From positions 5,593 to 69,592 of the forward strand of contig SKTZ01000029.1 in NCBI GenBank assembly GCA_007122335.1: 64,000 nucleotides of DNA. Direction: 5' to 3'. Below are positions 1-64,000 of the stretch, one piece after another; position 1 is the stretch's first letter, and each line of letters opens with the position of its first letter. A program made the position numbers and the translations under genes. Under the pieces are notes generated by a model. The model searched no databases, was not told where the DNA came from, and worked only from the letters and a program-made list of their open reading frames with translations. Origin of the DNA: Bacillota bacterium (GTDB taxonomy: Bacteria > Bacillota > Halanaerobiia > B1SED10-174).

Positions 1-394
1 GGAAGTGTTAATAATATTCAGTTCGGCTCCCCTGAGTATCCATAAATTTTCAACTTCCGGGGGGATCTGTAACATTGCTCCCATTAAATAATGGTGGGGA
101 CCCCCGGGAATGGAAGGACCATGTTCGGTAATTCCCAGGACCGAGAGGCCTGCTTTTTGGGCTGCGAAAACATTTTCCTGCACCGTACTGAAACCATGCC
201 CGCAGGCAACAGTATGGGTATGCAAATCAGCAATCAATTTCAATTTTCCCACCTACTCATTATTTATTATTAAGAAACTTCGCGGAGAAAGAATTTGCTC
301 CTGCTTGAAAAAAGCTAGGGCAGGGTCTGGGGAAGGAAAATTGATTTTTTTAGAGAAGAAGAACTTAATTAAAGTGGTAAAGGGGGTAATTTAT

Positions 395-844
395 TTGAAT
401 TTGGAAGAGAAACTTGCACCAGAATTTTCTTTGCCTGGAACGGATGGTAAGGACCACAGCCTGGAAGATTACAGGGGTAAGAAGATTGTTCTTTACTTTT
501 ACCCCAAAGATAATACCGGGGGCTGAACCAAAGAAGCCATCTCTTTTAGGGATCGGCATCAGGCTCTGGAAGAGCTTAATACCGTAGTACTGGGAGTTAG
601 CAAGGATGGAATGGCTTCTCACCACAGGTTTAGGGATAAATATGACCTACCATTTGTTTTGCTTTCTGATACCGAAAAAGAGGTCCTCCAACGGTACGGG
701 GTTTTAAATGAAAAAGGAGGGACTGTGCGCAGCACTTTTGTAATTGATGAAGAGGGTCTGGTAATTAAAGAATACAGGAAGGTTAAGGTCGAAGGGCATG
801 CCGAAGAAGTTTTAAATTTAATTCGAGATCAGAAGAAGTTTTAA
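395..844 (+). CDS. bcp: Bcp/PrxQ-type peroxiredoxin, putative selenoprotein (in-frame TGA 524-526 at the peroxidatic Cys position read as Sec)
   Basis: Track ORFs 110..526 and 611..844 share one frame and 527-610 has no stop. Translation reads LYFYPKDNTGG-[TGA]-TKEAISF..., which matches the Bcp active-site motif FYPKDNTPGCTKEA with TGA where the Cys codon is expected. The downstream part (MASHHRFRDKYDLPFVLLSD...GVLNEKGG...) is a typical Bcp C-terminus. Start placed at TTG 395 after AAGGGGG; start uncertain. Confidence 0.6.
536..576 (+). promoter_or_regulatory. putative bacterial SECIS-like stem-loop downstream of the bcp TGA (fold not resolved)
   Basis: Complementary segments CTCTT(541-545)/AAGAG(570-574) and AGCC/GGCT lie 15-50 nt after the TGA. 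Position is right for a bSECIS, but the structure is only hand-inspected. Confidence 0.2.
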
Positions 845-871
845 AAGGATAATTTATTTAATCAGAAAAAT

Positions 872-1225
872 ATGGGAGTTGATTTTTTGGGAAGAAAGGC
901 AATTTTTTGCACCGGGGATAAGCTGGGAAGAGGAGAGGAAGAACTGGGGAAAACACTGCTTCGCAATTTCTTTTATTCAATTGGGGAGGGAGATAACCAT
1001 CCCGATGCCGTTATTTTTATGAACAAAGGTGTTTACCTGGCCCAGGAAACATCAGAAATTGCCCTTTCACTGAAAAAGCTAGCCCAAAAGGGGGTTAAAA
1101 TCCTGGCATGCGGGACCTGCCTGGATTATTATGGGTTGAAGGATAAACCTCTAATTGGTGAGGTTTCCAATATGCATAGTATTACTGATATCCTGGGAGA
1201 ATCGGAACAGGTGGTGACAATCTGA
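872..1225 (+). CDS. DsrE/DsrF-like family protein
   Basis: 117 aa with a DsrE-like pattern (KAIFCTGDKLG...AVIFMNKGVYLAQE...ILACGTCLDYYG). Lies immediately downstream of the putative Sec-Bcp. Confidence 0.45.
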   Translation: MGVDFLGRKAIFCTGDKLGRGEEELGKTLLRNFFYSIGEGDNHPDAVIFMNKGVYLAQETSEIALSLKKLAQKGVKILACGTCLDYYGLKDKPLIGEVSNMHSITDILGESEQVVTI

Positions 1226-1470
1226 TGATCTGGATTATTGTTCTTGTAATTATCGTAATCCTTGCCCTGGTGTTTTTTTCTCCAGCTCAGAAGGAAAAAA
1301 GGAAACACGGTCAAATAAAAAAGCAGATCCAGAGAAAAATGAGAGTAAGTGAAGAGCGAGCAGATGAATACATTCGGGATATGAAGGGGAGGCTTAAGAA
1401 AAAATACCCCGGAAAAAGTGATCAGTGGTATCTTGAAAAAATTTTGTCTGACCTGGAAAGAGGAAGATAA
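1225..1470 (+). CDS. small hypothetical protein with N-terminal TM helix and basic C-terminus
   Basis: ORF track. ATG overlaps the upstream stop (ATGA). Hydrophobic N-terminus. Confidence 0.35.
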   Translation: MIWIIVLVIIVILALVFFSPAQKEKRKHGQIKKQIQRKMRVSEERADEYIRDMKGRLKKKYPGKSDQWYLEKILSDLERGR

Positions 1471-1493
1471 CCCACCTGCGGGTGGGTTTTTTT
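1471..1493 (+). terminator. rho-independent terminator
   Basis: CCCACC-TGCG-GGTGGG hairpin followed by TTTTTTT. Confidence 0.75.
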
Positions 1494-1548
1494 ATGAAAT
1501 AAGAAGGGAAAATTTTCCATAAATAGAAATTAATTTAGAGGTGGTTCA

Positions 1549-4209
1549 ATGGACAAGAACCTGATTTTTACAATCCTGCAGAGCACTCCATCCCGGTATT
1601 TCCGGGCTGACTGGCAGAAAAATTTTCAACTCCTGTTTTTAAGGGTTTTAAAAGAAAAAAACCTTGTTCTGGATAAACTAAATGGGCTGTTGCTAGAGGG
1701 GAGTAAAGATTTATTGGAACTCGAGGCTGTCCTGGGAAAGCTATCGGGGAAAAACCCAAAGGAAAGAACAATTCTTTCAGGACAAGGTAGCGGGGCAGGA
1801 AATAAAAGGCATAAAGAAACTGTGATCATTGGTGCTCCCCGGCCCGAGGCAGATTTTTTTGAATTAAAGCCCGAACTCCTGGTTTTTTCACATGTTCCAA
1901 TTGCTCAGAAGAGGTTGATGCTGGAAAAAGGGTACGGGGAAATTTTCCAGGCAGGCACCAAAAATCTTCAAGTCCGTTTCTTTTTACGTAAGGATTTTTG
2001 GGGGAAGGTTTTCCTCCCCGAATTTGGGGGGATAACAACTTTCTTTCCGAAAAAAGCATTGTTAGAAGAACTTGCAAAGAGAATTTGGGGTTTCCCTGAT
2101 TTGAAGCCAGAGCAGTACCGCTTAATCAAACAGATTTTCCAAAAAAGAAAGGCTCTGGGTATTTTGCCAACCGGAGCGGGCAAATCAATCTGTTTTCAAC
2201 TTCCAGCCCTTTTATTCTCCGGCACATCTATTGTTGTGGCTCCTCTTAAGTCTTTAATCCAGGACCAGGTTACTAACTTACAAAAGGAAGGAAGGGGCTT
2301 TTGGGCCGATTTTTTAGATAGTTCGCAAAACCCGGCAGAAAAAAAGCGAGTTTTACATAGGTGGATGAATGGAGAATTAAAAATTCTTTACCTTGCCCCG
2401 GAAAGGCTTCAGCAGAAAAAATTCCAGGAATTATTAAAAAGAAGGGGGAGAAAAAGGCAGGGTTTTTTTGTCATTGACGAAATCCACTGTGTTTCTGAGT
2501 GGGGACATGACTTTCGTCCCGCTTATCTCCAGCTGGCTAATAGCCCTTTGCAAAAAAATAACCGCGGTTTGATTGGGTTAACTGCCACTGCTCCAGGTCG
2601 CGTCCGACAGGAACTGAAAAATTTTTTTTGTTTTAATAATTGTGATGTAATTGAAACAGATGAAATGGACCGGCCTGAAATCGGTTTGCAGGTTAAGTTG
2701 ATAAAAGAGGGCCAGGAAAGGTTTCAGGTTTTAAAGGATATCCTGGAAAATAATCTGCCAGAATTTTTTGGAATTGATCGGGAAAAGTTTTCCAGGAAAA
2801 ATGCGGGTGTTATCTTTGTACCTTATGCCCAGGCAGAAGGAAAAACCACCCGGCAGGCGAGTACAAAAACTCTTAAAACCCGCCTTGAAGACGAAGGTCA
2901 TGAAGTATTGTCCTACCACGGGAAACTGGGTGAAATGGAGAAAAAAGTAGTTCAGGCAAACTTTTTAAAAAATAAGGTTTCCCTCCTTGTTGCTACAAGA
3001 GCTTTTGGTATGGGAATTGATAAGCCCGATATTAATTACACCATCCACTATTATGCTCCTGGGTCTTTGGAAGCATATTTTCAGGAACTGGGGCGGGCAG
3101 GAAGGGGTGGACAGAAATCCCTCTCTGTTCTCCTGTATAAACCAAGGCAAAAAAAATGCAGGGCGGAACAGAGGAGAAAGGGGGAATTGGAACCTTCTTG
3201 TTTGGGAAAATGGAAATGTAATTATAAAGAGGGGGAGCTTTGTGATTATGGAATTCAGTCCCGTTTCATTGAAAAACAGCATCCCTTACCCGGGGGCCAA
3301 AAGGGGCTATTTGATCAACTTTTGAGAGAAATTTATAAAAAAAGGGGAAAAAAGATTGAGCTTTCTATAGATATTTCGGACCAGGTTTTTATCCAGAAAT
3401 ACCTTTTCTTTCTTCAGGAAACAAAAATAATTGGTGATTATAATATTGTCTACTTTGAAGATGAAAGGTTAAACTTTCAGGTTGAAAAAAAGTTTACATC
3501 CTCCCCCGGGGAAAATGAATCCTTGTTTGCTGAGTATATTAAACAGGACCTAATCATAAAAAAACGCAGATATGCAGCCCTGGGTATACTGGAAAAATAT
3601 GTTTTGGAAAAAGAAAACTGCCGCAGGTCAATTCTTTTGGATTACATGGGCCAGGCCATTCAACCCGGCGCGAGGTGCGGTTTTTGCGATTTGGAAACCT
3701 TGAATACCAAGCGGGCCAGGTCGATTAAGGCCAGGGAATCAGGAGAGAGATTAGAAGCTGGGTTGGGTGTTTTTCTTGAAAAGGAGGACCTTCCTGTGGA
3801 AAGGATAGTTGAGGTTATTAAAAAGATCGAAGAATATGGGCAGCAAAAAAAGATTCGACCAATTGCAGAAAAAAAATTAAATGAAGATCCGTTTAATATC
3901 CCGGCTCTATTTATAGCGGGTTTGCTTGATTTTAAAAAGGAGGGGGAAATTGAGCTTTTACTTGAATGTATATCAGGTTTACAAAAAAGAGGGGATAATT
4001 TAGCAGTAATCAGTGTACTAAGCCATTTATTCGCCCACGATGAAGCTCTGGCGATCAGGGTGGTTGAAAAAACGAAAAACCGAAACTGGCTAGCTGTCTG
4101 CGGTTTTTTTATTAGCGATAAAAAAAACCGGAAAAAGTTTTCCCTGCTGTGTTTGAATAACTGGGGGAGGGAATTATTATTTTCCCTGGAGGGAAAGAAA
4201 CTTGGATGA
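1549..4209 (+). CDS. RecQ-family ATP-dependent DNA helicase with long N- and C-terminal extensions
   Basis: Walker A GILPTGAGKS, DEIH box (VIDEIHCVSEWGHDFRPAY) and LTATA motif. A RecQ-type 4-Cys zinc region follows the helicase core. Total 886 aa, with extra ~180 aa N-terminal and ~350 aa C-terminal. Confidence 0.8.
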   Translation: MDKNLIFTILQSTPSRYFRADWQKNFQLLFLRVLKEKNLVLDKLNGLLLEGSKDLLELEAVLGKLSGKNPKERTILSGQGSGAGNKRHKETVIIGAPRPEADFFELKPELLVFSHVPIAQKRLMLEKGYGEIFQAGTKNLQVRFFLRKDFWGKVFLPEFGGITTFFPKKALLEELAKRIWGFPDLKPEQYRLIKQIFQKRKALGILPTGAGKSICFQLPALLFSGTSIVVAPLKSLIQDQVTNLQKEGRGFWADFLDSSQNPAEKKRVLHRWMNGELKILYLAPERLQQKKFQELLKRRGRKRQGFFVIDEIHCVSEWGHDFRPAYLQLANSPLQKNNRGLIGLTATAPGRVRQELKNFFCFNNCDVIETDEMDRPEIGLQVKLIKEGQERFQVLKDILENNLPEFFGIDREKFSRKNAGVIFVPYAQAEGKTTRQASTKTLKTRLEDEGHEVLSYHGKLGEMEKKVVQANFLKNKVSLLVATRAFGMGIDKPDINYTIHYYAPGSLEAYFQELGRAGRGGQKSLSVLLYKPRQKKCRAEQRRKGELEPSCLGKWKCNYKEGELCDYGIQSRFIEKQHPLPGGQKGLFDQLLREIYKKRGKKIELSIDISDQVFIQKYLFFLQETKIIGDYNIVYFEDERLNFQVEKKFTSSPGENESLFAEYIKQDLIIKKRRYAALGILEKYVLEKENCRRSILLDYMGQAIQPGARCGFCDLETLNTKRARSIKARESGERLEAGLGVFLEKEDLPVERIVEVIKKIEEYGQQKKIRPIAEKKLNEDPFNIPALFIAGLLDFKKEGEIELLLECISGLQKRGDNLAVISVLSHLFAHDEALAIRVVEKTKNRNWLAVCGFFISDKKNRKKFSLLCLNNWGRELLFSLEGKKLG

Positions 4210-4504
4210 ATTAAAGAATTTACAGGAAGAATTTAGAGAAGTACTTGAAGAAATAAGGGAGAAAATCAAAAAATGGGATGGGAATTTCATTGAACTGGAA
4301 GAGTTGAAAATAAACCTTCAAAAGGATTTGGAGCAGGTGTCAAAGGAAAAAAAGGGAAGTAATAAAGAAACAATAGAAGGGTTTTATTTGCTAAAAAAGA
4401 GGCTGGAAAAACAGGAAAAAATTGTGCATGGATTGCAAAAAAGATGGGAGGTCATTCTTTTTTTTCAGCTTGTTCTTTTAATTGCCCTTATCTTTTTACT
4501 TTAA
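4202..4504 (+). CDS. hypothetical coiled-coil protein with C-terminal TM anchor
   Basis: ORF track. Charged heptad-like N-terminus. C-terminal hydrophobic stretch ILFFQLVLLIALIFLL. Confidence 0.3.
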   Translation: MDELKNLQEEFREVLEEIREKIKKWDGNFIELEELKINLQKDLEQVSKEKKGSNKETIEGFYLLKKRLEKQEKIVHGLQKRWEVILFFQLVLLIALIFLL

Positions 4505-4529
4505 AATTTTCAGGAAGGATCGATTGTTA

Positions 4530-5717
4530 ATGTTGAGGAAAAGCCTGCTTTTGAAAATTTTTGATGGAGCTTACATGCAGAGGTGGAATGATAAGCTTCG
4601 ACCGATGGAGTTAATTGAACTCGATAAACAGGCCCATAAAATGGTCGTTGCCTATTTCCTCGGGCAATTTTCTGAAGATAATCATGATTTCGACTGGATG
4701 GAATTAATTGAAGGAGGAATTTTTGATCTTTGCCAGCGCCTTGTTATTACTGATATAAAACCACCTGTTTTTTATAAAATCCGAGAAGATCGAGAAAAAT
4801 ACCGCAGGCTAAATGAATTCGTTATCCGGGAGATGGAAACCTACCTTACTCCTCTTGGAGACGACTTTTTTGACCGGTTTAAAAATTACCTTTTTAGAAA
4901 GGAAAATAATTCTACTCATAGAGTTTTAGAGGCTGCTCACAATTATGCATCTCGCTGGGAATTTTCCTTAATTGAAAACCTCAATCCTCAGGGCTTTGAA
5001 ATAGAGGAAATTAAGAAGAATTTCCGAGAGAGGTTAGAGAAATTTGCGGATTTACCGGGGATGATTGCCCTGGAAGAAAATGCGTCTTTTCGATCTTTTA
5101 TTGACCTCTGTGGCCATCTGAGATTTCAGGCTCGCTGGTCTCATTTGCACCGGGTTCCCAAAACCTCCGTTCTCGGTCATTCTCTTTTTGTTGCAATTTT
5201 AGCCTACCTTTTGACCATGGAAATTGGAGGTTGTGTACAGCGCCGCTACAACAATTTTTTTACCGGGCTTTTTCATGACCTGCCTGAGGTCTTAACAAGG
5301 GACATTATTTCGCCGATAAAAAAATCGATTGAGGGCCTTGATGATTTGATAAAAGAAATTGAGGTTGAGCAAATGGAAAAGGATGTGTACCCATTATTAC
5401 CAGAAGAATTGGTTCCCGAGCTTAAAATGTTTACCCAGGATGAATTTTCCAACCTTGTGACAGTTGAGGGCAAGCCAAAAAAGGTAAACACGGCCCAGGA
5501 AATCAGCCAATTTTTTAATGAGGCTTCCTTTAACCCCAGGGATGGAGAATTACTTCGGGCTATTGATCGACTTGCTGCCTTTATTGAAGCCCGGGTTGCC
5601 CTGGAAAATGGAGGGGTTAGCGCCGAATTTCAGGAAGCAGCTATTTCCATTAAAAAAAGTTATTCAAACCAAAAAATCGCCGGAATTAATTTTGGCGAGA
5701 TCTTCGCGGATTTTTAA
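4530..5717 (+). CDS. HD-domain phosphohydrolase, YfbR-like with a large internal insertion
   Basis: The N-terminus (LLKIFDGAYMQRWNDKLRPME) and the LFHDLPEVLTRDIISPIKK segment resemble YfbR-type 5'-deoxynucleotidase motifs (HDxxE...D). They are separated by ~200 extra residues. Start moved to ATG 4530 (RBS AGGAAGGA). Confidence 0.55.
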   Translation: MLRKSLLLKIFDGAYMQRWNDKLRPMELIELDKQAHKMVVAYFLGQFSEDNHDFDWMELIEGGIFDLCQRLVITDIKPPVFYKIREDREKYRRLNEFVIREMETYLTPLGDDFFDRFKNYLFRKENNSTHRVLEAAHNYASRWEFSLIENLNPQGFEIEEIKKNFRERLEKFADLPGMIALEENASFRSFIDLCGHLRFQARWSHLHRVPKTSVLGHSLFVAILAYLLTMEIGGCVQRRYNNFFTGLFHDLPEVLTRDIISPIKKSIEGLDDLIKEIEVEQMEKDVYPLLPEELVPELKMFTQDEFSNLVTVEGKPKKVNTAQEISQFFNEASFNPRDGELLRAIDRLAAFIEARVALENGGVSAEFQEAAISIKKSYSNQKIAGINFGEIFADF

Positions 5718-5718
5718 A

Positions 5719-6258
5719 ATGAAAATTTTATTGGTCTATCGGGAGCAAAAACTGGGAGAAGAATTCAATAATAAGTTTTCCTGCGAGACCGGGGTTAAAA
5801 TCTTAAAAGGGGATATTTGCAGTTTGGTTTGCGATGCAATTGCGAGTCCTGGCAATTCTAAGGGAGATATGGGGGGAGGGCTTGATCTGGCTGTTCGGAA
5901 AAGATTGGGGCCGGGAATTGAAGATAAACTAAAGGCAAAAATAAACTCGAGGTTTGCGGGGAGAATTCCAGTGGGAGAAGCTGTTGTTCTACCTACGGGA
6001 GATCCCCTTATTCCCTGGTTTATTTCCGCTCCGACAATGGTTGAGCCCGGGGATATTCGGGGAACCAGAAATGCTGAAAAAGCAATGCTGGCGATTTTGG
6101 GGGAAGCTAAAAAGAATGGGGAAATAAAAAAAATAGCCATCCCCGGACTGGGAACCGGTGTTGGAGGTTTGTCGGCAAAAGGGGCTGTTAGCCAGATGTG
6201 GTCCGGTTATAAAAAATTTAAAAGTTTTGGGGGAGAAAAAAATGCGAATCAGATCTAA
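5719..6258 (+). CDS. macro-domain protein (ADP-ribose binding/processing)
   Basis: Motif ILKGDICSLVCDAIASPGNSKGDMGGGLDLAV... fits the macro-domain Gly-rich signature. Start taken at the internal ATG 5719 of track ORF 5518..6258. Confidence 0.65.
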   Translation: MKILLVYREQKLGEEFNNKFSCETGVKILKGDICSLVCDAIASPGNSKGDMGGGLDLAVRKRLGPGIEDKLKAKINSRFAGRIPVGEAVVLPTGDPLIPWFISAPTMVEPGDIRGTRNAEKAMLAILGEAKKNGEIKKIAIPGLGTGVGGLSAKGAVSQMWSGYKKFKSFGGEKNANQI

Positions 6259-7522
6259 AGCAGCCCGGGTTTTAATGGTCCTGTTCTTTTTTGTTATGAT
6301 TTTCTGCGTATTATCTGAAAACCAGGTCCTGGCCCAGAAGGCGGGAGTTTTGAGTTTTGAGGGAAGACTTCATTCCCGTTATCTTGATCTGGCCGGGAAT
6401 AAACTGGTTGTGATCCTGCTTGACCTGGGGCGTTTGGACCTGGTTAAACCCCGGGAAATGGATAGAATTTTGCAGGATTTTGGGATCCGGTATTACCGGG
6501 ATCTTCAGGCTGAAGAAGTAAAAATGATTGGTGAAAGAGCAGGCATCGACCTTTTATTCGCCGGTTTTATTGAAAACCTTGAGGTTTACTGGGACTCAAA
6601 TCAGAGGCGTTATAAAGCGGAAGTAGAAATAACTGTTAGAATATACAATACTATTTCCGGTGGAGTCATCAGGATTATTAACCAGAGAGGGTCGGCTTCT
6701 CACGGGAATCGTGAAGATGCCCAATTTCAGGCGCTGGAGAATTGTTTTTCCTCGAATTTTATTCGCCAACTTAGGGAAGAATTTTTACTAACCAGCACAA
6801 TAAAAGAAATTGAAAACGATGAGATTTACTTTTTTGGGGGTAGAGATTTAGGAGTTAAAATCGGTTCCCGGTATCAAATCCTGCAAAAGGTGGCAGGGAC
6901 AACCCAGTACAAACAAATTGGTCTCCTGGAAGTAATTAGTGTTGAAAATGATTTTTCCAGGGGCAAAGTTTTATATGCGAGGGAACCTCTGCAGCATGAT
7001 TACTTACTGGAAGAAATGGTTTCCAAATCCAGGTTTAAGTTAAATCTTGGTTACAGTAACATGCCTTTTAAGATGGATGGTAGTTCGGGCCGGTTAAATA
7101 TCCCGGGAATTAGAGTTGGTAACGAGGTTCCTTTCTCCCATTCCAGCAAGGTGCTATTGGAATTTGCCGGAGGAGGAGGGGCATTTATTTTTGATATTGG
7201 CGGAGTTCATGTCCGGGAATTTCCCATAACTCCCGGTAGTTTTTATGGTACGCTTGGAGGTAGTGCAGGTTTTTCCATGGGTATGGTGGAAGGCTGTGGG
7301 GAGGTTCTTGGTTCAGCAGGGATTTTTGGAGAATTACTTGCCGGAGTTAAATACTATCCCCGCCAGGAGCACGGAATGACCTTTTCCCTCGAAGGAGTTG
7401 GTCGTCTGGCTACACCCCTAACGCGCTGGCAGGATATAAATGAGGGGAATGTCTCACCTTGTGGTCCCAACTTGAGAACTTCAGGTTTGGGAATCCGAAT
7501 TTCAGTGGGTTTAGGGTTCTGA
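6242..7522 (+). CDS. exported hypothetical protein with signal peptide and Gly-rich C-terminal region
   Basis: N-terminal signal peptide MRIRSKAARVLMVLFFFVMIFCVLSENQVLAQ. No recognisable catalytic motifs. Confidence 0.45.
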   Translation: MRIRSKAARVLMVLFFFVMIFCVLSENQVLAQKAGVLSFEGRLHSRYLDLAGNKLVVILLDLGRLDLVKPREMDRILQDFGIRYYRDLQAEEVKMIGERAGIDLLFAGFIENLEVYWDSNQRRYKAEVEITVRIYNTISGGVIRIINQRGSASHGNREDAQFQALENCFSSNFIRQLREEFLLTSTIKEIENDEIYFFGGRDLGVKIGSRYQILQKVAGTTQYKQIGLLEVISVENDFSRGKVLYAREPLQHDYLLEEMVSKSRFKLNLGYSNMPFKMDGSSGRLNIPGIRVGNEVPFSHSSKVLLEFAGGGGAFIFDIGGVHVREFPITPGSFYGTLGGSAGFSMGMVEGCGEVLGSAGIFGELLAGVKYYPRQEHGMTFSLEGVGRLATPLTRWQDINEGNVSPCGPNLRTSGLGIRISVGLGF

Positions 7523-7593
7523 AATAGAGGGATTTTAGGAATTGAGTAGAAAAAATTAAGATAGAGAAAGTTTTACTTAAAGGAGGAAATGTT

Positions 7594-8628
7594 TTGTCCA
7601 AACTGCTCGGTCCTCTTACAATAAAAGGTCTTGAACTGCCCAATAAGGTGGTCATGGCTCCGATGTGCATGTACTGTGCTGGAGAAGAAGGACTTGTAAC
7701 TGACTGGCATCTTGCCCACTACGCTGCGCGAGCCATAGGTGGGGTGGGACTAATCATCCAGGAAGCTACTGCAGTTGAAAAAAGGGGAAGGCTGAGTCCC
7801 AACGACCTGGGAATATGGGATGATGACCAGATAAAAGGATTGAAAAAACTGGTTGACCTCGTCCATGAATTTGGGAGCAAAGCTGGAATTCAACTGGGGC
7901 ACGGAGGGAGAAAAGCCCGCCCTGGTAAAGGAGAAATAATTGGGCCAAGTAGCATTGCTTTTTCCGAGGACCATCAGGTTCCCAGGGAGATGGAAGAAAA
8001 AGAAATTAAAGAAGTTGTAAATGCTTTCAAAAAAGCCGCAGAAAGGGCCTGTGCTGCAGGCTATGATATTATCGAGTTGCACGGAGCCCACGGCTATCTT
8101 ATTCACCAGTTTCTTTCCCCTTATTCTAACCAGCGGCAGGATGATTATGGAGGAAGTTTGGATAATCTGCTGCGCTTTCCACTGGAAATAATTCAGGAAG
8201 TAAAAAAAATTTTGCCTTCCGATAAACTTTTAATGTTAAGGATTTCAGCAGTTGAGTATATCCAACAGGGCTATTCCTTTAATGATATGGTAAAAGCCGC
8301 TAAAATTTTCGCTGAGGTGGGAATAGATATCCTCGATGTGAGCACAGGTGGAGCAGGTCCTTCAGCACCCCGGACCTGGCCTGGGTTTCAGGTTCCCTAT
8401 GCCCAAAAAATCAGAGAGGAACTGAATGTTCCGGTTATAGCCTGTGGTCTTATAACCGATCCGGGAATGGCTGAAGAATTGGTTAGTAACAACCGGACCG
8501 ACCTTGTGGCCTTAGGCAGGGCACTTTTGCGTGATCCCAACTGGGTTCTAAATGCAGCTCGGGAACTTGGTATTCCTGGAAAAATTCCTTGGTCCTATGC
8601 TCGTGCCTATCCCGAGGATGTTAGATAA
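7594..8628 (+). CDS. namA: NADH:flavin oxidoreductase, Old Yellow Enzyme family (NamA/YqjM-like)
   Basis: LTIKGLELPNKVVMAPMCMY..HLAHY..LIIQEATAV..HGAHGYLIHQFLSP are OYE hallmarks. TTG start after AGGAGG. Confidence 0.85.
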   Translation: MSKLLGPLTIKGLELPNKVVMAPMCMYCAGEEGLVTDWHLAHYAARAIGGVGLIIQEATAVEKRGRLSPNDLGIWDDDQIKGLKKLVDLVHEFGSKAGIQLGHGGRKARPGKGEIIGPSSIAFSEDHQVPREMEEKEIKEVVNAFKKAAERACAAGYDIIELHGAHGYLIHQFLSPYSNQRQDDYGGSLDNLLRFPLEIIQEVKKILPSDKLLMLRISAVEYIQQGYSFNDMVKAAKIFAEVGIDILDVSTGGAGPSAPRTWPGFQVPYAQKIREELNVPVIACGLITDPGMAEELVSNNRTDLVALGRALLRDPNWVLNAARELGIPGKIPWSYARAYPEDVR

Positions 8629-8650
8629 AACATAAAAAAGGAGGGGGAGT

Positions 8651-8854
8651 ATGGAATTCAGAAAAATTTTGATGATTATTCTTGGGGTCATTTTTTTAAT
8701 TGTCCTTGTCCAGAATTTCCAAGCAATTACCGTTGAATTTCTTTTTTGGGAAATAGAGATTCCCCAGATAATTGTGCTGTTTCTTTCAGCTCTGCTGGGC
8801 TTTATTATCTGCTACATATGGCTGCATATAAGGGGACGAAGGCGAAGGATTTAA
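8651..8854 (+). CDS. small two-TM membrane protein
   Basis: ORF track. Strong RBS AAGGAGGGGGAG. Hydrophobic sequence. Confidence 0.4.
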   Translation: MEFRKILMIILGVIFLIVLVQNFQAITVEFLFWEIEIPQIIVLFLSALLGFIICYIWLHIRGRRRRI

Positions 8855-8916
8855 ATTATCTTATTCTTTAGTTTTTTATGTCTTTGATTATAAGTACGTC
8901 CGGAAGGAGGTTTGGG

Positions 8917-9471
8917 ATGGGCAAGATAGATATTGGGGCAAAAATTTTGCAGTACCGCAGGCAAAGGGGCTTTACCATAAAAGAACTGGCTAAAAAAACA
9001 AAACTAACTTCATCAATGTTAAGCCAGATTGAGAGAGGCAATGCCAATCCATCAATTAATTCACTGCGGATTATCGCCAAAGCGCTGGATATTCCCCTAG
9101 TTAATTTTTTTGAGGATGAAGACAATGTTGAAAACCTTGTAGTAAGAGCAAAACAAAGAAAAAAATTAATGATGCCCTGTAATCAGGGATTTGTATATGA
9201 ATCCCTTTCCCCCAATTTAAGCGGAAAAATTCAAATGGTTCTTTTAAGATTAAATCCCGGAGAAGAGACTACAGAAACAATGATGAGTCATGAAGGGGAA
9301 GAAGCCGCGATAGTCCTTGATGGGAAAATTAAAATTTACCTTGAAGACGGTGTTTTTGAACTTGATAGAGGCGATAGCATCAGGATACCTCCCGGAAAAC
9401 CCCATAAATGGGAGAATATTGATACTGCGGTTGTAACAGTAATTTTTGCTATTTCTCCACCGTCATTTTAA
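8917..9471 (+). CDS. XRE-family HTH transcriptional regulator with C-terminal cupin domain
   Basis: N-terminal HTH (ILQYRRQRGFTIKELAKKTKLTSSMLSQIERG) and C-terminal cupin-like beta-barrel region. ATG after GGAGG. Confidence 0.7.
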   Translation: MGKIDIGAKILQYRRQRGFTIKELAKKTKLTSSMLSQIERGNANPSINSLRIIAKALDIPLVNFFEDEDNVENLVVRAKQRKKLMMPCNQGFVYESLSPNLSGKIQMVLLRLNPGEETTETMMSHEGEEAAIVLDGKIKIYLEDGVFELDRGDSIRIPPGKPHKWENIDTAVVTVIFAISPPSF

Positions 9472-9483
9472 TTTTGTCAACGG

Positions 9484-9515
9484 CCCTTGTTCAAGGACAG
9501 GGGCTTTCTTTTTTT
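9484..9515 (+). terminator. rho-independent terminator
   Basis: CCCTTGT-TCAAGG-ACAGGGG hairpin (one G.U pair) followed by CTTTCTTTTTTT. Confidence 0.55.
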
Positions 9516-9621
9516 GCCACAGGAAAAAAAGAGGGGTTTTGGATTAATTGTTTAATAAATTAAATCAAATTAATTATTTTGGACTTAGCGGGAAAATAAA
9601 TTTCTGGCAAGGAGGGTTTAT

Positions 9622-10716
9622 GTGAAAATTAAAGAAGTTCGGGTTGGATACCTTAATTTGGAATTAAAAGAACCCTTTACAATCTCTCTGGGTACTGTAA
9701 CTGAGGCCAAAAATGTGGTGGTTGAAATTGAGACAGATCAAGGGCACCTGGGTTGGGGAGAAGCCGCCCCCATGCCGATTGTAACTGGTGATTTCCAGGA
9801 ATCGGTTGTGCGGGGAATTTTACAATTTCTCCGCCCCCTAATTATAGGGGAGGATCCCAGGGGAATTTCCCGGATTTCGGAGATGCTGGATAAGGTTCTT
9901 TTCGGGAATCCCGGGGCCAAAATTGCTGTTGAGATGGCTCTTTTTGACCTGCTGGGAAAAATTTATGGTCTGCCCCTTTATATCCTCTGGGGTGGCCATG
10001 ACAATTCTTTTGAAAGCGATTATACCATTGGGATTGATGAGCCGGAAGTAATGGCCGCAAAAGTTGACCCTCTTCTGGAGAGAGGATACCGGGCGCTAAA
10101 GGTTAAGGTTGGAAAAAACGGAAAAGAAGATGTGAAAAGGATTGCTGCAGTTGCGGCTGCTGTCGCAGGGAGAGCTTTGATCCGCCTGGATGCCAACCAG
10201 GGTTGGGGAGTTAAGGAAGCTGTGAACACTATCCGGGAGATGGAAAAATTTAATGTTGAACTGGTTGAAGAACCAATTCCCCGGGGCAATATAGAGGGGC
10301 TGGCTTTTATCCGAAACCGGGTAAATGTCCCGATAATGGCAGATGAAACTGTTTTTTCTCCCCAGGATGCTTTAAAGGTTATCAAAGCCGAAGCAGTTGA
10401 TTTAATCAACATCAAGCTGATGAAAGCCGGAGGCTTGATTGCGGCGAGAAAGATTGATGCCCTGGCTTCAACTGCAGGTGTTGAATGTATGGTTGGTTGT
10501 ATGATTGAAAGCAGACTTGCAATGACTGCTGCTGCAAACCTTGTAGCAAGTTCGTCCAATATTACCCGGGCTGATCTTGATGCTCCCGGGTTTTTACGCT
10601 CAGATCCTATCATCGGTGGCGCGGAGGTTAAAGGTGGTTTGTGCACCCTGCCTGATAAGCCTGGCCTGGGTCTGGAACTTAAGAGACAGGAGGTTAAATT
10701 TGTTGATAATGCCTAA
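9622..10716 (+). CDS. mandelate racemase/muconate lactonizing enzyme family protein (dipeptide epimerase-like)
   Basis: Enolase-superfamily pattern (KVKVG...RLDANQGW...VEEP...ADE). GTG start after GGAGGG. Confidence 0.75.
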   Translation: MKIKEVRVGYLNLELKEPFTISLGTVTEAKNVVVEIETDQGHLGWGEAAPMPIVTGDFQESVVRGILQFLRPLIIGEDPRGISRISEMLDKVLFGNPGAKIAVEMALFDLLGKIYGLPLYILWGGHDNSFESDYTIGIDEPEVMAAKVDPLLERGYRALKVKVGKNGKEDVKRIAAVAAAVAGRALIRLDANQGWGVKEAVNTIREMEKFNVELVEEPIPRGNIEGLAFIRNRVNVPIMADETVFSPQDALKVIKAEAVDLINIKLMKAGGLIAARKIDALASTAGVECMVGCMIESRLAMTAAANLVASSSNITRADLDAPGFLRSDPIIGGAEVKGGLCTLPDKPGLGLELKRQEVKFVDNA

Positions 10717-12085
10717 AAATAACTGGAAAAATGAATTTGCAGAATTTGTCCATGAAATAATGGAGGAATTTGAAATTCCGGGTATGTCAGTTGGCCTGTC
10801 CCAGAACGGAGAAGTTATTTATTCAGAGGGTTTTGGTTATGCTGACCTGGAGAACGAAAAGAAAGTCAATCCCGAAACGGTTTTTGGGATTGCTTCAATT
10901 ACCAAGTCTTTTACTGCTCTCGCAATAATGATCCTGGAGAGGGAGGGTAAATTAACAACCGGGGATCCTGTGCTAAAATACTTACCAGATTTTGATGCTG
11001 GAGAGAAAATTACTCCAGCAATCAATATTCACCATTTCCTGACCCATACGGCTGGTTTACCGCCAACTCCTGCTTTAATGTATGCAATGGTTAGGAGTAT
11101 TGAGGGAGATCCAACAGCTGAAAAGCTGAAAGAAGACGGAAAGTGGGAAAAGTGGACGGAAGAACCTCCGATTGAAAGTTATAAAGATCTGCTTGATTTT
11201 TGGGCCCGCAACAAACCTGAGCCCTTGGGTTATCCCGGTGGGCAATTCAGTTACTCCAATGACGCTTATTCCCTTTTGGGGACCATAGTGGAGAGAATAA
11301 GCGGAATAAGTCTTGGCGAATTCATGGAGGAAAAGATATTCAAACCCTGCAACCTGGAAAAAATTACTTTTTCACCGGATGAGCTCAAGAAGTGGCCAAA
11401 TGTGACCCAACTTTATGCGAAAATTGATGAAGAGATTGTTCCTGCCCCCAAGTGGAATCATTCAGAAGCAATGCTTGGAGCGGGGTTTTTAAAAACCCAC
11501 GCCCTTGATCTTTTAAGGTATGGCCAATCATTTCTGGGTTCTGCATATTTGAAAAGAATGGGTTCCCCCTATTTTCCTCTTCCAGATGGCAAGTTTTATG
11601 GATACGGGTTTATGGTGCAACCAGATTACCATGGAAATACTATTATTGAACATGGAGGCAGTCTAAAGGGGATTTCGAGTCATCTGGGAATGGTGCCCGA
11701 GGAAAACCTTGTAGCAACAGTTTTGATTAACCTCGTGGAAATGCCTGTTACCCGGGTTTGGGATGCTCTTGTAAACCTGGCACTGGGTTATTCGATTGAG
11801 GAGGAAAGGTTTTCTTTTTCGGCTCTTGCTTCGTTGCCTGAGAGTTCCAGGGATTGGCCGGGTAAATATGTATCTCCTGAAGGTGCCGAAATTGAAGTAA
11901 CCTCGGAAGAAGAGAAGCTATTTGTGGAATTTAATAATAAAAAGCAGGAACTAACACCGGTGGCCGTGGATAGGGCCAGTTTAATTCGCAGAGGAGAGAA
12001 AAGCATAATCCAATTTTTGCGAGATGGAGAGGGCAAGGTTTCCGGGATACACATGGGCTTGCGAATTATTAAAAAAGTGAATTAG
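10709..12085 (+). CDS. serine hydrolase of the beta-lactamase / penicillin-binding-protein family
   Basis: S-x-x-K motif (ASITKSF) and YSN-like motif (FSYSNDAY). ATG 10709 overlaps the upstream stop. Confidence 0.7.
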   Translation: MPKNNWKNEFAEFVHEIMEEFEIPGMSVGLSQNGEVIYSEGFGYADLENEKKVNPETVFGIASITKSFTALAIMILEREGKLTTGDPVLKYLPDFDAGEKITPAINIHHFLTHTAGLPPTPALMYAMVRSIEGDPTAEKLKEDGKWEKWTEEPPIESYKDLLDFWARNKPEPLGYPGGQFSYSNDAYSLLGTIVERISGISLGEFMEEKIFKPCNLEKITFSPDELKKWPNVTQLYAKIDEEIVPAPKWNHSEAMLGAGFLKTHALDLLRYGQSFLGSAYLKRMGSPYFPLPDGKFYGYGFMVQPDYHGNTIIEHGGSLKGISSHLGMVPEENLVATVLINLVEMPVTRVWDALVNLALGYSIEEERFSFSALASLPESSRDWPGKYVSPEGAEIEVTSEEEKLFVEFNNKKQELTPVAVDRASLIRRGEKSIIQFLRDGEGKVSGIHMGLRIIKKVN

Positions 12086-12091
12086 ATTAAA

Positions 12092-12117
12092 GCCCCGCTG
12101 ATCGCGGGGCTTTTTTT
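12092..12117 (+). terminator. rho-independent terminator
   Basis: GCCCCGC-TGATC-GCGGGGC hairpin followed by TTTTTTT. Confidence 0.8.
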
Positions 12118-12149
12118 GTGAGAAAAAATTTTCGGGAAAATCTTTTTAG

Positions 12150-12178
12150 TTGCAGGAAATTAAAATATGAAGTAGAAT
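12150..12178 (+). promoter_or_regulatory. putative sigma-A promoter of the NAS-like/feoB operon
   Basis: TTGCAG - 17 nt - TAGAAT. Confidence 0.4.
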
Positions 12179-12186
12179 AACTTAAA

Positions 12187-12201
12187 TGAGGATGATTTTC
12201 A
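12187..12201 (+). promoter_or_regulatory. putative Fur-box-like 7-1-7 inverted repeat
   Basis: TGAGGAT-G-ATTTTCA matches TGATAAT-N-ATTATCA at 11 of 14 positions. Sits between the -10 element and the RBS of the first NAS-like gene. Confidence 0.3.
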
Positions 12202-12221
12202 TTTTCAAAGGAGGAAAACCT

Positions 12222-12773
12222 ATGGGTTCACTTCCCAGAGCTGTTCAGTTACTGGAAAAAACCTGGACAAGCAGTCCATTAATGCAAAAAATATATTCGT
12301 CACCCTACCACGTTATTGTCAAAAGAGAGACAGGCCTGGCAGGGATAAGGGCAGGAGATCGGATTTTAAGTCTTGGCTGTGGAGCAATTCCTTTTACAGC
12401 AATTATCCTTAATCAGATTACCGGATGCCCTGTTTCAGCCCTGGATATTGATTTCGCGGCTTTAAATAAAGCCAGGGAGCTCCTGGAGAAAGCTGGTCTT
12501 AAGCAGATCAGGTTAATTGCCGGGAATGGTTGTTCTATTGACCTTTCTGGTTATTCAGTAATAATTACTGCACTTCAGGTTGAACCAAAAGGGGACATAA
12601 TTGACAACTTTCTGAGTAGTGCCAAACCAGGAGCCCGGCTGGTGATGAGGGTGCCCAGGAAAACTTTTGCAAACAGTTATGATCCGATTCCCTCCCAGTA
12701 CAAACCCGAAAAAGAAGTCAGCCAACCAATGATTACTTTTGGCAAATCGGTTTTATTCAGGAAAGCAGGTTAA
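12222..12773 (+). CDS. nicotianamine-synthase-like (NAS-like) SAM-dependent enzyme, short form
   Basis: RILSLGCGAIPFTAIIL...SALDIDFAALNKARELLEKAGL...ITALQVEPK matches the NAS-family pattern (G-x-G-P-x-P-x-T/S..I.L; D-I-D; EPK). Paralogous to 13742..14545. ATG 12222 after AAGGAGG. Confidence 0.5.
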   Translation: MGSLPRAVQLLEKTWTSSPLMQKIYSSPYHVIVKRETGLAGIRAGDRILSLGCGAIPFTAIILNQITGCPVSALDIDFAALNKARELLEKAGLKQIRLIAGNGCSIDLSGYSVIITALQVEPKGDIIDNFLSSAKPGARLVMRVPRKTFANSYDPIPSQYKPEKEVSQPMITFGKSVLFRKAG

Positions 12774-12774
12774 T

Positions 12775-13806
12775 ATGGCTAAAAAAACTGCTCTCGGTAC
12801 TGCAGGGATAATTCTTCTCCTGATTTTTATCTTCAGGGGGGGCTGGACTGATATCGTATCTGCCTGGGGCCAGGTCCCTTACTTCTGGCTTATAATTATG
12901 CTGGGACTCCAGGTTTTCACCCTTCTCTTGGGAGCTTACCAGTGGTACCACCTTTTAAAAAATAGAGAAAAAAGCCTCAGCCTGTTGGAAGTTTTTTCAA
13001 TAAATCTTGTGGGAAGTTTTGTTGAAAGTGTAACACCTTCGGTAAAATTGGGGGGAGAAGGGGCAAAAATATTCCTTCTAAAACAAAAAACCGGGCGACC
13101 TTATGCAGATCTCACAGGAGTTTTACTGGTTCACAAGTTTATTTCCCTGGTTCCTTTTCTGTTAATTCTCGGCCTGGTGTTATTCGCAGGATTATTAAAT
13201 TATTCAATTCCCGGCTTTATATACTGGAGTTTTGGGTCCTTGGTTGTTTTGCTTTTGGTTTTCTCCTGGGTAATTTTCCCGAAATGGGACCAGGAGGTTT
13301 CAGAGATGAGTTTGGGGTTTTTGCGAAAAATCAGAGGTTTCATTTTGCGAATGCTTGGGTCTGTCCGGGAAAGGAGAGAAAAGATATCATTTCTGCAAAT
13401 GTTTGCGATATCTATTTTGATCTGGTCTCTTTACCCGGTTAAGGTATTTATTTTAAGCCGACTTATTGGTATGGAAATTGATTTTCTCCTGGTCAGTGTA
13501 GCTACTTTTATAGCTTATTTGATCAGCATGCTTCCACTTTCCCCTGGAGGAATTGGCACTTATGAAGGAACACTTGCTGTAATTTTAAATTTGAATGGTA
13601 TTCCTTTAGCTGAAGGTCTGGGATTGGTTCTGCTTTCAAGAATAATTACTTTCTGGATCCCGCTTGTCTGGGCTGGTTTAGCAACAGTTATAACTATGAA
13701 GAATTACGAAGAAAAAGGTTTTTTAAAGGGAGGTAAGCAAAATGGCAGAAAAAAATCAGAGCAAATTACTGTATTACAAACTGCTGATAACCATCCAGGG
13801 ATTTGA
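12775..13806 (+). CDS. flippase-like integral membrane protein (UPF0104 / lysyl-PG-synthase TM-domain family)
   Basis: Polytopic membrane protein. The N-terminal region MAKKTALGTAGIILLLIFIFRGGW...YQWYHLLK is typical of this family. Start set at ATG 12775. Confidence 0.5.
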   Translation: MAKKTALGTAGIILLLIFIFRGGWTDIVSAWGQVPYFWLIIMLGLQVFTLLLGAYQWYHLLKNREKSLSLLEVFSINLVGSFVESVTPSVKLGGEGAKIFLLKQKTGRPYADLTGVLLVHKFISLVPFLLILGLVLFAGLLNYSIPGFIYWSFGSLVVLLLVFSWVIFPKWDQEVSEMSLGFLRKIRGFILRMLGSVRERREKISFLQMFAISILIWSLYPVKVFILSRLIGMEIDFLLVSVATFIAYLISMLPLSPGGIGTYEGTLAVILNLNGIPLAEGLGLVLLSRIITFWIPLVWAGLATVITMKNYEEKGFLKGGKQNGRKKSEQITVLQTADNHPGI

Positions 13807-14545
13807 ATTTTTGGGAGCAAGTTTTCCAGCATTCGGAAAAGTGTATCATCGGATTTTTTATCAAAAACTGGTGGAAAAAGAGATGAAAATAGCGGGTATT
13901 GAACCCGGAATGCGGGTGATGCAGGTAGGGTGTGGGCCTTACCCTTTTTCTGCAATTATGCTTGCTGAAAAGGGCTGCAGGGTGGAAGCCATTGATAATG
14001 ATCCGATTGCCATTGAAAAGGCCGGGGAGGTCCTTGAGAAATTAGGCTTAAAAGAGAAGATTGATCTGAAGTTAATTGATGGTTATGAAGTAGAATACGG
14101 TGAATTCGACCGGGTTTTTGTCGCCATGCATGTTGAACCAAAAGACAGGGTGCTGCAAAAGGCAATCAGTGAGATGGGGGGAAAAGGGAAGGTTGTTTTC
14201 CGGAACCCCAGAGGTCTACTCAAGTTATTTTATAGTGGTGTGCAACTCAAGAAACTACCTTCGCCCATTTTTTCCCGGATAAAAGAAAAACTGGGGAAAG
14301 AATCTCTTTGTATTTCAAGTTGTAGGGTTAAAAACCTGACTGAAGCCGGATTTGGCGAAGAGTTGATTATAAAAAACGTTCCTGCCCACCCTTTATTGCC
14401 CGCCCTGGGAATTCGGCCGGGGAAGAAAGTATGCCTGAAAGGTCGACAGTATTTTAATGGCCCCTTTCTGGCTTTAGTAGATGGTCGGAAAGTAGCCCTG
14501 GGTTTTGATCTTGCACAATTGATTGAGGTTCAGGGCGGTGAGTAA
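13742..14545 (+). CDS. NAS-like enzyme fused to a C-terminal FeoA domain
   Basis: The N-terminal 190 aa are paralogous to 12222..12773 (RVMQVGCGPYPFSAIML...EAIDNDPIAIEKAGEVLEKLGL...AMHVEPK). The C-terminal ~70 aa (LTEAGFGEELIIK...LLPALGIRPGKKVCLKGRQYFNGPFLALVDGRKVALGFDLAQLIEV) match the FeoA SH3-like domain. RBS AAGGGAGG. Confidence 0.55.
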   Translation: MAEKNQSKLLYYKLLITIQGFEFLGASFPAFGKVYHRIFYQKLVEKEMKIAGIEPGMRVMQVGCGPYPFSAIMLAEKGCRVEAIDNDPIAIEKAGEVLEKLGLKEKIDLKLIDGYEVEYGEFDRVFVAMHVEPKDRVLQKAISEMGGKGKVVFRNPRGLLKLFYSGVQLKKLPSPIFSRIKEKLGKESLCISSCRVKNLTEAGFGEELIIKNVPAHPLLPALGIRPGKKVCLKGRQYFNGPFLALVDGRKVALGFDLAQLIEVQGGE

Positions 14546-14547
14546 AT

Positions 14548-16320
14548 TTGAGTGGCAATAAGAACCGCAATAGAAAACGACACCACTGTGGTCAAAAACC
14601 GGAAAAGTTCAAACCAGGTGAAAAATCAATTCTTTTAATCGGTCCGCCAAACGTGGGTAAAAGCGTTTTCTTCAATTATTTTACGGGTCTTGAAGCCAGT
14701 GTGGGAAATTATGCGGGGACAACCGTTGAATTTTCCCGGGGCCGGATGGCCATCAGAGGGTTTCAATATGACCTGATTGATGTGCCTGGGACCTACACCC
14801 TTGATGCCACCAATCCTGCAGAAAAAGTAGCCGTGGATATGTTAAAGCAGCGGCCTGCAGGAATTGTCTGTGTCCTGGATGCCAATAGCCTTGAAAGCGG
14901 TCTGTACCTGTTGTATCAGGTTCTGGAATTTAAACTCCCTACAGTGGTTGCTATCAACCGGTCTGACCTGGCCCGCGAAAGGGGATATTTAACAGATTTT
15001 AATACCCTGGAAAGCGAACTGGGAATACCCGTAATCGAAACGGTTGCTTTAACCAGTCAGGGGCTGGAAGCTGTCCGAGAAAAAATTTTTTCGGCCCCGG
15101 TTTCAAGCGAGCCTCTGCCGGAAGTTAGTTCTCAACGCTGGGAACGGGCAGAAAAGATAGCGGGAAAAGCCCAAAAAATTAAAACTAGCAGGTCCGGGGA
15201 AACCAAAAGGCAAAAACTGGACCCCTGGTTAACAAATCCCTGGCCGGGTTTACCCCTTGCAGTTTTAATTTTATCCTTTATTTTTGCCATTATTATTGGT
15301 CTGGGAATGGGTCTCCGGCAATATATTCTCTTGCCTTTTTTCCGGGGGCTGGTTTTTCCTCCCCTTATTCAAGGGGTGGAGGGGATAATTCCTCCCGGAA
15401 TTATTCGGGATATTTTAATTGGAGAGTATGGATTCTTGATTAAAGGGCTGGAATGGCCTCTGGCTCTCGTTTTTCCCTATGTTCTCTCTTTTTATTTTGC
15501 CTTAAGTGTTTTGGAGGATAGTGGATATCTTCCTCGGTTTGGAATTTTGTTGGATGGAATAATGGCAAAAATTGGTCTACGTGGTTCAAACATTATCCCG
15601 CTTCTCCTTGGTTATGGTTGTGCAATACCGGGAATACTGGGAACAAGGGCCCTGGAATCAAAAAAGGAACGGATCATGATTTCCACAATGATTTCTCTCG
15701 CCGTTCCCTGTATTTCTCAATCCGGGGCATTTTTTGCCCTTTTAGCCGAAGTTTCTATCCTTGTTGTGCTGGCTCTTTTTGCTTTCTCCATTCTGGCAAT
15801 GTTTGTTGCTGGCCTGGTCATGGACCGCCTGCTCCCGGGGAAAAGAATGGATACAGTCCTGGAAATTCCAGAATTATTATTTCCCCGGCCCCGCTTCCTC
15901 GGGAGAAAAGTTTTGATGAGGATCAAGGGTTACATTTTTAATGGGGCTGTTCCAATGGTAATGGCGGTGGGAATTGCTTCCCTCTTTTATGAAACTGGAA
16001 TCCTTGTTTTCGTTGGGAGAATTCTCAGTCCCCTGATCGAACAATGGCTACGCCTGCCTCAGGAGGCCGCAGTTCCCCTGGTTTTAGGGATTGTTCGCAG
16101 GGAACTTGCCGTTTTGCCCCTGGTTGAAATGGGTTTATCGCAGACCCAGTTGTTGGTTGGGGCAATTGTAGCCCTGTTTTATGTGCCCTGTATTGCAGTC
16201 CTTGCAACCCTTGCCCGGGAATTCAACCTTAAAATAGCTGCCCTGATCCTACTCGTAACAGTAGCAACTGCTTTTTTAACCGGAGGCCTTTTGGCCAGAA
16301 TTTTGGAATTGATATTTTAA
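14548..16320 (+). CDS. feoB: ferrous iron transport protein B
   Basis: G-domain G1 (GPPNVGKS), G3 (DVPG) and NxxD motifs, followed by the polytopic FeoB membrane domain. TTG start. Confidence 0.85.
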   Translation: MSGNKNRNRKRHHCGQKPEKFKPGEKSILLIGPPNVGKSVFFNYFTGLEASVGNYAGTTVEFSRGRMAIRGFQYDLIDVPGTYTLDATNPAEKVAVDMLKQRPAGIVCVLDANSLESGLYLLYQVLEFKLPTVVAINRSDLARERGYLTDFNTLESELGIPVIETVALTSQGLEAVREKIFSAPVSSEPLPEVSSQRWERAEKIAGKAQKIKTSRSGETKRQKLDPWLTNPWPGLPLAVLILSFIFAIIIGLGMGLRQYILLPFFRGLVFPPLIQGVEGIIPPGIIRDILIGEYGFLIKGLEWPLALVFPYVLSFYFALSVLEDSGYLPRFGILLDGIMAKIGLRGSNIIPLLLGYGCAIPGILGTRALESKKERIMISTMISLAVPCISQSGAFFALLAEVSILVVLALFAFSILAMFVAGLVMDRLLPGKRMDTVLEIPELLFPRPRFLGRKVLMRIKGYIFNGAVPMVMAVGIASLFYETGILVFVGRILSPLIEQWLRLPQEAAVPLVLGIVRRELAVLPLVEMGLSQTQLLVGAIVALFYVPCIAVLATLAREFNLKIAALILLVTVATAFLTGGLLARILELIF

Positions 16321-16345
16321 AAAGCCCCTCGGGGGCTTTTTTTTA
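16315..16345. terminator. bidirectional rho-independent terminator
   Basis: GCCCC-TCG-GGGGC hairpin flanked by A-run and T-run. Serves feoB (+) and the convergent activase operon (-). Confidence 0.75.
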
Positions 16346-17416
16346 TGCAGAATTACATTTTCTCTGCTGGTTCATCAGATCAACGAAGGCTTCCAAACGC
16401 GTTTCAACCCCTGCCTGGCCAGTTTGTTCGTCAATAAAAAAGGTCAGGACAGGGATCCCATTCACCTTGCTCAAATGGGGCATTATGCTTTTGGCGACAA
16501 TTTCAGGAATGCAGGTAAAGGGGGCCAGCTGGACTACACCGTTAAAACCTTTTTCGGCGAAATGGACAACATCACCAACACTGTTCTGCCCGTGTCCGCC
16601 AATGACTAAAGGAAGGTAGGGCTGGGCTCTTTCCTTGGCTTCCCTTTCCCCGTGGGCCACAACATCGTGCCGGGTAAAACTGGTTAGAAAAATGGTCCGC
16701 CGGGGAATTACCCCCATGTGGCCCAGGGTTTCTTCAAGGAAAAAATTCGCTGCTGGTTCAAGCTGGACATATATTTCCCCGATAATTCCTACTTTTAAAG
16801 GCTCAAAATCCAGGTTCTGGGGAACTTTCTCCAGTTCTTTTAATCCTTCCCGGTGGGCTTCTTCAATCTCTTTGGTACTTCGAGCTGCTTCGAGGTAGCC
16901 AATACCTTTTCGAAAAGCCCTGCTGGTATCCCCCCGTTTTAATTCTCTTGCCCTGATTTCGTGGCTTTTTATTTCAATATCGTCCACCGATTTTAATTTG
17001 GCAAAGCCCCTACGAATTGAACGGTAAAAACCTCCCCAGGAACCCCCTTTTTTTAATTTAACTATCTTTTTGAAAAAATCAACAGGTTTTTTTAAAGGGG
17101 GAAAAAAGAAAATGAACTGGGGGTTGTAACCCATTTCCCTCAGGATGCGCCGGTGTAATTCACCGTAAAAGCCAGCCCTGCAGGGTCCATAACCCCCGGC
17201 GCTAACAATTATTTCTACCCCTTTGGGCAGGGTTTCCAGGTAAGTTCCCAAAACCAGCTTGAAAGGAATACAGGCAAATTCAGGAGCATACTGAACTCCC
17301 AGGGAAAGAGTTTTAGGTGTTGGCCGGGGAGGAGCAATAACTTCATGGCCAATTTCCTCCAGCATTGATTGAAATACAATTGTAGATGTTCCCATGTGGG
17401 CGTATGTTACGCGCAT
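16343..17416 (-). CDS. 2-hydroxyacyl-CoA dehydratase-like protein (activase-associated DUF2229/HgdB-like)
   Basis: Family-level resemblance to the non-ATPase part of CoA-substrate-specific enzyme activase proteins. Last gene of the minus-strand three-gene cluster. Confidence 0.5.
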   Translation of the reverse strand: MRVTYAHMGTSTIVFQSMLEEIGHEVIAPPRPTPKTLSLGVQYAPEFACIPFKLVLGTYLETLPKGVEIIVSAGGYGPCRAGFYGELHRRILREMGYNPQFIFFFPPLKKPVDFFKKIVKLKKGGSWGGFYRSIRRGFAKLKSVDDIEIKSHEIRARELKRGDTSRAFRKGIGYLEAARSTKEIEEAHREGLKELEKVPQNLDFEPLKVGIIGEIYVQLEPAANFFLEETLGHMGVIPRRTIFLTSFTRHDVVAHGEREAKERAQPYLPLVIGGHGQNSVGDVVHFAEKGFNGVVQLAPFTCIPEIVAKSIMPHLSKVNGIPVLTFFIDEQTGQAGVETRLEAFVDLMNQQRKCNSA

Positions 17417-17422
17417 TTTTTC

Positions 17423-18397
17423 TCACCCCGTTCTTTTTTCTTCCAGTTGATCCCACTTGCTGCAGCGACTACCCCAGCGGGCTAACAGTTCTCCTTCGGC
17501 CATTATATTAACAATTTCGCAGTTGTTAGGACAATCTTTACACTCAAAACTACTTGCTTCATACTGAAATTCGCTTAATTCAAAACCCAAAAACCTGGTT
17601 GGTTTGTCATTTTGAGCCGTGAGGCGTTTGGCGATTAAAGCGGCTCCAATTGCTCCCATCACATTGAAGTGCTGGGGGATTGTTATTTCTTCCCCCAGTG
17701 CTTTTTCAAAAGAAGCCTTAATTCCGGGGTTGGCTGCAACTCCTCCCTGGAAAACTATCGGGGCTAGGATATCCTTTCCCTTAGCTACATTATTCAGGTA
17801 GTTCCGAACAAGGGCTTCGCTTAGCCCGGCAATAATATCAGGAAAGCTGTGTCCGGTTTGTTGTTTGTGGATCATGTCGGATTCAGCAAAAACAGAGCAG
17901 CGTCCGGCTATGCGGACTGGATGGTTGCTTTTTAAGGCGAGTTCCCCAAATTCCTCTATTGGTATATTCAAACGGGCGGCTTGATGCTCAAGGAAGGAAC
18001 CTGTTCCAGCAGCACAGACTGTATTCATGGCAAAATCAACAACAACACCATTGCGGATAATTATGATCTTGGAGTCCTGCCCCCCAATTTCTAAAACGGT
18101 TTGCACATCGGGAACAACGTGGGTTGCTGCAACAGCGTGGGCCGTAATTTCGTTTTTTACTGTATCTGCACCAGCAATTACTCCCGCCAGGCGCCGGGCA
18201 CTTCCTGTGGTGGCAACCCCTGCAATTTCAACATTTTCCGGGATATCTTTGCCTGTTTTCTGAATACCCTGCTGGACAGCAGTGATAGGTTGCCCTCGTG
18301 TCCTGAGGTAATGAGAAGTCAGGAGATTATCATTTTCATCAATTATTACCAGGTTGGTACTTACAGAACCAACGTCAATTCCCAGGTATCCCTTCAC
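17423..18397 (-). CDS. CoA-substrate-specific enzyme activase, BadF/BadG/BcrA/BcrD-type ATPase (HgdC-like)
   Basis: N-terminus MKGYLGIDVGSVSTNLVII (ASKHA/acetate-kinase-like ATPase), second phosphate motif LEIGGQDSKIIII, and C-terminal cysteines (CKDCPNNCEIV). Confidence 0.75.
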   Translation of the reverse strand: MKGYLGIDVGSVSTNLVIIDENDNLLTSHYLRTRGQPITAVQQGIQKTGKDIPENVEIAGVATTGSARRLAGVIAGADTVKNEITAHAVAATHVVPDVQTVLEIGGQDSKIIIIRNGVVVDFAMNTVCAAGTGSFLEHQAARLNIPIEEFGELALKSNHPVRIAGRCSVFAESDMIHKQQTGHSFPDIIAGLSEALVRNYLNNVAKGKDILAPIVFQGGVAANPGIKASFEKALGEEITIPQHFNVMGAIGAALIAKRLTAQNDKPTRFLGFELSEFQYEASSFECKDCPNNCEIVNIMAEGELLARWGSRCSKWDQLEEKRTG

Positions 18398-19403
18398 TTA
18401 ACTTTTCTCCCTTCGTCTCTTTTTTATGAATAAGCATATCTACAAAGGCTTCAAGACGGGTCAAAATTCCAGCTTCCCCGGAATGTTCATCAATACTAAC
18501 TGTAAGGAAAGGGAGTTGATTGTGGTTTTTGGCCTCAAGTTCAAGTAATTTATTGAGCATGGCGTCAGGTCCACAACCAAAAGCAGTTACATGGATTATA
18601 CCGTCTATGTTTTTTGCTTTTTCAATCAAGTGGAGAGCACTCCATGCAGCCCGGTTGCTGTAATACCAGAAGAAATTCTGAGGTAAGCGCCGGGACATTT
18701 TTCGCAAGCTATTGTTGGCAATGTTTTCGGGGGTGATAATCCCGATACCTATTTTCCGGAGGTTTTGCAGAAGATTTCCACTTATATAGGGGTCAAATAT
18801 TGAATAGGGGTAACCAACTACAGCAAGGGTTATTTTTTCCTTTCCAGGCCGGGGAAATTCAATATCCTTTAAAGGGGTATGTAGTTTTTCCAGAGCTTCG
18901 GAGGGAAAAAACCCCTTGCTTAAAAGATAATGGTATTTTTTGTGGATTTGCCCGGCTTTTAAATAACCCCGGATAATAGTTGTTTTTTTTGCAGAAAATT
19001 TAGTCCCAATTTTATATAGAAAGCCAAAAAGAGAGGCCCGAAACCTTCTGACCCGGAAAGTGGTATTAATAATCGGGGGGAGATCTTCCCGGGAAAACTT
19101 AACCATGTCAGGGAGCCCTAAAAACTTCGGGCAAAAAGTGCTTTTCCCATCCGCGCTCACCAAGCGGGGGATGAAGAGGAAGTCGACCTTGTTTTTCAGG
19201 GCCATGACGTGTCCGTGGTACAATTTTATCGGGACACAGGCGTCATTAACTGTTTCCTGGACACCCAGGTCCAGTATTTTTTTATTTGTAGGAGGGGATA
19301 AAACCACTTCTAAACCGAGTTCTTCTAAGAAGGTTTTCCAGAGAGGGTAAAAAGTATAATAAGCAAGAGTTCTTGGAATTCCTATTTTTACCATGATTTT
19401 CAC
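18375..19403 (-). CDS. activase-associated DUF2229-like protein
   Basis: Sequence pattern (IGIPRTLAYYTFYPLWKTFLEELG...) resembles the uncharacterised domain of acyl-CoA dehydratase activase-related proteins. Overlaps the downstream gene by 23 nt. Confidence 0.5.
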   Translation of the reverse strand: MKIMVKIGIPRTLAYYTFYPLWKTFLEELGLEVVLSPPTNKKILDLGVQETVNDACVPIKLYHGHVMALKNKVDFLFIPRLVSADGKSTFCPKFLGLPDMVKFSREDLPPIINTTFRVRRFRASLFGFLYKIGTKFSAKKTTIIRGYLKAGQIHKKYHYLLSKGFFPSEALEKLHTPLKDIEFPRPGKEKITLAVVGYPYSIFDPYISGNLLQNLRKIGIGIITPENIANNSLRKMSRRLPQNFFWYYSNRAAWSALHLIEKAKNIDGIIHVTAFGCGPDAMLNKLLELEAKNHNQLPFLTVSIDEHSGEAGILTRLEAFVDMLIHKKETKGEKLSEGIPGN

Positions 19404-19579
19404 CCCGAGTCCAGAAATTAGAATTCAATGACCTTTTAAAAGTTCTTTTTCAGGAAAGCTTTCTCCTTCTCCGGCCGGCAATCTTTAAACTATAATAAAG
19501 GAAATATTGAAGAGAAAGAAGGTGGTAAAAGAAAAAAGCCGAAAGATATGTTACAAAAAAAACCAGGAGGAGGGTTAAG

Positions 19580-20155
19580 GTGAAAGAAAAGCCAGTATAC
19601 TCAGAAAACCTTAAATTGCCATATGCCATAATAATGAAGCCAATATTTGGGTTATTATGCATGGGTTTTTTCGGGCTTTTCTGGTACCAAAGGTATGCGG
19701 ACCCTCTTCTTCCAGAAGCAATCCCCAACTGGATAAACTTAATATTATCAATTCTTCTGCTCCGATTTTTCTTGCTTGCCTTGAACTTCTCTACTCTTCA
19801 TCTGGAAATTACAAGCCGTGGAATTTTAATCAGCTTTGGCCTGATCAAAAGAAACATTGAGTGGAAATTCATTGAGGACTGCAGGATTTTACAGGGCCGG
19901 TTCCGGGCGATCTGGTGGAGGCTGCCTCTGGACCGGTCGGGAGGGAAGTGGCGCAATGTTTTCCAGATCCCTGGGTATCCCCAGATTTCCCTGAGGGTTA
20001 AAAAGCAGAGGTTTATCGAAGTGATTTTTTCCACCCGGGAACCGGAGAAAGTAAAAAGAATAATTGAATATTTCTTTACAGAATTAACTTCGAACGGGGG
20101 AAGTAATGTCCCGGGGAGTGAAGTAGTTGGTCCCCCAAACTCCGATAATTATTAA
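19580..20155 (+). CDS. hypothetical membrane protein, possibly bacterial PH-domain-like
   Basis: GTG start after AGGAGGAGGG. Two N-terminal TM helices. The 3' end overlaps the convergent EamA gene by ~70 nt, so the true stop is uncertain. Confidence 0.35.
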   Translation: MKEKPVYSENLKLPYAIIMKPIFGLLCMGFFGLFWYQRYADPLLPEAIPNWINLILSILLLRFFLLALNFSTLHLEITSRGILISFGLIKRNIEWKFIEDCRILQGRFRAIWWRLPLDRSGGKWRNVFQIPGYPQISLRVKKQRFIEVIFSTREPEKVKRIIEYFFTELTSNGGSNVPGSEVVGPPNSDNY

Positions 20156-21010
20156 AATAGCTCCAAGAAAGTGAAACCAGTAAAGACTTTCCCCCAGTAT
20201 TACCACTCCAGAAGTTACTGCAATTAGTGTAGTCAGGCTGGGGAAAGCGCTGACCTGGGAAGCGGGTAAACGGGAAAGGGTAAAATTAATTAGAAAAAAT
20301 GCTACCACTGAGGAGAAAATCGCCAGGTAAAGAATGGCGGAAATAACGATTGGTTCTCCTAAAGGGAGCAGAAACTGATCAAGCCTTCCCCTGAAGAAGT
20401 GCATAATCAGACTCAAACCCAAAAAGAAAACCGCCCCAACATTCATCATAATATAGGTTAACTCAATGGGCTTGAAACTTCGGGAAAAATAGCGGGACAG
20501 ATTGCTGAAGGCGCCTCCAGAAAGGGGGGCGCCAAGGAGGATTAAAAGGCCAATAAAATTTCTTCCAATTTCCTGGGTAGCCTGCATATAACCGATCAGA
20601 AGTACCCCTGAAACTGAGAGTATTATGGAAATTACCTGGGGTATAGCAGGCCTTTCCTTGAGGAAAATAGCAGCTATGCTCACGGTGAAAATTGGAATTA
20701 AAGCAACCATCATTCCTCCTTCTGAAGCACTTGTCATCTGGATACCAATAGTTTCGCAAACGAAATAAAGAACTGGCTGGAAAAAAGCTAAGAGCATAAT
20801 TTCGCGCCAGCGCCGCAAGGGAATATTAATTTTTATTACTCCAACCCAGCGCAGGATGTTTACAACGAGAGCCGCCAGGAAAAAGCGGAATCCAAGAAAA
20901 TGAATTGGTTCAATGTGTTCCAAGGCACTGCGGGTAAAAATGAAAGAGAAACCGAAGAAAAAAGCCATTCCAATTGCCGCGGCGATTGCCGGGTAGTCTC
21001 TGTTTGACAT
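20084..21010 (-). CDS. EamA/DMT-superfamily transporter
   Basis: Ten predicted TM segments and tandem EamA-type repeats (GMAFFFGFSFIFTRSALEHIEP). Confidence 0.7.
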   Translation of the reverse strand: MSNRDYPAIAAAIGMAFFFGFSFIFTRSALEHIEPIHFLGFRFFLAALVVNILRWVGVIKINIPLRRWREIMLLAFFQPVLYFVCETIGIQMTSASEGGMMVALIPIFTVSIAAIFLKERPAIPQVISIILSVSGVLLIGYMQATQEIGRNFIGLLILLGAPLSGGAFSNLSRYFSRSFKPIELTYIMMNVGAVFFLGLSLIMHFFRGRLDQFLLPLGEPIVISAILYLAIFSSVVAFFLINFTLSRLPASQVSAFPSLTTLIAVTSGVVILGESLYWFHFLGAILIIIGVWGTNYFTPRDITSPVRS

Positions 21011-21090
21011 TAGCTGGCACCTCACATATACTGGTTAATAATTTGTTTTCAATAATTATGGCAACTTTCCTTTTTTTGGATTGGTTTTAG

Positions 21091-21645
21091 TTGGTTTTGC
21101 CTGATTTTTTTGTGTTGAAGGGAGCGATTTTTTTGTGGCAAAAGGTAGTAAAGGACCCGAAATTAATTCTTTTGGTCATGGTTATTTTTTTTACGATAAT
21201 ATTCCTGTGGGACAGAGGATTTGATCCCGAAGGAATTTTTATTCCGCCTGATTTAGAGCCAGGAATGGAATTCACCGACTACCGGGACAGTGAGAAATTT
21301 AACCTGGATCTGGAAGTGCTGGTTATTGAAGAGGGAGAAAATCTATACAGTTTCAACTGGATTCTGGAAGTTGAACCCCTGATTGAAACACCTGGACTGG
21401 AAATTTACGGGATGTTGCCCCTAGAACTTGAAGACTACCACGCCGGGGAAGAAATTTTTCCCACCTGGCTTCGCCAGGAAGAAAATCAAGAACCTTTTTT
21501 AGATGAACACCGACTACTATTAATTGAGGATGCAAGTAAAGAGAGAATCGCTGAACTTGCAGGGTGGGTAAAAATCCTGATTTTCTGGGAAGATGGAGAC
21601 GAGTTTTTGGAAATCGAACTACCTAGTGAAGAAATAGACTGGTAG
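21091..21645 (+). CDS. hypothetical acidic protein
   Basis: ORF track only. Glu/Asp-rich. No recognisable domain. Confidence 0.3.
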   Translation: MVLPDFFVLKGAIFLWQKVVKDPKLILLVMVIFFTIIFLWDRGFDPEGIFIPPDLEPGMEFTDYRDSEKFNLDLEVLVIEEGENLYSFNWILEVEPLIETPGLEIYGMLPLELEDYHAGEEIFPTWLRQEENQEPFLDEHRLLLIEDASKERIAELAGWVKILIFWEDGDEFLEIELPSEEIDW

Positions 21646-21772
21646 AGAAAATTTTTTATCGGGGTTAAAACAAAACCTCGATTTGATTTTATTAGTCTTT
21701 TGTAAGGAAAAAAGAAGCAGAGATTAAATTAAAAGAGTTAAATTTTTCTAATCAGAAAATATGAAAAACAAA

Positions 21773-21813
21773 GGTCAAAAAAGGTCAAAAAACAGATTTG
21801 ACCTACTTTGACT
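21773..21813 (+). promoter_or_regulatory. two CtsR operator boxes in opposite orientation
   Basis: GGTCAAA-AAA-GGTCAAA (21773-21789) matches the CtsR heptad direct repeat A/GGTCAAA-NAN-A/GGTCAAA. TTTGACC-TAC-TTTGACT (21797-21813) is a second, inverted copy. Confidence 0.55.
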
Positions 21814-21826
21814 TTCTTGCTATGAT
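21798..21826 (+). promoter_or_regulatory. sigma-A promoter of hsp20, overlapped by the CtsR boxes
   Basis: TTGACC - 17 nt - TATGAT, 33 nt upstream of the hsp20 ATG. Confidence 0.55.
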
Positions 21827-21858
21827 TAAATTGAAAAATAACTGGGGAGGTGAAAAAT

Positions 21859-22287
21859 ATGCGTGGAATGTTACCTTTCCGTGGAAGGATAGGGCCCCGT
21901 CGCAGACGAGAAGATCTCGTGGATGTTTTTGACGAATTTTTTGCTCCAGATTTTGGGAATAGAGGAATGTCTACGGATATTCAGGAAACTGATGAAGCCT
22001 ACCTGATGGAAATTGAACTCCCGGGTTATGACAAGGATAATATTGAAATTGAACTTAAAGATAATCTGCTTACCATCACTGCAAAAAAAGATGAAGAATT
22101 TGAGGAAGAAAAGCAAAACTATATTCACAAGGAAAGAAAAAGGGGAACTTTCCAGAGGTGTTTTAGCATTGACCAAAACGTTGATCCGGAAATAATCGAA
22201 GCTGAGTTTAAAAACGGGATCTTGAACCTAAAATTACCCAAAAAACAAAAGGGAAATGGTGATAGGAGAACAATTGATATTAAATAA
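21859..22287 (+). CDS. Hsp20/alpha-crystallin family small heat-shock protein
   Basis: Alpha-crystallin domain (DIQETDEAYLMEIELPGYDKDNIEIELKDNLLTITAKK). ATG 21859 six nt after GGAGGTG. Confidence 0.85.
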   Translation: MRGMLPFRGRIGPRRRREDLVDVFDEFFAPDFGNRGMSTDIQETDEAYLMEIELPGYDKDNIEIELKDNLLTITAKKDEEFEEEKQNYIHKERKRGTFQRCFSIDQNVDPEIIEAEFKNGILNLKLPKKQKGNGDRRTIDIK

Positions 22288-22316
22288 AGGCCTGCAGTCC
22301 GCAGGCCTTTATTTAT
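22288..22316 (+). terminator. rho-independent terminator
   Basis: AGGCCTGC-AGTCC-GCAGGCCT perfect 8-bp hairpin followed by TTATTTAT. Confidence 0.65.
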
Positions 22317-22383
22317 GAAGCAGGATTTTCCTTTTTGTAAACAGAAACTATACTTTAAAAGCAAAATTGAAAGGAGGTTTAAG

Positions 22384-23493
22384 GTGTTTAAAAATGCGAT
22401 TCAAATAGGGAAGCTGTGGGGAATTCCCCTCAGGCTTCATTATAGTTTTTTGATAATATTGCCTTTTTTGGCCTGGGCTTTTGGGAACAATATCAGGGCA
22501 CTGGCTGAACTCGCGGGGATTCCTTTAACAAGCCTAGGGGCCAACCCCTATTTTTTAGGGTTCCTGATGGCAATTGCTTTATTTACCAGTGTTGCCCTGC
22601 ATGAGCTTTCCCATTCTTTAGTTGCTCGGAAAAAAGGAGTCCATATTCATTCTATTAATTTAATGCTTTTCGGGGGAGTAGCTCAGATGGATGAAATTCC
22701 CGAAGACCCAAAAGATGAGGCCATGATAGCATTTGCTGGTCCTATTTTAAGCCTTGTCCTGGGCGGAATTTTAATTGGCGGTGCTACCCTTTTTAGGGGA
22801 GTTATTGTGGCGGATATGCAGCTAATGTTCCTTTACCTGGGGTGGATGAACCTATTCCTTGCAGTTTTCAATTTAATACCAGCCTTTCCTACCGATGGAG
22901 GCCGGGTTTTAAGGGCTATCCTGGCCGGGAGAATGCCTTTTTTACAGGCAACCAAAATTGCCGCTACTATTGGTAAAGGATTCGCTTTTGCTTTCGGGAT
23001 CCTGGGGCTTTTAACTGCTAACTTTATCCTGGTCTTTATTGCATTTTTTATCTATATTGGGGCCAGTCAGGAGTACCAGACCCTTTTTATTAAAAATACC
23101 CTGGAAGGTTTCCGGGTTTCGGATTTAATGACTGAGGATGTGAAAGTTGTTGATGAAGAGACCGTGGTATCTGAATTGGTGGACCGAATGTTTGTTGAGA
23201 GGCATTCCGGGTACCCGGTTACAAGAAACGGAGAAGTAATCGGTCTTGTGACCATGGGAGATGTTAGAAGGGTTGAACCAGAGATGCAGTCCCAGACCAG
23301 GGTTCGGGAAATCATGTCCTCGAATATAATCAAGGCTGATCCAAATGAGGATATTTACCTGGCTCTCCGCAGAATGTCCCAGGAAGATGTGGGGCGCTTG
23401 ATGGTTATGAAGGGGGGCCAACTGGTGGGGATAATAACCCGTTCGGACATAATGAAAGGATTCCGACTGAGGGAAATGCAAAGCGGGACTTAA
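22384..23493 (+). CDS. site-2 protease family (peptidase M50) zinc metalloprotease with tandem CBS domains
   Basis: HELSHSL (HExxH) sits in a TM region. C-terminal CBS pair. GTG 22384 lies six nt after AAGGAGG. The track ATG 22315 lacks an RBS and sits inside the hsp20 terminator. Confidence 0.7.
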   Translation: MFKNAIQIGKLWGIPLRLHYSFLIILPFLAWAFGNNIRALAELAGIPLTSLGANPYFLGFLMAIALFTSVALHELSHSLVARKKGVHIHSINLMLFGGVAQMDEIPEDPKDEAMIAFAGPILSLVLGGILIGGATLFRGVIVADMQLMFLYLGWMNLFLAVFNLIPAFPTDGGRVLRAILAGRMPFLQATKIAATIGKGFAFAFGILGLLTANFILVFIAFFIYIGASQEYQTLFIKNTLEGFRVSDLMTEDVKVVDEETVVSELVDRMFVERHSGYPVTRNGEVIGLVTMGDVRRVEPEMQSQTRVREIMSSNIIKADPNEDIYLALRRMSQEDVGRLMVMKGGQLVGIITRSDIMKGFRLREMQSGT

Positions 23494-23561
23494 AATTATC
23501 TCCAGTAAATATTGAGGGTTGCAAAACGAATCGATAAATGTTAATATGGCGATAAAGGAAT

Positions 23562-24746
23562 ATGATGGGGAGTGAGAGTATGGATCAGAAAAAGAAATTG
23601 CTCCTTTTTGTTGGTGCCTTTATCGTCATTTATTTTCTTCCAGTGGAAAGTATGCGCTTTCAGGAGGCAACCATAGAGGCTTTTGCCCTGCTCCGTTATT
23701 ATGCCCGGGAACACGTGCTTTTTTGCCTGATTCCGGCCTTTTTTATAGCCGGGGCGATTGCAAACTTCATTTCCCAGGGAGCAATAATTAAATATTTTGG
23801 CCAGAAGGCCAAGAAGTGGGTTTCTTATTCTATTGCTTCAGTTTCAGGAATGGTTCTGGCTGTTTGTTCCTGCACGGTATTACCCTTATTTGCAGGGATT
23901 TATCAGCGAGGAGCTGGGATAGGACCCGCAGTTGCTTTTCTCTATTCTGGGCCGGCCATTAATGTGCTGGCGATTATTCTGACGGCCCGGGTCCTGGGCT
24001 GGCAGCTCGGTCTGGCCAGAGCCGTGGGAGCTATAGTTTTTGCAATTGTAATCGGTTTATTGATGGCCTTTTTCTTCCGCAGGGAAGACAAAGAGCGTTT
24101 GGAAGGTGATTTTGACCTGGAAACTGAAGATGGAAAACCACTGGGGCAAAGAGTTGCTTTCCTTTTCAACCTGGTCTTAATTCTTATTTTTGCCGCCTGG
24201 GGCAGGCCCGAAGAGGCCACGGGTTTCTGGTTGTTAATAGCTGAATACAAATGGGTTTTCGCTGGAATTTTGCTTGTAATTTTAGGTGCGATGTTGTATA
24301 AGTGGTTTGAAAAAGACGAGATGAAATTATGGGTCAGCTCTACCTGGGATTTTGCCCAGCAGATTCTTCCGCTCCTTTTTGCCGGAGTCTTTATCGCGGG
24401 ATTTTTGATGGGAAGGCCCGAAAGTGAGGCTGGCTTAATTCCTGCCCATTATATTGAGAATTTAGTTGGGGGCAATTCCCTTACCGCAAATATGATTGCC
24501 TCAGTAATTGGTGCCTTTATGTATTTTGCGACACTGACAGAGGTTCCTATTCTCCAGGGACTTATTGGTTCAGGAATGGGAAATGGGCCGGCGTTAGCTC
24601 TTCTCCTCGCGGGGCCAGCTCTCAGCCTGCCCAATATGCTGGTTATTCACAGTGTTATTGGCACGAAAAAGACCCTGACCTTTGTGGTCCTGGTGGTTAC
24701 TATGGCCACAATTGCAGGGATGATTTATGGTAATATAGTAATCTAA
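23562..24746 (+). CDS. permease of the DUF318/UPF0718 family (ArsP-like predicted permease)
   Basis: Conserved SVSGMVLAVCSCTVLPLFAGIYQRGAGIGPAVAFLYSGPAINV segment. Start may be ATG 23580. Confidence 0.6.
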   Translation: MMGSESMDQKKKLLLFVGAFIVIYFLPVESMRFQEATIEAFALLRYYAREHVLFCLIPAFFIAGAIANFISQGAIIKYFGQKAKKWVSYSIASVSGMVLAVCSCTVLPLFAGIYQRGAGIGPAVAFLYSGPAINVLAIILTARVLGWQLGLARAVGAIVFAIVIGLLMAFFFRREDKERLEGDFDLETEDGKPLGQRVAFLFNLVLILIFAAWGRPEEATGFWLLIAEYKWVFAGILLVILGAMLYKWFEKDEMKLWVSSTWDFAQQILPLLFAGVFIAGFLMGRPESEAGLIPAHYIENLVGGNSLTANMIASVIGAFMYFATLTEVPILQGLIGSGMGNGPALALLLAGPALSLPNMLVIHSVIGTKKTLTFVVLVVTMATIAGMIYGNIVI

Positions 24747-24761
24747 AGGAGGCTGATACCA

Positions 24762-24992
24762 GTGAAAATTGAAGTAATGGGTCCCGGCTGTCCCCGTTGC
24801 CGCCAGACCAAAGAAGCAGTAGAAAAAGCTTTGAAAAACAAAAATATTTCTGCGCAGGTTGAGCACATCTCGGAGATGAAAGCTTTTTCTCAGAGAGGGG
24901 TAATGATGACTCCTGCGGTATTTATTGATGGAGAGAAAAAAATAGAGGGTCGGGTGCCCACAGTTAAAGAAATTGAAGACTGGCTTGATTAA
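24762..24992 (+). CDS. small thioredoxin-fold protein (redox-active disulfide protein 2 family)
   Basis: CPRC active-site motif near the N-terminus. 76 aa. GTG start after AAGGAGG. Confidence 0.7.
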   Translation: MKIEVMGPGCPRCRQTKEAVEKALKNKNISAQVEHISEMKAFSQRGVMMTPAVFIDGEKKIEGRVPTVKEIEDWLD

Positions 24993-25016
24993 AGGGGCGT
25001 AAGCCCCTGTTTTTTA
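24993..25016. terminator. bidirectional rho-independent terminator
   Basis: AGGGGC-GTAA-GCCCCT hairpin followed by a T-run. It lies between convergent genes. Confidence 0.7.
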
Positions 25017-25017
25017 T

Positions 25018-25782
25018 TTAAAGGTCTTTAATATTGTCAAGGACTTCCACCGCCTTTTTATAACCAAGTTCGATCAATTCCCGGGTTTTATTTAAATCCC
25101 ACATCCCTACTTCCTGGAGATCAGGCACTATTAGATATTTTGCCAGGCTGGCGTCCTCAGTTTCCCGATAGCGGTTGACCATGTACAGACTCTGGTAGAT
25201 AACCTCAAAAATATTCCGGGGGGATCTTTCCGGACTGCGGTGGGCATTTACATCAACCGCCAGAACGGTTTCCACCCTGCGTTCAAAAAGGGGAATGGTG
25301 GGGATGTTATGCAGGACTCCGCCATCAACGAGTGTTTTATTATTTCGCTGCACGGGAAAAAAGATTCCAGGAATGGCACAACTCCCCCTGATGGCACTCA
25401 TCAAATCGCCTTCTTCAATAAAGAGAGGGCAGTGATTTTCCAGGTCAACAGCAATAACAATAAGGGGAATTTTAAGATCCGCAAAGATTTTTCCGCTCAG
25501 ATAATCACCCAGCATTCGGTCCAAAAACTCGATATCAATTAATCCCAGGCGGGGGAATCTTATCCGGGAATAACGGAAAATTTTCCGCCAGTTCATATTC
25601 AGGGCAATTTCCTCCATTTCGCCGGGAGAATAACCTGCACAGTAAAGCCCTCCAACTATGCTTCCGGCACTTGTTCCGGCGATAATGTCCGGTTTAATTT
25701 TTCTTTTTTCCAGGTACTTAAGTACGCCAATGTGGGCAATTCCCCGGGCTGCCCCCCCACTTAAAGCCAGACCCAGTTGCAT
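25018..25782 (-). CDS. patatin-like phospholipase
   Basis: GGAARG oxyanion motif and GTSAG (GxSxG) nucleophile motif. Confidence 0.8.
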   Translation of the reverse strand: MQLGLALSGGAARGIAHIGVLKYLEKRKIKPDIIAGTSAGSIVGGLYCAGYSPGEMEEIALNMNWRKIFRYSRIRFPRLGLIDIEFLDRMLGDYLSGKIFADLKIPLIVIAVDLENHCPLFIEEGDLMSAIRGSCAIPGIFFPVQRNNKTLVDGGVLHNIPTIPLFERRVETVLAVDVNAHRSPERSPRNIFEVIYQSLYMVNRYRETEDASLAKYLIVPDLQEVGMWDLNKTRELIELGYKKAVEVLDNIKDL

Positions 25783-25946
25783 GGTCTTTACCTCCTTTCT
25801 TGATACTATTTTGTTTTATCTTAAGAAAATCCTTTTCCAGGTTAGCAAAAACCCCGGGCTTTCCTTTGCAGGGTTATTTCTTCAAGACCAAAATATGTTA
25901 TAATATACTGGAAAAAATGTGAATTAGTAAAAGGAGGTTTCTCTTT

Positions 25947-26615
25947 TTGCAGCAAGAACTTTATCAGGAAAGTAAAAGATATGCCTTAAAGAGATTACAG
26001 GAAGAGGCAGATTATATTAAAAGCCGGGGCCTTTCGACGGTGTTTCATTACCGGAAAGAACACACCCTTACCGTTGTAGGTTTGGCCAGAAAAATTGCGG
26101 AAAAGACGGGGGCGGATATGTTAACCTGCGAAGTGGGAGCATGGTTTCATGACCTGGGAAAATGTTACGACTCCCGGCTTTCCCCTGAAGATAATCGGAA
26201 GCGACAAAAGAATCACGGCTTATATGGAGCCGAAGAAGCCAGGGAATTCCTCTCCCAAAAAAAAGCCGATCCTGATTTTATTGAAGAAGTTTATATTGCA
26301 ATAAAGGAACATGTTGGTCTGACCAGAAAAGAAAATAAACCCATGACTCCCCTTTCAGCCGCAGTAATCTGGGATGCTGATAAATTGAGCAAAATTGGCT
26401 GGAGTGCGTGGCTTCATTTTCTTGCCTATACCTGCAATAGAGAGAGAGAAGAGCAGAGTCTCCTGGAGCTGTTACATCGGGATGGGTTGGAAACCATGGA
26501 AATGATTTTTAGAAATTTAAATACGGAAATCGCCAAAAAGATGGCAGAAAAAAGGCTTGAAAATTATCAAAAAAACCTTTTGCATATGGAAGGCGTTTTA
26601 CGTGGGGAAATATAA
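25947..26615 (+). CDS. HD-domain phosphohydrolase
   Basis: HD motif (EVGAWFHDLGK). TTG start nine nt after AAGGAGG. Confidence 0.65.
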   Translation: MQQELYQESKRYALKRLQEEADYIKSRGLSTVFHYRKEHTLTVVGLARKIAEKTGADMLTCEVGAWFHDLGKCYDSRLSPEDNRKRQKNHGLYGAEEAREFLSQKKADPDFIEEVYIAIKEHVGLTRKENKPMTPLSAAVIWDADKLSKIGWSAWLHFLAYTCNREREEQSLLELLHRDGLETMEMIFRNLNTEIAKKMAEKRLENYQKNLLHMEGVLRGEI

Positions 26616-26636
26616 AGAAGAAGAAGGAGGTCTGAA

Positions 26637-26915
26637 ATGTTTTTGAATATAACCTCTCTTGAACTTTTTATGATGCTGGCAATTATTCTGGCTGGCGGAC
26701 TGCTTTTGGTATTTGTTTATCAGGCTTACAAGGGCCGGGGTCGGGGTGAAGAATTACTGCCTATTGGTATAGTTTTGCTATCGGCTGTAGTTATTATTGA
26801 TAAGCTTTTTTTCTCCCAACGGGATTTTTTGGACTGGATGACGATAATTGTTTTTGTTATAGGAGCTATTGCTGGAATAAAGATGATTTTAAAACCAAAA
26901 GAAAGGAGGAATTGA
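26637..26915 (+). CDS. small membrane protein
   Basis: ORF track. Three hydrophobic segments. RBS GAAGGAGG. Confidence 0.4.
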   Translation: MFLNITSLELFMMLAIILAGGLLLVFVYQAYKGRGRGEELLPIGIVLLSAVVIIDKLFFSQRDFLDWMTIIVFVIGAIAGIKMILKPKERRN

Positions 26916-26916
26916 A

Positions 26917-27894
26917 ATGCCAGCTAACCTTACTCCCCAGTATTATGAAGCAGAAAAGGCATATAAGCAGGCCAAAACCGTAGAAGAGAAAATTTCCGCT
27001 CTGCAGGAAATGTTAGCCGTTATTCCCAAACACAAGGGGACCGAAAAGCTGCAGGGGCAGTTAAAAAAGAAATTGTCTAAACTGCGGGAGGAAGGAGAGA
27101 AGAAGAGTAAATCCACTTCCACATATAACCCCTATCGAATAGATAAAGAAGGGGCAGGACAGATAATCCTTATTGGATTGCCCAATGTGGGAAAATCATC
27201 TGTCCTTGGAGCTCTAAGCAATGCCAGGGTAAATATCGCCGAATTTCCTTTTTCCACTGGCATCCCTCTTGCAGGGATGGTTCCCTATGAAGACGTAAAA
27301 ATCCAGGTAATTGATACCCCCCCTCTTGTTGTTGAAGATGTTCCAGGAGAAATGGTCGGGGCTGTCCAGAGAGCGGAAGCAGTGGTTATTGTAATCAATG
27401 CCGGGTCAGGAGAAGCCCTGGACCAGCTGAGTTCAACGGTTGATTTTCTTGAGGAAAAAAGATTGGTCCGAGAAGAAATCCCCGAAGGGGTAAAAGCATT
27501 TCGCCGGGAGGACCTGCTGGTTATCGCCAATAAAATTGATCTGCCAGGGGCCCAGGAAAACCTGGGAATAATAGACGAGCTTTATCCCGATTTAAGGATT
27601 TTGCCCATTTCTGTTAAAACAGGGAAAGGTTTAGAAGAAGTTCCCCGTGTTTTTTTTGAAATGCTTGATGTAATCAGGATCTACAGCAAGGTACCCGGAA
27701 AAGACCCTGATATGGAGGCGCCTTTCGTCCTCCGGCGGGGTGGCACTGTTTTGGAATTTGCTCAGGAAGTGCACAAGGATCTCGCCGATGGACTGGAAAA
27801 AGCCCGAATTTGGGGTTCCGCCAAATTTGATGGTCAACCGGTTCCCCGGGACCATGTCCTTGCTGATAAGGATATAGTTGAACTGCATACTTAA
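26917..27894 (+). CDS. Obg-class GTPase of the Drg/Rbg-like type with C-terminal TGS domain
   Basis: G1 GLPNVGKSS, G3 DTPP, NKID. The N-terminal helical region (HKGTEKLQGQLKKKLSKLREE) resembles Drg proteins. The C-terminal ~80 aa fit a TGS domain. Confidence 0.65.
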   Translation: MPANLTPQYYEAEKAYKQAKTVEEKISALQEMLAVIPKHKGTEKLQGQLKKKLSKLREEGEKKSKSTSTYNPYRIDKEGAGQIILIGLPNVGKSSVLGALSNARVNIAEFPFSTGIPLAGMVPYEDVKIQVIDTPPLVVEDVPGEMVGAVQRAEAVVIVINAGSGEALDQLSSTVDFLEEKRLVREEIPEGVKAFRREDLLVIANKIDLPGAQENLGIIDELYPDLRILPISVKTGKGLEEVPRVFFEMLDVIRIYSKVPGKDPDMEAPFVLRRGGTVLEFAQEVHKDLADGLEKARIWGSAKFDGQPVPRDHVLADKDIVELHT

Positions 27895-27925
27895 CCATTG
27901 TGGAGATTAAAGAGGGGGAGTTTTT

Positions 27926-29323
27926 ATGTTAAGAACATTAAAAAAAATTGTTCATGGCCAGGATGAACACCTGGAAATCAGATATCATAAAAGATTTTCT
28001 ACAGTTATCCAGTTCAAAAATGGAATATTAAAAAAAGGCGAGAGAAAAACCCTTGCAGGTGTGGGTATCAGGGCCCTCGTTGATGGCTGCTGGGGTTTTG
28101 TCTCCACCTCTGATACTGATGAAGATAGTTTGCGGAAGGCTGCAGAGGAAGCTGTAAAAGCGGCCCGGGAAGCAGCAAATTTAAAAAAAGAAAAAATTAA
28201 GGGGCTTGGCGAAGGAGATGCCGGGCAGGGGAAGTTTTACCTTTATCAAAAAGACGAACAGGAACCGGAATTTGGGGAGAAAGTTGTTTCCCTGCAAAAA
28301 GCTGACGGTAAGATCCGGGATGCAGGAGAAGATATAATTGGGTCGATGGTTAATTATCACGTTTTCCAGGATACCAAGGTAATTGTGACTTCCAGTGGTG
28401 CAGAAGCAGAGATTTTTGATCAAAAAAGTGAAATAGGTATTGTTGCTTTTGGTGCTCAGGACGGAAAACAGGAAATGGCGGTAGTTTCTCACGGGGTTAC
28501 AGGAGGCTGGAAAGATCTTTTTGCGAGGGAAGCCCTGGATAAAATGACGGAGCGAGTAGTTGAAATTGTAAGGACAAAACTAAAAGCAGGTTATGCCCGG
28601 GGTGGTGATTATACCGTTATCCTGGATCCTCGTCTTGTAGGGGTCCTGGCTCATGAAGCCATTGGGCACACGGTTGAGGCGGATTTTGTGCTATCCGGTT
28701 CAGTTGTTGCAGATAAAATCGGGGAAAAAGTTGCCAGCGACCTGATTACCCTCATTGATGACGGGACTGAAAAAGGAGTCGGCAAGGTCATTGTTGACGA
28801 TGAGGGGACTGTTTCCAGGCCAACAGTGATAATCGAAAATGGTGTATTGAAAAATTATCTGCACAGTCGAGAAACAGCTCATATGTTTGCCACAGAACCC
28901 AGGGGAAATGCCCGGGCTTATACCTATCGGGATGAGCCTTTGATCCGGATGACCAATACTTTTATTAAACCAGGAAAAGATAAACTGGAGGATATGATTA
29001 AGGGAATTGATGATGGTTTTTTACTGGTTGGAATGGATCAGGGGGGCCAGGCGGATGCAACTGGAGAATTTATGTTTGGAGTGCAGGAAGGATACAGGAT
29101 AAAAAATGGAGAGATAAAAGAACCAGTTAAAGGGATCAATATTTCCGGTCAGGCTTTCGAAGTTCTGAAAAGTGCAGACGCCCTGAGCAGTGAATTTAAA
29201 CTGGATCTGGGGGCGGGTTACTGCGGGAAAATGCAGCCTGCCAAAGCCGATGCCGGAGGACCATATCTTCGCTGCCGGGTAAAAATTGGGGGGCAGAAGG
29301 GAGAGGAGGAACAAGATGAGTAA
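27926..29323 (+). CDS. tldD: TldD-family metalloprotease
   Basis: HEAIGH motif and the Gly-rich C-terminal region of the TldD/PmbA family. Confidence 0.8.
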   Translation: MLRTLKKIVHGQDEHLEIRYHKRFSTVIQFKNGILKKGERKTLAGVGIRALVDGCWGFVSTSDTDEDSLRKAAEEAVKAAREAANLKKEKIKGLGEGDAGQGKFYLYQKDEQEPEFGEKVVSLQKADGKIRDAGEDIIGSMVNYHVFQDTKVIVTSSGAEAEIFDQKSEIGIVAFGAQDGKQEMAVVSHGVTGGWKDLFAREALDKMTERVVEIVRTKLKAGYARGGDYTVILDPRLVGVLAHEAIGHTVEADFVLSGSVVADKIGEKVASDLITLIDDGTEKGVGKVIVDDEGTVSRPTVIIENGVLKNYLHSRETAHMFATEPRGNARAYTYRDEPLIRMTNTFIKPGKDKLEDMIKGIDDGFLLVGMDQGGQADATGEFMFGVQEGYRIKNGEIKEPVKGINISGQAFEVLKSADALSSEFKLDLGAGYCGKMQPAKADAGGPYLRCRVKIGGQKGEEEQDE

Positions 29324-30650
29324 TCGGGACATTTACCTTGAAGCCCTGGAATTTGGGAAAAAAACCGGTGCAGATCATGTAGAGGTGTTTTTTAACAAGA
29401 GCAAAACCCTGGAAGTAGTAATTGAAAAAAACGATTTACAGGTTCCCAAAGGGGATAAATACCAGGGGATAGGTGTCAGGATATTTAAAAATGGGAAAAT
29501 CGGGTTTGCCTCTACCAACCTCTTAACCACGGAGTCAATCCAGGAAACAGTTCGATCTGCCCTTGATCTTGCGGAAAATTCTCCTGCCGACCCCGATCAG
29601 GGACTCCCTGAACCCATGCCCTTAAAAGAGGTCGAGGGAATATTTGACCCGAGGGGAGAAAGTGTTGTCCTGGCTGATCTGATAAATAAAGGGAATGAAT
29701 TCATGGAACAAACCAGGGGGACAGATAGCAGGGTAACAATTGATACAGCTTCTTTTAAAGCGGAAATTATTGAAAGAGCGATTGTAAATACCCGGGGGAT
29801 ACAGGCCGAAGAAAAGAAAACCAAATTTGAAAGTGTGGCCATGGGTTTTGCCCGGGACGGAGAAGATGTTTCCTCTTTCGATTTAGAATATTTGGTTACT
29901 CCCGAGTGGGAAAAATTAAAAACCGGAGAAATTGGAGAACGATTGAGGAAAAAAGTTGTGGGGAACCTTGGTGCGGAAACCATTCCTGGATTTAAGGGTA
30001 GTGTAATATTGTCCCCATTTGCAGCGGTTATGCTTCTTTTTTCTCCCATTGTTTTTGGGGTTAATGCAGATAATGTGCAGAATGGAATTTCTCCCTGGAG
30101 GGAGAAGATGGGCCAAAAAGTTTCTTCCGAATTTCTCTCCATTGAAGATGATGGATCCCTGCCGGGGGAAATTGGATCGAAGATGTTTGACCGGGAGGGG
30201 ATCTCTCCTCAGCGCTTGGAGGTAATAAGCAATGGGAAATTGAACGCCTGGCTTCACAACTACTATACTGCTTCCAAAGCGGGAGAAAAACCAACAGGAC
30301 ATGCTTCCGGCGGAGACCAGTCTCTTCCTGGTATTGGTCCCAATAATTTTATAATCAAACCCGGCCAGGAAAGTTTGGATGAAATAATTAACTCAATTGA
30401 CCGGGGTTTAATTGTTACAAGGTATTCCGGCGGTTCTGATCCGGTGAGTGGCGATTTTTCAGGGGTGGTAAAAGGTGGTTATTTAATCGAAAAAGGAAAA
30501 GACCTTAAACCGGTTAAAGAAGTAATGATTGCAGGAAACGTTTATAAGCTTCTTCATCAGCTGCTGGCTTTATCCAATGAAACTCAGAGGGTTATGAACT
30601 TCAATTCTCCTTATGTTGCGATTGAAGGAGTATCGGTAACCGGGAAATAA
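29316..30650 (+). CDS. pmbA: PmbA/TldE-family protein
   Basis: Paralogous TldD/PmbA fold without the HExxxH motif. Directly follows tldD with an 8-nt overlap. Confidence 0.75.
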   Translation: MSNRDIYLEALEFGKKTGADHVEVFFNKSKTLEVVIEKNDLQVPKGDKYQGIGVRIFKNGKIGFASTNLLTTESIQETVRSALDLAENSPADPDQGLPEPMPLKEVEGIFDPRGESVVLADLINKGNEFMEQTRGTDSRVTIDTASFKAEIIERAIVNTRGIQAEEKKTKFESVAMGFARDGEDVSSFDLEYLVTPEWEKLKTGEIGERLRKKVVGNLGAETIPGFKGSVILSPFAAVMLLFSPIVFGVNADNVQNGISPWREKMGQKVSSEFLSIEDDGSLPGEIGSKMFDREGISPQRLEVISNGKLNAWLHNYYTASKAGEKPTGHASGGDQSLPGIGPNNFIIKPGQESLDEIINSIDRGLIVTRYSGGSDPVSGDFSGVVKGGYLIEKGKDLKPVKEVMIAGNVYKLLHQLLALSNETQRVMNFNSPYVAIEGVSVTGK

Positions 30651-30658
30651 GCTGAAAT

Positions 30659-30686
30659 AGGCCCTTTAAACAGGGCCTGTTTTTTT
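30659..30686 (+). terminator. rho-independent terminator
   Basis: AGGCCCT-TTAAAC-AGGGCCT hairpin followed by GTTTTTTT. Confidence 0.8.
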
Positions 30687-30808
30687 GCAACACATGTTGC
30701 AGAGTTTATTAGTGAAAGGAAAAGAAAATGGTTATTAATAAGGTGTAATCTTAATAAATAGGGGAAAGAGTGCTATGTGTCTGCTAAATTTGAATAAACA
30801 GCTAAAAT

Positions 30809-30837
30809 TTGCAATCGAAAAATAATGTTGCTATACT
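30809..30837 (+). promoter_or_regulatory. sigma-A promoter of the opuC-like operon
   Basis: TTGCAA - 17 nt - (TGc)TATACT with an extended -10. Confidence 0.5.
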
Positions 30838-30888
30838 AAAGAAGTCTAAAAATAAAAAGGAAATGAATAGAAAAAGGAGGTAAACCTC

Positions 30889-31572
30889 TTGGAGTTTTTG
30901 CGAGAAATTTTGTGGCAGGTTGCCCCAATTCGCTATTTTTTTGAAAATATCTCTAGAATTATTACTTACACACAAAACCATCTTGAATTAACAATGGTTG
31001 GGGTTATCCTGGCAATTATTCTCTGGGTAAGTGTGGGAATAATTATTTACCGGTATCCTAAATTGAGCCATGGGGTTTTAGGAATTGCCAGTATTGTTAT
31101 GTGTATTCCCAGTATTGCCCTTTACGGAATTCTCCTTACCCTTCCGGGTTTTGGCCTGGGCCGAACCAGTGCTTTAACCGCCCTGGTTCTCTATGCAATG
31201 CTACCTATTGTCCGGAATGTTTTTGTCGCCCTGCGCAGTGTAGATCCATCTATACTGGATGCGGCAAAAGGAATGGGGATGTCCAAACAGGAGGTTCTCT
31301 GGGAAGTGCAGATTCCCAATGCTCTCCCAACTATTTTCGCCGGGGTGCGGGTAGCACTTGTTATGATGGTTGGTATTGCTACTCTGGCCACATATATTGG
31401 GGAGCAAAATTTAGGCCGTTTAATTCAACACGGGATTACCAGAACCCATCCAACAATGATCATTGTAGGAGCGGTTGTAGTTTCAATAATTGCTATTGGG
31501 ATTGACCTTTTAATGGGGCTTTTAGGAAAACATTTAATTTCCAAAGGACTCCAACTTGAAGAGAGTAAATAG
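30889..31572 (+). CDS. glycine betaine/choline ABC transporter permease (OpuCB-like)
   Basis: Binding-protein-dependent transport permease pattern. TTG start after AAAGGAGG. Confidence 0.75.
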   Translation: MEFLREILWQVAPIRYFFENISRIITYTQNHLELTMVGVILAIILWVSVGIIIYRYPKLSHGVLGIASIVMCIPSIALYGILLTLPGFGLGRTSALTALVLYAMLPIVRNVFVALRSVDPSILDAAKGMGMSKQEVLWEVQIPNALPTIFAGVRVALVMMVGIATLATYIGEQNLGRLIQHGITRTHPTMIIVGAVVVSIIAIGIDLLMGLLGKHLISKGLQLEESK

Positions 31573-31590
31573 AGGGGGGACCAGACAAAT

Positions 31591-32715
31591 ATGATCCGGT
31601 TAGAGGGAATTGGAAAAGAATTCGGAGATTTTACAGCGGTAAAGGAGCTTTCCCTGGAAATTCCGGAAGGAAAAACCTGTGTAATGGTTGGCCCTTCGGG
31701 ATGCGGGAAAACCACAACTATGCGTATGGTTAACCGCTTGATTGAGCCCACTCGCGGGACAGTGTATATTGATGAACAGGACTATAAAAAGAAAAAGGTG
31801 GAAATTCTACGCCGGGATATCGGTTATGTAATCCAGGAAGTGGGTCTCTTCCCCCACAGAACTATTGCAGAAAATATTTCCACAACACCAAAACTTGCGG
31901 GCTGGGATGATAAAAAAATCAAAAAACGGGTAGATGAACTACTGGAGATAGTGGAGCTGAACCCGGAGGAAAATCGGAATAAGTTTCCCCGACAACTCAG
32001 TGGTGGACAGCGTCAGCGCGTGGGCCTGGCCCGGGCAATGGCTGCTGACCCTCCGGTAATGCTTATGGATGAGCCCTTTGCCGCAGTTGATCCGATTACT
32101 AGGGAAAATCTGCAGAATATGTTCCTTCGTTTACAGCGGAAAATGAAAAAAACAATAATTTTTGTAACTCACGACATCAACGAAGCAATAAAAATGGGAG
32201 ATCAGATAGCGATTTTAAAAGAAGGCGAACTTGTCCAGGCCGATACTCCAGAAGAGCTGCTTGCTAATCCCAAAAATCAGTTTGTTACTGATTTTATCGG
32301 TGTGGATAGGGCGATTAAGATTCTGGACCTGTTTTCAACTGATGAGGTAATGTGGACTGAAGCTCCGGTTATTTCCAAAAAAAATATGCAAGAAGAAGCC
32401 CAGAAACTTATTGAAAAGGGAGAAAAAGGCATTCCGGTAATAGTTGAGGACGAGCAGGGAAACAAATTCTGGTTTGATCTTGATGAACTGGAAAGCGGAC
32501 AGTCCCTGGAAGAAATTATACGTCCCCTTGAAATAACTCTTGAACCTACAAATTCAATTAAGCTTGCCATGGCCAGAATGCTGGAGCACAACAATGATGC
32601 AGTTTTAATCATTGGAGATGATGATGAAGAACCCGGAATTTTAACCCTAAAAGGGATCCGCAACTATGTTTACAGAATTTGTGCTTCTGACCCCGGTGAA
32701 AAGGTGGAGATTTAA
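31591..32715 (+). CDS. glycine betaine/carnitine/choline ABC transporter ATP-binding protein with C-terminal CBS pair (OpuCA/ProV-like)
   Basis: Walker A GPSGCGKTT, signature LSGGQRQRVGLARA, Walker B LLMDEP. C-terminal CBS domains. Confidence 0.85.
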   Translation: MIRLEGIGKEFGDFTAVKELSLEIPEGKTCVMVGPSGCGKTTTMRMVNRLIEPTRGTVYIDEQDYKKKKVEILRRDIGYVIQEVGLFPHRTIAENISTTPKLAGWDDKKIKKRVDELLEIVELNPEENRNKFPRQLSGGQRQRVGLARAMAADPPVMLMDEPFAAVDPITRENLQNMFLRLQRKMKKTIIFVTHDINEAIKMGDQIAILKEGELVQADTPEELLANPKNQFVTDFIGVDRAIKILDLFSTDEVMWTEAPVISKKNMQEEAQKLIEKGEKGIPVIVEDEQGNKFWFDLDELESGQSLEEIIRPLEITLEPTNSIKLAMARMLEHNNDAVLIIGDDDEEPGILTLKGIRNYVYRICASDPGEKVEI

Positions 32716-32718
32716 ACC

Positions 32719-33396
32719 ATGAGTATTACAATTGCTAACTTTTTTAGTAATTTTGCTGAGATCTATGGTCCGATTTTTTCGGAACGAATTCCTCCCCTTT
32801 TAATTCAGCATATTCAACTGGTTTTTCTGGCCACGGGAATTGCAATTTTAATTGGGGTTCCTCTGGGTATTTTCCTAACCCGACCTGCGCTGCGCAAACA
32901 CAGCCAGAAGGTTCTTAATTTTGTTAACATAGGGCAGGCAGTCCCGGGTTTGGCCCTGATCGCGATATTCCTGCCTATTCTGGGGATAGGTTATATTCCT
33001 GCTGTTGTTGCACTGGTTATTTACGGACTCCTGCCAATTGTTCGTAATACAATAGCCGGGCTTGAAGCAGTAGATGATAAAGTTAAAGAAGCCGCCCGGG
33101 GAATGGGGATGTATAATAACCAGGTTTTATGGCAAATTGAATTTCCCCTTGCTTTCCCTGTTATTATGGCTGGAATAAAAACTTCTGCGGTAATAACCGT
33201 TGGAACTGCAACCCTGGCTGCCCTGATCGGGGGAGGCGGATTGGGAAGATTGATTTTTACTGGGATCTCCCTTTTCCGCCCTGAATTTATTCTTGCCGGT
33301 TCAGGTACTGCTGCTGTTTTGGCCATAATAATGGAAAAAGGCTTGAGTTTTTTTGAAAGGGTGGTGGTAAAAGAGCGAATGCCGCTGGACTTCTAA
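32719..33396 (+). CDS. ABC transporter permease (OpuCD-like)
   Basis: Second permease paralog of the operon. Confidence 0.75.
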   Translation: MSITIANFFSNFAEIYGPIFSERIPPLLIQHIQLVFLATGIAILIGVPLGIFLTRPALRKHSQKVLNFVNIGQAVPGLALIAIFLPILGIGYIPAVVALVIYGLLPIVRNTIAGLEAVDDKVKEAARGMGMYNNQVLWQIEFPLAFPVIMAGIKTSAVITVGTATLAALIGGGGLGRLIFTGISLFRPEFILAGSGTAAVLAIIMEKGLSFFERVVVKERMPLDF

Positions 33397-33447
33397 AAGA
33401 AGTGCTAACCAGGCAATTAGTTCCAAAAAAATGAGGAGGTTTGATTC

Positions 33448-34359
33448 TTGAATAAAAAAGTTTTAATTGGAGTAGTTGCAATTCTGGTGTTACTTGGTTT
33501 ATTTATGGTTTTTTCTCCAGAGGACGATCCTGCAATCACCGTAGCTTCTAAGATGTGGACTGAACAGTTTATTCTAGGAGAGATCTTATACCAGTACCTT
33601 GAAGCTGAAGGATATCCCGTTGAAGACCAGATTGGTTTGGGTGAGACAGATATTTTGCGCCCTGCCATTGAGACGGGTGAAATAGATGTTTACTGGGAGT
33701 ATACAGGAACCGTCCTGGTAACAGTTATGGGTGAAGAAGAAATTAGTGAGTCAGAAAAAGCATATCAAATGGTAAGGGACTGGGATATTGAAGAGAATAA
33801 TCTGGTCTGGCTGGATTATGCTCCGGCCAATAATACCTATACACTCATGGTCAGGGAAGAATGGGCAGATGAAAGAGGAATTGCAACTATTTCCGAACTG
33901 GGGGATTACATGGAAGAGAATCCGGATGAACGAATTCGCCTGGCCTTAAACGAAGATTTCTGGGAGCGCCCCGATGGAATTCCAGGGCTACAGGAACTTT
34001 ATGGCTTTGAATTTGATGGTGCCCAGGCAAGGTTTATGGCGATTGGTTTGACTTACGGGGCTTTGAATGAGGAAGAAGCAGAAGTAGCGATGGGATTTGC
34101 AACAGATGGCCGGATCCCTGCCTTTAATTTCCTCCTGCTTGAAGATGACAAGAGCTTTTTCCCGGCATACAATGTAACCCCGGTAATTCGGGCTGAGATT
34201 CTGGAAACCTATGATGGCCTGGAAGAAGCGATTAATCGTATCTCTCCCAGGCTTGATATGGAAACTTTAATGCGACTGAATATGCTGGTAGATGTAGAAG
34301 GGCAGGAGCCGGAAGATGTTGCAAGAGACTGGTTGCAGGAAGAGGGATTAATTGATTAA
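33448..34359 (+). CDS. glycine betaine-type substrate-binding protein (OpuCC/OpuAC family), membrane anchored
   Basis: N-terminal TM anchor followed by the periplasmic binding fold typical of betaine SBPs. TTG start after GAGGAGG. Confidence 0.7.
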   Translation: MNKKVLIGVVAILVLLGLFMVFSPEDDPAITVASKMWTEQFILGEILYQYLEAEGYPVEDQIGLGETDILRPAIETGEIDVYWEYTGTVLVTVMGEEEISESEKAYQMVRDWDIEENNLVWLDYAPANNTYTLMVREEWADERGIATISELGDYMEENPDERIRLALNEDFWERPDGIPGLQELYGFEFDGAQARFMAIGLTYGALNEEEAEVAMGFATDGRIPAFNFLLLEDDKSFFPAYNVTPVIRAEILETYDGLEEAINRISPRLDMETLMRLNMLVDVEGQEPEDVARDWLQEEGLID

Positions 34360-34489
34360 AGAATAAGGGTAGCCTGAAAGGCCGGAAGAAATTTCTTCCG
34401 GCCTTGTTTACTTTTCGAAGAGTAAGATGTTAAATCTATTTTGAAGAAAAAACTGAAAATTTCGAATAAAAATTTCGGAAGGAAAATTA

Positions 34490-34518
34490 TTGACAGGGGG
34501 TCAGGGGTGTGGCATAAT
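34490..34518 (+). promoter_or_regulatory. near-consensus sigma-A promoter with extended -10
   Basis: TTGACA - 17 nt - (TGg)CATAAT. It precedes an ~80-nt leader that contains a GTGAAAAAAA direct repeat. Confidence 0.6.
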
Positions 34519-34604
34519 TATATTGTGAAAAAAAGAACGAAGTAAAGAAAATATTTTTTTACTAAGTTTCGTGAAAAAAAACACAAGAGAATGGGGGGGT
34601 ATTC

Positions 34605-35573
34605 ATGGCAGTAATGGGCAACTTTGTTTTGATGGCTTTGGTTTTGGGGGGATTATTGTTCTTCTCTTTATTAACCGCCTTTGTGAATAATTTCATTTAC
34701 TTTCCCTTACTTTTTTTTGCTGTTCTTGGGTTCTTGTTTCGTTATGCAAAAGAACTAAAAGAAAAAATCATTCCCAAAATTTCCCGGGAAGATTTATTGC
34801 TGATCCTTTGTGTCCTGGGAGGAACTGTGATTACTTTCCTTCTAAATAATCACCTGGAACTGGGAAGTATAATACCTGCAGCGCTGGTGGGATTGGTTGC
34901 CGCGCTTTTTGCGGGGAAAAAAGCTGGTCCTATTTACTGTGGTGCCTTTGTGGGGATGGCCTGCCAGGAGGTGAGCGGAACTTTTTATTCCATTCTTCTG
35001 GCGGGACTTTTGGCCGGGGGATTATTTGTTTTAAATAAAAATCATTTTAATGGTTTTGGGGGAAAACTTGGGATATTGGCTTTCACAGGGTGTCTCGTAG
35101 TATTTTTCCTTCGGGGGGAAGAATTTTCAAGTCTGATTATTGAAGGTTCCCGGTTAAAATGGATGATAGTTTTTTATTCTGTCCTGGGAGCTGTCCTGAC
35201 CTATTTTGGAAGTTTCAGGTTAAACCAGGGGCCTGTCTTATCTTCTGCCCTTACAGGGTTGGTAGGGGGGATAATTTTACCCTCGATTTTTCCGGAGGTA
35301 GGCCTTTTGCTTGCCGGGGCTATGTTCTGCGGAGCTTTTGTGGGGATGTCTTCTCCAGAACGTTTACCCAATGAAGGTTTTATTGTAATAGCGGCCATTT
35401 TTGCTGGAATTTTCTTTGTTTACAGTTCCTCTTATCTTGGGGGAACAGGTGGAAAATTAGGGGCAATTGCCTTCATAAGCACTATCGGGGTAAGAGGATT
35501 GGCGGATCTATACCTCCAGTTCTGGGTCCCTTACCGGACCAAAGTTGTTTCCCTTCTTTTAAAAAACCTGTAA
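34605..35573 (+). CDS. Gly-rich polytopic membrane protein with internal duplication
   Basis: Two homologous halves (..CGAFVGMACQEVSG..GGKLGILAFTG.. and ..CGAFVGMSSPERL..GGKLGAIAFIS..). No known catalytic motif. Confidence 0.45.
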   Translation: MAVMGNFVLMALVLGGLLFFSLLTAFVNNFIYFPLLFFAVLGFLFRYAKELKEKIIPKISREDLLLILCVLGGTVITFLLNNHLELGSIIPAALVGLVAALFAGKKAGPIYCGAFVGMACQEVSGTFYSILLAGLLAGGLFVLNKNHFNGFGGKLGILAFTGCLVVFFLRGEEFSSLIIEGSRLKWMIVFYSVLGAVLTYFGSFRLNQGPVLSSALTGLVGGIILPSIFPEVGLLLAGAMFCGAFVGMSSPERLPNEGFIVIAAIFAGIFFVYSSSYLGGTGGKLGAIAFISTIGVRGLADLYLQFWVPYRTKVVSLLLKNL

Positions 35574-35826
35574 AAGGATTTCGGGGGTTTTTAGGGAACT
35601 AATTGTATAATTGTACACCGTAGGAAAAGATAATTAAAAAGAGGCTTTTTTCTTCCCCCCTTTTTGGAATAGTTTTTCGGGAGGCGGGAGGAACTCTTTT
35701 CCCTGTAACCCTGTTTTCTTTTCGAAATTTATTCTTTGCAGGGAGAAAAGATTTTTTGTTGAATGAAAAAAAGAGAGTTCTCCAACAGAAGAAGGAGGTG
35801 AAAAGCGCGAAATAGGGCGCTGATTT

Positions 35827-36318
35827 ATGGCAAAAACTATTGAGCAGGAAAACTACCGCGAAAAAGTGGAAGAAATTGTGGCTTTTTTCCCTGAAAAAAA
35901 AGGAGCATTAATACCAGCCCTACAGGCGATCCAAAAGGAATTTGGTTACCTGCCACGTCCCGCTCTGGAGGTTCTTTCAGGATCCTTGCGAATGCCTCTG
36001 AGCACAATTTTTGGAGTGGCTACTTTTTATGCCCAGTTTCATTTGCAGCCCAGAGGTAAACATATTGTCCGGGTTTGTATGGGCACTGCCTGCCACGTTC
36101 GAGGAGGCCAAAAACTTCTGGCGACCCTGGAAAATGAACTTGGAGTTGAGGCAGGGGGAACCACTGAAGATCTGAATTTCACCCTGGAGGAAGTAGCCTG
36201 TATTGGAGCGTGTGGTCTTGCTCCAGCAGTTATGGTAGACGATGAAACATACGGCAGATTGACCTCTGACAAATTAACCGAAGTCCTTGACCAGTACCGG
36301 AAGGGAAAGGAGGGATAA
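35827..36318 (+). CDS. NuoE/HydC/HoxE-family [2Fe-2S] thioredoxin-like ferredoxin subunit
   Basis: Four-Cys pattern (CMGTAC...C..C in VCMGTACHVRG...ACIGACGLAPA) of the 24-kDa subunit family. Confidence 0.8.
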   Translation: MAKTIEQENYREKVEEIVAFFPEKKGALIPALQAIQKEFGYLPRPALEVLSGSLRMPLSTIFGVATFYAQFHLQPRGKHIVRVCMGTACHVRGGQKLLATLENELGVEAGGTTEDLNFTLEEVACIGACGLAPAVMVDDETYGRLTSDKLTEVLDQYRKGKEG

Positions 36319-36324
36319 AGGGAA

Positions 36325-38076
36325 ATGAAAACTCGAGTTTTAGTAGGAATGGGGACCTGTGGAATTGCTGCAGGGGCAAGAAAAGTTATGGAAGCTCTTG
36401 AAAAAGGCCTGCAAGGGGTAGAAGGAGTCGAACTTTTGCCTACTGGCTGTGTGGGCTTATGTGAAAAAGAGGTAGTTGCTGAAATACAAAAAAATGGGGA
36501 AAAAACCATTTATGGTGACCTTACCCCGGAAAAAGTGGAGAGATTGATAGAGGAAGTAGTTTTAAAGGGTAATATAATTGAGGACTGGATTGCTGCCCGC
36601 CCCGAAGAACCCATCCTGGCCAAACAGGAGCGCATTGTTCTGGAGAATTGTGGGCATATTAACCCGGAAAATATAGATGAATACCTGGAAAAAGGTGGTT
36701 ATAAAGGGCTGGAAAAAGCTCTAAAGGATATGACCCCGGACCAGGTTGTGGAGGAAGTAAAAACTTCGGGGTTAAGAGGGCGTGGTGGAGGAGGTTTTCC
36801 CGCCGGCCTGAAATGGCAGTTTGCCAGCCAGGCCCCTGGAGATAAAAAATATGTTGTTTGTAATGCTGACGAAGGAGATCCAGGAGCATTTATGGACAGG
36901 AGCATAAAAGAGGGAGATCCTCATGCTCTCCTGGAGGGAATGCTTATTTGTGGTTATGCCATAGGCAGTGACGAAGGATATATTTATGTCCGGGCGGAAT
37001 ATCCCCTGGCCATTAAACGAATAAAGGTTGCAATGAAACAGGCCGAAGAACGAGGTTATTTAGGAGAAAATATCCTGGAAACAGATTATAACTTCCGGAT
37101 AAAAATAAAAGAAGGCGCTGGAGCGTTTGTCTGCGGGGAAGAAACCGCCCTGCTTGCATCAATTGAAGGGAGAATGGGACGTCCCCGCCCCAGACCGCCT
37201 TATCCGGCCACAAAAGGCCTTTGGAATAAACCGACCAATATTAATAATGTGGAGACCTATGCAAATATTCCTCGAATTATCAGGCGAGGTGGCGAAAAGT
37301 TCGCTCAAATAGGAACAGAGAAAAGTACGGGCACCAAGGTTTTTGCCCTAACGGGCAAAATTAATAATACAGGTTTGATTGAAGTTCCCATGGGGATTTC
37401 AATTAGAGAGATTATTTACGACATTGGGGGAGGCATTCCCGAGGGAAGAAAGTTTAAAGCTGTACAAATAGGAGGACCATCAGGAGGCTGTATTCCTGCC
37501 CACCTGTTGGATCTGCCCATTGATTACGATTCTCTGGTAGAATCAGGGGCAATTATGGGCTCAGGTGGTCTTGTAACAATGGATGAGGAGACCTGCATGG
37601 TTGATGTAGCCTGGTTTTTCCTTAATTTCACCCAGAAGGAATCATGTGGAAAATGCACTCCCTGCAGGGAAGGTACCAAACGAATGCTGGAAATCCTGGA
37701 GAGGATAAAAGCTGGGAAGGGGAAGAATGAGGACATTGAAAGGTTAAAATTTCTTGGCCGCAACATTGTGGATACTTCTCTTTGCGGACTTGGACAAACT
37801 GCTCCCAACCCGGTTTTGAGTACTCTACGCTTCTTTGAAGACGAATATCGGGCCCATATTGAAGAACAACGTTGTCCCGCCGGAGTTTGTGCTGATTTAC
37901 TGCGGTATGTAATTGTTCAGGAAGATTGCAAGCGCTGTTCAATATGTGTAAAAGTTTGCCCGGTGAATGCAATTAGCGGTAAACCAAAAGAAAAGCACCT
38001 TATTGACCAAGAAATTTGCACCAAGTGCAATGCGTGCCTGGAAAAATGTCCTTTTGACGCCATAGTTAAAAAGTAG
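36325..38076 (+). CDS. NuoF/HydB-family NAD(H)-binding FMN flavoprotein subunit with N-terminal [2Fe-2S] domain and C-terminal 2x[4Fe-4S] ferredoxin domain
   Basis: GRGGGGFPAGLKW FMN/NADH motif, the 51-kDa subunit SLBB cysteines, and two C-terminal CxxCxxCxxxCP motifs. Confidence 0.85.
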   Translation: MKTRVLVGMGTCGIAAGARKVMEALEKGLQGVEGVELLPTGCVGLCEKEVVAEIQKNGEKTIYGDLTPEKVERLIEEVVLKGNIIEDWIAARPEEPILAKQERIVLENCGHINPENIDEYLEKGGYKGLEKALKDMTPDQVVEEVKTSGLRGRGGGGFPAGLKWQFASQAPGDKKYVVCNADEGDPGAFMDRSIKEGDPHALLEGMLICGYAIGSDEGYIYVRAEYPLAIKRIKVAMKQAEERGYLGENILETDYNFRIKIKEGAGAFVCGEETALLASIEGRMGRPRPRPPYPATKGLWNKPTNINNVETYANIPRIIRRGGEKFAQIGTEKSTGTKVFALTGKINNTGLIEVPMGISIREIIYDIGGGIPEGRKFKAVQIGGPSGGCIPAHLLDLPIDYDSLVESGAIMGSGGLVTMDEETCMVDVAWFFLNFTQKESCGKCTPCREGTKRMLEILERIKAGKGKNEDIERLKFLGRNIVDTSLCGLGQTAPNPVLSTLRFFEDEYRAHIEEQRCPAGVCADLLRYVIVQEDCKRCSICVKVCPVNAISGKPKEKHLIDQEICTKCNACLEKCPFDAIVKK

Positions 38077-38091
38077 AGAGGGGGGAGATAA

Positions 38092-40779
38092 ATGGCGGAA
38101 ATCAGCGTTAAGATCAATGGGCAGGAAGTACAAATTGAAAAAGGAAAAACATTGCTTCAGGCTTGTGAAGAACTTGGTATAGATGTTCCAACACTGTGTT
38201 ATCATCCGCGGGTTGCAATTGAAGGAGCCTGCAGACTTTGCATGGTTGAGGACAAGAAATCAGGACAATTGATTGCTTCCTGTACTCTGGAAGCAGATGA
38301 TGGGATGGAAATAGAGACGGAATCCCCCCGGGTTGTTGAAGCCCGAAAACTGGTTTTGGATTTGCTCCTAGCCTCTCATGATGTTGATTGTTTTGCCTGT
38401 GAGAGAAATGGAGATTGCCGGCTTCAGGATTACTCCTACCGTTATGGAATTGAAAGAACGGCTTTTCCGGGAGAGCGGAGGGAGTTCCCTATTGATAACC
38501 AGAACCCTTTCTTTGAAAGGGATTATAACCGTTGTATCCAGTGCGGATTGTGTGTAAGGGCCTGTCACGAGATTCCCCAGGCCGGGGCCATTGATTTTGC
38601 CAACCGGGGTTTTTCCTCTGAGATAGCAACACCTTTCAATGTTCCCCTGGAGGATTCGACCTGTGTTTTTTGCGGGATGTGTGTGGAATTATGCCCGGTT
38701 GGTGCCCTGGTGCCCCGTTTGGACCGTTTCACCGGTAGGCCCTGGGAGATAGAAAAAGTAAGAACCACCTGTGCTTACTGTGGCGTGGGTTGTCAGATTG
38801 AATTGAATGTTAACGAGGACCGGGTTGTAGGGATCAGTGGCTATGGGGAAAGCGAACCCAATTATGGGGATTTATGTGTTAAAGGTAAATTCGGCTGGGA
38901 CTATATTCACCACCCCGAAAGACTAACCGCTCCCTTGGTCCGGAAGGAAGGCAAGCTTGTTCCAACCAGCTGGGAGGAAGCCCTCGATTATACCGCCCGA
39001 AAATTTAAGGAAATTAAGGAGGAACACGGTGGAGATGCTCTGGGAGGATTGACTTCAGCCAAGTGTACCAACGAAGAAAACTATCTTTTCCAGAAATTTG
39101 TTCGCGCTGCACTGGCAACCCATAATGTTGACCACTGTGCTCGCCTATGACACTCTGCTACAGTAGCCGGTCTGGCTACAGCATTTGGTAGTGGAGCAAT
39201 GACTAACTCTGTTGCGGAAATTGAAAAGGCTCCAGTTATCTTCATCATTGGATCCAACACTACAGAAGCCCATCCTGTAATTAGTTACCGGGTTAAAAAG
39301 GCCGCCCGGGAAGGCAGCAAGATTATTGTCGCCGATCCAAGACGGATTGAACTGGCTGAATATGCTGATATCTGGATGCAGCACCGACCCGGGACCGACG
39401 TAGCCCTGCTGAACGGGCTGATCCACATTATTTTGAAGGAAAACCTTTGGGATCGAAAATTTGTAGAGGAACGAACCGAGGGTTTTTCGGAATTAGAAAA
39501 AGCCGTTTCTAAATTTACTCCGGAATTAGTAAGCCAAATTACTGGTGTTCCAACAGAGCAATTAACAGAAGCTGCCCGCATTTATTCCACCGCTGACGCA
39601 GCTTCAATTCTCTACGCCATGGGGATCACCCAGCACGTTTCTGGGACCGATAATGTTCTGACTCTGGCCAATCTGGCCATGCTGACCGGAAATTTGGGTA
39701 AACCGAATGCAGGTGTAAACCCGCTTCGAGGACAGAACAATGTCCAGGGAGCCTGTGATATGGGTGGATTACCCAATGTGTATCCGGGTTATCAAAAAGT
39801 TGATGACCCCGCAGTCGCAGCAAAATTTGCCGAAAGCTGGGGAAATGTACCCGGAAATGAACCGGGCCTTACAATGATGGAAATGATGGAAGCGGCTGAA
39901 AAGGGAGATATTAAAGCACTGTATATTATGGGTGAAAACCCGGTGCTGAGCGAGCCGGATAGTACCCACAGTAAGGAAAATCTTTCTGCTCTTGATTTCC
40001 TTGTTGTGCAAGATATTTTCCTCAGCGAAACTGCGGAACTGGCTGATGTGGTTTTACCGGGTGTTTCGTTCGCCGAGAAGGAAGGAACTTTTACCAATAC
40101 CGAACGAAGGGTTCAAAGGGTAAGGCAGGGAATCCGGCCTCTGGAAGGAGCCATGGGTGACTGGAAAATTACCCTGGAACTGGCCAAACGAATGGGGTAT
40201 GACTGGAAGTACAATTCCCCTGAAGAAATATTTAATGAGATGGCAGCTTTAACACCTTCATATGCTGGTATTGATTATGACCGGATTGAAAAACAAGGCC
40301 TGCAGTGGCCCTGTCCCGACAAAAATCACCCGGGAACAAGGTACCTGCATCAAGGGAAATTCCCCAGGGGGAAAGGAAAGTTCCACGGGATAGACTTTAT
40401 TCCGCCCGCGGAACTTCCTGACGAAGAATATCCCTTCCTGCTCACCACCGGCCGCAAACTAACCCACTACCACACGGGAACCTTGAGTCGGAGAAGTTCA
40501 GGTCTTTCCACCATAGATCCCGAAGAAATGGTGGAGATCAATCCCAAAGATGCAGAAGCACTCGGACTGGAGGAGGGGGATAAAATGTTAATTGCCTCCC
40601 GCCGGGGAGAGGTGACAGCTCGGGCCAAACCAACCGAAAGAGTTCCGGAAAAAATGATCTTTATGACCTTCCATTTCAGTGAATCTGCTGCAAATGTTCT
40701 TACCAACCCTGTATTGGATCCTGTAGCTAAAATACCGGAGTTTAAGGTTTGTGGTGTAAAAATAAAAAAAGATGAATAA
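38092..40779 (+). CDS. fdhA: NAD-linked formate dehydrogenase catalytic (alpha) subunit, selenocysteine-containing (in-frame TGA 39148-39150)
   Basis: Track ORFs 38092..39150 and 39199..40779 are one frame. N-terminal [2Fe-2S]/[4Fe-4S] NuoG-like domain, then HNVDHCARL-[TGA][20 protein letters not shown]. This matches the conserved Sec/Cys-His active site of molybdopterin FDHs. The remainder is a molybdopterin oxidoreductase domain. Confidence 0.85.
39156..39185 (+). promoter_or_regulatory. SECIS-like stem-loop for the fdhA selenocysteine
   Basis: GTAGCC-GGTCT-GGCTAC hairpin (39163-39179). It starts 13 nt after the TGA and has a GGUC-containing apical loop, as in enterobacterial fdhF SECIS elements. 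Confidence 0.5.
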
Positions 40780-40783
40780 AAAA

Positions 40784-40811
40784 AGGAGGGGATTTATCCC
40801 CTCCTTTTTTG
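40784..40811 (+). terminator. rho-independent terminator
   Basis: AAGGAGGGG-ATTTAT-CCCCTCCTT hairpin followed by TTTTTT. Confidence 0.8.
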
Positions 40812-40995
40812 CAGGTTAAAAACTTTTAGAGTAGAAAAAGAATAGAGAGAAAAAGGTAAATCCAAGAGCATTGTTTTCTTTAAGTCGTTAAAGGTCTCTT
40901 TAGATGAATTGGAATTTAGTTTCGTTGTTTTTCTGGCAAAATACTCGGATTAAGGAGAAATTTAAACGAATTAAATAACGGGTATAAGTTTCTTG

Positions 40996-41024
40996 TTGCA
41001 GTATTGATTTATTTGCAATAAAAT
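40996..41024 (+). promoter_or_regulatory. putative sigma-A promoter of the mrp-like operon
   Basis: TTGCAG - 17 nt - TAAAAT, ~40 nt upstream of mrpE. Confidence 0.35.
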
Positions 41025-41061
41025 AGTAAGAGGACTGTTGTGGCTAACGGAGGTTTTACTT

Positions 41062-41553
41062 ATGTTTTTTTCCAAGGATGTCCTGGGAATGACAATAATT
41101 TTATATATTTTCTGGCTCCTTATTTCCTGGAGTTTACACTGGGTTAACCTTTTGCTGGGCTTTACCTTTGCTTTTTTTGTGGCCATCTTTATGGCCCCGG
41201 AAATCATAAAAAAAGAGGAAAGGCCGCCGTTTATTGCCCGAGGATTTTTTTTCCTGCGGTTTGTGTTTATTTTAATAAGGGAGATAATCAAAGCCAACAT
41301 CCAGGTTGTGCAGATTGTCCTCAGTCCCAAACTCAATATAACCCCCCAGTTTGTTGAAGTTAAGCAGGTCATGAGGTACCCGGTAACCCAGGTTTTGTGG
41401 GGCAACTCCATCACGCTAACACCGGGGACTTTAACCATAGATGTTGACGATAAAAAAATCCTGATTCATTTTTTAACCGGGGACCTTGTTTCTCACTTCC
41501 CCGATAACCCCGTTGGTAAAGCACTGGTCGAATTCGAGGGGAGATCAAAATGA
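41062..41553 (+). CDS. mrpE: Mrp antiporter subunit E (MnhE/MbhA-like)
   Basis: Family pattern of MnhE. ATG 41062 after GGAGG. Confidence 0.7.
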   Translation: MFFSKDVLGMTIILYIFWLLISWSLHWVNLLLGFTFAFFVAIFMAPEIIKKEERPPFIARGFFFLRFVFILIREIIKANIQVVQIVLSPKLNITPQFVEVKQVMRYPVTQVLWGNSITLTPGTLTIDVDDKKILIHFLTGDLVSHFPDNPVGKALVEFEGRSK

Positions 41554-41813
41554 TTGAAACTGCCTTTTTGGTGGCTGCTATTCTCCTGATGGTGAATGTT
41601 ATATTTTGCCTTTATCGGGCAGCAGTTGGTCCTACTCCGGGAGACCGGGTTGTCGCTATTAATATGATTACAAGTAAGACCATTGCGGTTATGGCCCTGG
41701 TTTCTTTTATGTACCATGAAGAACTGTTTCTTGATGTTGCAATTACTTATACCCTGATCGGTTATACAGCGACCATTTGTGTGGCTAAATACCTGGAATT
41801 GAAGAGGTTATAG
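41550..41813 (+). CDS. mrpF: Mrp antiporter subunit F (MnhF/PhaF)
   Basis: 87 aa, three TM helices. Start overlaps the mrpE stop (ATGA). Confidence 0.7.
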   Translation: MIETAFLVAAILLMVNVIFCLYRAAVGPTPGDRVVAINMITSKTIAVMALVSFMYHEELFLDVAITYTLIGYTATICVAKYLELKRL

Positions 41814-41825
41814 GAGGAGCAAGAA

Positions 41826-42146
41826 ATGCGGGAAATAATTGTAATGCTGTTTTTATTCACCGGTGTCTTCTTTTTTACAGTGGGAACAATCGGGGTTTTG
41901 CGCCTTCCCGATGTTTTTTGCCGCCTCCATGCCAATACAAAAAGTGATACCCTTGGTGTTGGTTTGGTCCTTTCTTCTTTAGTGCTTTATGAAGGACTTT
42001 CTTCAGCGGGAGTTAAAATAGTATTTATGATAATTTTTATCTTGATAACCAACCCCACTGCAGGCCATATTATTGCCCGAGCTTCTTATGATACAATTGT
42101 GGATTGGACCGGGCAGCTGGCCCGGCAAAAGGGTGGTGAGGAATAG
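41826..42146 (+). CDS. mrpG: Mrp antiporter subunit G (MnhG)
   Basis: 106 aa, MnhG-like pattern (VLRLPDVFCRLHANTKSDTLG). Confidence 0.7.
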   Translation: MREIIVMLFLFTGVFFFTVGTIGVLRLPDVFCRLHANTKSDTLGVGLVLSSLVLYEGLSSAGVKIVFMIIFILITNPTAGHIIARASYDTIVDWTGQLARQKGGEE

Positions 42147-42382
42147 TGGCGATCTTAGATCTCCTTTTATTGAGTATTCTTGTTCTCTGTGCTTTGGCCG
42201 CGGTTCGAACCCGGGATCTTCTTGGGGCAGTAATAATATATGCCGCTTATAGTCTTTTGATGGCAATTATCTGGCTACAACTGGGCTCACCTGATGTTGC
42301 GATTACGGAGGCTGCACTGGGAGCTGGAGTTACTACCATACTTATGATTGCCACCATTAGTAAGACGGGGAGGTATGAATGA
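42146..42382 (+). CDS. DUF4040-type membrane subunit (N-terminal MrpB/MbhD-like)
   Basis: 78 aa, two TM helices, GTG start overlapping the upstream stop. Position and size match MbhD-type split MrpB subunits. Confidence 0.55.
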   Translation: MAILDLLLLSILVLCALAAVRTRDLLGAVIIYAAYSLLMAIIWLQLGSPDVAITEAALGAGVTTILMIATISKTGRYE

Positions 42383-42735
42383 TGCGTCAAATTATCCCTT
42401 TTTTCTTAACCCTGGTCCTGGGAGCTGCTCTGCTACTGGTGGTCGCCGAAATGCCTCCGTTTGGGGATATAAATAACCCCGCTCATAATGTAGTTAGCGA
42501 ACGCTACCTGAATCAGGGAGTTCGGGAAACCGGAGCACAGAATATTGTCACTGCTATAATCACGGACTACCGTGCCTATGATACTCTGGGAGAGGTCACG
42601 GTTTTGTTTGCTGCTATTGCTGCAGTGCTTACTGTTTTAAACAGGTTGCGCTTGGGAGTAATCTGTCCTGAAGACAGGGAAAGGGGACTGACAGATGAGG
42701 ATGCAGGAGATCCTGATACTGAAGATAGTTGTTAG
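42379..42735 (+). CDS. MnhB-domain subunit (MrpB/MbhE-like)
   Basis: NIVTAIITDYRAYDTLGEVTVLF matches the MnhB signature. Confidence 0.6.
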   Translation: MMRQIIPFFLTLVLGAALLLVVAEMPPFGDINNPAHNVVSERYLNQGVRETGAQNIVTAIITDYRAYDTLGEVTVLFAAIAAVLTVLNRLRLGVICPEDRERGLTDEDAGDPDTEDSC

Positions 42736-43126
42736 ATTTGTTATTCCCTTTATCCAGGTCTATGGATTTTATGTAATTACTGCTGGACATCTTAGTCCTG
42801 GTGGTGGTTTTGCCGGGGGAACAATTGTTGCTGCCAGCATGGTTTTATATGCCCTGACTTTTGATGCTTCCCAGGGTCTTGAAAAACTCTCCCATGAAAG
42901 AGCATCCCTGTTTGAGAGTCTGGGAGCTATCTGGTATGTTGCCCTTGGTTTTTTGGGAATCCTTGTCGGAGGTAATTTCCTTACAAATGGGCAGATTGGA
43001 ATTCCTCTTGGCACACCGGGCTACCTGATAAGTGGGGGTTTGATTCCCCTTCTTTCTTTTGGGATTGGAATAAAAGTCGCAGTTACCGTTGTCAGCCTTT
43101 ATTATTCGCTGGTTGAGGAGGATTAG
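42695..43126 (+). CDS. MrpB C-terminal-like subunit (MbhF-like)
   Basis: GHLSPGGGFAGG motif typical of the MrpB second half. Start may be ATG 42701. Confidence 0.55.
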   Translation: MRMQEILILKIVVRFVIPFIQVYGFYVITAGHLSPGGGFAGGTIVAASMVLYALTFDASQGLEKLSHERASLFESLGAIWYVALGFLGILVGGNFLTNGQIGIPLGTPGYLISGGLIPLLSFGIGIKVAVTVVSLYYSLVEED

Positions 43127-43128
43127 TT

Positions 43129-43506
43129 ATGGCCGAAGCCCTTGCAGCCCTGGGCCAGAATTATTTCTTTTATTATGCTCTTATTCTTTTTATGGTTGGA
43201 TTTTATACCACACTGAGCCATTCAAATATTTTAAAAAAAATCATTGGGATCAATATAATGGAAACCTCAATATTCCTATTTTTTGTTGCCCTTGGTTATG
43301 TTGAGGGTGGGCAGGCTCCAATAATGGGTAGAGGAGCCGAAGGAGGGCCTTATATGAATCCCCTGCCCTCGGCCTTGATTCTTACTGGAATTGTTGTATC
43401 GGTAAGTATTACGGCTTTTGCCCTGGCTTTGATGGTTAAACTTTATCATTTTTATGGAACCCTTGACGCTGATGAAATTGTTATGCTGCGAGGAGAAAGA
43501 CAATGA
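43129..43506 (+). CDS. mrpC: Mrp antiporter subunit C (NuoK/MnhC-like)
   Basis: 125 aa, three TM helices, NuoK-like. Confidence 0.7.
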   Translation: MAEALAALGQNYFFYYALILFMVGFYTTLSHSNILKKIIGINIMETSIFLFFVALGYVEGGQAPIMGRGAEGGPYMNPLPSALILTGIVVSVSITAFALALMVKLYHFYGTLDADEIVMLRGERQ

Positions 43507-44993
43507 TATATCAGCTACCTGTTCTAATTGTGGTCCAACTTCTTTTGGGTTCTTTTCTTATGCCCATTGTGGGGAGGATTCGCAATCAGCTAATCCCCCA
43601 TATTTCGCTGTTTTTAATGGGTCTCGCCAATGTTTTCTCTATAATTTTACTTTTCCGGGTTGTCCGGGAAGGAAACATTCACTACCACCTTGGAAACTGG
43701 GCACCTCCCTGGGGCATTGAAATTGTTGCAGACCTTTTAGGTGCCTACATGGCAGTTATTATTACGGGAATAAGCTTTTTGGTCCTGGTTTTTGCCTGGC
43801 GGGATATTCAGAGAGAAATAAATTACGCCCTCAGGGGCTGGTTTTATACCCTGGTCCTACTGATTTCCGGGGCAATGGTAGGAATGGTTTTAACCAATGA
43901 TTTGTTCAATCTTTATGTTATGGTTGAAATCGTATCCCTTTGTGGTCCCGCCCTTGTGGCTATCCGGAACAACCGGCTTGCTGTGGAAGCAGGCTTTAAA
44001 TATCTGGTAATGATTGCTCTTGGTTCGGGCCCGATTCTTTTCGGGATTGCTCTAATTTATATGATTACCGGCCATTTGAACATGACTTTCGCCGGCCAGG
44101 AAGTATTAAATGTAATTCATGAATATCCCAGAGTTGCTCTTTTAGCCCAGGCCTTTTTCATCGTAGGTTTTGGGGTTAAGGCGGCCCTTTTTCCCCTGCA
44201 TGTCTGGCTCCCAGATGCTTATACTTCCGCACCTTCCCCCTCAAGTGCTCTTCTGGCCGGACTTGCGGCAAAAGTATATATAGTTGGTTTGACCCGGGTC
44301 CTTTTCAATCTTTATGGAATTGACGTACTTGCTACCACACCGCTTTTTACCATTCTCAAAGTAATGGCGGTGGCAGGGATTATCATGGGTTCAATAATGG
44401 CTCTAAACCAGAAAGATATAAAAAGGTTGGTGGCCTATTCAAGTGTTGCTCAAATTGGGTACATATTCCTGGGGCTTAGCCTGGCTACAGGGTTTAGTGT
44501 AACCGGGGCTATTCTCCACATTTTGAATCATGCCTTAATAAAGTCAATGATGTTTCTCTGCTGTGGAGTAATTATTTACCAGAAAAAAACCAGCAATGTG
44601 GATGAACTGGGGGGAGTGGGGAAGGAATTTCCCATAACCATGATTTGCTTTGGTATTGGTGCTTTTGCCATGGTTGGTATTCCCATGCTCAATGGTTTCA
44701 TTAGCAAATGGTATATCAGCCTGGGAGCCCTGGAATATGGGGGTCTGGCTGGTTTAATGTATTTGCTTGTGATTATTATCAGCAGCCTTTTAAATGGTCT
44801 TTATTATCTACCGGTATTAATTAAAGCCTTTTTGGGTGGGGATTCCCAAAAAGAAACTGTTTTTGATAAAGCACCAATTACTTTGATATTGCCAATTGTA
44901 ATTTTGGCTGCAGGTATAATTATTCTGGGGTTATTACCCTTTGTTCCGCTGCAAATTGCTGCAGACGCGGCCCAGCACTTGTTGGGCCAGTAA
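43503..44993 (+). CDS. mrpD: Mrp antiporter subunit D (NuoN/NuoM-like proton-conducting membrane transporter)
   Basis: 496 aa, ~14 TM. Conserved antiporter-like motifs (GFGVKAALFPLHVWLPDAYTSAPSPSSAL). Confidence 0.8.
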   Translation: MIYQLPVLIVVQLLLGSFLMPIVGRIRNQLIPHISLFLMGLANVFSIILLFRVVREGNIHYHLGNWAPPWGIEIVADLLGAYMAVIITGISFLVLVFAWRDIQREINYALRGWFYTLVLLISGAMVGMVLTNDLFNLYVMVEIVSLCGPALVAIRNNRLAVEAGFKYLVMIALGSGPILFGIALIYMITGHLNMTFAGQEVLNVIHEYPRVALLAQAFFIVGFGVKAALFPLHVWLPDAYTSAPSPSSALLAGLAAKVYIVGLTRVLFNLYGIDVLATTPLFTILKVMAVAGIIMGSIMALNQKDIKRLVAYSSVAQIGYIFLGLSLATGFSVTGAILHILNHALIKSMMFLCCGVIIYQKKTSNVDELGGVGKEFPITMICFGIGAFAMVGIPMLNGFISKWYISLGALEYGGLAGLMYLLVIIISSLLNGLYYLPVLIKAFLGGDSQKETVFDKAPITLILPIVILAAGIIILGLLPFVPLQIAADAAQHLLGQ

Positions 44994-45028
44994 AAAACAC
45001 TATGAATTAACAGGAGGAGGCAACCGGG

Positions 45029-46525
45029 ATGGTACAGGGAGTAGAAACGCATTCGCATTTACCGGGATTGGTCGTATTAATTCCAATAATTTTTACTGCA
45101 TTGGTAGGGATTTTCCAGAAAAGGTCATTTTTGCTCCGCAACTGGCTTTTTATTAGCGGCGCGGCAATTACCTTTGCTGGAATGGCTTTGATGGGCTATT
45201 ATGTCCTGCAGGGAAGAATACTGGTTATCAACTATCTTGTGGCCATGTTTCCGTTTACCATTACATTCAGAGTGGATACCCTAAGTTTTCTTATTGGGGT
45301 TGTTGCTGCAGGAGTATGGCTATTGGCTTCAATATATTGCTTGCAGTACATGAAAGATGACCATGCTCCCAACCGTTATTTCCCGGTTCATATTTTTACC
45401 CTGGCTGGTTCGCTAGGGGTATTTCTTGCGGGGAACCTCTATACTTTTTTCCTCTTTTATGAGGTAATGGCTTTTTCCGGTTACTTATTTGTTATCCATG
45501 CTGAAACTCCAGAAGCTTTTAAAGCTGGATCCAGGTACCTGATGGTAACCATCCTGAGTGGTATCCTGGTTTTCACTGGGGTTATTATTACCTATCAGCT
45601 GGCAGGAACTCTTGACCTGGGTTCTTTAGGAATCATTCCCGAGGCCAATGTTGTCTCCCTGATCGCCTTTGTGGCTTTTATAATTGGTTTTGGTTTTAAG
45701 GCGGGTCTTTTTCCGCTGCATACCTGGTTGCCTGCTGCTCACCCGGTTGCGCCGTCTCCAGCGAGTGCTTTGCTTTCTGGGATTTTGATCAAAACTGGAG
45801 CTTACGGAATAATCCGGGTAACCTATAACGTTTACGGGATCGAGATGATGCGGGATACTGGCTGGCCCACTATTCTGCTGATTTTCGCTGCGATTACCAC
45901 TCTTTACGGATCCATGGCTGCTCTGGTTCAGGATAATCTTAAAAGACGTCTCGCTTATTCAAGTATCAGTCAGATCGGATATATACTTATGGGGGGAGCC
46001 CTTCTTACCGAGCGTGGCCTGGCTGGTGATGTTTTTCACATTGTCAGTCATGCGACAATCAAAAGCACCTTGTTTTTAACTGCAGGGGCAATTATTACCA
46101 AGACGGGGATTAAATATGTAAGCCAGATGGCAGGAGTGGGGCGAAAAATGCCCTATACCATGGGGGCTTTTACCCTTGCTGCACTGGCTATGATCGGGAT
46201 TCCACCTTTAAATGGTTTTGTTAGTAAATGGGCCCTGGCCCTGGGTGCTTTAGATGCTGGCCAGCCAGGCTATGCGGTTGTTCTTTTAATCAGTAGTATG
46301 TTGAACGCCCTGTACTATTTACCAATTGTAATTCTTGCTTATTTCCGCAAACCGGAAGAAGGGACAGTTCTTTATGGAGATATGTTGCGTTACGATGAAG
46401 CCAGGGCGAGTATGCTTGTGCCAATTTTAATTCTGGCTCTGAGTTTGGTCATATTCAATATCCTACCTGTTAACCTGCCACTGGTTCTGGCCGAATTCTC
46501 CGCACGGGCCCTTTTCCAGCACTAG
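45029..46525 (+). CDS. second MrpD/NuoM-like antiporter subunit
   Basis: 498 aa paralog (GFGFKAGLFPLHTWLPAAHPVAPSPASALLS). Confidence 0.8.
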   Translation: MVQGVETHSHLPGLVVLIPIIFTALVGIFQKRSFLLRNWLFISGAAITFAGMALMGYYVLQGRILVINYLVAMFPFTITFRVDTLSFLIGVVAAGVWLLASIYCLQYMKDDHAPNRYFPVHIFTLAGSLGVFLAGNLYTFFLFYEVMAFSGYLFVIHAETPEAFKAGSRYLMVTILSGILVFTGVIITYQLAGTLDLGSLGIIPEANVVSLIAFVAFIIGFGFKAGLFPLHTWLPAAHPVAPSPASALLSGILIKTGAYGIIRVTYNVYGIEMMRDTGWPTILLIFAAITTLYGSMAALVQDNLKRRLAYSSISQIGYILMGGALLTERGLAGDVFHIVSHATIKSTLFLTAGAIITKTGIKYVSQMAGVGRKMPYTMGAFTLAALAMIGIPPLNGFVSKWALALGALDAGQPGYAVVLLISSMLNALYYLPIVILAYFRKPEEGTVLYGDMLRYDEARASMLVPILILALSLVIFNILPVNLPLVLAEFSARALFQH

Positions 46526-46541
46526 GAAGGATGTAGATATA

Positions 46542-48956
46542 ATGGTTAATGCAATCGGGCCGAGCATGCAAAACGCGTTGCTTGTAACCGCGATATTTGC
46601 TCCCCTTCTGGCCGCTGGAGCCCTGTTTAAAGTAAGGGTTTTTAAAACGGCACACAAAATTGCTCTTGTGGCAATTGGGCTTGCTGTTGGGGCGTTAGTT
46701 GCTGTTGTTGGGGAGCCGATAGAATTTATCTGGGAAGGTTTCCTCGGGGTAAGATTTGTCCTTGCTCCTGATTACATGGGGATTTTCCTTGCCATTATGG
46801 CCCTTGTTTTATGGTTTCTTTATACTCTTTTTAGCCTTGATTTTATGCAGAGAAGCCATAATTCAATTCGTTTTCTTTTCTTTTCCCTGCTTTCCCTGAC
46901 TGGAACCCTTGGTGTTTTTCTTGCAGGGGATCTTTTTACAATGTTTGTCTTCTTTGAATTTATGGCCTTTGCCTCTTTTCCCCTGGTTATCCATGAGGAG
47001 ACTGAAGAGGCTCACCGGGCGGGCAAACAGTACCTTTATATTGGAGTGCTGGGAGGCCTGACTATTTTGCTGGGCCTTTTTCTGCTGTACCATCGCCTGG
47101 GAACTCTTGTATACAGTGAACTGGGAGGAGCACTGGCTGGTGGGTCCCCGGTGGATATAATAATTATCGCTGGTCTGCTGCTCGGGTTTGCCATAAAGGC
47201 GGGCCTGGTTCCAGTCCACTTCTGGGTACCCCAGGGTTATGTTGCCGCCCCGGCACCTGGTAGCGCAATCCTTTCTGCCGTTCTTAAAAAATGTGGAGTT
47301 TTTGGGATTATCCGTTTGCTCTTTTTAATGGCTCCGATGTTAACTTTCGGGCAGGTAATACTTGGTTTTGGTTTATTAACAATGGTTTTGGGATCGCTAC
47401 TGGCCTTTTTTGAGCATAACGGGAAAAGAATACTTGCTTACAGCAGTGTAAGCCAGGCGGGTTATATTATGGTAGGGTTCGGCGGAGGCGCGATAATGGC
47501 TGAAACTGGAGTAATGGGAGGTCTTGGTTCTTTTTTCCACGTTCTCAACCATGCTCTCTTCAAAGGAAGCCTATTTTTAGCTTTGGGTTATACTTTTCTG
47601 CGAACCCGGGAATTCAATATTTATCGCCTGGGTAACCTCTGGAAGAAGATGCCCTTTACAACCATTTTAGCAGTTGTTTCTGCAGCCGGGCTAATGGGAT
47701 TACCTCTTTTTAACGGTTATCCCAGCAAAACAATGATTCACCACGCCATTACTTTCGCCGAAAGTGAAACTCAAATGGCGATATACGGATATGCTGAAAC
47801 CCTTTTTAATATTGGTGCCGCAGGGACCACTGCTTATTGCATCAAGCTGATTTATAATGTTTTCTTCGCTCCCCGGGAGCCTGAGTTTACAGGGGAAAAA
47901 GAAAAACCCCTGGTTCAGGGGATATTTATGGTTTTAATTGTAGCCATGCTTTTTATCGGGCTGTTTCCAACTCTGACCATGGAAACCATTATTTTCCCCG
48001 CTGCAGGTGCTTTTTTCCTGGACCCTGATTTTGTTGATTATAAATTAGGTGGGTACAATTTTTTCAATGCTTATGATCTGCGGGGGGCTTTTAAAATTCT
48101 TTTAATTGGTCTGGGGTTAACCGCTATCAACCTTGTTTTGGTCAAAAAACGAATAGACCTTCCCCGCTGGTTATCAATTGAAAGGCTTGTTTTGAATCCT
48201 TTAATTAAGGCTTTAGGGGCAATTCTTGGTGCTTCATATTATTTTATTAATAATCGGCTAATGGGTTTTGGGACTGGTCTCGTAGAAGGCTATAAAAAAG
48301 GACTTCCCTTTATTAACCACCTGGATGGCTATGTTGATGAAATAGGAAAGAGAACAGATGATCTTTTTGCCGGATTTGTTTTCAAGACCTCGGGTAGCCA
48401 TGACCAGAGAAAGCTGATCAATCTGATTTTAGATTATGGAAAGGAAGAAAAAGAAGAAGCTGAGCTGCATGGGTTCTGGAATTGGTTAACGGGTGAAGGA
48501 ATTTTACAACCAGTTGATAAAGAGAATGTTGATTCCCCCGATTTTATTGGAAGTGTTGAAGATTTCAGCAAAAGAATTCAGGAAATGATGGAAAAAGAAG
48601 AGTTGACGGAAAAAGAGAAAAATCGCGTAGAAAGACTTTTTGCCCGGCTTATGGCTTTAGAAGAAAAGGGCATTTCCCCAAAAAGTATGGAGGAGAAAAG
48701 TTATCCTCATTTGCGGATTATCCAGCGAATGGAAGAGATATTCCAGTACCTTACGGGGAATATACAAACTGTTGACGGGTTGGAAAAAGACCAGGAAAAA
48801 GCCCGGGTAGACAAGAAAAAAATCGAAAAAAAGAAGGAAGCTCTGGATTCCGGCTGGGGCAAGTGGAGCGTGTTGAACCTTAATTTTGACATGATTATCC
48901 TTGCTGTTACTCTGGTAATTGCGGTTATATTGCTGGTATTTTTTGCCCAGATTTAA
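46542..48956 (+). CDS. MrpA/NuoL-like antiporter subunit with ~230-aa hydrophilic helical extension and C-terminal TM anchor
   Basis: N-terminal ~520 aa antiporter core (GFAIKAGLVPVHFWVPQGYVAAPAPGSAILS). Then a charged, coiled-coil-like region (EEKEEAELHGF...KEKNRVERLFARLMALEEKG...). It ends with a single TM (MIILAVTLVIAVILLVFFAQI). Confidence 0.75.
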   Translation: MVNAIGPSMQNALLVTAIFAPLLAAGALFKVRVFKTAHKIALVAIGLAVGALVAVVGEPIEFIWEGFLGVRFVLAPDYMGIFLAIMALVLWFLYTLFSLDFMQRSHNSIRFLFFSLLSLTGTLGVFLAGDLFTMFVFFEFMAFASFPLVIHEETEEAHRAGKQYLYIGVLGGLTILLGLFLLYHRLGTLVYSELGGALAGGSPVDIIIIAGLLLGFAIKAGLVPVHFWVPQGYVAAPAPGSAILSAVLKKCGVFGIIRLLFLMAPMLTFGQVILGFGLLTMVLGSLLAFFEHNGKRILAYSSVSQAGYIMVGFGGGAIMAETGVMGGLGSFFHVLNHALFKGSLFLALGYTFLRTREFNIYRLGNLWKKMPFTTILAVVSAAGLMGLPLFNGYPSKTMIHHAITFAESETQMAIYGYAETLFNIGAAGTTAYCIKLIYNVFFAPREPEFTGEKEKPLVQGIFMVLIVAMLFIGLFPTLTMETIIFPAAGAFFLDPDFVDYKLGGYNFFNAYDLRGAFKILLIGLGLTAINLVLVKKRIDLPRWLSIERLVLNPLIKALGAILGASYYFINNRLMGFGTGLVEGYKKGLPFINHLDGYVDEIGKRTDDLFAGFVFKTSGSHDQRKLINLILDYGKEEKEEAELHGFWNWLTGEGILQPVDKENVDSPDFIGSVEDFSKRIQEMMEKEELTEKEKNRVERLFARLMALEEKGISPKSMEEKSYPHLRIIQRMEEIFQYLTGNIQTVDGLEKDQEKARVDKKKIEKKKEALDSGWGKWSVLNLNFDMIILAVTLVIAVILLVFFAQI

Positions 48957-48972
48957 AAACCGGGGAGGCGAA

Positions 48973-49437
48973 ATGAATATTAAACATTTTATTGTGAATG
49001 TTGAAGCAGTAATTTCCCGTGGGGACAAGTGGTTGATAATTAAACGGAGTGAAAAGGAAGACCACGCACCTGGAGCCCTTGCTCTGGTGGGGGGGAAGGT
49101 AGAGGTTGACAAAGGAAATGTTATCGAAGATGTTTTAGAAAAAACTCTACACCGGGAGATTGAAGAAGAAGTCGGTATTGAGATAGAAAAAGATCTAGAG
49201 TATGTGGAAAGTAAATTTTTTGTCGCCGATGACAATCAGCCTGTTGTTGACCTTGTTTTTTTATGTCAATATAAAAGCGGTGAGGCAACTCCCGCAGACC
49301 CAGAGGAAGTTGCTGATGTATTCTGGAAAACCGAAGATGAGATCTTGGCAGATCCCAATACACCAGAATATTTAAAAAGGAGTTTGCAGAAAGCTTGGGA
49401 AGTAAAAAATGAAATGGATCCAGGATTAAATTCCTGA
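48973..49437 (+). CDS. NUDIX hydrolase
   Basis: Nudix box GGKVEVDKGNVIEDVLEKTLHREIEEEVGIEI. ATG 48973 after GGGGAGG. No terminator separates it from the mrp cluster. Confidence 0.8.
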   Translation: MNIKHFIVNVEAVISRGDKWLIIKRSEKEDHAPGALALVGGKVEVDKGNVIEDVLEKTLHREIEEEVGIEIEKDLEYVESKFFVADDNQPVVDLVFLCQYKSGEATPADPEEVADVFWKTEDEILADPNTPEYLKRSLQKAWEVKNEMDPGLNS

Positions 49438-49474
49438 CTCCCCAGGGGGATTGGATTCTCCTGGGAATAAAAAA

Positions 49475-49502
49475 AGCTCCCGTATGAGGGAGCTTTGTTT
49501 TA
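49475..49502 (+). terminator. rho-independent terminator
   Basis: AGCTCCC-GTATGA-GGGAGCT hairpin followed by TTGTTTT. Confidence 0.7.
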
Positions 49503-49504
49503 AG

Positions 49505-49591
49505 TGGTGCCGAAGGTGGGATTCGAACCCACACGAAGGTAACTTCACACGACCCTGAATCGTGCGCGTCTGCCAATTCCGCCACTTCGGC
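49505..49591 (-). tRNA. tRNA-Leu (anticodon CAG)
   Basis: The reverse complement reads GCCGAAG-TG-GCGG...ACGC-CACGA-TTCAGGG-TCGTG-(long variable arm)-GTGGG-TTCGAAT-CCCAC-CTTCGGC-ACCA. It has a 7-bp acceptor stem, a CAG anticodon loop, a long extra arm and an encoded CCA. Confidence 0.85.
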
Positions 49592-49782
49592 TTACACATA
49601 TAATATAAAGTATCGTGGTCTCCTTGTCAAGGAATATCTGGTATTTTTGGCAGGAATAATGTGCTTTATGACGAATTGAAAAAGGTGGGTGTTTAACAGG
49701 AAAGAAAATTATTAGGCAAGTGGGATGGATTGGTTTTGCGAGGATTGAAAAATATTTTTGGTGCGAGGAGGGCAGGTTCTAT

Positions 49783-50232
49783 ATGAGCAAGGATCTGGTC
49801 GCAGAAAAGTCAAACCTTATTAAGGTGTTACAGACGGAGCAAAAGAAGGAAGGTTTTATCTCTGATGCTGCAATAGAGAGAATAGCTGGAGAATTTAACC
49901 TTCCTGTTGTAGAGGTTGAAGGTGTTGTGAGTTTTTATACCCAGTTCAAAAGGGTTCCCCCGGGCAAATACCAGATTATGGTTTGTGATGGGACTGCATG
50001 TCATATTATCGGTTCAACCCTGATCTTGAACTGGCTTACTGACGAACTTGGCATAAAAGACGGGGAGACCGATGAAGAAGGTCTCTTTTCTTTGGAAAGC
50101 GTTGCCTGCCTGGGTTGTTGCAGTTTAGCCCCGGTAATCAGCATTAACGGCAAGGTCTATGGTAAGCTTGATCGCAAAAAACTATTAAAAATTGTAGCAG
50201 ACTTTCGGAAAAAGGAGGCAGCTGGATCATGA
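49783..50232 (+). CDS. NuoE/HydC-family [2Fe-2S] ferredoxin subunit (second copy)
   Basis: VCDGTACHIIG...ACLGCCSLAPV four-Cys pattern. ATG 49783 after GAGGAGGG. Confidence 0.8.
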   Translation: MSKDLVAEKSNLIKVLQTEQKKEGFISDAAIERIAGEFNLPVVEVEGVVSFYTQFKRVPPGKYQIMVCDGTACHIIGSTLILNWLTDELGIKDGETDEEGLFSLESVACLGCCSLAPVISINGKVYGKLDRKKLLKIVADFRKKEAAGS

Positions 50233-51950
50233 TAAAAAGAATTAAAGTGGGGATGGCCAGCTGTGGTATTGCTGCCGGAGCAGGTGAAGTGCTGGAATTA
50301 CTGCAGGAAATGGCCGGAGATAATAAAGTTGTTGAAGTTGGTTGTATCGGACACTGTTATGCTGAACCTCTTGTTGAAGTTGAAACAGATTCCGGGGACT
50401 ATATTTTTGAAAAAGTCCAACCCAAGGAAGAAGACCTGCAGAAGATTATTGACCTGGATGAATTTTCTCGCTTTCAACCCCATTCCCCGCGTGTTGATAA
50501 AGAAAGACAATTGATTACCTCTCTCGCCGGGAAAATTGTTCCCACCTCTCTTGAGGAATACAGGGCTAACAAAGGATACGAGGGCTTGAAAAAAGCTCTG
50601 GAAATGGAACCGGATGCAATTGTTGACGAAGTGAAAACTTCCAAGTTGCGTGGCCGTGGTGGGGGAGGTTTTCCCACGGGATTAAAATGGAGCTTCCTGG
50701 CAGCCAAGGACAGCGAGCAAAAAGTTTTAATTTGCAATGCTGACGAGGGAGATCCGGGGGCTTTCATGGATCGGACTTTAATGGAATCACTTCCCCATCA
50801 GGTTTTGGAAGGAATGTTGATCGGGGCGAAAGCAACTGGTGCCCGCCAATTATTTATTTATTGCCGGGCGGAATATCCCCTGGCAGTAAAAAATTTGAAT
50901 ATTGCGATTGAACAGATTGAAAAAGAAGGCCTTAATATAATCGATGGAGAGCCCGTTAAAATTATGGTTAAAGAAGGAGCGGGGGCATTTGTTTGCGGAG
51001 AAGAAACTGCCCTCATTCACTCCCTTGAAGGGAAGAGAGGGACTCCAAGGTATCGCCCCCCATATCCAACTGACTATGGTTTCCACGGCTATCCCTCGGC
51101 AATAAACAATGTTGAAAGTTTTGCGAATATCCCCCTGATTGTCCGGGATGGAGGGGAAAATTTTGCAGCTACGGGAACCGAGAATAGCACGGGAACAAAA
51201 CTCTTTGCTCTCGCCGGAGACCTGGAGTATTCTGGACTTGTTGAGGTTCCCATGGGAATTTCTATAGGGGAAGTTGTCTACGACATTGGAGGGGCTGAAC
51301 CGGGAAGTGTTAAGGCTGTCCAGATTGGAGGCCCCAGCGGTGGTTGCATTCCTGCGGAACACTTTGATACTCCCATTGACTACGACTCTCTCACTTCCCT
51401 GGGTGCAATTATGGGGTCAGGTGGCTTGATTGTAATTGGAAATAACCGTTGCATGGTTGAAACTGCTCGCTATTTCCTGGAATTTACAACCAGGGAAAGC
51501 TGCGGGAAGTGTACTTTCTGCCGGATCGGAACCAAGCGAATGCTGGAGACTCTGGAAAGAATAACCGGTGGGGAAGGTGGTCCCGAAGATGTAGAGCTCC
51601 TCGCTGATCTGGGTAAGAAAATTATTCAGGGATCCTTGTGTGGGCTCGGTCAAACCGCTCCCAACCCGGTGCTTTCTACCCTCAAATATTTCAATAATGA
51701 ATACCTGGCTCACGTCGAAGAAGGCCATTGTGCGGCCATGGAGTGCAAGGCCCTGGTTGATGTTTTTATCGATAGGGAAACCTGCATTGAATGCGGGCAG
51801 TGTATTAAGAATTGCCCCGTTGATTGTATAAGCGAGGATTACGTGATTGATAATGAAATTTGCACCCGCTGCAACAGCTGTATTGAGGTTTGTCCTGTAG
51901 ATGCCATTGCCCGGGTTGCGAAAGGAGGGGAAGTCAGTGTCGGAAATTAA
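50229..51950 (+). CDS. NuoF/HydB-family NAD(H)-binding flavoprotein with N-terminal [2Fe-2S] and C-terminal 2x[4Fe-4S] domains (second copy)
   Basis: GRGGGGFPTGLKW motif and CxxCxxCxxxCP x2 at the C-terminus. Paralog of 36325..38076. Confidence 0.85.
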   Translation: MIKRIKVGMASCGIAAGAGEVLELLQEMAGDNKVVEVGCIGHCYAEPLVEVETDSGDYIFEKVQPKEEDLQKIIDLDEFSRFQPHSPRVDKERQLITSLAGKIVPTSLEEYRANKGYEGLKKALEMEPDAIVDEVKTSKLRGRGGGGFPTGLKWSFLAAKDSEQKVLICNADEGDPGAFMDRTLMESLPHQVLEGMLIGAKATGARQLFIYCRAEYPLAVKNLNIAIEQIEKEGLNIIDGEPVKIMVKEGAGAFVCGEETALIHSLEGKRGTPRYRPPYPTDYGFHGYPSAINNVESFANIPLIVRDGGENFAATGTENSTGTKLFALAGDLEYSGLVEVPMGISIGEVVYDIGGAEPGSVKAVQIGGPSGGCIPAEHFDTPIDYDSLTSLGAIMGSGGLIVIGNNRCMVETARYFLEFTTRESCGKCTFCRIGTKRMLETLERITGGEGGPEDVELLADLGKKIIQGSLCGLGQTAPNPVLSTLKYFNNEYLAHVEEGHCAAMECKALVDVFIDRETCIECGQCIKNCPVDCISEDYVIDNEICTRCNSCIEVCPVDAIARVAKGGEVSVGN

Positions 51951-53976
51951 ACTGACCATAGACGGAAAACAGATTACAGCCCCCAGAGGGAAGACCATAC
52001 TTGAAGTGGCCAAAGAAAATGGGATAGAAATCCCGACCATGTGTCACGATGATAGAATAAGCCAGACCACCTCCTGCTTTGTTTGTATTGTCCGGGAAGG
52101 GAAGAATGGAAACTGGATGCCCTCCTGCTCTGCAGAAGCCCAGGATGGGATGGAAGTTGATGCATCAAGTGATCTAGTTCGGGATATGCGGAAAACCGCC
52201 CTGGACCTGCTCCTTTCTGAGCATAGCGGAGATTGCGAGGCTCCCTGCACGATTTCCTGTCCCGCCCATGCCCGGGTTGAAGAATACGTGAGAGCAGGAC
52301 GGGACGGTGATTTGCGGAAAACACTGGAAATTGCCAAGGAGCGTATTCCCCTGCCCCTCTCAATTGGAAGGGTTTGTCCGCGGTTTTGTGAAAAGGACTG
52401 CCGGCGTAATGTGTTAGATAATGAAGGTGTTGCCATTAACGATTTCAAACGCATTTCGGCCGACCTTTATTATGATGAATATATGGAGGAACGGAAAGAA
52501 CTGACCGGACAAAAGGTTGCTATTATCGGTTCTGGCCCTGGCGGACTGGCAACTGCCTATTTCCTGAGGTTAGAAGGTGTGGCCTCTGATATTTACGAAA
52601 AATTACCTGAGGCCGGAGGTATGCTCCGTTACGGTATTCCAGAATACCGCTTGCCCAAGAAGGTTTTGGATAAAGAACTGGCTCATTTTGAAAAAATGGG
52701 TGGTATTAAAATATACTGTAATAACGAATTGGGCAAAGACATCCAGCTGGATAAACTCAAAAAAGAATATGATGCAGTTGTGGTAGCTGTTGGTTCCTGG
52801 AAGGCCAGCGGAATGAGAACTGAAGGGGAAGAGCTGGCCAGGGGAGGCATTGACTGGCTGGAAGAGCTGGCCCTTAATGGCTGGAAAGGTGAAGACCCTG
52901 GAGAAACCATAGTTGTAGGTGGTGGAAACACCGCCATGGACTGTGTACGCAGTGCGCTTCGCCTGACTGATGAACCTGTTCACTGTATGTACCGCCGGAC
53001 GGAAAAAGAAATGCCGGCCGAGCAAATTGAGATAGATGAAGCACGGGAGGAAGGTGCCCGGTTTAATTTCCTAACTCAGCCCATTAAACTTCGCAGAGAA
53101 AACGGGAAACTTGTTCTGGAATGCTTGCGGATGGAACTGGGTGAACCAGATGCTTCGGGAAGAAGGCGTCCCGTGCCCATTGAAGGCAGTGAATTTGAAG
53201 TTGCCGCAGATACTGTTATCGCTGCTATCGGACAGAAAACCCTTGCTCCAAAAGGGCTTCCAACTAACAAGTGGGGCGACGTAGATGTTGAAGAAGCTGA
53301 CTGCCGGGCAGAAGGTAATGTTTTTGCTGCAGGTGACTGTGTAAGTGGTCCAGCAACAGTTGTCGAAGCAGTTGCCGGTGGAAGAAGAACTGCCCTGGGA
53401 ATACTGGCCTACCTTAAAGGAGAAGAGTGCCAGCTTCCCCGTCAGATTAATGTCTCGCGCGGACACTGGCAGAGCATGTCCGAAGACGATCTGGTCTACC
53501 TTTTTGAACCCGATAAAAACAAAAGAGTCCCTCTGCGTTTGATACCCCTGGAAGAGAGAACTTCTACCTTTAAAGAAGTTAGTTATACCTTTACCGAAGA
53601 GGAAATTTTGGAAGAAGGAAAACGCTGTATTGAGTGTAGCTGTACTGCCAAAGGAGATTGTAAGCTTAAAGACTTCTCTGAAACCTATGGAGCCCATCCG
53701 GAAACATTTGGTGGAGAGAAAGGAAATAATACCTACAATTCCCGCCATCCCCACATAATAATGGATAACGGAAAATGTGTAAAATGTGGGATTTGTGTAA
53801 AAGTCTGCAGCGAGGTCGTTAACGAATATCTCCTGGGCTTTAAAAACCGGGGCTTTAAAACCAAGGTTGAAACTGCATTTGATACAACCCTTCCTGAATT
53901 CTGCACCGATTGCGGTGAATGTATTGAAGCCTGCCCGGTGGGAGCCCTGGATTGGAAAAAGAAAAAGGACGAATAA
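51937..53976 (+). CDS. GltD/NfnB-like NAD(P)H-dependent FAD oxidoreductase fused between NuoG-type N-terminal [2Fe-2S] and C-terminal His-ligated/[4Fe-4S] cluster domains
   Basis: N-terminal ferredoxin-like [2Fe-2S] region ([22 protein letters not shown]...MCHDD...CFVC). Then the GltD-type two-cluster motif ([10 protein letters not shown]...CPRFCEKDC) and the FAD/NAD(P) Rossmann motif ([15 protein letters not shown]). The C-terminus carries [21 protein letters not shown] and [15 protein letters not shown] 51937 after AAAGGAGGGG. Confidence 0.7.
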
Positions 53977-54014
53977 AAAAAATAACCGCCCGGGAAAACA
54001 AAGGAGGAATTTGC

Positions 54015-54863
54015 ATGTCAAAACTTATTGATGGAAAGCAGATTGCTAAAGAAATCAGGGTAGAATTAAAAAAAGAAGTAGATGCCTTAAAGGAAAAAAC
54101 AGGAAAAGTTCCTGGCCTGGCAGTGGTTCTGGTTGGGGAAGATCCTGCATCAGCAACTTACGTTCGGATGAAGGGAAAAGCCTGCGAAGAAGCAGGATTT
54201 TTGTCCCGCACCCACAGGCTGTCTGAAAACACCACGCAAAAAGAATTGCTGGATTTAGTTAAACAACTCAACGATGATGACGAGATCCATGGAATTCTGG
54301 TTCAATTGCCTCTGCCGGATGGTCTTGACGAACAGGAAGTTCTTTATACAATTGACCCGGAAAAAGACGTGGATGGTTTTCATCCCTTCAATGTTGGCCG
54401 CTTGATGACGGGAGATCCCAGTTTTGTGCCCTGCACTCCTCGTGGTGTAATTGAACTCCTCGACCGGTCGGGAGTTGAAATAAAGGGTAAGAGAGCTGTT
54501 GTAATCGGAAGGAGCAACATTGTTGGGAAACCGGTTGCCCTTTTACTGCTACAGAAGCATGCAACGGTAACCATCTGTCATTCTCGGACCCAGGACCTTC
54601 CCGGAGTAGTGCGGGAGGCAGATATTGTTGTTGCCGCGGTGGGAAGACCAGAAATGGTAAAAGGGGATTGGATTAAAGAAGGTGCAATAGTTATTGATGT
54701 AGGTGTCAACAGGGTTGGCGAGAAAAAACTGGTTGGAGACGTTGCATTTGATGAAGCAAAAGAAGTTGCCAGCCTGATAACTCCTGTCCCCGGTGGGGTT
54801 GGCCCAATGACAATCGCCATGTTATTACAGAACACCCTGGAATCTTTCAAAAACCATGGATAA
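54015..54863 (+). CDS. folD: bifunctional methylenetetrahydrofolate dehydrogenase/methenyl-THF cyclohydrolase
   Basis: [15 protein letters not shown]...[21 protein letters not shown]... is a typical FolD. Confidence 0.9.
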
Positions 54864-56103
54864 AACAGTCCTTACCGTTAGCGAACTCACCAGCTACCTG
54901 CAGGGTGTTTTGCGACGGGAAGAACTGTTAAGTGACCTCTGGGTGGCTGGTGAAATATCTAATTTTCACCAGCACCATTCGGGCCACTGCTACTTTACCC
55001 TCAAGGACAAGGAATCCAGGCTGCGGGCCGTTTTTTTCAAAAGCCACGCTGAAAAGATCAAGTTTAAAATGGAAAATGGACTGGATGTAATGGCCCGCGG
55101 TTATATTGATATTTACAAACAACGCGGAGAATATCAGCTGTATGTTCAGGAAATGGAGCCCGCCGGAATTGGGGCCCTGCACCTGGCTTTTGAACAGCTT
55201 AAAAAGAAATTGGAGGGAGAAGGGCTTTTTGCGGAAGAGCATAAAAAGCCCCTTCCTCCTTTTCCGCAAAAAGTAGGAGTGGTTAGTTCAGCTTCAGGGG
55301 CCGCGATAAAGGATATCCTTGCTGTTTTCCAGAGGCGTTCTGCAGGTACCTCGTTGCTTCTCGCTCCTGCCCGGGTCCAGGGGGAAGGCGCAGGAGAAGA
55401 GATTGCTGATGCTTTGGATAAACTTTCCCGGACCGATGTCGACGTGATAATTGTAACCAGGGGAGGCGGCTCATTGGAAGAACTCTGGGCTTTTAACGAG
55501 GAAGTTGTTGCTCGGGCCATTTTTTCCTGCCAAATCCCCGTTATCTCTGCTGTGGGACACGAGAGGGATTTTACCATTGCTGACTTTGTTGCAGACAGCA
55601 GGGCTCCAACCCCATCTGCAGCAGCGGAAATGGTTGTTCCCGACCACCGTCAGCTCAAAAAAGATATCCTGGAATACAAGCGGAGACTGGAAAAAGGACT
55701 CATCTCTCTTCTGGATAAAAGGAAGCAGGAACTGGAGAGATTGATGCAAAAAAGGATTTTCGTGCACCCTAAAGAAGAATTAATTGAAAGGCGCCGTCAG
55801 CTGCTTGATGAACTGGAAAACAAGATGGTGACCAAGGTCAAGCATGAACAGCAGATGGAAAGGGAAAGATTGCAAACCCGGGTTGCGCGGCTGGAAGGTT
55901 TAAGCCCGCTAAAAATTCTCGGCCTGGGATACAGCATTTGTACAGACCTTTCCGGGGAAAAAGTTTATAAAGATTTCCGACAGTTAGAGACCGATGAACA
56001 AATCAGGATAATTCTTTCCCGGGGAGAAGCAGAAGCCCGGGTAATTTCCACTCATGATAAGGCAAAAAAGGAGGATGGAAATGGGGGCCAGGCAAAAGGA
56101 TAA
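54856..56103 (+). CDS. xseA: exodeoxyribonuclease VII large subunit
   Basis: OB-fold N-terminus ([14 protein letters not shown]...[17 protein letters not shown]) and XseA catalytic region. Confidence 0.85.
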
Positions 56104-56395
56104 GTTGAGTTTTGAGGAGGCACTCCAGAAACTGGAGCAAATAGTTGAGAAACTGGAAAGCGGCGATTTAAAGCTGGATGAATCCCTTGAATTGTTTGAA
56201 GAAGGTGTTCGTCTTTCCCGGCTCTGCCAGAAAAAACTGGAAGAGGCCCAGGGCAAAATAGAAAAACTGGTCACCGAGAAAGATGGTGAGATCGAAACAG
56301 AACCTTTTGCTTCCCCGGAAAAAGATGAAGAAGATCAAAACGGAACTGGAAAGGATTCAAAAAATAGTAGAAACTTATTTGCCCAGGATAACTGA
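56081..56395 (+). CDS. xseB: exodeoxyribonuclease VII small subunit (with C-terminal extension)
   Basis: [50 protein letters not shown] is the XseB helical hairpin. Overlaps ispA by ~70 nt. Confidence 0.75.
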   Translation: MGARQKDKLSFEEALQKLEQIVEKLESGDLKLDESLELFEEGVRLSRLCQKKLEEAQGKIEKLVTEKDGEIETEPFASPEKDEEDQNGTGKDSKNSRNLFAQDN

Positions 56396-57209
56396 AGAAA
56401 GGGCGATTCCCGAGAAATTTTCTGAAGCAATAGGCTATGCTCTATCGGGAAAAGGAAAACGGATCCGGCCCTTTCTTTTCCTTCAGGCATTTGGGATCTA
56501 TTCTTCTCATGAAGAAAAAGCGGTGCCTTTTGCCTGTGGAATTGAAGCAATTCATACTTATTCTCTGGTGCACGATGACCTTCCAGTTATGGATGATGAC
56601 GATTTCCGCAGGGGCAGGCTTACTACTCACCGGGTTTATGGCGAAGCCAATGCCTTGCTGGTTGGAGACGCGCTGCTTTCCCTTGCTTTTGAACTGATGA
56701 ATTCAAACGCCATTGATTTTCCCCCCGAAACCGTCCAGATGGCCATAGACAGAGTTTTAAAAGCTTCAGGCCCAGAAGGGATGGTCGGGGGCCAGTACCT
56801 TGATTTAAAAGGCGAAGGTAGAAAGCTTAACTTCAAACAATTGGAGGAGATCCACCGGAAAAAGACAGGTGCTTTAATCACAGCTTCGGTGGTTAGCGGA
56901 GGAATTTTAGGTGGTGCTCCTGAAGAGGAATTAAAAGCCCTGGAAGATTATGGGCAGGAACTGGGTTTATTATTTCAGATTACTGACGATTTACTGGATG
57001 TAGTTGGAGACCCTGATAAAACTGGAAAAGCCGGGCAAAAAGATGCAGCTTTAGGTAAATCAACCTATCCTTCGCTTCTCGGCATTGATGGAGCAAAGAA
57101 GAAAGCAGAGGAAAAACGCCTGAGAGCGCAAAAAGCTGCTGTTAAACTGGGAAAAAAAGGGAGGCTTTTCATTGAACTGGCTGATTTTGTTTTTTCCCGG
57201 GATAGGTGA
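56325..57209 (+). CDS. ispA: farnesyl diphosphate synthase (polyprenyl synthetase)
   Basis: First and second Asp-rich motifs (LVHDDLPVMDDDDFRRG; FQITDDLLD). Confidence 0.85.
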   Translation: MKKIKTELERIQKIVETYLPRITEERAIPEKFSEAIGYALSGKGKRIRPFLFLQAFGIYSSHEEKAVPFACGIEAIHTYSLVHDDLPVMDDDDFRRGRLTTHRVYGEANALLVGDALLSLAFELMNSNAIDFPPETVQMAIDRVLKASGPEGMVGGQYLDLKGEGRKLNFKQLEEIHRKKTGALITASVVSGGILGGAPEEELKALEDYGQELGLLFQITDDLLDVVGDPDKTGKAGQKDAALGKSTYPSLLGIDGAKKKAEEKRLRAQKAAVKLGKKGRLFIELADFVFSRDR

Positions 57210-57239
57210 TAATTGCTAGTAATAAGTGGTTATGTTATA

Positions 57240-57830
57240 ATTAATTGCGCATCGGCGGTGCAGTATCCTAGTCAGCTTTGTACTCTTGAAGGCGGGCCTA
57301 AAAATCCGTCAAAGGGCACATCGATGAAGTTCCTGGTTGTGGCTACTGACGCCCAGTCGGGGGTCATAGCTGGGAGTTAAGGATTTCGGGGCGATCCACA
57401 ATGGCATGTGGGCGTGGACCCTGATTCCGCGGAGGCCCGGATACAAGTCGGGAGCTAGTGTCCGGGGAACCTGCAGAAACCGCAAGGTAGCTGCAGTGTA
57501 GCCTGCTTTGAGTGGTAAGGGGAGAGGAGGGTATTAAGTCCTGCTTCCCAGGGGCCCTAGGAAGTAGTTCCTTTACCTCTGAAACCCTTACTGCAAAAGA
57601 AGCTAGGGAGTAATTAAGGCTGTCAAGGAAAACTTCTAGGCTGTCCCACTGTGGGGATAGACCGGGGATTGAAGTGTGGTCTGAGTGGTAATCCAGCCCT
57701 GCATATGGTGACATTGCAGAGTGATTTAAAGGGAAACCGCCAAAAGGGCAACCTTTTGGAGATCACTGGGAAAGCCTGCTGGACCTAAGCCGCAGCATTT
57801 ATCCGGTCTATTACCGCCGATGCGCCTGGA
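57240..57830 (+). ncRNA. ole: OLE (ornate, large, extremophilic) RNA candidate
   Basis: A ~580-nt GC-rich, ORF-free interval lies between ispA and a small membrane-protein gene. It is closed by a perfect 12-bp terminal helix GCGCATCGGCGG (57247-57258) / CCGCCGATGCGC (57814-57825). It contains many internal hairpins, for example CTGCAG..CTGCAG. The flanking gene order matches the published OLE locus. Strand inferred from synteny. Confidence 0.7.
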
Positions 57831-57853
57831 ATTATTTTTTGGGGGGAAAAATA

Positions 57854-58408
57854 TTGAACAAGAATCTCCAGACGGGAATTACAATGGGGGTATCAACTTT
57901 TTTTATTGCCATCCTCGTGGTGGCTTTATCCCGTTTGGCGGTAGCCAACCTGACCGCTTTTCTGGCAACAGTTGTTTTTCTCCTGATTATAACCATTGGT
58001 GTTCTGTTTGATATGATTGGGGTCGCGGCAGCCGCGGCCGATGTTGCTCCATTTAATGCCCGGGCGGCCCGGAAAGATTTTGGAGCCAGGACAGGCCTGC
58101 AACTGGTTCAAAACGCAGATAGAGTAGCAACCTTTTGCAGCGATATTGTTGGTGATATTTGCGGAATTGTAAGTGGTGCGCTGGGTGCAATGATCGTAGT
58201 TCGCCTGGCCTTCGCAGTTGATTTTAGTGAAGCTGTTCTAAACATAACAATTGTTGCCCTGGCAGCTGCTTTAACAGTTGGCGGGAAAGGTTTTTGTAAG
58301 GGGATTGGGATAAACAGGGCCAACGAAATTATTGGTTTTGTGGGTAATTTAATTGCACTTGTCCAGGGCTTTAACCCCGGAAAAAGAAAAGGAGGGCGCA
58401 GTAAATGA
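57854..58408 (+). CDS. oapA: OLE-associated membrane protein A candidate
   Basis: Small four-TM membrane protein immediately downstream of the OLE candidate and upstream of dxs. Start ambiguous: TTG 57839, TTG 57854 or ATG 57884. Confidence 0.5.
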   Translation: MNKNLQTGITMGVSTFFIAILVVALSRLAVANLTAFLATVVFLLIITIGVLFDMIGVAAAAADVAPFNARAARKDFGARTGLQLVQNADRVATFCSDIVGDICGIVSGALGAMIVVRLAFAVDFSEAVLNITIVALAAALTVGGKGFCKGIGINRANEIIGFVGNLIALVQGFNPGKRKGGRSK

Positions 58409-60357
58409 TCCAGCTGGATGATATAAAAGGGCCTGAAATATTGCGGGAATGCGGCCCCGATGATCTGAAAAACATTTCTGATCAAATCCGCGAACGAATT
58501 ATTGATGTTGTATCCAAAAATGGAGGACATCTGGCTTCCAATCTGGGGGTTGTTGAATTGACTGTGGCCCTTCATTCAATTTTCTCGAGCCCTCGGGATA
58601 AAATTGTCTGGGATGTGGGGCATCAGTGCTATGCCCATAAATTGGTGACAGGCAGACAAAAAGAATTTGAAACCCTTCGTAAGTACAGGGGAATGAGTGG
58701 TTTCCCCAAAAGAAATGAAAGCCACCACGATATTGTAGAAACAGGGCACAGCAGTACTTCTCTTTCTGCAGCAATGGGCTTAGCAATGGCCCGGGAACAA
58801 AAAGGCGAAAACCACGAAATAATTGCAGTGATAGGAGACGGGGCTCTATCCGGAGGGATGGCTCTGGAAGCTCTTAATCACATTGGACACCTGAATAAAA
58901 AAATAATAGTTGTTTTAAACGATAATGAAATGTCCATTTCCAAAAACGTGGGAGCTCTGGCCAATTACCTGTCAAGAATCCGCACTGAACCGGTTTATCA
59001 AAAACTGAGAAGTGATGCAGAATTTTTAATGAAGAGGATTCCCGCTATTGGCGGACGGATGGCATTTGCCGCAGATCGGATCAAAGATAGCTTAAAGTAC
59101 CTTGTTCTTCCCGGTGTTTTTTTTGAGGAACTTGGATTTACCTACCTCGGCCCTGTTTCGGGGCATGATATTTCCGCCCTTCGCCAGTATTTCCAGCGTA
59201 GCAAGAGACTGGATGGCCCTCTTTTGATCCATGCCATTACGGAAAAAGGAAAGGGTTATCACCCGGCAGAAAAGAGCCCTTCCCGTTTCCATGGAACAGG
59301 ACCTTTTATCCTAGAAAATGGAGAAGGAAAGGTTCGTTCCAGCGGAAAAAGCTTTACCAGTTGTTTCAGCGATATAATTTGTGAAATGGCGGAAAAAGAT
59401 GAAAAGATAGTCGCTATCACTGCTGCGATGCCCGATGGAACTGGACTTGATAAATTTTCCCAAAAATTTCCCGATCGCTTTTTTGATGTTGGTATTGCTG
59501 AACAACACGGGGTTACCCTTGCAGCTGGAATGGCCCGTGGTGGCTTGAAACCTGTAGTTGCAATATACTCAACTTTTTTACAGCGTGCCTATGATCAAAT
59601 TATCCACGATGTATGCCTGCCCAATCTCCCGGTAATTTTTGCCGTTGATCGGGCCGGCTTGGTCGGCGAGGATGGAGAAACCCACCATGGCGTTTTTGAC
59701 CTTTCTTTTCTTCGCCATATACCCAATATGAATGTTCTGGCTCCCCGAGATCAGGTGGAACTGGAAAAGATGTTCACTTGGGCCCAGAGCTGTGAAGGAC
59801 CGGTGGCAATTCGCTATCCCAGAGGAAGTGTTCCCCAACCTCCCTTTAAGAGTGATCAACCCATCAACAGGGGGAAAGGAGAAATGCTCCGCAGGGGCAA
59901 GGATATCCTGCTTTTAGGTAGTGGGAGCATGGCCTGGGATGGGTACAAGGTTGCAGAAATACTGGAGAGCAAGGGATATTCAGTAGGTGTTGCTGACTTG
60001 AGGTTTATTAAACCCCTCGATGAAAAAAATATCTCCAGGTGGATAGAAAATGTTTCAATTGTTGTTACCTTGGAAGAAAATTATGTTGCGGGGGGAATGG
60101 GTTCAGCTATTCTTGAGTTTATGGCCAGGGAAAAGATTGAAAAACCTGTTTTAAATATTGGTCTTCCCGATCGGTTCATTACCCATGGAAATATTGGTGA
60201 ATTATTGCGGGAAAATGGACTTGATATTGATAATATGGTGGATAGAATTGAGGATTTTTGGATTTCCTGCTCCAAAAACCAGAAAAGGGATTCAGATTAT
60301 GGAGAAAAGATTGGACCTTTTGCTCGTAGAACTAGGGCTTTTTTCTTCAAGAAATAA
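58405..60357 (+). CDS. dxs: 1-deoxy-D-xylulose-5-phosphate synthase
   Basis: TPP-binding motif GDGALSGGMALEALNH plus transketolase-like pyrimidine and C-terminal domains. Has a ~25-aa C-terminal extension that overlaps tlyA. Confidence 0.9.
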   Translation: MIQLDDIKGPEILRECGPDDLKNISDQIRERIIDVVSKNGGHLASNLGVVELTVALHSIFSSPRDKIVWDVGHQCYAHKLVTGRQKEFETLRKYRGMSGFPKRNESHHDIVETGHSSTSLSAAMGLAMAREQKGENHEIIAVIGDGALSGGMALEALNHIGHLNKKIIVVLNDNEMSISKNVGALANYLSRIRTEPVYQKLRSDAEFLMKRIPAIGGRMAFAADRIKDSLKYLVLPGVFFEELGFTYLGPVSGHDISALRQYFQRSKRLDGPLLIHAITEKGKGYHPAEKSPSRFHGTGPFILENGEGKVRSSGKSFTSCFSDIICEMAEKDEKIVAITAAMPDGTGLDKFSQKFPDRFFDVGIAEQHGVTLAAGMARGGLKPVVAIYSTFLQRAYDQIIHDVCLPNLPVIFAVDRAGLVGEDGETHHGVFDLSFLRHIPNMNVLAPRDQVELEKMFTWAQSCEGPVAIRYPRGSVPQPPFKSDQPINRGKGEMLRRGKDILLLGSGSMAWDGYKVAEILESKGYSVGVADLRFIKPLDEKNISRWIENVSIVVTLEENYVAGGMGSAILEFMAREKIEKPVLNIGLPDRFITHGNIGELLRENGLDIDNMVDRIEDFWISCSKNQKRDSDYGEKIGPFARRTRAFFFKK

Positions 60358-61081
60358 GGCGCAAACTGCAATCCGTAAAGGAGAAGTAACGGTAGAAGGT
60401 GAATTAATTAAAACGCCTTCAACAAAGTTTAAACCGGATGCTCGGATAAATGTAGCCCCTCAGGATCCTTACCCCGGTCGAGGGGGAATTAAGCTTGCCC
60501 TTGCTCTGGAACAGTTGAATTTTGACCCCAATGATATGATTGTTCTTGATGGGGGAGCGTCTACCGGGGGTTTTACCTCCTGTCTTTTACAGCGGGGAGC
60601 ACGCAAGGTATATGCAGTAGATGTTGGGAAAAACCAGCTGGACTCCCAGCTAAGAGTGGATCCCAGAGTCATTGTTGTAGAAAACTATAACCTCCGGTAT
60701 TTTTCTCCGGATTTAGTTAAAGAAAAATTGGACTTAATTGTCCTGGATCTATCCTTTATTTCGGCCACCAAGGTTATTCCCGTTCTTGAAAAAGCTTTAA
60801 AAGATGGCGGTTTTTTCCTGACTCTGGTCAAACCCCAGTTTGAGGTAGGACCGGGAAAAATTGGGAAAAAAGGACTGGTCCGCAACGAAACAGACCAGTT
60901 AAATGCAGTAACGAAAGTGGTTGATTCCAAAAAGGCAAATAAGTTAGGTTTTGTTGGGCTGGTGCCTGCTTCTCCAAAAGGAGTCAGTGGAAATCAGGAA
61001 TTTTTCCTCCTGTCGCAAAAAGGTGGAGAAAGAATTTTTTCAAACCAGGACTGGCTTGATTGCAGGGCAAGAATTAAATAG
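60299..61081 (+). CDS. tlyA: TlyA-family rRNA 2'-O-methyltransferase/hemolysin-like protein (S4 + FtsJ-like)
   Basis: S4 domain N-terminus (LDLLLVELGLFSSRNKAQTAIRKGEVTV) and FtsJ-like SAM motif (VLDGGASTGGFT). Confidence 0.8.
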   Translation: MEKRLDLLLVELGLFSSRNKAQTAIRKGEVTVEGELIKTPSTKFKPDARINVAPQDPYPGRGGIKLALALEQLNFDPNDMIVLDGGASTGGFTSCLLQRGARKVYAVDVGKNQLDSQLRVDPRVIVVENYNLRYFSPDLVKEKLDLIVLDLSFISATKVIPVLEKALKDGGFFLTLVKPQFEVGPGKIGKKGLVRNETDQLNAVTKVVDSKKANKLGFVGLVPASPKGVSGNQEFFLLSQKGGERIFSNQDWLDCRARIK

Positions 61082-61092
61082 AGGTGTTAGCC

Positions 61093-61953
61093 TTGAAAAT
61101 TGGATTGATTGTAAATGAAGAGAAAAAAAAGGCCCTGCAGGTTGCGGAGGCTTTAATCGAAAAAATGAAGGGCAGGGATTTGCCGATTTATATTTCCCAG
61201 GAAGATGCCCCGGGAATGCAGGATAAGGGAACACCAATGTCCCGAAGACAGCTGCGCAAAGAGGCAGAACTTTTGCTCATTCTGGGAGGAGATGGGACAT
61301 TTCTGCATACCGCAAGGTTTTTTGCAGGCTCCAATATTCCCATCCTTGGTTTTAATCTGGGGCGGTTGGGTTTTTTAACAGAAATGGAAGCTGAAGATTT
61401 AGATTTAGTCCTGGATAATATCCTGGAAAAAAAATACCGGGTTGAAGAAAGAGCAATGGTCGAAGGATGGGTTTGCCGCAGGGGTCTTGAAATTGCTCGT
61501 GTTTTGGGTTTAAATGATATCGTCATCAGTAAGGGGGCCTTTGCCCGGATAATTGAACTGGACCTTTACCTGCAAAAGATTTACATCAGTACCTTTCCTG
61601 GAGATGGGTTAATTGTTTCAACCACAACTGGCTCAACTGCTTATTCCCTGAGTGCAGGAGGACCAATTGTTCACCCCATGGTTGAAGCCTTTATTGTTAC
61701 TCCGATTTGCCCCCATTCACTACATGCTCGACCTCTGGTAGTTCGCAAAGAAGAGCAAATTGAGATTAAAGTAAAGAGAGCGGATCGTCGGGTTATGTTA
61801 ACAGTCGACGGGCAGGAGGGACTTCGTCTGGTAAAAGATGATGTTGTCAAAATAGCAGCAGCGGAAGAGAAAACTCTCCTGGTTCGTTTTTCGGAAAAAG
61901 ATTTTTATCAGATATTACAAAAACGCTTAAATTATAAAGGGGATAGGGGGTAA
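61093..61953 (+). CDS. nadK: NAD kinase
   Basis: GGDGTFL motif and NE/D short motif region. TTG 61093 six nt after AGAGGTG. The track start is GTG 61084. Confidence 0.85.
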   Translation: MKIGLIVNEEKKKALQVAEALIEKMKGRDLPIYISQEDAPGMQDKGTPMSRRQLRKEAELLLILGGDGTFLHTARFFAGSNIPILGFNLGRLGFLTEMEAEDLDLVLDNILEKKYRVEERAMVEGWVCRRGLEIARVLGLNDIVISKGAFARIIELDLYLQKIYISTFPGDGLIVSTTTGSTAYSLSAGGPIVHPMVEAFIVTPICPHSLHARPLVVRKEEQIEIKVKRADRRVMLTVDGQEGLRLVKDDVVKIAAAEEKTLLVRFSEKDFYQILQKRLNYKGDRG

Positions 61954-61956
61954 AGC

Positions 61957-62415
61957 ATGAAAGGAAAAAGGCATCTTAAAATAATTAATATTGTTAAAAA
62001 TGAGCGGATCAAAACCCAGGAAGAACTGGCCAGGGTTCTGCAGGAGGAAGGGATTGAAGTTACTCAGGCAACTGTGTCCAGGGACATCAAAGATCTTGGT
62101 TTGATTAAGGTTCCAGTGGAAGATGGAAGCTATAAATATGCCATGCCGCCTGAGGCAGATAAGTACAAAATGGCCCGCTGGATAGAGAAAATGTTCAAGA
62201 ATTTTGTCTTGAGCGTAGATTTGACAGGGAACCTGATTGTTGTAAAAACCCTATCCGGTACTGCCGGAGGGCTTGCTTCTGCAATTGATAACCTGGAATG
62301 GAAAGAAGTCATGGGTTGTGTGGCGGGAGATGATTGCATTTTTGTGGCTCTTGAAGAGAACTGTAATAAAGGTGAAGTTTTGCATCGCCTGCGAGAACTG
62401 GTGGGAATTGAATAG
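61957..62415 (+). CDS. argR: arginine repressor
   Basis: Winged-helix N-terminus (IKTQEELARVLQEEGIEVTQATVSRDIKDLGLIKV) and ArgR C-terminal oligomerisation domain. Confidence 0.85.
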   Translation: MKGKRHLKIINIVKNERIKTQEELARVLQEEGIEVTQATVSRDIKDLGLIKVPVEDGSYKYAMPPEADKYKMARWIEKMFKNFVLSVDLTGNLIVVKTLSGTAGGLASAIDNLEWKEVMGCVAGDDCIFVALEENCNKGEVLHRLRELVGIE

Positions 62416-62429
62416 GGGGTTTATATAAA

Positions 62430-64000
62430 GTGCTGGTTGAACTGGGGATAAATAATTTTGCCCTGATTGAAAGGCAGGATATTGAATTTTCCCCCGGTCT
62501 CAATATTCTGACCGGTGAGACCGGTGCGGGAAAATCAATTTTAATCGGTGCTTTGGAACTTTTACTGGGAGCAAGGGCTTCCCTTGATTTCATACGAACC
62601 GGCGCGGAAAAAGCAGAAATCCGGGCCCTTTTCGCAGTTAAAGATCTTCCTGGTTTAAAAGAAAAGCTCAGAGAATTGGGTATTGAGGATGAAGAAGGCA
62701 GCCTGCTTTTAAGCCGGGAGATTTCCCGGTCGGGCAATAACCGGGTCAGGATAAATGGACAGATTGCGACCCTGGGGATAATAAAAGAGATTTCTCCCTT
62801 TTTAATTGATATCCATGGTCAGCACGAGCATCAAGCCCTGTTTTCGGAGGATAATCAGCGGGAATTTTTGGATCATTTTGGAGGAAGAGATTTAAAGAAT
62901 CTAAAAACCCAGGTAAAAGAAGCCTATAAAAACCTGCAAAAGGGAAGGGAAGAATTAAACCGCTTGCGGGATTCGGAAAAAGAAAGAAAGCAGCGCCTGG
63001 AGTTACTTGAGTTCCAAATAAAAGAACTGGAAGAGGCAGACCTAAAACCGGGAGAAGAGGAACAGCTGAATCAGGAACACAGAATTTTGACAAATGTGGA
63101 ATTATTATATAACAAATGCCAGGAGATTTTCTCCAATTTAAGCGGAGAAGAAATGGAAACCGGGATAAACGACCAACTGGGGTACCTTAATAAAGAACTG
63201 AAAGAATTAAGGGAAATAGATTCCCAACTGGAAAATGCGGAAGAACTCCTGAGCAGCTCATATTATCAGTTACAGGAACTGGCCCGGGAAATCAGGAGCT
63301 ATGCAGATGGAATTGTTTTTGATGAAGCCAGTTTGCGGGAAGTGGAAAATAGAATTGGGGAAATTAATGATTTAAAAAGAAAATACGGACCTTCCTTTGG
63401 AGAAGTTATAGAGTTTTTGGATAAAGCCAAGGAAGAACATCACAATCTCCAGGGAAGCCAAGAAAGAACGGAAGAACTGGAAAAAAAGATTGAAGCCGGG
63501 GAAGCCAGGTACCTGGATCTTGCCGGGCAGCTCTCCCAAAAAAGGAAAGAGGCTGCAAAAGAAATGGCTGATCTTCTGGTTAAAGAATTGAAGGGGCTGG
63601 CGATGCCTGAAACCCGCTTCCGGGTTGATTTCAAAAGGATCCCGGATAATATTGATGGAATTAAATCCGAGGGGGAAAAAATTGCTTTTTTCCAGCATGG
63701 AATTGATCAAATTGAATTTATGCTCTCTCCAAATCCGGGAGAAGATTTAAAACCCCTTACAAGGATTGCTTCAGGAGGTGAAATATCTCGCCTGATGCTT
63801 GCTCTGAAGGCTCTAACAGCCGATCAGGAACAGGTTCCCACGATGATTTTTGATGAGATTGATAGTGGCATCGGGGGCAAAACCGCGCAAAAGGTTGCCG
63901 AAAAACTGGACCAGATAAGTTCCAGGCGCCAGGTGATAACAATTACTCACCTGCCCCATATTGCAAGTATGGCCGATAAACATCTTTTCATCGACAAGGA
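62430..64000 (+). CDS. recN: DNA repair protein RecN (5' portion; continues beyond window)
   Basis: GTG start after AATAGGGGG. N-terminal SMC-like Walker A (LNILTGETGAGKSI) and long coiled-coil. The frame stays open to the window end. Confidence 0.85.
   Translation, partial: MLVELGINNFALIERQDIEFSPGLNILTGETGAGKSILIGALELLLGARASLDFIRTGAEKAEIRALFAVKDLPGLKEKLRELGIEDEEGSLLLSREISRSGNNRVRINGQIATLGIIKEISPFLIDIHGQHEHQALFSEDNQREFLDHFGGRDLKNLKTQVKEAYKNLQKGREELNRLRDSEKERKQRLELLEFQIKELEEADLKPGEEEQLNQEHRILTNVELLYNKCQEIFSNLSGEEMETGINDQLGYLNKELKELREIDSQLENAEELLSSSYYQLQELAREIRSYADGIVFDEASLREVENRIGEINDLKRKYGPSFGEVIEFLDKAKEEHHNLQGSQERTEELEKKIEAGEARYLDLAGQLSQKRKEAAKEMADLLVKELKGLAMPETRFRVDFKRIPDNIDGIKSEGEKIAFFQHGIDQIEFMLSPNPGEDLKPLTRIASGGEISRLMLALKALTADQEQVPTMIFDEIDSGIGGKTAQKVAEKLDQISSRRQVITITHLPHIASMADKHLFIDK

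Follow-up and report, generated by a model that had tools for sequence, protein, structure and literature searches.

A Bcp/PrxQ-type peroxiredoxin gene of soda-lake Bacillota with a probable selenocysteine codon at the peroxidatic position

PrxU of Eubacterium acidaminophilum, an anaerobic Gram-positive bacterium, contains selenocysteine (Sec). It is represented by the model NF040737, which is named thioredoxin-dependent peroxiredoxin. The Sec peroxiredoxin (Sec-Prx) that carries a TxxU motif, assigned to COG1225/PF00578, is an established prokaryotic selenoprotein family that occurs in anaerobic bacteria able to decode Sec, Clostridia among them (PMC1088965, PMC1794560, PMC13188914). Twelve Sec-Prx were counted in sequenced bacterial genomes; Table 3 of the same paper lists Clostridia with Sec-Prx, and several Cys-to-Sec conversions were inferred (PMC1794560). 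The family is also tabulated in a 2026 review (PMC13188914). Insertion of Sec in bacteria is modelled with a consensus element (bSECIS) that has a loop of 3–9 nt with a G as its first or second nucleotide, a stem of 4–16 bp, a UGA-to-loop distance of 16–37 nt and an MFE not above −7.5 kcal/mol, and according to the same review a subset of real SECIS elements fails this model (PMC13188914).

The window, by which we mean the whole 64,000-nucleotide stretch of DNA that was analysed, contains a Bcp/PrxQ-type peroxiredoxin gene at positions 395–844 (+) that the list of open reading frames splits in two at a TGA. The original prediction had treated the two pieces as one gene, and this proved right: 395–844 translates whole, from a TTG start to a TAA stop, and the sole internal stop in the frame is the TGA at 524–526 (+), so that the translation reads LNLEEK...FYPKDNTGG(stop)TKEAISFRD...DQKKF(stop) and comprises 149 residues including the predicted Sec44. 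A ribosome-binding site, AAGGGGG at 380–386 (+), is invariant in the alignment of orthologues and the start codon follows 8 nt downstream; in two orthologues the TTG at 395 is replaced by ATG.

For matching against Pfam, NCBIfam and solved structures, the protein was supplied with Cys at the stop. It can be seen that it then matches Pfam PF00578 (AhpC-TSA) over profile positions 4–122 of 124, with 135.7 bits against a gathering cut-off of 26 (E = 1e-39), and that its best matches among solved structures (5enu, 3drn, 4eo3 and the 5iiz series; best E = 2e-32) almost all bear the name bacterioferritin comigratory protein, which places it nearer to Bcp/PrxQ than to AhpC, Tpx or Prx6. The top NCBIfam matches are PrxQ and Bcp models, both below their equivalog cut-offs (NF053650, PrxQ, 150.3 against 260 bits; NF006960, thiol peroxidase Bcp, 114.9 against 140), and the protein is therefore placed in the subfamily but outside those curated equivalogs. 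PrxU is likewise a peroxiredoxin with the same overall chemistry; membership of NF040737 was rejected, as the protein reaches 64 bits against a cut-off of 270 on this 233-position model, which describes a different Prx subfamily. Membership of the thiol peroxidase Prx-SUH selenoprotein (NF045827) was rejected as well, at 28.4 bits against 298.

The active site PxxxTxxU is present as P37-K-D-N-T41-G-G-U44. When the protein is aligned with 13 Bcp homologues that contain Cys (55–64% identity), the stop falls exactly in the peroxidatic-Cys column (PGC-T), where it had been predicted to lie, and the columns of T41 and of the catalytic Arg, R112, are invariant. The position of the resolving Cys (+5) is occupied by Ile, again as predicted, and the protein as a whole has no Cys at all; several of the nearest Cys-type clostridial Bcp homologues likewise carry Ile at +5 instead of the resolving Cys. 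Compared with the Cys-type Bcp/PrxQ proteins (the thioredoxin-dependent thiol peroxidases of Clostridium, 5enu, 3drn and Xanthomonas Bcp 5iiz), the window protein is 57–64% identical to clostridial Bcp, but it has TGA/Sec in place of Cys and, together with its whole clade, a 7-residue loop deletion relative to the clostridial homologues. With the TxxU Sec-Prx family it shares the fold, the PxxxTxxU active site and Sec for the peroxidatic Cys, whereas its clade differs in being Cys-free and in having a two-hairpin structure after the UGA that lies off the consensus SECIS. The window protein and its close orthologues also have GG-U instead of PG-U, while distant members of the clade have PG-U. 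A non-Pro residue before G-U was considered as a Sec-specific trait and rejected, as S and A also occur there in Cys forms. We conclude, with a probability of roughly 0.9, that 395–844 encodes a thioredoxin-fold peroxidase of the Bcp/PrxQ subfamily in which the TGA at codon 44 specifies selenocysteine, the peroxidatic residue of the PxxxTxxU motif.

Orthologues were found through searches with the C-terminal fragment and through homologues of the adjoining YedF-like gene. Together with the window they form a clade of seven sequences and six distinct proteins (the window, L212, L210, L209, L214/L215 and L217), with amino-acid identities to the window protein of 94% for L212, 86% for L210, 85% for L209, 61% for L214/L215 and 59% for L217. 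All of these orthologues have TGA at the same codon, are Cys-free, and share the 7-residue loop deletion and the gene order.

Sec forms of Bcp turned out to be far from confined to this clade. The original prediction had described Sec peroxiredoxins as rare; this was not borne out, as a scan of metagenome contigs with the degenerate DNA pattern FYPKDxTx[G/A]-TGA-T returned at least 120 loci. At least 114 metagenomic Bcp genes have TGA at the same codon with the frame open for at least 95 residues of Bcp-like sequence beyond it. Among the matches listed, the resolving Cys at +5 is kept in 60 of 114 such genes, and 19 of 114 are Cys-free like the window protein. A scan of a genome collection with the whole protein, in which the generic YFYPKDNT pattern prevailed, supplied, among the matches listed, 78 Cys controls and one Sec form (L015); these relatives are at most 57% identical, and the scan missed the window's own lineage. 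In a neighbour-joining tree, which carries no support values and draws on a biased Cys sample, the clade falls beside two other Cys-free Sec forms. We also noted two metagenome contigs that each carry two different Sec-Bcp genes a few kb apart, L194 (at 388 and 4155) and L199 (at 2790 and 4367).

Use of Sec on the same contig had been claimed for fdhA, and the sequence supports this. The fdhA gene at 38092–40779 (+) is interrupted by a TGA at 39148–39150 (+) in the context HCARL-TGA-HS, and the Fdh-alpha model TIGR01591 matches on both sides of it. The TGA is followed at 39163–39179 (+) by a canonical SECIS hairpin, GUAGCC-GGUCU-GGCUAC, whose loop (GGUCU) begins at +22, the classical arrangement. 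A NuoF-like subunit is encoded at 36325–38076 (+), ahead of this formate dehydrogenase alpha subunit with its N-terminal Fe-S domains, and the pair at 36325–40779 looks like an NAD-linked selenium-dependent formate dehydrogenase. None of the 23 window ORFs scanned against NCBIfam is selA, selB or selD, and no tRNA-Sec (selC) was found within the window, whose sole tRNA is a tRNA-Leu. From the Sec-TGA of fdhA and its SECIS we infer that the organism decodes Sec. The genetic code is the standard one, since TGA also serves as the stop codon of 4 of 25 ordinary genes in the window.

We then consider the RNA downstream of the candidate Sec codon, with positions counted from the U of the UGA as +1. 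Two hairpins form in the 60 nt that begin with the TGA, with a total energy of −18.1 kcal/mol (z = −2.5). Hairpin 1 spans 536–557 (+ strand; +13 to +34) and has a core stem in which 539–543 pair with 549–553 (+16–20 with +26–30), closing a U-rich loop at 544–548 that contains no G; its energy is −8.3 to −9.8 kcal/mol, with z = −2.85 at −9.8. Hairpin 2, at 562–576 (+ strand; +39 to +53), is GGCUCU-GGA-AGAGCU with an energy of −7.1 kcal/mol. When synonymous codons were resampled according to the codon usage of the window, the observed stability was matched with p = 0.018 for hairpin 1 and p = 0.021 for hairpin 2, and for the whole 60-nt region only 0.2% of synonymous recodings of the same peptide were as stable.

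Both hairpins are maintained in the clade. RNAalifold applied to the seven clade sequences predicts exactly hairpins 1 and 2, with 77 of 77 cells paired. The loop of hairpin 1 across the clade is YUUYM. Pair 16/30 (539/553) switches between A-U and G-C, and two further pairs alternate between wobble and Watson-Crick; every other substitution inside the hairpins affects a loop, a bulge or the lower stem of hairpin 1, none of which belongs to the pairs counted. The covariation score was, however, reached by 11 of 500 column shuffles of these seven sequences, which contain one double change, and we therefore regard the covariation as no more than suggestive. In the stem of hairpin 2 no nucleotide changes across the clade, even between proteins that are 59% identical and at a divergence where other synonymous sites are near saturation. 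Two other folds were tried and rejected. A long stem enclosing the UGA, obtained in the first fold of 515–600, has its middle helix broken in L209. A long hairpin pairing 18–31 with 39–51 around a GGCAUCA loop fits the consensus in the window, but it has five broken cells across three orthologues and was set aside in favour of the two-hairpin model. An Rfam scan around the Sec-Prx gene gave nothing relevant.

As in the consensus bSECIS, the structure lies inside the coding sequence directly downstream of the UGA. Hairpin 1 fits the consensus in loop length, stem, spacing (17–18 nt) and energy, but lacks the loop G; hairpin 2 has a U-GGA-A loop that fits the G[G/U] pattern, but its spacing of 41 nt and its energy of −7.1 kcal/mol are outside the rules. 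Neither hairpin satisfies all of the bSECIS rules together. The expectation of a SECIS-like structure downstream was thus upheld as far as the presence of conserved stem-loops is concerned, while the published consensus is not fully satisfied.

To see how this compares with related genes, we set 118 Sec-Bcp sequences (three from the window's clade, the others among the matches listed) against the 78 Cys-type genes. The best hairpin with a loop start between +18 and +30 has a median energy of −11.6 kcal/mol in Sec-Bcp genes and −6.1 kcal/mol in Cys-type genes (p = 1.5e-11). In a simple scan of loci L081–L200, among the matches listed, 32 of 97 stable Sec-Bcp hairpins have no G at either of the first two positions of the loop, and this departure from the consensus is therefore common in the Sec-Bcp family. 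In many of these G-less hairpins the apical loop is U-rich and formed on the Phe codon of the conserved xFRD motif, as in hairpin 1, which by sequence comparison is at the usual SECIS position of other Sec-Bcp genes. When pairing was counted in fixed registers over all Sec-Bcp genes, only the dominant register i+j = 44 separated Sec (46 of 115) from Cys (5 of 78) genes; the register of the window, i+j = 46, is a minority one that alone is not significant, strict registers being too rigid owing to bulges.

The departure of the downstream structure from the consensus SECIS (PMC13188914) is the point that speaks for an alternative in which the UGA is read without selenium, either by insertion of Cys on tRNA-Sec or by a near-cognate Trp or Cys tRNA, or in which it serves mainly for regulated termination, with normally no selenoprotein being made. 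We consider this alternative improbable. The UGA stands at the catalytic position, where exchange of Sec and Cys is the known pattern of the family (PMC1088965, PMC1794560); the Sec system of the organism works, judging by fdhA; and about one third of the stable Sec-Bcp hairpins among the matches listed are likewise without the loop G.

Sec insertion at this UGA is also favoured by the conservation of the codon and of the sequence on either side of it. The in-frame TGA at 524–526 (+), in the peroxidatic-Cys column, is kept in the seven clade sequences and in eight independent contigs. Purifying selection is evident from pN values of 0.02–0.26 against pS values of 0.28–0.83, alike in both halves flanking the TGA, and synonymous sites within the clade are near saturation (pS 0.55–0.83, the closest pair excepted). 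Fully conserved synonymous codons cluster at codons 37–60, around the TGA (Fisher p = 0.012). Taken together, the conservation of the TGA and the purifying selection on both halves rule out, for practical purposes, that the gene is a pseudogene, that the stop arose in assembly or that there are two independent small genes.

For a pseudogene, in which a Cys codon (TGC or TGT) would have mutated to TGA and the gene would be dead, it can be said that in public records the gene is called as two fragments, of 43 and 77 residues, and that the nearest full-length database homologues all have Cys. We nevertheless regard it as very improbable, as the TGA has been retained between lineages with nearly saturated synonymous sites, purifying selection acts strongly on both halves, neither a frameshift nor a second stop is present, and conservation at the nucleotide level peaks around the TGA; the shared downstream RNA structure argues against independent recent TGA mutations. 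The original prediction had named orthologues with an intact TGC gene, alongside other decay in this copy, as grounds against Sec; what we found instead was that TGA is kept at 59–94% identity and that pN is far below pS, which is not decay. Its preference for Sec read-through over a pseudogene is accordingly backed by the TGAs of the orthologues, the coding constraint, the use of Sec in fdhA and the conserved downstream stem-loops.

Two separate small genes, encoding a 43-residue peptide and a protein of 77–105 residues, are called in some records, and both pieces do exist there as annotated genes. The chance that they are real is slight: codons 45–72, from the TGA to the first downstream ATG, are conserved in frame as coding sequence, neither a start nor a ribosome-binding site can be made out downstream of the TGA, and the C-terminal piece by itself would be missing the catalytic residue along with half of the thioredoxin fold. 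The public gene calls (L201–L208 and L210–L213) give only the 77-residue C-terminal fragment, sometimes with an N-terminal fragment of 43 or 73 residues, and no source names the fragments of the Sec-Prx, which leaves the selenoprotein unannotated in the deposited MAGs. The C-terminal fragment is recorded on 19 contigs (NCBI MAGs, JGI and Logan; soda-lake sediment samples), and of these the eight independent contigs that were checked all have the TGA; in four of these the gene shows one synonymous variant at another site. A stop created by sequencing or assembly error, which has in its favour only the general possibility of such errors in genomes assembled from metagenomes, is therefore negligible, as the TGA is found in eight of eight contigs from different samples and assemblers as well as in divergent orthologues.

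The selenoprotein gene has two downstream neighbours. At 872–1225 (+), with a start at ATG 872 or TTG 887, lies a gene for a short YedF-like/DsrE-like protein with a CGTC motif (TIGR03527, Pfam DsrE). It scores 130.8 bits against TIGR03527 (cut-off 110), but only profile positions 85–194 are matched; given this and a length of 112–117 residues, the protein has no TusA-like domain and departs from the two-domain architecture of YedF, in which a TusA-like N-terminal domain precedes a DsrE-like C-terminal domain with a CGxC motif. Most YedF-like homologues have 190–205 residues and carry PF01206. An exact look-up of the 117-residue ORF gave no match because gene callers start at TTG 887. The next gene, at 1225–1470 (+), comes from the ORF list and encodes an 81-residue protein with a hydrophobic N-terminus for which there is no family match in Pfam or NCBIfam; its start overlaps the preceding stop (ATGA), and overlapping proteins of 81–82 residues with a hydrophobic N-terminus occupy the same position, after the YedF-like gene, in the clade. 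A scan detected a terminator-like stem-loop and T run at 1469–1496 (+), consisting of AACCCACCTGCGGGTGGGTT followed by TTTTT, with the stem-loop part at 1469–1488. The three genes, for the Sec-Prx, the YedF-like protein and the 81-residue protein, would thus form an operon that ends at this terminator-like site.

The YedF-like gene lies directly 3' of the Sec-Prx gene in all clade members, and the trio is kept down to 52–54% identity of the YedF-like protein. No YedF-like neighbour was found by tblastn at about 200 other Bcp loci, and the linkage is therefore specific to the window's clade. It is possible that the YedF-like protein is functionally linked to the Sec-Prx, for example in its reduction or in the handling of selenium. 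A conserved ILACGTCLDYYG motif was observed in the short YedF-like proteins (L209, L210, L212, L214, L217 and L218), and the peroxiredoxin-linked copies share an N-terminal Cys in FC[TS]G. In Desulfuribacillus (L218) the short YedF-like gene adjoins a Se_S_carrier gene and an aminotransferase-family gene (Aminotran_1_2, Aminotran_5, Cys_Met_Meta_PP), and no peroxiredoxin gene is called in the 2 kb on either side of it.

Under the reading that codon 44 specifies Sec, the mRNA just downstream of the UGA would fold during translation, and SelB with Sec-tRNA(Sec) would bind the fold and deliver Sec at the UGA, competing there with release factor 2. In catalysis the selenolate would attack the peroxide and be converted to a selenenic acid. 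As the protein is Cys-free it has no internal resolving residue, and the selenenic acid would have to be reduced by an outside thiol partner; thioredoxin is the general expectation for this reductant, and the adjoining CGTC protein is a possible alternative. The insertion of selenium at the UGA, the hairpin bound by SelB and the identity of the reductant are all deduced here from sequence and comparison.

A more particular proposal, which we offer tentatively and think rather doubtful, is that the soda-lake clade has a two-part Sec-insertion signal and that its Cys-free peroxidase forms a dedicated module with the co-transcribed YedF-like CGTC protein. Hairpin 1, at the usual SECIS position, would on this proposal have lost its loop G and would serve as a folded spacer that brings the invariant GG-loop hairpin 2 within the range of SelB from a distance of 41 nt, beyond the 16–37 rule. 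In the module, the YedF-like CGTC protein would act as the reductant or the selenium-handling partner of the Cys-free peroxidase.

The gene is a mis-annotated member of a known selenoprotein family, and the enzyme is of an already-known type that is common in anaerobes. What is mildly unusual about the clade is the combination of a Cys-free protein, a non-consensus two-hairpin signal and a YedF-like operon partner. The practical value of the finding lies in correct annotation, and current understanding is not overturned by it. Since Sec-Bcp genes are fragmented in public records, both here and in metagenomes, the antioxidant capacity and the selenium dependence of anaerobes are under-counted. 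The clade could also serve as a compact and well-conserved system in which to ask how far a bacterial SECIS may depart from the consensus and how a peroxiredoxin without a resolving Cys is recycled.

Some other features of the window were noted in passing. A 691-residue GltD/YgfK-type Fe-S flavoprotein is encoded at 51901–53976 (+), which matches in part the models for the putative selenate reductase subunit YgfK and for 'diclust_near_Sec'; no in-frame TGA was seen in this gene. Genes for a multisubunit cation/proton antiporter of the Mrp/Mnh type run from 42695 to 48956 (+) and comprise B, C and three D/A-like subunits, which would suit an alkaliphile or a halophile. At 57239–57833 (+) there is a full-length OLE (ornate large extremophilic) RNA, matching Rfam RF01071 with 495.7 bits over model positions 1–616. 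Such RNAs are characteristic of Bacillota that are anaerobic or extremophilic, which fits a soda-lake origin. The OLE RNA is followed by a 189-residue ORF at 57839–58408 and then by dxs at 58405–60357.

Follow-up and report, generated by a model that had tools for sequence, protein, structure and literature searches.

Why should an enzyme of the nicotianamine synthase (NAS) type end in a FeoA domain directly upstream of feoB, and what would such an enzyme make beside an Fe(II) transporter? The question is raised by one locus in a 64,000-nucleotide stretch of DNA (the window), for which an earlier sequence-only reading had proposed two NAS-like genes, a membrane protein and feoB.

Organization of the operon

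All four of the proposed open reading frames are present at their coordinates, and positions 12222-16320 of the forward strand form one tight four-gene operon encoding NAS-like 1, a flippase-like protein, the fusion NAS-like 2::FeoA and FeoB. The features of the operon and its leader are as follows.

12089..12113, forward strand: intrinsic terminator of the upstream beta-lactamase-family gene (10-bp stem with 7 GC pairs, then a T run)
12150-12155 and 12173-12178, forward strand: probable sigma-70-type promoter, read from the sequence (TTGCAG, 17-nt spacer, TAGAAT)
12185..12220, forward strand: invariant 36-nt leader block, a putative composite Fur-type operator plus ribosome-binding site GGAGG (12210-12214)
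12222..12773, forward strand: NAS-like SAM enzyme 1, short, stand-alone paralogue, 183 aa
12775..13806, forward strand: MprF-type flippase-like polytopic membrane protein, PF03706 / TIGR00374, 343 aa
13742..14545, forward strand: NAS-like 2::FeoA fusion protein
13742..14326, forward strand: NAS-like SAM enzyme domain of the fusion, residues 1-195
14333..14533, forward strand: FeoA (SH3-like) domain of the fusion, residues 198-264
14548..16320, forward strand: feoB, Fe(II) transporter, 590 aa

The terminator, which is kept in orthologous leaders, marks the 5' boundary of the operon. NAS-like 1 begins at ATG 12222, which is preceded by an AGGAGG ribosome-binding site; an alternative ATG at 12186 lies inside the conserved operator. 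The longest open reading frame of the flippase-like gene starts at TTG 12739; translation more likely begins at ATG 12775, which lies two bases past the stop codon of NAS-like 1, because a 343-aa orthologue is called in a 99%-identical relative (L071). This gene overlaps the fusion gene, and feoB starts 2 nt beyond the stop codon of the fusion and is translationally coupled to it.

A putative Fur-type operator in the leader

The promoter parts TTGCAGGA and AGAAT are kept in 75-85% relatives in which the flanking bases differ; since 12150-12178 is not among the promoters listed by an automatic scan, we infer this promoter from the sequence. In the composite operator two 7-1-7 sites overlap with an offset of 6 nt, one starting at 12187 (TGAGGATGATTTTCA) and the other at 12193 (TGATTTTCATTTTCA). 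Both sites (12187-12207) match the 7-1-7 consensus at 11 of 14 positions, and the 64 kb contain just 12 sites at or above this level. The 36-nt block is identical in the window, L006, L001 and L002 despite diverging flanks, and occurs also in L009, a 60% relative; the relatives that share it have 60-85% protein identity. The leader has no match to the E. coli Fur 19-mer at three or fewer mismatches. The Fur-box-like site proposed earlier is supported by the two 11/14 sites and the invariant block, but is weaker than was implied. No Rfam family matches the block. Seven other bacterial loci (L010, L017, L018, L025, L026 and L027 among them) have comparable operator-like sites upstream of their modules, and in 7 loci the module is preceded by a fur gene; within the 64 kb, tblastn finds no Fur gene.

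The NAS-like proteins belong to the NAS/CntL branch

At the level of single proteins the family assignment is borderline. Against Pfam NAS (PF03059, cut-off 27.1 bits) the two ORFs score 27.1 (NAS-like 1) and 29.6 bits, and for both of them the NAS and generic methyltransferase models tie. The best NCBIfam match of NAS-like 1 is CntL, far under the cut-off; for the locus, the score against the CntL equivalog is 27.5 bits, where 350 would be required. The family profile is more discriminating. Searched against the PDB, its best match in sequence and fold is MtNAS, the thermonicotianamine synthase of Methanothermobacter thermautotrophicus (PDB 3FPE/3FPG/3O31), at 82 bits (E 3e-22), followed by CntL at 62 bits (4e-16), while the best solved methyltransferase reaches 36 bits (3e-8); NAS and CntL therefore outscore every solved methyltransferase by 26-46 bits. 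The alignment with MtNAS covers 193 residues, N-terminal helices included, compared with 140-169 for the methyltransferases, and Pfam NAS is matched by 129 of the 150 family members. NAS-like 1 and the NAS-like part of the fusion share 33% identity (E 1e-25). These deeper profile tests uphold the proposal of two NAS-like paralogues and place them in the NAS/CntL branch, not in an ordinary methyltransferase family.

Conserved residues point in the same direction. The window proteins and MtNAS have in common a Rossmann core, a GxGPxPxT SAM motif, an EPK motif after strand 4 and a YR...Y motif (MtNAS R221 and Y231, window R154 and Y164); MtNAS Y102 and E114 correspond to window Y35 and E47. NAS-like 1 retains the family residues E12, Y25, Y29, E36, D75 and R143 and a GxGxxPxT motif. 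The catalytic tyrosine (Y40 in NAS-like 2, Y29 in NAS-like 1) aligns with MtNAS Y107 and with AtNAS1 Y106, which is essential (PMC10248798), and its position is at least 90% conserved among 150 representatives. A second conserved residue, the glutamate E22 (in NAS-like 1, E12), is matched in CntL by the Glu of the 'VKQVE' stretch, residue 92 of the chain and, assuming an 8-residue tag, E84; in the chain of the CntL E84Q mutant, the alignment drops precisely this stretch. The catalytic Glu position (CntL E84 / MtNAS E81 / AtNAS1 E77) is likewise at least 90% conserved, its equivalence to MtNAS E81 resting on the CntL alignment because the MtNAS alignment stops short of that residue.

What sets these proteins apart is their N terminus. 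About 60 residues, forming three predicted helices, precede the SAM motif, compared with about 128 in MtNAS (298 aa), so that roughly half of the MtNAS-type N-terminal helical domain is missing. The regions covered are positions about 100-245 of 276 in Pfam NAS and residues 91-268 of MtNAS; relative to the complete core-NAS architecture of about 280 aa, approximately 65 N-terminal residues are absent. As judged by sequence comparison, the NAS-like ORFs are an N-terminally shortened subfamily of the NAS/CntL branch of SAM enzymes.

FeoA fusion and a possibly distinct FeoB

The FeoA domain that had been read at the end of NAS-like 2 is genuine, and is the sole FeoA at this feoB. PF04023 matches residues 198-264 at 38.8 bits (cut-off 23, E 1e-9, profile positions 2-73 of 74), and the family profile matches the solved FeoA structures 3e19, 2k5i, 3mhx and 7r7b, with no DtxR-type regulator matched at E <=0.01. 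The domain is 47% identical to a free-standing FeoA of Fuchsiella alkaliacetigena, itself directly before feoB; in the split relatives in general, free FeoA takes the same slot. A tblastn search finds no second FeoA or FeoB in the 64 kb.

FeoB scores 320.4 bits against TIGR00437 (cut-off 315.65) and has the full G-domain, Gate and FeoB_C architecture of canonical Feo (FeoB_N E 2e-45, two Gate domains E 1e-25, FeoB_C E 2e-7). It is 47-59% identical to module-linked FeoBs of other phyla and archaea, as against 30% to the second FeoB of Fuchsiella; these identities suggest that FeoBs linked to the module form a subfamily of their own, travelling with the NAS-like genes.

A frameshift artefact is ruled out as the origin of the fusion, since relatives at identities between 85% and 25% retain it. 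The physical link between NAS-like and Feo proteins that had been suggested for this locus is strengthened by the other architectures encountered, namely flippase::NAS::FeoA, NAS::NAS::FeoA and flippase::NAS; wholly split operons occur too.

Distribution of the module

The short NAS-like subfamily comprises at least 145 clusters at 50% identity, and FeoA is carried by 54 of the best 150 family clusters. The module is found in bacteria and in Thermoplasmata archaea, where NAS-like genes adjoin FeoA and FeoB. Many carriers are anaerobes. Among those that can be identified, the majority derive from the sediments of soda lakes, alkaline and sulfidic settings in which very little dissolved iron is to be expected. 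The survey used a FeoA-based pattern and is biased to Feo-linked members; an unbiased scan returned few loci, closely related to each other. NAS-like + FeoA + FeoB make up the constant core. A flippase-like gene and a second paralogue are common additions that some loci lack, and Feo genes are missing from the surroundings of one flippase::NAS + NAS unit. The cultured Fuchsiella alkaliacetigena Z-7100 carries the split form with its own fur gene.

ORF clustering of the neighbourhoods of 23 loci reveals no conserved neighbours other than NAS-like, flippase-like, FeoA, FeoB and Fur. The absence of a CntM opine dehydrogenase and a CntK racemase was noted earlier for this locus, and neither is conserved nearby in these 23 loci. 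The module likewise has no conserved gene for importing a metal-chelator complex.

Comparison with known systems

The module has elements of four known systems. MtNAS is a single iterating enzyme with no fusion to FeoA or a flippase-like domain, whereas the present module usually has two paralogues. The cnt operons (staphylopine, pseudopaline, yersinopine) combine a NAS-like aminobutyrate transferase with membrane transport proteins in a metal-regulated operon. The present module resembles them, with a predicted transferase and putative metal control, but is without CntM and CntK and without an ABC or TonB importer, its transporter is FeoB, and its putative translocator is a PF03706 protein where the cnt exporters are MFS or EamA proteins. 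In canonical FeoA-FeoB(-FeoC) systems, as here, an SH3-like FeoA immediately precedes a translationally coupled feoB; here, however, FeoA is the C-terminal domain of an enzyme. The main survey of Feo architectures lists only FeoA-FeoB fusions, doubled FeoA and an unspecified 'FeoA has an additional domain' (PMC8749426). We found no published account of the NAS-like/FeoA/FeoB arrangement in the searchable literature, and the module with its flippase-like gene seems previously undescribed, as the sequence-only reading had supposed.

The fourth system is MprF. The membrane protein of the window matches PF03706 (LPG_synthase_TM) over profile positions 3-301 of 302 (E 8e-46) and TIGR00374 at 101.9 bits (cut-off 43.2); it falls below the MprF equivalog (35.8 against 600 bits) because the aminoacyl-PG synthase domain is absent. 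MprF, too, has a PF03706 domain, and fusions such as P0012 and P0110 reproduce the MprF order, with the membrane domain on the N-terminal side of a cytoplasmic enzyme domain. The synthase of MprF is aminoacyl-tRNA-dependent, whereas the partner here is a SAM-dependent NAS-like domain whose lipid substrate is putative, and MprF is one protein where in the window the flippase-like protein and NAS-like 2 are encoded by separate genes. At least 10 of the 150 family clusters fuse a flippase-like domain to a NAS-like domain (P0012, P0029, P0041, P0053, P0060, P0088, P0110, P0111 and P0128 are named examples), and in many loci the flippase-like gene sits between both NAS-like genes. About 40% of the observed loci, Desulfonatronospira-type loci, L008, L009 and L011 included, lack this gene, so translocation is not essential everywhere.

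A proposed role in Fe(II) uptake

The domain identities, conserved catalytic residues, fusions, synteny, fur genes and operators described above lead us to favour, if only by a little, the reading that this operon, probably under Fur-type metal control, is a variant Feo Fe(II) uptake system with its own chelator-making machinery. The two shortened paralogues would use S-adenosylmethionine, most likely as the donor of a 3-amino-3-carboxypropyl (aminobutyrate) group that is transferred to an amine in one or two rounds. The product would be a nicotianamine-type polyamino-carboxylate chelating group, built at the inner face of the membrane. The FeoA domain of the second enzyme may dock on the cytoplasmic part of FeoB and so tie synthesis to the importer. 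Transport would run outward, the MprF-type flippase-like protein carrying the product to the outer face, where the chelator would capture scarce Fe(II) and hand it over to FeoB. Several observations tell against this reading: the Feo-less flippase::NAS + NAS unit, the lack of a conserved importer for a metal-chelator complex, the Pfam tie between NAS and methyltransferase models, the missing N-terminal residues, the loci without a flippase-like gene, and the lipid substrates of characterised PF03706 proteins.

The acceptor may be either a free amino acid, as in all characterised NAS/CntL enzymes, or, by analogy with the MprF-like fusions, the head-group amine of a membrane lipid. Because the roughly 65 residues that close the reaction chamber of MtNAS are absent, a different acceptor, or even another transferred group, is conceivable, and the thermonicotianamine-like soluble metallophore proposed earlier is not established. 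Neither is the membrane 'exporter' of such a metallophore, since characterised PF03706 proteins move lipids and not soluble molecules or chelators. The membrane domain of MprF translocates the lipid produced by its own synthase domain (PMC8131360, PMC11980842). A lipid-linked product is thus a serious alternative, as the flippase::enzyme fusions copy this flippase-synthase layout. We tentatively consider that the chelating head group may be assembled on a membrane lipid itself, at an amine such as that of phosphatidylethanolamine or phosphatidylserine (+101.05 Da per aminocarboxypropyl unit), and flipped by the MprF-type protein to the outer leaflet, as an anchored Fe(II) chelator near FeoB. 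The FeoA tether would then put synthesis beside FeoB, and Fe(II) would be concentrated at the mouth of the importer without a free metallophore.

Nicotianamine serves plants as an intracellular Fe(II) ligand, with its best Fe(II) binding in the neutral to alkaline pH range. A soluble nicotianamine-like molecule might likewise stay inside the cell and take up the Fe(II) leaving FeoB, buffering or chaperoning it in a cytoplasm that is alkaline and rich in sulfide and carbonate, with the FeoA tether placing the source of chelator at the channel exit and the flippase-like protein an optional extra or in a separate role. The constancy of the NAS-like + FeoA + FeoB core in loci that lack the flippase-like gene is in keeping with such a hand-off, as is the cytoplasmic location of both FeoA and NAS-like domains. 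We nevertheless think it unlikely, because the flippase-NAS fusions and the position of the flippase-like gene between the NAS-like genes are hard to explain without translocation, and because the Feo-less unit exists.

Another reading is that the NAS-like proteins are ordinary class I SAM-dependent methyltransferases with no more than a resemblance to NAS, such as phospholipid or small-molecule methylases, and that their Feo link is unrelated to chelator synthesis. This is improbable given the separation of NAS/CntL from all solved methyltransferases by the family profile, the longer MtNAS alignment, the NAS-type GxGPxPxT motif, and the catalytic Glu and Tyr upstream of it, which have no counterpart in generic methyltransferases. 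Least probable is that FeoA-docked NAS-like proteins add aminocarboxypropyl or methyl groups to FeoB or another membrane protein and so regulate transport: without the N-terminal lid the active site could admit large substrates, modifying enzymes often carry a fused targeting domain, and enzyme and FeoB are constantly adjacent, but the flippase-like fusions, the Feo-less unit and the usual need for two paralogous enzymes would be left unexplained, and we know of no NAS-family enzymes that act on proteins.

Significance

The role of FeoA, and how Fe(II) is acquired by and delivered to FeoB, are long-standing questions for which a widely conserved FeoA::enzyme fusion offers a direct handle. The unnoticed short subfamily ties NAS-type enzymes to ferrous-iron uptake in strict anaerobes, beyond plants and a few pathogens. 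If the product is lipid-linked, it would represent a new class of lipid or head group and a new use of the flippase-synthase design of MprF; the NAS family would gain a new type of reaction, and FeoA its first attached enzymatic function. As Fuchsiella alkaliacetigena Z-7100 is in culture and carries the split operon, these predictions are open to testing now.

Organization of the operon

The sequence-only reading described two nicotianamine synthase (NAS)-like genes on either side of a membrane protein gene, the second of them fused to FeoA and followed by feoB. All four open reading frames are present, at these positions:

12089-12113: strong terminator ending the upstream gene
12222..12773, plus strand: NAS-like 1
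12775..13806, plus strand (longest reading frame from TTG at 12739): polytopic membrane protein, PF03706 / TIGR00374
13742..14545, plus strand: NAS-like 2 fused to FeoA (residues 198-264)
14548..16320, plus strand: feoB, TIGR00437

The ATG of the membrane protein lies two bases past the stop codon of NAS-like 1, the membrane protein and NAS-like 2 genes overlap by 65 nt, and 2 nt separate the stop of the fusion gene from the start of feoB. Since the genes abut or overlap, a terminator precedes them and the next gene downstream of feoB is convergent, the four genes form a single transcription unit. The FeoA domain (Pfam PF04023) scores 38.8 bits against a cut-off of 23 over residues 198-264 of the fusion, which bears out its placement at the carboxy terminus of the second NAS-like protein, and FeoB matches the NCBIfam equivalog TIGR00437 with 320 bits. 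The membrane protein belongs to the LPG_synthase_TM family (PF03706, E = 8e-46) in Pfam and matches the 'flippase-like domain' model TIGR00374 in NCBIfam. This assignment is based on Pfam and NCBIfam, because a Foldseek search with a model of the triple fusion (flippase, NAS and FeoA) returned Rossmann-fold matches and no MprF among the top 50. No second FeoA, second FeoB or Fur was detected by tblastn within the 64-kb window, so that a free-standing feoA is indeed missing there.

The NAS-like proteins as a truncated subfamily

Single-sequence Pfam searches of the two proteins end in a near tie, with 27.1 and 29.6 bits for NAS versus 26.6 and 29.5 bits for Methyltransf_31, and ordinary methyl transfer is a less likely rival account of what these enzymes do. 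Deeper comparisons decide, at the level of sequence, for the NAS/CntL superfamily, where CntL is the relative of NAS in the staphylopine pathway. In a phmmer search of all PDB chains the top match is MtNAS, the thermonicotianamine synthase of Methanothermobacter thermautotrophicus (E = 4e-9), and the first methyltransferase follows at 2e-4; a profile of 46 fusion proteins gives 82 bits for MtNAS (3e-22), 62 bits for CntL (4e-16) and 36 bits for the best methyltransferase. An independent family member likewise has MtNAS as its top match.

In the alignment with MtNAS, the catalytic Y107 corresponds to Y40 of NAS-like 2, and Y102, E114, R221 and Y231 correspond to Y35, E47, R154 and Y164, respectively; the EPK motif of the window protein aligns with E199-P200-K201. 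The conserved E22 aligns with the CntL glutamate that was mutated in the E84Q structure, and its putative equivalence with E81 of MtNAS rests on this CntL alignment. E22, Y35, Y40, E47, the NAS-type GxGxxPxT motif, D85 and R154 are each conserved in at least 90% of the 150 best family representatives, and NAS-like 1 retains them as well. In Arabidopsis NAS1, the corresponding Glu and Tyr residues are indispensable (PMC10248798). The window proteins differ from MtNAS in length, with about 60 residues ahead of the SAM motif versus about 128, so that about half of the amino-terminal domain that closes the MtNAS reaction chamber is missing. The shortened amino terminus, taken together with the NAS/CntL match, defines them by sequence as a truncated subfamily of this superfamily. 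No curated NCBIfam model covers these short proteins, and no source was found to name them. Predicted-structure models (pTM 0.68-0.71) have a low-confidence linker between the domains, which makes the interdomain geometry unreliable and permits no conclusion on docking.

Family size and fusion architectures

A word-indexed homologue search retrieved only six relatives, each of them a FeoA fusion, and sampled the family poorly. HMMER, run exhaustively against 1.84 billion cluster representatives, gave 2966 matches at E <= 1e-3, 145 of them at E <= 1e-30. Among the best 150 of the 2966, the Pfam NAS domain occurs in 129, FeoA in 54 and LPG_synthase_TM in 10. A frameshift artefact, which the sequence-only reading had raised against its own claim, is rejected as the source of the fusion, since the reading frame is unbroken and the fusion is kept in those 54 clusters. 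Several representatives carry further fusions ('::' denotes domains joined in one protein):

flippase::NAS::FeoA: P0012, P0029, P0041, P0053, P0060
flippase::NAS: P0088, P0110, P0111, P0128
NAS::NAS::FeoA: P0007

Each neighbouring pair among the products of the first three window genes thus occurs somewhere as a single polypeptide, and these architectures are strong evidence that the three products would act as one membrane-associated assembly.

Gene neighbourhood across genomes

When one genome per species was scanned with a FeoA-domain pattern, 20 NAS-like loci (L008-L027) emerged, to which two earlier loci, L003 and L006, were added. An FeoA domain followed directly by feoB is found in 22 of these 22 loci, a count that is partly circular because the pattern is based on FeoA. 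When the scan was repeated on metagenomes with a pattern for the NAS domain only, FeoA and feoB adjoined in 8 of the 8 loci with sufficient flank.

Arrangement of the module in the window and in homologous loci (L numbers)
NAS-like 1, flippase, NAS-like 2::FeoA, feoB: window, L006, L010, L019, L085
Window order, with NAS-like 2 and FeoA as separate reading frames: L021
Window order minus the flippase: L008, L009, L011
Divergent flippase and NAS-like 1 opposite NAS-like 2::FeoA, feoB: archaeal L003, L012, L014, L015; L013 similar, with NAS-like 1 more distant
One NAS-like gene and FeoA (fused, or separate in L016 and L017), then feoB, no flippase: L016-L018, L020, L022, L023, L025
Fully split NAS-like 1, flippase, FeoA, feoB: L024 (Fuchsiella alkaliacetigena), L026, L027
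Permuted and split NAS-like 1, flippase, FeoA, NAS-like 2, feoB: L079-L082
NAS-like 1, flippase::NAS-like 2::FeoA, feoB: L072
NAS-like 1::NAS-like 2::FeoA, feoB: L073
flippase::NAS-like 2, NAS-like 1, without Feo genes: L075 (5001-7341), L076 (292-2641)

In L075 and L076 no FeoA or FeoB lies near the synthase and flippase genes within the contig, so this part of the module can stand alone. FeoBs linked to the module are 47-59% identical to the window FeoB across phyla and in archaea, versus 30% for the second FeoB of Fuchsiella and 34% for a Planctomycetia FeoB that accompanies a plain FeoA, which suggests a dedicated FeoB subfamily spreading together with the NAS-like genes.

Clustering of the reading frames from 23 loci gave mostly shadow frames inside feoB; after filtering, a Fur-family regulator is the sole further conserved neighbour. 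Neither the opine dehydrogenase CntM, nor the racemase CntK, nor an importer of metal-chelator complexes is conserved in these loci, in line with the earlier remark that CntM- and CntK-type genes are lacking.

The relatives nearest to the window are MAGs of Halobacteroidaceae, and the module is also carried by Syntrophomonadaceae, Desulfonatronospira (which, with related Desulfovibrionales, hosts L016-L018, L020, L022 and L023), Desulfohalobiaceae, Thermotogaceae, and MAGs of Methanomassiliicoccales/Thermoplasmata. For most of them the sample code is B1Sed10, T1Sed10 or CSSed, a designation of hypersaline soda-lake sediment metagenomes (PMC6146748, PMC6704655). This habitat bias may stem in part from scans that reach mainly relatives of the query, or from sampling. 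One metagenomic contig (L084, SL_8KL_010_SEDDRAFT_10013953, 3-2173) covers the last part of the fusion gene and the complete feoB at 99-100% protein identity, an indication of the sample, or of a near-clonal population, behind the window.

The fully split module also occurs in a cultured haloalkaliphilic acetogen, F. alkaliacetigena Z-7100 (NZ_JALKBZ010000031.1), as fur, NAS-like, flippase-like, free FeoA and feoB genes at 3669-7792. The second feoB of this organism lies about 2 kb beyond the module (10017-11696).

Likely regulation by a Fur-family sensor

In 7 loci, among them that of F. alkaliacetigena, the module is directly preceded by a fur-family gene. In the leader of the window operon, a 36-nt block (12185-12220) lies downstream of a likely promoter (TTGCAG, 17 nt, TAGAAT; 12150-12178), and its sequence does not vary among relatives with diverged flanks. 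Inside the block, the 7-1-7 Fur consensus is matched twice at 11/14, at 12187 and 12193, by sites that overlap with an offset of 6 nt; sites of this quality number 12 in the whole 64-kb window. The classical 19-bp Fur box consists of two 7-1-7 repeats with the same 6-nt offset. L009, L010, L017, L018, L025, L026 and L027 have sites of 11-12/14 (TGAGAAT-N-ATTCTCA-like) no more than 250 nt ahead of the module or of its fur gene, and four further loci have 10/14 sites; the archaeal loci have none of these. Yet the E. coli 19-mer Fur consensus has no match in the window at up to 3 mismatches, and no Rfam family matches the conserved leader. The Fur-box-like site proposed earlier is present as a candidate 7-1-7 operator, weaker than that reading implied, and the fur genes and leader operators make control by a Fur-family metal sensor likely.

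Flanking genes

8878-12085, plus strand: HTH+cupin regulator, MR_MLE (enolase-superfamily racemase/epimerase-like) and beta-lactamase-family genes (Pfam labels from orthologous loci)
16343-19403, minus strand: three-gene cluster of BcrAD_BadFG-type ATPase and DUF2229/HGD-D proteins (Pfam labels from orthologous loci)
20084-21025, minus strand: EamA-family transporter gene, about 4 kb downstream of feoB
57239-57833, plus strand: full-length OLE (Ornate Large Extremophilic) RNA, Rfam RF01071, 495.7 bits

An MR_MLE epimerase beside a NAS-like operon recalls CntK. The upstream set is kept only in close Halobacteroidaceae relatives and is cut off from the operon by the strong terminator, and its epimerase-like and beta-lactamase-family genes were rejected as pathway parts on both grounds. 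The pseudopaline exporter CntI is of the EamA family. The EamA gene of the window is kept in a 75% relative and is no conserved neighbour in distant module loci; with conservation confined to close Halobacteroidaceae relatives, it too was rejected and is probably unrelated to the module. The 16343-19403 cluster, convergent with feoB and syntenic in close relatives only, resembles a 2-hydroxyacyl-CoA-dehydratase or benzoyl-CoA-reductase activase system. OLE is a large non-coding RNA of anaerobic extremophilic Bacillota, and its presence is consistent with a Halobacteroidaceae origin of the window. GC skew (2-kb bins, 1-64000) is positive nearly throughout, with a dip at 16-20 kb where minus-strand genes lie, and shows no origin or terminus signal in the window; with mostly plus-strand genes near the locus, it suggests that the window is on the leading strand.

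Proposed function and significance

The observed domain identities, conserved catalytic residues, fusions, synteny, fur genes and operators are the starting point for the following scheme. Both NAS-like enzymes would take the aminocarboxypropyl group from SAM and attach it to an amine, building a nicotianamine-type chelating group; to our knowledge, a free amino acid is the acceptor for every characterized NAS/CntL enzyme. The second enzyme would dock on FeoB through its FeoA domain, for which this FeoB has no alternative. The PF03706 protein would bring the product to the other side of the membrane, and there the product would capture Fe(II) for FeoB. Lacking CntM, the pathway would yield a molecule of the nicotianamine/thermonicotianamine type rather than an opine. 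A less likely rival account is a purely cytoplasmic hand-off of Fe(II), for which the loci without a flippase speak and which the fusions of flippase and NAS make harder to sustain; another is modification of FeoB or another protein by the NAS-like enzymes.

Several features speak against a free amino acid as the acceptor. Characterized PF03706 proteins all translocate lipids (NCBIfam names; PMC8131360, PMC11980842), and the flippase::NAS fusions reproduce the flippase-synthase design of MprF, the lysyl-phosphatidylglycerol synthase/flippase. The window enzymes are without much of the lid domain. Together with the missing complex importer, these features make a lipid-anchored chelator a serious, if still tentative, possibility.

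The components, as judged from their sequences, all come from known families: NAS/CntL (truncated), FeoA, FeoB and an MprF-type flippase-like domain. What appears to be new is their combination, a Feo system that incorporates synthases of the NAS type and a translocator of the MprF type. The searchable literature holds nothing that pairs FeoA with NAS in such a system, as the sequence-only reading had surmised, and titles and abstracts on nicotianamine and FeoB appear to reveal no prokaryotic link. In the main survey of Feo architectures, the one remark that bears on this is that in some cases 'FeoA has an additional domain' (PMC8749426). F. alkaliacetigena Z-7100 is a practical organism for experiments on this system, which would be categorically new if its product is anchored in lipid.

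Follow-up and report, generated by a model that had tools for sequence, protein, structure and literature searches.

Does the 18-kb stretch at positions 35827–53976, in which a formate dehydrogenase (FDH) module, an Mrp-like membrane module and a second NuoEF-containing module follow one another, encode a single energy-conserving machine? We addressed this question in the window, the whole 64,000-nucleotide stretch of DNA analysed. ORF and Pfam profile analysis placed every gene of the three units on the + strand at the coordinates of the initial annotation, and its description of three contiguous, co-oriented operons with these module identities was borne out by matches in Pfam, NCBIfam and PDB. 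All the genes it listed stood, but it had overlooked a NUDIX hydrolase gene and a minus-strand tRNA-Leu gene. It had also reported that a Q-module and a NuoH connector were lacking; indeed, no ORF of the interval matched the NuoH, NuoB, NuoC, NuoD or NuoI families in Pfam, and the annotated genes cover the interval from end to end, leaving no coding room for such genes. The larger ORFs in the remainder of the window likewise gave no match to these families. We conclude that the arrangement is an ordinary juxtaposition and that the notion of one new energy-conserving machine is not supported. The stretch probably comprises three systems of known type from a soda-lake anaerobe, each transcribed separately and placed next to one another by local gene order. 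The host would be a member of the Halobacteroidaceae, haloalkaliphilic and anaerobic, from a soda-lake sediment MAG lineage, and each transcription unit would be a member of a known enzyme or transporter type.

Unit 1 starts with a gamma subunit of 163 aa (35827–36318, +), a NuoE/FdsG/HydC-like thioredoxin-like [2Fe-2S] protein (PF01257, 6e-53; NuoE/FdsG families in NCBIfam) with four Cys residues at 84, 89, 125 and 129. The beta subunit (36325–38076, +; 583 aa) is a NuoF-like FMN/NADH subunit with Complex1_51K, NADH_4Fe-4S and two Fer4 domains in Pfam, and with two CxxCxxCxxxC motifs at 535 and 565. Its best PDB matches were StnB (8oh5_B, 812 bits), NiFe-HydB, NfnB and HydB, whereas the alignment with FdsB (6tg9_B) scored 369 bits and ended at residue 508. 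At both its N-terminus and its C-terminus the subunit carries extra Fe-S domains of the kind usual in bifurcating enzymes of the Bfu type; the Fe-S content of the beta subunit is what tells bifurcating from non-bifurcating enzymes (PMC7311640). The alpha subunit, FdhA (38092–40779, +; 895 aa), is an FdsA-like formate dehydrogenase with a NuoG-like N-terminus (Fer2_4, NADH-G_4Fe-4S_3, Molybdop_Fe4S4, Molybdopterin and Molydop_binding in Pfam; TIGR01591 in NCBIfam) and matched Rhodobacter capsulatus FdsA (6tg9_A) over its full length with 794 bits. The single in-frame TGA of fdhA (39148–39150), located within the 13-residue catalytic motif, is predicted to encode selenocysteine. It is followed by a SECIS-like hairpin (39148–39200 with the UGA, +; −18.2 kcal/mol) with the apical stem GUAGCC/GGCUAC and the loop GGUCU. 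The homologue in Actinomycetota (locus L047) has an identical loop and a compensatory stem change, GUCGCC/GGCGAC. Since the z-score of the hairpin is only −1.8, the SECIS reading is supportive, not decisive. By these features unit 1 is assigned as a soluble FdsGBA-like selenocysteine formate dehydrogenase, which would link CO2/formate to both NAD(H) and ferredoxin.

Unit 2 consists of ten Mrp genes (41062–48956, all +) in the Mbh order. The seven small subunits, with their Pfam families, are MrpE (41062–41553; MNHE), MrpF (41550–41813; MrpF_PhaF), MrpG (41826–42146; PhaG_MnhG_YufB), MbhD-like (42146–42382; MbhD), MbhE-like (42379–42735; MbhE), MrpB (42695–43126; MnhB) and MrpC/NuoK-like (43129–43506; Oxidored_q2); their gene calls were identical in loci L173–176. 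Three Proton_antipo_M (PF00361) subunits follow: MrpD1 (43503–44993; 496 aa; 3e-65), a second MrpD-like subunit (45029–46525; 498 aa; 7e-58) and a third antiporter-like subunit of 804 aa, MrpA′ (46542–48956). The best PDB matches of MrpD1 were MbhH (6cfw_H, 245 bits) and MbsH, above bacterial MrpD. MrpA′ resembles the N-terminal part of MrpA, NuoL or MbsH′ and matched MbhH, MbsH/H′, MrpA (7qru_A) and HycC in PDB. Its C-terminus is extended by about 230 aa of charged helical sequence, with one TM helix at the end. The AF2 model of this subunit, which has few close homologues, had a pLDDT of 61, with a confident core, values below 50 for residues 569–804, a long helix at 546–613 and a last helix at 777–803. 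The NUDIX gene (48973–49437, +; 154 aa; PF00293, 5e-15) lies 16 nt 3′ of mrpA′ behind the RBS GGGGAGG, and by this placement we take the Mrp transcription unit to end with it. It was found in L001 and L173–176 and was missing in L168 and L170.

Unit 3 encodes a StnA/NfnC-like NuoE-type [2Fe-2S] subunit (49783–50232, +; PF01257, 1e-45) of 149 aa from the ATG, as also called in L001 and L173, a NuoF-like subunit (50229–51950, +; Pfam, motifs at 519 and 545) and a short StnC-like subunit of 691 aa (51901–53976, +). The first two share 40% and 52% identity, respectively, with their unit 1 counterparts. The NuoF-like subunit had its best PDB matches in NfnB (9n5u_B, 627 bits), 9bov_B (622 bits) and StnB (8oh5_B, 606 bits). 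The StnC-like subunit, whose true start is probably 12–14 codons further in, has an N-terminal [2Fe-2S] domain, a GltD/NfnB-like FAD/NADPH domain and two [4Fe-4S] clusters (Fer2_4, Fer4_20 and Pyr_redox_2 in Pfam). It aligned to residues 4–673 of 9bov_A, the Csac NfnABC large subunit of 1178 aa (587 bits), and to residues 2–672 of StnC (8oh5_C, 1172 aa; 531 bits), and differs from them in having no C-terminal FdhF-like domain. Among the 120 matches listed, all homologues were about 672–694 aa long and 61–90% identical, and they came from many phyla. Unit 3 is accordingly classed by domain architecture as a putative short StnABC/NfnABC-type transhydrogenase, a described enzyme type (function and architecture in PMC7483475 and PMC10482914) and not an unknown module. 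Its reaction would be NADH + reduced ferredoxin + 2 NADP+ <-> NAD+ + oxidised ferredoxin + 2 NADPH. Directly 3′ of it lies folD, for methylene-THF dehydrogenase/cyclohydrolase (53952–54863, +; THF_DHG_CYH and THF_DHG_CYH_C in Pfam), with a likely start near 54015; the scan found no terminator-like site at 53976–54015. Unit 3 is probably co-transcribed with folD, and would supply or consume NADPH for C1-tetrahydrofolate metabolism.

We then looked at the signals between the units. The terminator that had been reported at 40784–40811 between units 1 and 2 proved to be real: an A-tract, a 14-bp stem and a T-tract at 40779–40810 fold with −21.8 kcal/mol (z = −4.9; none of 200 shuffles was as stable). 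It is nearly invariant in L003 and L001, though the flanking spacer diverges. Upstream of mrpE, a promoter-like block (40996–41024, +), TTGCAG-17 nt-TAAAAT, contains a TTGCA...TGCAA palindrome; it is below the threshold of the consensus scan and is identical in the window, L003 and L001, in a spacer that otherwise varies. This conservation suggests that the block may be the promoter of mrpE. As had been claimed, no terminator occurs from 48956 until about 49475; the next one found, at 49473–49496, is bidirectional and could serve both the NUDIX gene (+) and the tRNA-Leu gene (−), with −16.7 and −15.8 kcal/mol and z = −5.6 and −6.3, respectively. The tRNA-Leu(CAG) gene (49505–49591, −; ARAGORN; Rfam tRNA, 53.8 bits) has a promoter, TTGACA-17-TATATT at 49630–49602, that matched 11 of 12 positions in the promoter scan. 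It is transcribed against both flanking operons, and L001 and L003 have it at the same position and strand together with the bidirectional terminator. With these signals, units 1, 2 and 3 are likely to be transcribed separately.

The gene order in relatives was examined next. The three-unit order was present only at 100–86% FdhA identity (L173–176 and L001); the contig of L003 (93%) stops short of unit 3. At 81% identity, FDH-Mrp was followed by a chemotaxis (MCP) gene, without NUDIX and Stn. At 63% identity, the order was GTPase-TldD/PmbA-DAGK-FDH-glxK-HD-PDE-Mrp-fdhD, with FDH and Mrp three unrelated genes apart; as GTPase-TldD/PmbA also lies upstream in the window, this points to plain collinearity. 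The FDH-Mrp proximity survives rearrangements within the Halobacteroidaceae clade. In other Halanaerobiales, Stn resides inside a nusB/folD/xseAB/ispA/OLE/dxs cluster or between nusB and folD, and no FDH or Mrp was found near the Stn locus. Stn and folD were adjacent in L001 and in L165/166, and L163/164 had the same cluster; in other lineages, too, folD is repeatedly linked to unit 3. An assembly artefact was discarded as the source of the arrangement, the same order being present on at least 18 independent contigs with 100%-identical FdhA. The adjacency of units 1–3 would thus be a lineage-specific gene order, in which FDH-Mrp is part of a collinear block with unrelated genes in it, Stn is a component of the housekeeping cluster, and the tRNA gene would be the site where the two blocks meet. 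The initial proposal that the juxtaposition is one undescribed energy-conserving unit is not supported, given the separate transcription signals and the conservation of the neighbourhood, which for the three-unit island was essentially limited to close relatives.

The tRNA gene at the Mrp/NUDIX-Stn junction, exactly where the order departs from that of more distant relatives, could alternatively reflect a horizontally acquired island of haloalkaline-adaptation and energy genes integrated at tRNA-Leu. This is improbable: no integrase, transposase or repeat signature was present among the annotated ORFs, GC content (0.43–0.48) and GC skew run continuously into the flanks, FDH and Mrp are collinear with vertically related genomes, and the intact tRNA gene separates two blocks instead of bordering a single insert.

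The recurrence of FDH-Mrp proximity raises the possibility that FDH and group-3 Mrp are coupled functionally, not physically, in alkaliphilic anaerobes through a co-regulated Na+/H+ and C1 economy, for example by Mrp H+ import or Na+ cycling supporting cytoplasmic CO2/formate interconversion at high pH. The proximity is kept from 100% to 63% FdhA identity despite insertions, fdhD lies directly 3′ of Mrp in two sister-lineage loci (L002 and L167), and FDH-Mrp proximity recurs independently in an Actinomycetota clade (seven loci, nuoF-fdhA(Sec)-AMP-ligase-dedA-mrp). However, the Halobacteroidaceae cases are part of the larger collinear block, leaving a single genuinely independent recurrence in about 37 other lineages, against roughly 0.2 expected by chance (a rough estimate that assumes 1–2 FDH operons per 3-Mb genome). 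Mrp genes were found at none of 80 FDH-centred metagenome loci (51–62% identity), of which 44 had at least 2 kb and 27 at least 5 kb of downstream sequence. The same Mrp operon type occurred in 38 lineage clusters and many contexts, most without FDH; unrelated genes intervene in the sister lineage and Actinomycetota alike, and a conserved terminator separates FDH from Mrp in the window. We consider functional coupling unlikely. In a broader form, this Mrp type would be an ion converter for ferredoxin-linked energy conservation: in at least 12 loci its genes separate rnfB from apbE, and the rnfCDGEAB-mrp-apbE arrays of soda-lake Syntrophomonadaceae are tightly packed (gaps of 58 nt and 7 nt), indicating a tendency of this Mrp type to lie close to energy genes linked to ferredoxin. 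These loci and the Actinomycetota clade constitute a weak residual lead.

Could one or both soluble modules, NuoEF-FDH and NuoEF-GltD, attach to the Mbh-like Mrp arm and drive ion pumping with formate or NAD(P)H, in the manner of Fdh-Mfh-Mnh, FHL, Mbh or complex I, though with the Q-module missing? Such a supercomplex would fit the Mbh order, Mrp subunits closer to MbhH/MbsH than to bacterial MrpD/A, the position of Mrp beside FDH and the unexplained, cytoplasmic-looking extension of MrpA′. The extension, however, is also present in orthologues beside Rnf or beside nothing, the units have their own transcription signals, their adjacency is not general among relatives, and the interval encodes neither a NuoH/MbhM-like protein nor any NuoB-, NuoC-, NuoD- or NuoI-like one. 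As known redox-driven relatives all couple via a NuoH/B/C/D/I-type module (PMC8415708, PMC7419157), we regard physical coupling as highly improbable.

In our preferred reading of three separate systems, unit 2 is classed from its gene content as a group-3 Mrp antiporter that stands alone, having three antiporter-like subunits but no redox input module. It would use the membrane potential to swap cytoplasmic Na+ for external H+, keeping pH and Na+ in balance under alkaline, high-salt conditions. Stand-alone group-3 Mrp is described as mrpEFGBB′CD (PMC8415708), Natranaerobius has an anaerobe-type mrp with three mrpB genes (PMC5703873), and alkaliphiles are enriched in Mrp (PMC11931622).

Pfam scans of the listed open reading frames (ORFs) confirmed that three groups of genes, all on the plus strand, occupy positions 35827-53976, where the initial annotation had placed an energy-conservation island. 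They are a nuoE-nuoF-fdhA operon for a selenocysteine (Sec) formate dehydrogenase (FDH; unit 1), an Mrp operon (unit 2) and a nuoE-nuoF-GltD-like operon (unit 3). All the genes that it had named were found, but it had overlooked a NUDIX gene and a tRNA-Leu gene between units 2 and 3. It had also remarked that a Q-module and a NuoH-like connector are missing, and indeed no ORF of 35827-53976 matched the NuoH-, NuoB-, NuoC-, NuoD- or NuoI-type families of Pfam, nor did the larger ORFs in the rest of the window. The interval is tiled end to end by annotated genes, which leaves no coding room for genes of these types. At least 18 contigs, drawn from several assemblies, carry an FdhA of 100% identity and keep the gene order, which excludes an assembly artefact and shows the arrangement to be real. 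Among species representatives, the closest is the soda-lake MAG Halobacteroidaceae bacterium T1Sed10_148 (locus L003), with 94% identity on the 804-aa Mrp protein. As a single machine, the island would be something remarkable, an ion pump driven by formate or NAD(P)H in which no Q-module takes part; the evidence says otherwise, and, taken as a unit, the island is not real.

Unit 1 encodes a NuoE-like [2Fe-2S] protein (gamma; 35827-36318), a NuoF-like protein of 583 aa (beta; 36325-38076) and the FDH alpha subunit FdhA (fdhA, 895 codons; 38092-40779), all on the plus strand and assigned by Pfam. The two smaller genes lie upstream of fdhA in one operon, with gaps of 6 nt and 15 nt. FdhA has a NuoG-like Fe-S N-terminus and Mo/W-bisPGD domains. 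It aligned over its full length, including this N-terminus, with Rhodobacter capsulatus FdsA (6tg9_A, 794 bits), and its C-terminal part scored 661 bits against TIGR01591, whose cut-off of 666 applies to the whole protein. The single in-frame TGA of fdhA (39148-39150) falls within the conserved catalytic motif and is read as selenocysteine (UGA) at the active site. A SECIS-like hairpin with a GGUCU apical loop lies 3′ of this codon, and an Actinomycetota homologue (locus L047) has the identical loop with a compensatory change in the stem. The fold was only modestly better than those of shuffled sequences (z = -1.8), and we take the hairpin solely as support for the Sec reading. The beta subunit scored 763-812 bits against full-length B subunits of the bifurcating-enzyme (Bfu) family (StnB, NiFe-HydB, NfnB and HydB), as compared with 369-412 bits against FdsB, with which the alignment ends at residue 508. 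The C-terminus beyond this match contains two CxxCxxCxxxC motifs, forming a 2x[4Fe-4S] ferredoxin domain. According to published work (PMC7311640), bifurcating enzymes can be told from their non-bifurcating relatives by additional Fe-S centres in the beta subunit. From this Bfu-type architecture, we infer that unit 1 is a ferredoxin- and NAD-coupled Sec-FDH. The operon stops at a terminator right after fdhA and includes none of the accessory genes fdsC, fdsD and fdhD; a tblastn search with the FdhD of the sister-lineage locus L002 gave no match anywhere in the window.

Unit 2 consists of ten genes (41062-48956, plus strand), which Pfam assigned in the order MnhE, MrpF, MnhG, MbhD, MbhE, MnhB, a NuoK-like MrpC and three Proton_antipo_M proteins of 496, 498 and 804 aa. 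MbhD, MbhE and MnhB are encoded by separate genes, and Pfam searches of all ten ORFs revealed no canonical fused MrpA. By its gene set, the unit is a group-3 Mrp (CPA3), as defined in PMC8415708 and PMC5703873, with Na+(K+)/H+ antiport as its predicted activity. MbhH was the best match for both the 496-aa subunit (MrpD1, 43503-44993; 245 bits) and the 804-aa subunit (194 bits), with MbhH/MbsH ranking ahead of the bacterial MrpD and MrpA. The 804-aa subunit has a NuoL/MrpA-N-terminal-like core followed by a charged extension of ~230 aa (residues ~570-804), which is predicted to be helical and to end in one TM helix, in a region that AlphaFold2 modelled with low confidence (pLDDT <50). The extension also occurs in orthologues from quite different gene contexts; its only invariant residues are W775, D783, L787 and L791. 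A gap of 16 nt separates the NUDIX gene (48973-49437, plus strand; Pfam) from the last Mrp gene, and the presence of NUDIX in relatives was likewise called by Pfam.

Unit 3, also on the plus strand, encodes a NuoE-like protein (49783-50232; PF01257 at 1e-45; cysteines 89, 94, 130 and 133/134 of the long ORF), a NuoF-like protein assigned by Pfam (50229-51950; CxxCxxCxxxC motifs at 519 and 545) and a StnC-like large subunit of 691 aa, or ~678 from the likely start (51901-53976; Fer2_4, Fer4_20, Pyr_redox_2 and two Fer4 matches). Along its whole length, the NuoF-like protein scored 606-627 bits against StnB/NfnB. The large subunit combines an N-terminal [2Fe-2S] domain with an NfnB/GltD-like FAD/NADPH domain and a 2x[4Fe-4S] domain; it matched residues 2-672 of Sporomusa ovata StnC (8oh5_C, 531 bits) and, in the 1178-aa chain 9bov_A, residues 4-673 (587 bits). 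These alignments end at chain residue ~673, the protein ends at residue 691, and Pfam found no Molybdopterin domain in it. The whole FdhF-like domain is thus missing from unit 3; in S. ovata StnC, this inactive domain spans residues 683-1172 and contains clusters C1 and C2, and the Stn complex forms tetramers through its StnC subunits (PMC10482914). Unit 3 is a Stn/NfnABC-type Bfu transhydrogenase, as far as its activity can be predicted. All 120 of the homologues listed have the short form (~672-694 aa, 61-90% identity, many phyla), which is therefore widespread, not rare. The window's two NuoF proteins are 52% identical and its two NuoE proteins 40%, so that each catalytic subunit has its own old, dedicated NuoEF pair.

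The transcription signals argue against the three units as one system, which the initial annotation had put forward as a possibility; the boundaries are predicted from the sequence. Directly 3′ of fdhA lies a 14-bp hairpin flanked by A/T (40779-40810; -21.8 kcal/mol, z = -4.9), near-invariant in L003 and in a second relative, L001, in both of which the adjoining spacer is divergent. A TTGCAG-N17-TAAAAT block with an internal palindrome (40996-41024), just 5′ of the mrpE ribosome-binding site, is also invariant in these two loci. After the NUDIX gene, a bidirectional terminator (49473-49496; z = -5.6 and -6.3) is followed by a convergent tRNA-Leu(CAG) gene (49505-49591, minus strand) with its own promoter (11/12 match to sigma-70 at 49630-49602), an arrangement kept in L001 and L003. 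The possibility that a tRNA near a Sec-FDH might be tRNA-Sec was ruled out by its identity as tRNA-Leu(CAG). The folD gene begins ~38 nt after unit 3, with no terminator-like site between them.

Gene order across related genomes, by whose conservation the initial annotation had proposed to judge the island, also spoke against three units as one system when loci were ranked by FdhA identity. Among protein-coding genes, the order FDH-Mrp-NUDIX-Stn is found at 100% identity (L173-L176); FDH-Mrp-NUDIX-tRNA-Stn is found at 86% (L001), and at 93% (L003) FDH-Mrp-NUDIX-tRNA is present on a contig that ends before unit 3. At 81% (L168/L169), FDH-Mrp is followed by an MCP gene, with no NUDIX gene and no Stn. 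At 63% (L170/L171), the order is GTPase-TldD/PmbA-DAGK-FDH-glycerate kinase-HD-phosphodiesterase-Mrp-fdhD. Upstream genes for a GTPase and TldD/PmbA are shared with the window, so that the proximity of FDH and Mrp in this clade is part of a general collinearity with unrelated genes. With FDH as the starting point, Mrp subunits occurred in none of 80 FDH loci from a metagenome scan (FdhA identity 51-62%), among which the downstream sequence reached at least 2 kb in 44, at least 5 kb in 27 and at least 9 kb in 17. Many of these loci instead have a nuoE-nuoF-(gltD-like)-fdhA order. Such four-gene operons (L085, L101, L105, L106, L124, L132, L135, L140, L141, L153, L155 and L160) encode a GltD-like subunit with 33-40% identity to StnC, whereas the GltD-like module of the window lies elsewhere, with its own NuoEF pair.

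In other Halanaerobiales, stn lies in the contexts folD-xseA-xseB-[stn]-ispA-dxs-rrmJ-nadK-argR-recN-spo0A (L163/L164) and tRNA-Leu-asp23-x-nusB-[stn]-folD-xseAB-ispA-OLE (L165/L166), with neither FDH nor Mrp nearby in either pair of loci. These contexts show that unit 3 belongs to that housekeeping cluster, with folD as its recurring partner. Short stn thus has two different insertion points within the nusB/folD/xseAB/ispA/dxs cluster of this order. The tRNA-Leu(CAG) gene of the window stands at the junction of Mrp/NUDIX with stn-folD, on the strand opposite to both, and the same tRNA lies on the plus strand at L165:6034-6118, upstream of asp23-nusB-stn. A search of the window found neither asp23 nor nusB, suggesting that the tRNA marks the breakpoint of a rearrangement. 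Horizontal acquisition of the island was also considered and was rejected, given the continuous composition and the lack of mobility genes among the annotated ORFs.

The pairing of FDH with Mrp recurs elsewhere: in seven Actinomycetota loci, nuoF-fdhA(Sec) precedes this Mrp type by ~3 kb, with genes for an AMP-dependent ligase and a DedA protein between fdhA and Mrp. In L002 and L167, fdhD directly follows Mrp. One might regard the Mbh-order group-3 Mrp of alkaliphilic anaerobes as more than a housekeeping antiporter, namely as a dedicated partner that converts ion gradients for ferredoxin-linked energy modules (Rnf in soda-lake Syntrophomonadaceae, where it sits between rnfB and apbE; Bfu-type FDH in Halobacteroidaceae and an Actinomycetota clade). 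The FDH-Mrp neighbourhood would then reflect a real physiological coupling, at high pH, between formate/CO2 redox and the Na+/H+ cycle. We consider this very unlikely. The 80 Mrp loci from genomes fell into 38 clusters at 60% MrpD1 identity, most of them without a redox neighbour. With only one truly independent FDH recurrence among ~37 other lineages, chance suffices as an explanation; the estimate is rough and does not amount to a formal test. This Mrp type does tend to lie near ferredoxin-linked energy genes, in keeping with a function in the Na+/H+ economy of alkaliphilic anaerobes; such a tendency of the family across several contexts is not evidence for a three-part island. No specific description of an FDH-Mrp or an Rnf-Mrp-ApbE unit appeared in the literature searched.

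The same Mbh-order Mrp operon was also seen between rnfB and apbE in at least 12 loci from soda-lake Syntrophomonadaceae/Bacillota MAGs, in an array that reads rnfCDGEAB-mrp-apbE-hepS-like-maf-radC (L010, 304-14707; also L014, L017, L024, L035, L038, L042-L045, L058 and L079). In L010, gaps of 58 nt and 7 nt flank Mrp, and the first contains no terminator-like site.

Several other features of the window were recorded. A glycine-betaine ABC transporter is encoded just upstream, and the genes of the window are otherwise unrelated housekeeping genes. Directly upstream of the FDH operon, a strongly hydrophobic multi-TM ORF of 322 aa (34605-35573, plus strand), conserved in position in L169 and L173-L176, had no match in Pfam or NCBIfam and could be a transporter. 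An OLE (ornate large extremophilic) RNA follows ispA (57239-57833, plus strand; 495.7 bits over the full-length model); it lies between ispA and a 189-aa ORF, with dxs next, and has the same place in L001 and L165. On the minus strand, in a window otherwise oriented plus, a cluster at 16343-19403 encodes a BcrAD/BadFG-type ATPase and DUF2229/HGD-D proteins, resembling a 2-hydroxyacyl-CoA dehydratase activase system.

Beyond the architectures, the Sec codon, the predicted operon boundaries and the synteny, which the analysis documents directly, roles can be proposed for the three units. The FDH would convert formate to CO2 and back, using NAD(H) and ferredoxin. The Mrp would exchange Na+ for H+ and serve pH and Na+ homeostasis in carbonate brine; Mrp is enriched in alkaliphiles (PMC11931622). 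The short Stn may balance the NADH, ferredoxin and NADPH pools and serve FolD and C1-tetrahydrofolate (THF) metabolism, a role already suggested for Stn in S. ovata, where the methylene-THF dehydrogenase is specific for NADP (PMC7483475). All three units may cooperate metabolically, if loosely, as do all redox and ion systems across a cell, and nothing indicates that they form a physical or regulatory unit. For uncultured soda-lake Halobacteroidaceae, the gain is in annotation: a probable ferredoxin/NAD-coupled Sec-FDH, a three-pump group-3 Mrp and a short Stn/Nfn linked to folD, which together suggest a C1/THF-based, ferredoxin-dependent metabolism at high pH. The short StnC form and the rnf-mrp-apbE arrays of other soda-lake anaerobes are possibly of interest to specialists.

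Each unit is a known type of enzyme or transporter in a variant form (a Sec FdsGBA-like FDH with a Bfu-type beta subunit, a three-pump group-3 Mrp, and a Stn without the FdhF-like domain), and these variant features are common in databases, being known from sequence and not from biochemistry. Unit 1 has the gamma-beta-alpha gene order of FdsGBA from R. capsulatus and Cupriavidus necator (PDB 6tg9 and 6vw7), and both are cytoplasmic, with no signal or membrane subunit; unit 1 differs in its active-site selenocysteine, in the C-terminal 2x[4Fe-4S] domain of beta and in having no fdsC, fdsD or fdhD nearby. HylABC-FdhF2 of Gottschalkia (Clostridium) acidurici is an electron-bifurcating FDH according to Wang et al. 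2013, as cited in PMC7311640 and PMC12835891. Unit 1 resembles it in combining a NuoE/NuoF-type pair of Bfu-type Fe-S content with a Sec or Mo/W FDH, and in its predicted NAD+ plus ferredoxin-coupled formate oxidation or CO2 reduction. Unlike HylABC-FdhF2, the three-gene unit 1 lacks a separate HylA ([FeFe]-hydrogenase-like Fe-S protein), its NuoG-like Fe-S domain is fused to FdhA, an arrangement shared with FdsA, and its ferredoxin dependence is predicted from a single feature, the beta-subunit architecture. Haloacetibacter carboxydivorans (PMC12835891) was ruled out as a model by its different FDH arrangement and long Stn.

The E-F-G, split-MrpB, C, D order of unit 2 is that of the stand-alone mrpEFGBB'CD of Pyrococcus furiosus and of MbhA-H (PMC8415708), and three overlapping mrpB genes are noted in anaerobes such as Natranaerobius in the review by Ito et al. 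(PMC5703873). Like the group-3 Mrp of P. furiosus and Natranaerobius thermophilus, unit 2 has no hydrogenase or sulfur-reductase module and belongs to an anaerobic extremophile; it differs in having three antiporter-like subunits instead of one, among them the 804-aa MrpA-N-terminal/NuoL-like subunit with its long C-terminal extension, and in the appended NUDIX gene. The membrane arms of Mbh, Mbs, the Fdh-Mfh-Mnh complexes of Thermococcales, formate hydrogenlyase (FHL) and complex I are homologous to unit 2, which matches the MbhA-H order and, like the fdh-mfh-mnh clusters, has an FDH gene next door. However, all these complexes are defined by a NuoH/MbhM-like subunit and a NuoB/C/D/I-like redox module, both absent from unit 2, and the FDH beside it, unlike these respiratory complexes, is soluble and NAD(H)-linked with its own terminator. 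Unit 3 shares with StnABC/NfnABC the order of nuoE-like, nuoF-like and large-subunit genes, although its large subunit has 691 aa as against 1172-1178 aa in the solved StnC/NfnABC chains; it adjoins C1-THF genes, much as S. ovata stn sits downstream of the WLP cluster.

Follow-up and report, generated by a model that had tools for sequence, protein, structure and literature searches.

Ten co-directional genes at 41062-48956 of the window (the whole 64-kb stretch of DNA analyzed here) most probably encode a self-contained group-3 Mrp (CPA3) cation/proton antiporter that is separate from the neighboring formate dehydrogenase (FDH) and transhydrogenase, a reading to which a probability of about 0.85 is assigned. 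It is directly supported by the gene content, the channel residues, a fold model, the transcription signals and the distribution of related clusters. An earlier note on this DNA had proposed a stand-alone Mrp that has three antiporter-like subunits and an Mbh-like gene order, and that description was borne out.

Gene content and transcription unit

Pfam and NCBIfam models were run on each subunit; all ten products matched Mrp/Mbh membrane families in Pfam, and gene content and order were as first described. The genes are mostly overlapping, with overlaps of 1 to 41 nt at five of the nine junctions and gaps of 2, 12, 16 and 35 nt at the remaining four. All lie on the forward strand, beginning with mrpE (41062..41553; MNHE, 4.7e-31), which encodes 163 aa from the ATG at 41062; this start was read from the sequence seven nt after the RBS GGAGG (41050-41054), and the length equals that of the called gene in the close relative L001. 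The order continues with mrpF (41550..41813; MrpF_PhaF, 5.1e-18), mrpG (41826..42146; PhaG_MnhG_YufB, 3.9e-28; TIGR01300 above cut-off), an MbhD-like gene (DUF4040; 42146..42382; MbhD, 2.6e-22), an MbhE-like gene (42379..42735; MbhE, 9.8e-13), mrpB (42695..43126; MnhB, 1.3e-27; NF006248 above cut-off), which is the MbhF equivalent and carries the motif GHLSPGGGFAGG in its MnhB domain, and the NuoK-like mrpC (43129..43506; Oxidored_q2, 3.6e-23). Three NuoL/M/N-type genes complete the cluster, namely mrpD1 (43503..44993), mrpD2 (45029..46525) and a long antiporter-like gene of 804 codons (46542..48956), the equivalent of the MrpA N-domain and NuoL. Their products matched Proton_antipo_M (2.8e-65, 7.1e-58 and 2e-55), and no subunit scored above the equivalog cut-offs that NCBIfam sets for MrpA and MrpD.

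The three small genes preceding mrpC had been described as a three-way split MrpB. This holds for the third (42695-43126), whose product is a separate MnhB/MrpB-domain protein of 143 aa that is not fused to mrpA. The first two are instead the first and second halves of the MrpA C-terminal domain, because they match ~600-790 of full-length MrpA models (NCBIfam PRK12650 and PRK12648; ~600-690 for the MbhD-like and ~710-790 for the MbhE-like product). MrpA is divided among three genes, with the NuoL-like N-domain in the last gene and the C-domain in the MbhD-like and MbhE-like genes. Among the window's ORFs of at least 110 aa, none matched a NuoB/C/D/H/I-type family, which agrees with the earlier statement that no such module and no hydrogenase module lies nearby.

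An intrinsic-terminator-like hairpin (GGAGGGGA-TTTA-TCCCCTCC, with an A-run on one side and a T-run on the other; 40779..40810, plus strand) directly follows the fdhA stop; it was assigned by the scan to the minus strand, but it is palindromic and has TTTTTT 3′ of the stem on the plus strand. A NUDIX hydrolase gene (48973..49437, plus strand, putative start) lies 16 nt past the long subunit's stop codon and is probably co-transcribed with the mrp genes; it is kept only in L001. The mrp unit ends at a terminator-like bidirectional hairpin (49473..49496, plus strand), 3′ of which lies a convergent tRNA-Leu(CAG) gene (49505-49591). The predicted terminators set the mrp unit apart from the FDH operon and from the Stn-like operon. 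A search of the 250-nt mrp leader for a riboswitch (e.g. one sensing Na+ or Li+) gave only chance-level Rfam matches.

The three large subunits

The Glu/Lys channel residues, which the earlier note had named for checking, are intact in all three antiporter-like subunits: the TM5 Glu and the TM7, TM8, TM11 and TM12 Lys are kept in mrpD1 (E142, K226, K257, K347 and K402), mrpD2 (E145, K224, K255, K345 and K400) and the long subunit (E139, K219, K250, K341 and K396). The TM5 Glu and the TM7 and TM8 Lys of the long subunit are invariant across 60 homologues, while K396 is invariant only among its 14 closer homologues. The best solved homologue of all three large subunits is MbhH (6cfw_H), and by sequence the long subunit is no nearer the MrpA models than the MrpD models.

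The A/NuoL-like character of the last subunit, also suggested previously, was supported by an AF2 model and Foldseek. The long subunit comprises the core, TM15 (~513-535), an amphipathic helix (~541-609), an insert (620-775) and a terminal TM (778-803); the model (pLDDT 79.6, with low confidence in the C-terminal 200 residues, beyond residue 600) shows the core, a helix at 510-535, a 64-residue helix at 546-609 and the terminal TM. In the hydrophobic-moment profile, residues 541-605 are amphipathic and their hydrophobicity is too low for a TM helix. All elements of a NuoL/MrpA N-domain, that is, the 14-TM core, TM15, the lateral helix and the C-terminal TM anchor, were recovered by these three approaches (AF2, Foldseek and hydrophobic moment). 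The best full-length Foldseek matches were the MrpA chains 9a6h_A, 7qru_A and 6z16_A over ~840 aligned columns, and NuoL chains aligned over ~650 columns.

The cluster shares its domain inventory and Glu/Lys channel residues with canonical group-1/2 Mrp (Bacillus pseudofirmus 7qru, Anoxybacillus flavithermus 6z16 and Dietzia 7d3u), and the long subunit superposes on MrpA along its full length. It differs from canonical ABCDEFG in its order (EFG...CDD-A(N)), in the split of MrpA into three and in one extra MrpD paralogue. The long subunit further differs in its TM8 Lys (K250), where MrpA and NuoL have His, and in a clade-specific insert of ~150 aa, 40% charged, that precedes the last TM. This insert accounts for the extra length of the long subunit. 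If the C-terminal extension acts as a strap, it would be expected to lengthen as large subunits are added, but no simple relation was found; long subunits measure ~650-730 aa whether a cluster has two, three or four large subunits.

Class assignment and distribution

All seven subunit types A-G are present at the domain level in one co-directional cluster, as in Mrp/CPA3 systems. The cluster is not of group 1 (mrpABCDEFG), with A split into three genes and an EFG-first order, nor of group 2 (mrpA'CDEFG), with MnhB a separate protein. It has the irregular order, the lack of a canonical full-length mrpA gene and the multiple mrpD-type genes (the last being a feature of some members) by which group 3 is defined (PMC5703873, PMC8415708). 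It probably does not belong to the Mbh/Mbx/Mbs/FHL/Ech systems, as no MbhJ-N homologues were found among the window's ORFs of at least 110 aa.

Several published group-3 systems are similar. The cluster of NPL-UPA2 'Unc8', given as "MrpEFGBBBCD, MrpDD", was read as a Na+/H+ antiporter (PMC6305446), Natranaerobius thermophilus mrp has three mrpB genes (PMC5703873), and Natranaerofaba carboxydovora carries Mnh clusters beside Na+-Rnf (PMC8359318). The window resembles these in its E F G, three 'B' genes, C and three D-annotated genes, and in an alkaline or haloalkaline, anaerobic, acetogen-type setting; Unc8 also has nuoEF near fdh and nuoEGF near folD. Unlike the present analysis, those reports are annotations only, and the last subunit is not described there as MrpA/NuoL-like with a lateral helix. 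The Pyrococcus furiosus Mrp (mrpEFGBB'CD, PF1147-53; PMC8415708) is likewise a stand-alone group-3 system with E-F-G first, split or fused MbhD/E/F-type small subunits and no redox module, but it encodes a single antiporter-like subunit and nothing equivalent to the MrpA N-domain, whereas the window encodes three, one of them long and MrpA/NuoL-like.

For the distribution, 63 complete related clusters were compared for layout, large-subunit number and flanks. They contain two to six large subunits (three in 34 and four in 24), and the long gene is the last large gene in 61 of them. The exact gene order of the window occurs in 19, the remainder being near variants. Their flanks are unrelated, and their hosts include Halobacteroidaceae, Syntrophomonadaceae, Lachnospiraceae, Oscillospiraceae, Erysipelotrichaceae, Actinomycetota and other groups. 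The layout, which the earlier note had called possibly unusual, is therefore the rule in these clusters and already stands in the literature; the arrangement is known as group-3 Mrp, is common in anaerobic Firmicutes, and the window is a largely ordinary example. The neighborhood is kept only in close relatives, and the flanks are unconserved at 45% identity or less. An exact match to the long-subunit sequence was sought, and no contig carried one. The closest genome (94% identity) is a Halobacteroidaceae MAG from a soda lake, a habitat where Mrp is expected, and the window itself probably derives from a soda-lake member of this family. Rnf subunits and ApbE are the families that recur among the 133 ORFs in tight linkage, and rnf...apbE is the sole recurrent partner, with mrp often embedded between rnf and apbE. 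No NuoB/C/D/H/I-type family was present among the recurrent neighbors of the 63 clusters or among the 25 families listed of the 104 found for the linked ORFs.

Alternative explanations and proposed function

Placement of the cluster between two NuoEF-containing oxidoreductase operons was correctly noted before, and NuoE/NuoF operons do lie on both sides. They encode two soluble enzyme types, a predicted selenocysteine FDH that matches solved NAD-dependent FDH (6tg9 and 7vw6) and an Stn/Nfn-type transhydrogenase that matches solved soluble complexes (8oh5, 9bov and 9n5u). Selenocysteine in fdhA is predicted solely by the HCARL-U-HS motif; the sequence downstream of its TGA gave a SECIS-like fold no better than that of shuffled sequence (z = -0.14). 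The earlier note had speculated that the mrp cluster could be a membrane partner of these flanking modules; it would then be the ion-pumping arm of either enzyme, in a redox-driven pump without a NuoB/D/H interface. The genes lie next to each other both here and in relatives of 83% and 94% identity, the charged insert of the long subunit is clade-specific, fdhD lies just downstream in L002 and an FeFe hydrogenase upstream in L073, and in the Actinomycetota MAGs L035 and L042 a Sec-type fdhA (46-59% identical to that of the window) is found ~2.6 kb upstream of this Mrp type. In L035 and L042, however, unrelated genes intervene between fdhA and mrp, and the functional link that this recurrence might suggest was set aside, given also the terminators and the few lineages concerned. 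A strong terminator hairpin separates fdhA from mrpE, and a terminator and an opposed tRNA gene separate mrp from the Stn-like operon; the flanks differ across most lineages, and the flanking enzymes match solved soluble complexes. To our knowledge, all known couplings of an Mrp-like arm to a redox module use NuoH/NuoB/NuoD homologues (cf. PMC8165549), and these are absent from the window's ORFs of at least 110 aa. Such a partnership is extremely improbable.

Nearly as improbable is that the genes encode the membrane arm of a respiratory complex, Mbh/Mbx/Mbs- or FHL-like, with its catalytic NuoB/C/D/H/I-like subunits encoded elsewhere in the genome. The order E-F-G-MbhD-MbhE-MnhB-C-D is that of mbhA-H, and the best sequence matches are to MbhH and MbsH/H' (6cfw and 6u8y). 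The three antiporter-like subunits, one with a lateral helix, also recall NuoL-M-N of the complex I arm (3rko). In contrast to Mbh, Mbs and complex I, no MbhI-N or NuoB, C, D, H, I module was found among the window's ORFs of at least 110 aa or among the recurrent neighbors and listed families of the related loci, and MbhI and MbhM equivalents are absent from the cluster. The hydrogenase module of MBH stands where Mrp has the MrpA N-domain (PMC8415708). In the window's cluster the long MrpA/NuoL-like subunit takes this position, and the docking end is therefore occupied.

For a self-contained group-3 Mrp antiporter, the subunit arrangement may be proposed by analogy as a membrane row of E/G/F - B - (MbhD/MbhE) - C - D1 - D2 - long subunit, with MrpB, C, E, F and G accompanied by two MrpD paralogues instead of one. 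The lateral helix and terminal TM of the long subunit would hold the row together in the way that NuoL spans NuoM and NuoN. By homology, the ion specificity, direction and stoichiometry would be those of electrogenic Na+(K+)/H+ exchange through three proton channels, and the mrp genes would be transcribed on their own with the NUDIX gene. Physiologically, the complex may help a haloalkaliphilic anaerobe to keep cytoplasmic pH and Na+ in balance and to convert between its Na+ and H+ gradients.

It is unlikely that this widespread class, with three to four antiporter-like subunits in a row held by a NuoL-like lateral-helix subunit from a separate last gene, represents a free-living complex-I L-M-N arm with an H+/Na+ stoichiometry above that of canonical Mrp, and that the ~150-aa charged cytoplasmic insert serves for regulation by, or docking of, a soluble partner, for example the adjacent FDH. 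The importance of the cluster is limited, being that of one more group-3 Mrp by which anaerobic Firmicutes, haloalkaliphiles among them, maintain Na+/H+ homeostasis. The class nevertheless shows that three or four antiporter-like subunits can stand in a row with a NuoL-type lateral helix in the absence of any redox module, which bears on the origin of the complex I membrane arm. The class is found in many gut and sediment anaerobes, and its frequent rnf-mrp-apbE embedding points to a pairing of Na+ pump and antiporter.

Gene content and subunit architecture of the mrp cluster

The mrp cluster (41062-48956) comprises ten genes, all on the + strand and in one direction, which were assigned using Pfam and NCBIfam, in order, to MrpE, MrpF, MrpG, an MbhD/DUF4040 protein, an MbhE protein, an MnhB (MrpB) protein, MrpC/NuoK, and three Proton_antipo_M proteins of 496, 498 and 804 aa (D1, D2 and the long subunit). 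Neighbouring genes overlap at five of the nine junctions (by 1 to 41 nt) and are separated at the other four by 2, 12, 16 and 35 nt. The feature is real and its gene-level description in an earlier note was essentially correct: the start of mrpE at 41062 is an ATG 3' of a GGAGG ribosome-binding site, the gene content and order proposed there agreed with the assignments of all ten genes, and, in line with its statement that no NuoB/C/D/H/I-like module lies nearby, none of these families was detected by Pfam in any ORF of 110 aa or longer across the 64 kb window. The "three-way split MrpB" of that note needs correction: the third small gene, which carries the motif GHLSPGGGFAGG, is the only true MrpB of the three; the two small genes 3' of mrpG (MbhD-like and MbhE-like) align to positions of about 600-790 of full-length MrpA models and are the MrpA C-terminal domain in split form.

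The three large subunits are old paralogues with pairwise identities of 27-36%. The conserved channel residues, a check proposed earlier, were present in all three, each of which keeps the Glu of TM5 and the Lys of TM7, TM8, TM11 and TM12; in the long subunit they are invariant in 60 homologues, with the exception of K396 in TM12, whose invariance is limited to the 14 closer homologues. The best solved relative of all three was MbhH of P. furiosus (6cfw_H), followed for D1 and D2 by MrpD, and for the long subunit MrpA (7qru_A) matched slightly better than MrpD.

The long subunit was modeled with AlphaFold2 from a 60-sequence alignment (mean pLDDT, 79.6), and the model contained a 14-TM core ending near residue 490, a TM helix (510-535), a 64-residue helix (546-609), a helical region of low confidence, and a terminal TM helix (782-803). 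The stretch 541-605 has amphipathic, not hydrophobic, character, and 40% of residues 620-775 are charged. The top Foldseek matches of the model were full-length MrpA (9a6h_A, 7qru_A and 6z16_A; about 840 aligned columns), and NuoL chains were aligned over about 650 columns, extending well past the core. The designation "A/NuoL-like" is therefore correct for the architecture. All canonical Mrp domains are represented in the cluster, in which MrpA is divided among three genes and MrpD has one additional paralogue. A Glu/Lys-rich insert of about 150 aa (48399-48866, residues 620-775), modeled with low confidence, separates the lateral helix from the terminal TM; similar sequence was found in the closest relatives only (42-96% identity), the region being shorter or different elsewhere.

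Flanking genes and transcription signals

NuoEF-containing operons had been noted on both sides of the cluster, and both were confirmed. On the 5' side, NuoE-like and NuoF-like genes accompany the gene for a formate dehydrogenase alpha subunit (fdhA, 38092-40779, + strand), which consists of two same-frame ORFs joined by an in-frame TGA (39148-39150; motif DHCARL-U-HSATV), probably encoding selenocysteine; a hairpin 3' of this TGA folded no better than shuffled sequence. FdhA matched soluble formate dehydrogenases (e.g., 6tg9, 7vw6 and 7qv7). On the 3' side, a NUDIX gene and a tRNA-Leu gene in convergent orientation precede a set made up of NuoE-like and NuoF-like genes and the gene for a 691-aa protein (49720-53976, + strand); this set lies directly 5' of folD, after which come xseA, ispA, dxs and further housekeeping genes. 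The 691-aa protein matched most of 9n5u_A (named NfnA), residues 4-673 of 9bov_A and residues 2-672 of 8oh5_C, and these matches were taken to be of the Stn/NfnABC electron-bifurcating transhydrogenase type (PMC10482914, PMC7483475). Because only the N-terminal halves of the latter two chains (1172-1178 aa) were matched, the protein looks like a StnC/NfnA-type subunit from which the molybdopterin-like C-terminal half is missing.

A strong hairpin with a T-run (40779-40810) follows the fdhA stop and a second strong hairpin (49473-49496) lies 3' of the NUDIX gene, so the mrp genes look like a separate transcription unit, probably including the NUDIX gene. No Rfam riboswitch was found in the mrp leader.

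Related clusters and assignment of the window cluster

The nearest genome was a soda-lake Halobacteroidaceae MAG (L008, 94% identity). As to conservation of the neighbourhood, it was retained entirely in a MAG at 83% identity, but at 45% identity or less the ten-gene module was kept and the flanks were changed. Among 63 complete clusters from 87 fetched loci, 34 had three large subunits, 24 had four, three had two, and two had five or six; the final large gene encoded at least 600 aa in 61 and the gene order was identical to that of the window in 19. Hosts include Syntrophomonadaceae, Lachnospiraceae, Oscillospiraceae, Hungatella, Erysipelotrichaceae, Dethiobacter, Anoxynatronum, Izemoplasmatales and Actinomycetota. 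When flanking ORFs were clustered and 133 tightly linked ORFs subjected to a Pfam census, no NuoB/C/D/H/I type was present among the 25 families listed of 104, and the single recurrent partnership was rnfCDGEAB directly upstream with apbE directly downstream, at about 13 loci (L003, L004, L015, L018, L021, L026, L038, L041, L044, L045, L047, L079 and L084), which suggests a Na+-pump plus antiporter unit. In two Actinomycetota MAGs a Sec-type fdhA lies about 2.6 kb 5' of Mrp, with unrelated genes intervening.

Group-3 Mrp systems are described in reviews as irregular in order, without full-length mrpA and sometimes with multiple mrpD, the studied example being the stand-alone mrpEFGBB'CD of P. 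furiosus (PMC5703873, PMC8415708), and Ito et al. reported three mrpB genes in the mrp of Natranaerobius thermophilus. The NPL-UPA2 acetogen MAG "Unc8" presents the same picture as the window, with "MrpEFGBBBCD, MrpDD", nuoEF close to fdh and nuoEGF close to folD (PMC6305446), and the rnf-Mrp-apbE insertion was reported earlier in Natranaerofaba carboxydovora, where one Mnh cluster lies within the Na+-Rnf locus (PMC8359318). Given the reviews and these two reports, the arrangement is already known, with Na+/H+ antiporter as its routine reading; with an identical order in 19/63 clusters as well, the "unusual" stand-alone Mrp of the earlier note is instead an ordinary one of known kind.

We consider the cluster to be a stand-alone group-3 Mrp antiporter (probability about 0.85). 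That it serves the flanking formate dehydrogenase or Stn-type enzymes as their membrane partner, as had been speculated, is highly improbable, and that it is an arm of an Mbh-like complex with catalytic genes elsewhere is very unlikely. Against both stand the terminators bracketing the mrp unit, its unconserved flanks, the soluble types of the flanking enzymes, the failure to find NuoH/B/D-type genes at related loci among the 25 families listed of 104, and the MrpA-like subunit occupying the position of the MBH hydrogenase module. As a stand-alone antiporter, the membrane row would run C-D1-D2-long subunit, strapped together by the lateral helix of the last, and the product may perform electrogenic Na+(K+)/H+ exchange, by which a haloalkaliphilic anaerobe would maintain pH and Na+ homeostasis and interconvert its Na+ and H+ gradients.

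Antiporter-like-only gene runs (two or three D2-type genes plus a long subunit, without small Mrp subunits) adjoin a complete Mrp cluster at L025 (84-5245, - strand), L024, L043 and L020, in some Syntrophomonadaceae, Dethiobacter and Clostridiales MAGs.

Other features of the window

Three adjoining genes at 16343-19403 (- strand), coding for one ATPase of the BcrAD/BadFG type and two DUF2229 proteins (CoA enzyme activase), form a putative activase system that would act on an enzyme resembling 2-hydroxyacyl-CoA dehydratase. Genes for an OpuA-type glycine betaine ABC transporter, in keeping with a halophilic host, lie 5' of the formate dehydrogenase operon (30889-34359, + strand); two encode permeases, and the others an ATPase containing CBS domains and a substrate-binding protein. 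A full-length OLE (ornate large extremophilic) RNA was detected at 57239-57833 (+ strand; Rfam RF01071, 495.7 bits), between ispA and a 189-aa ORF (57839-58408) that is followed by dxs. This ORF gave no Pfam match and lies next to the OLE RNA, where oapA is usually located.
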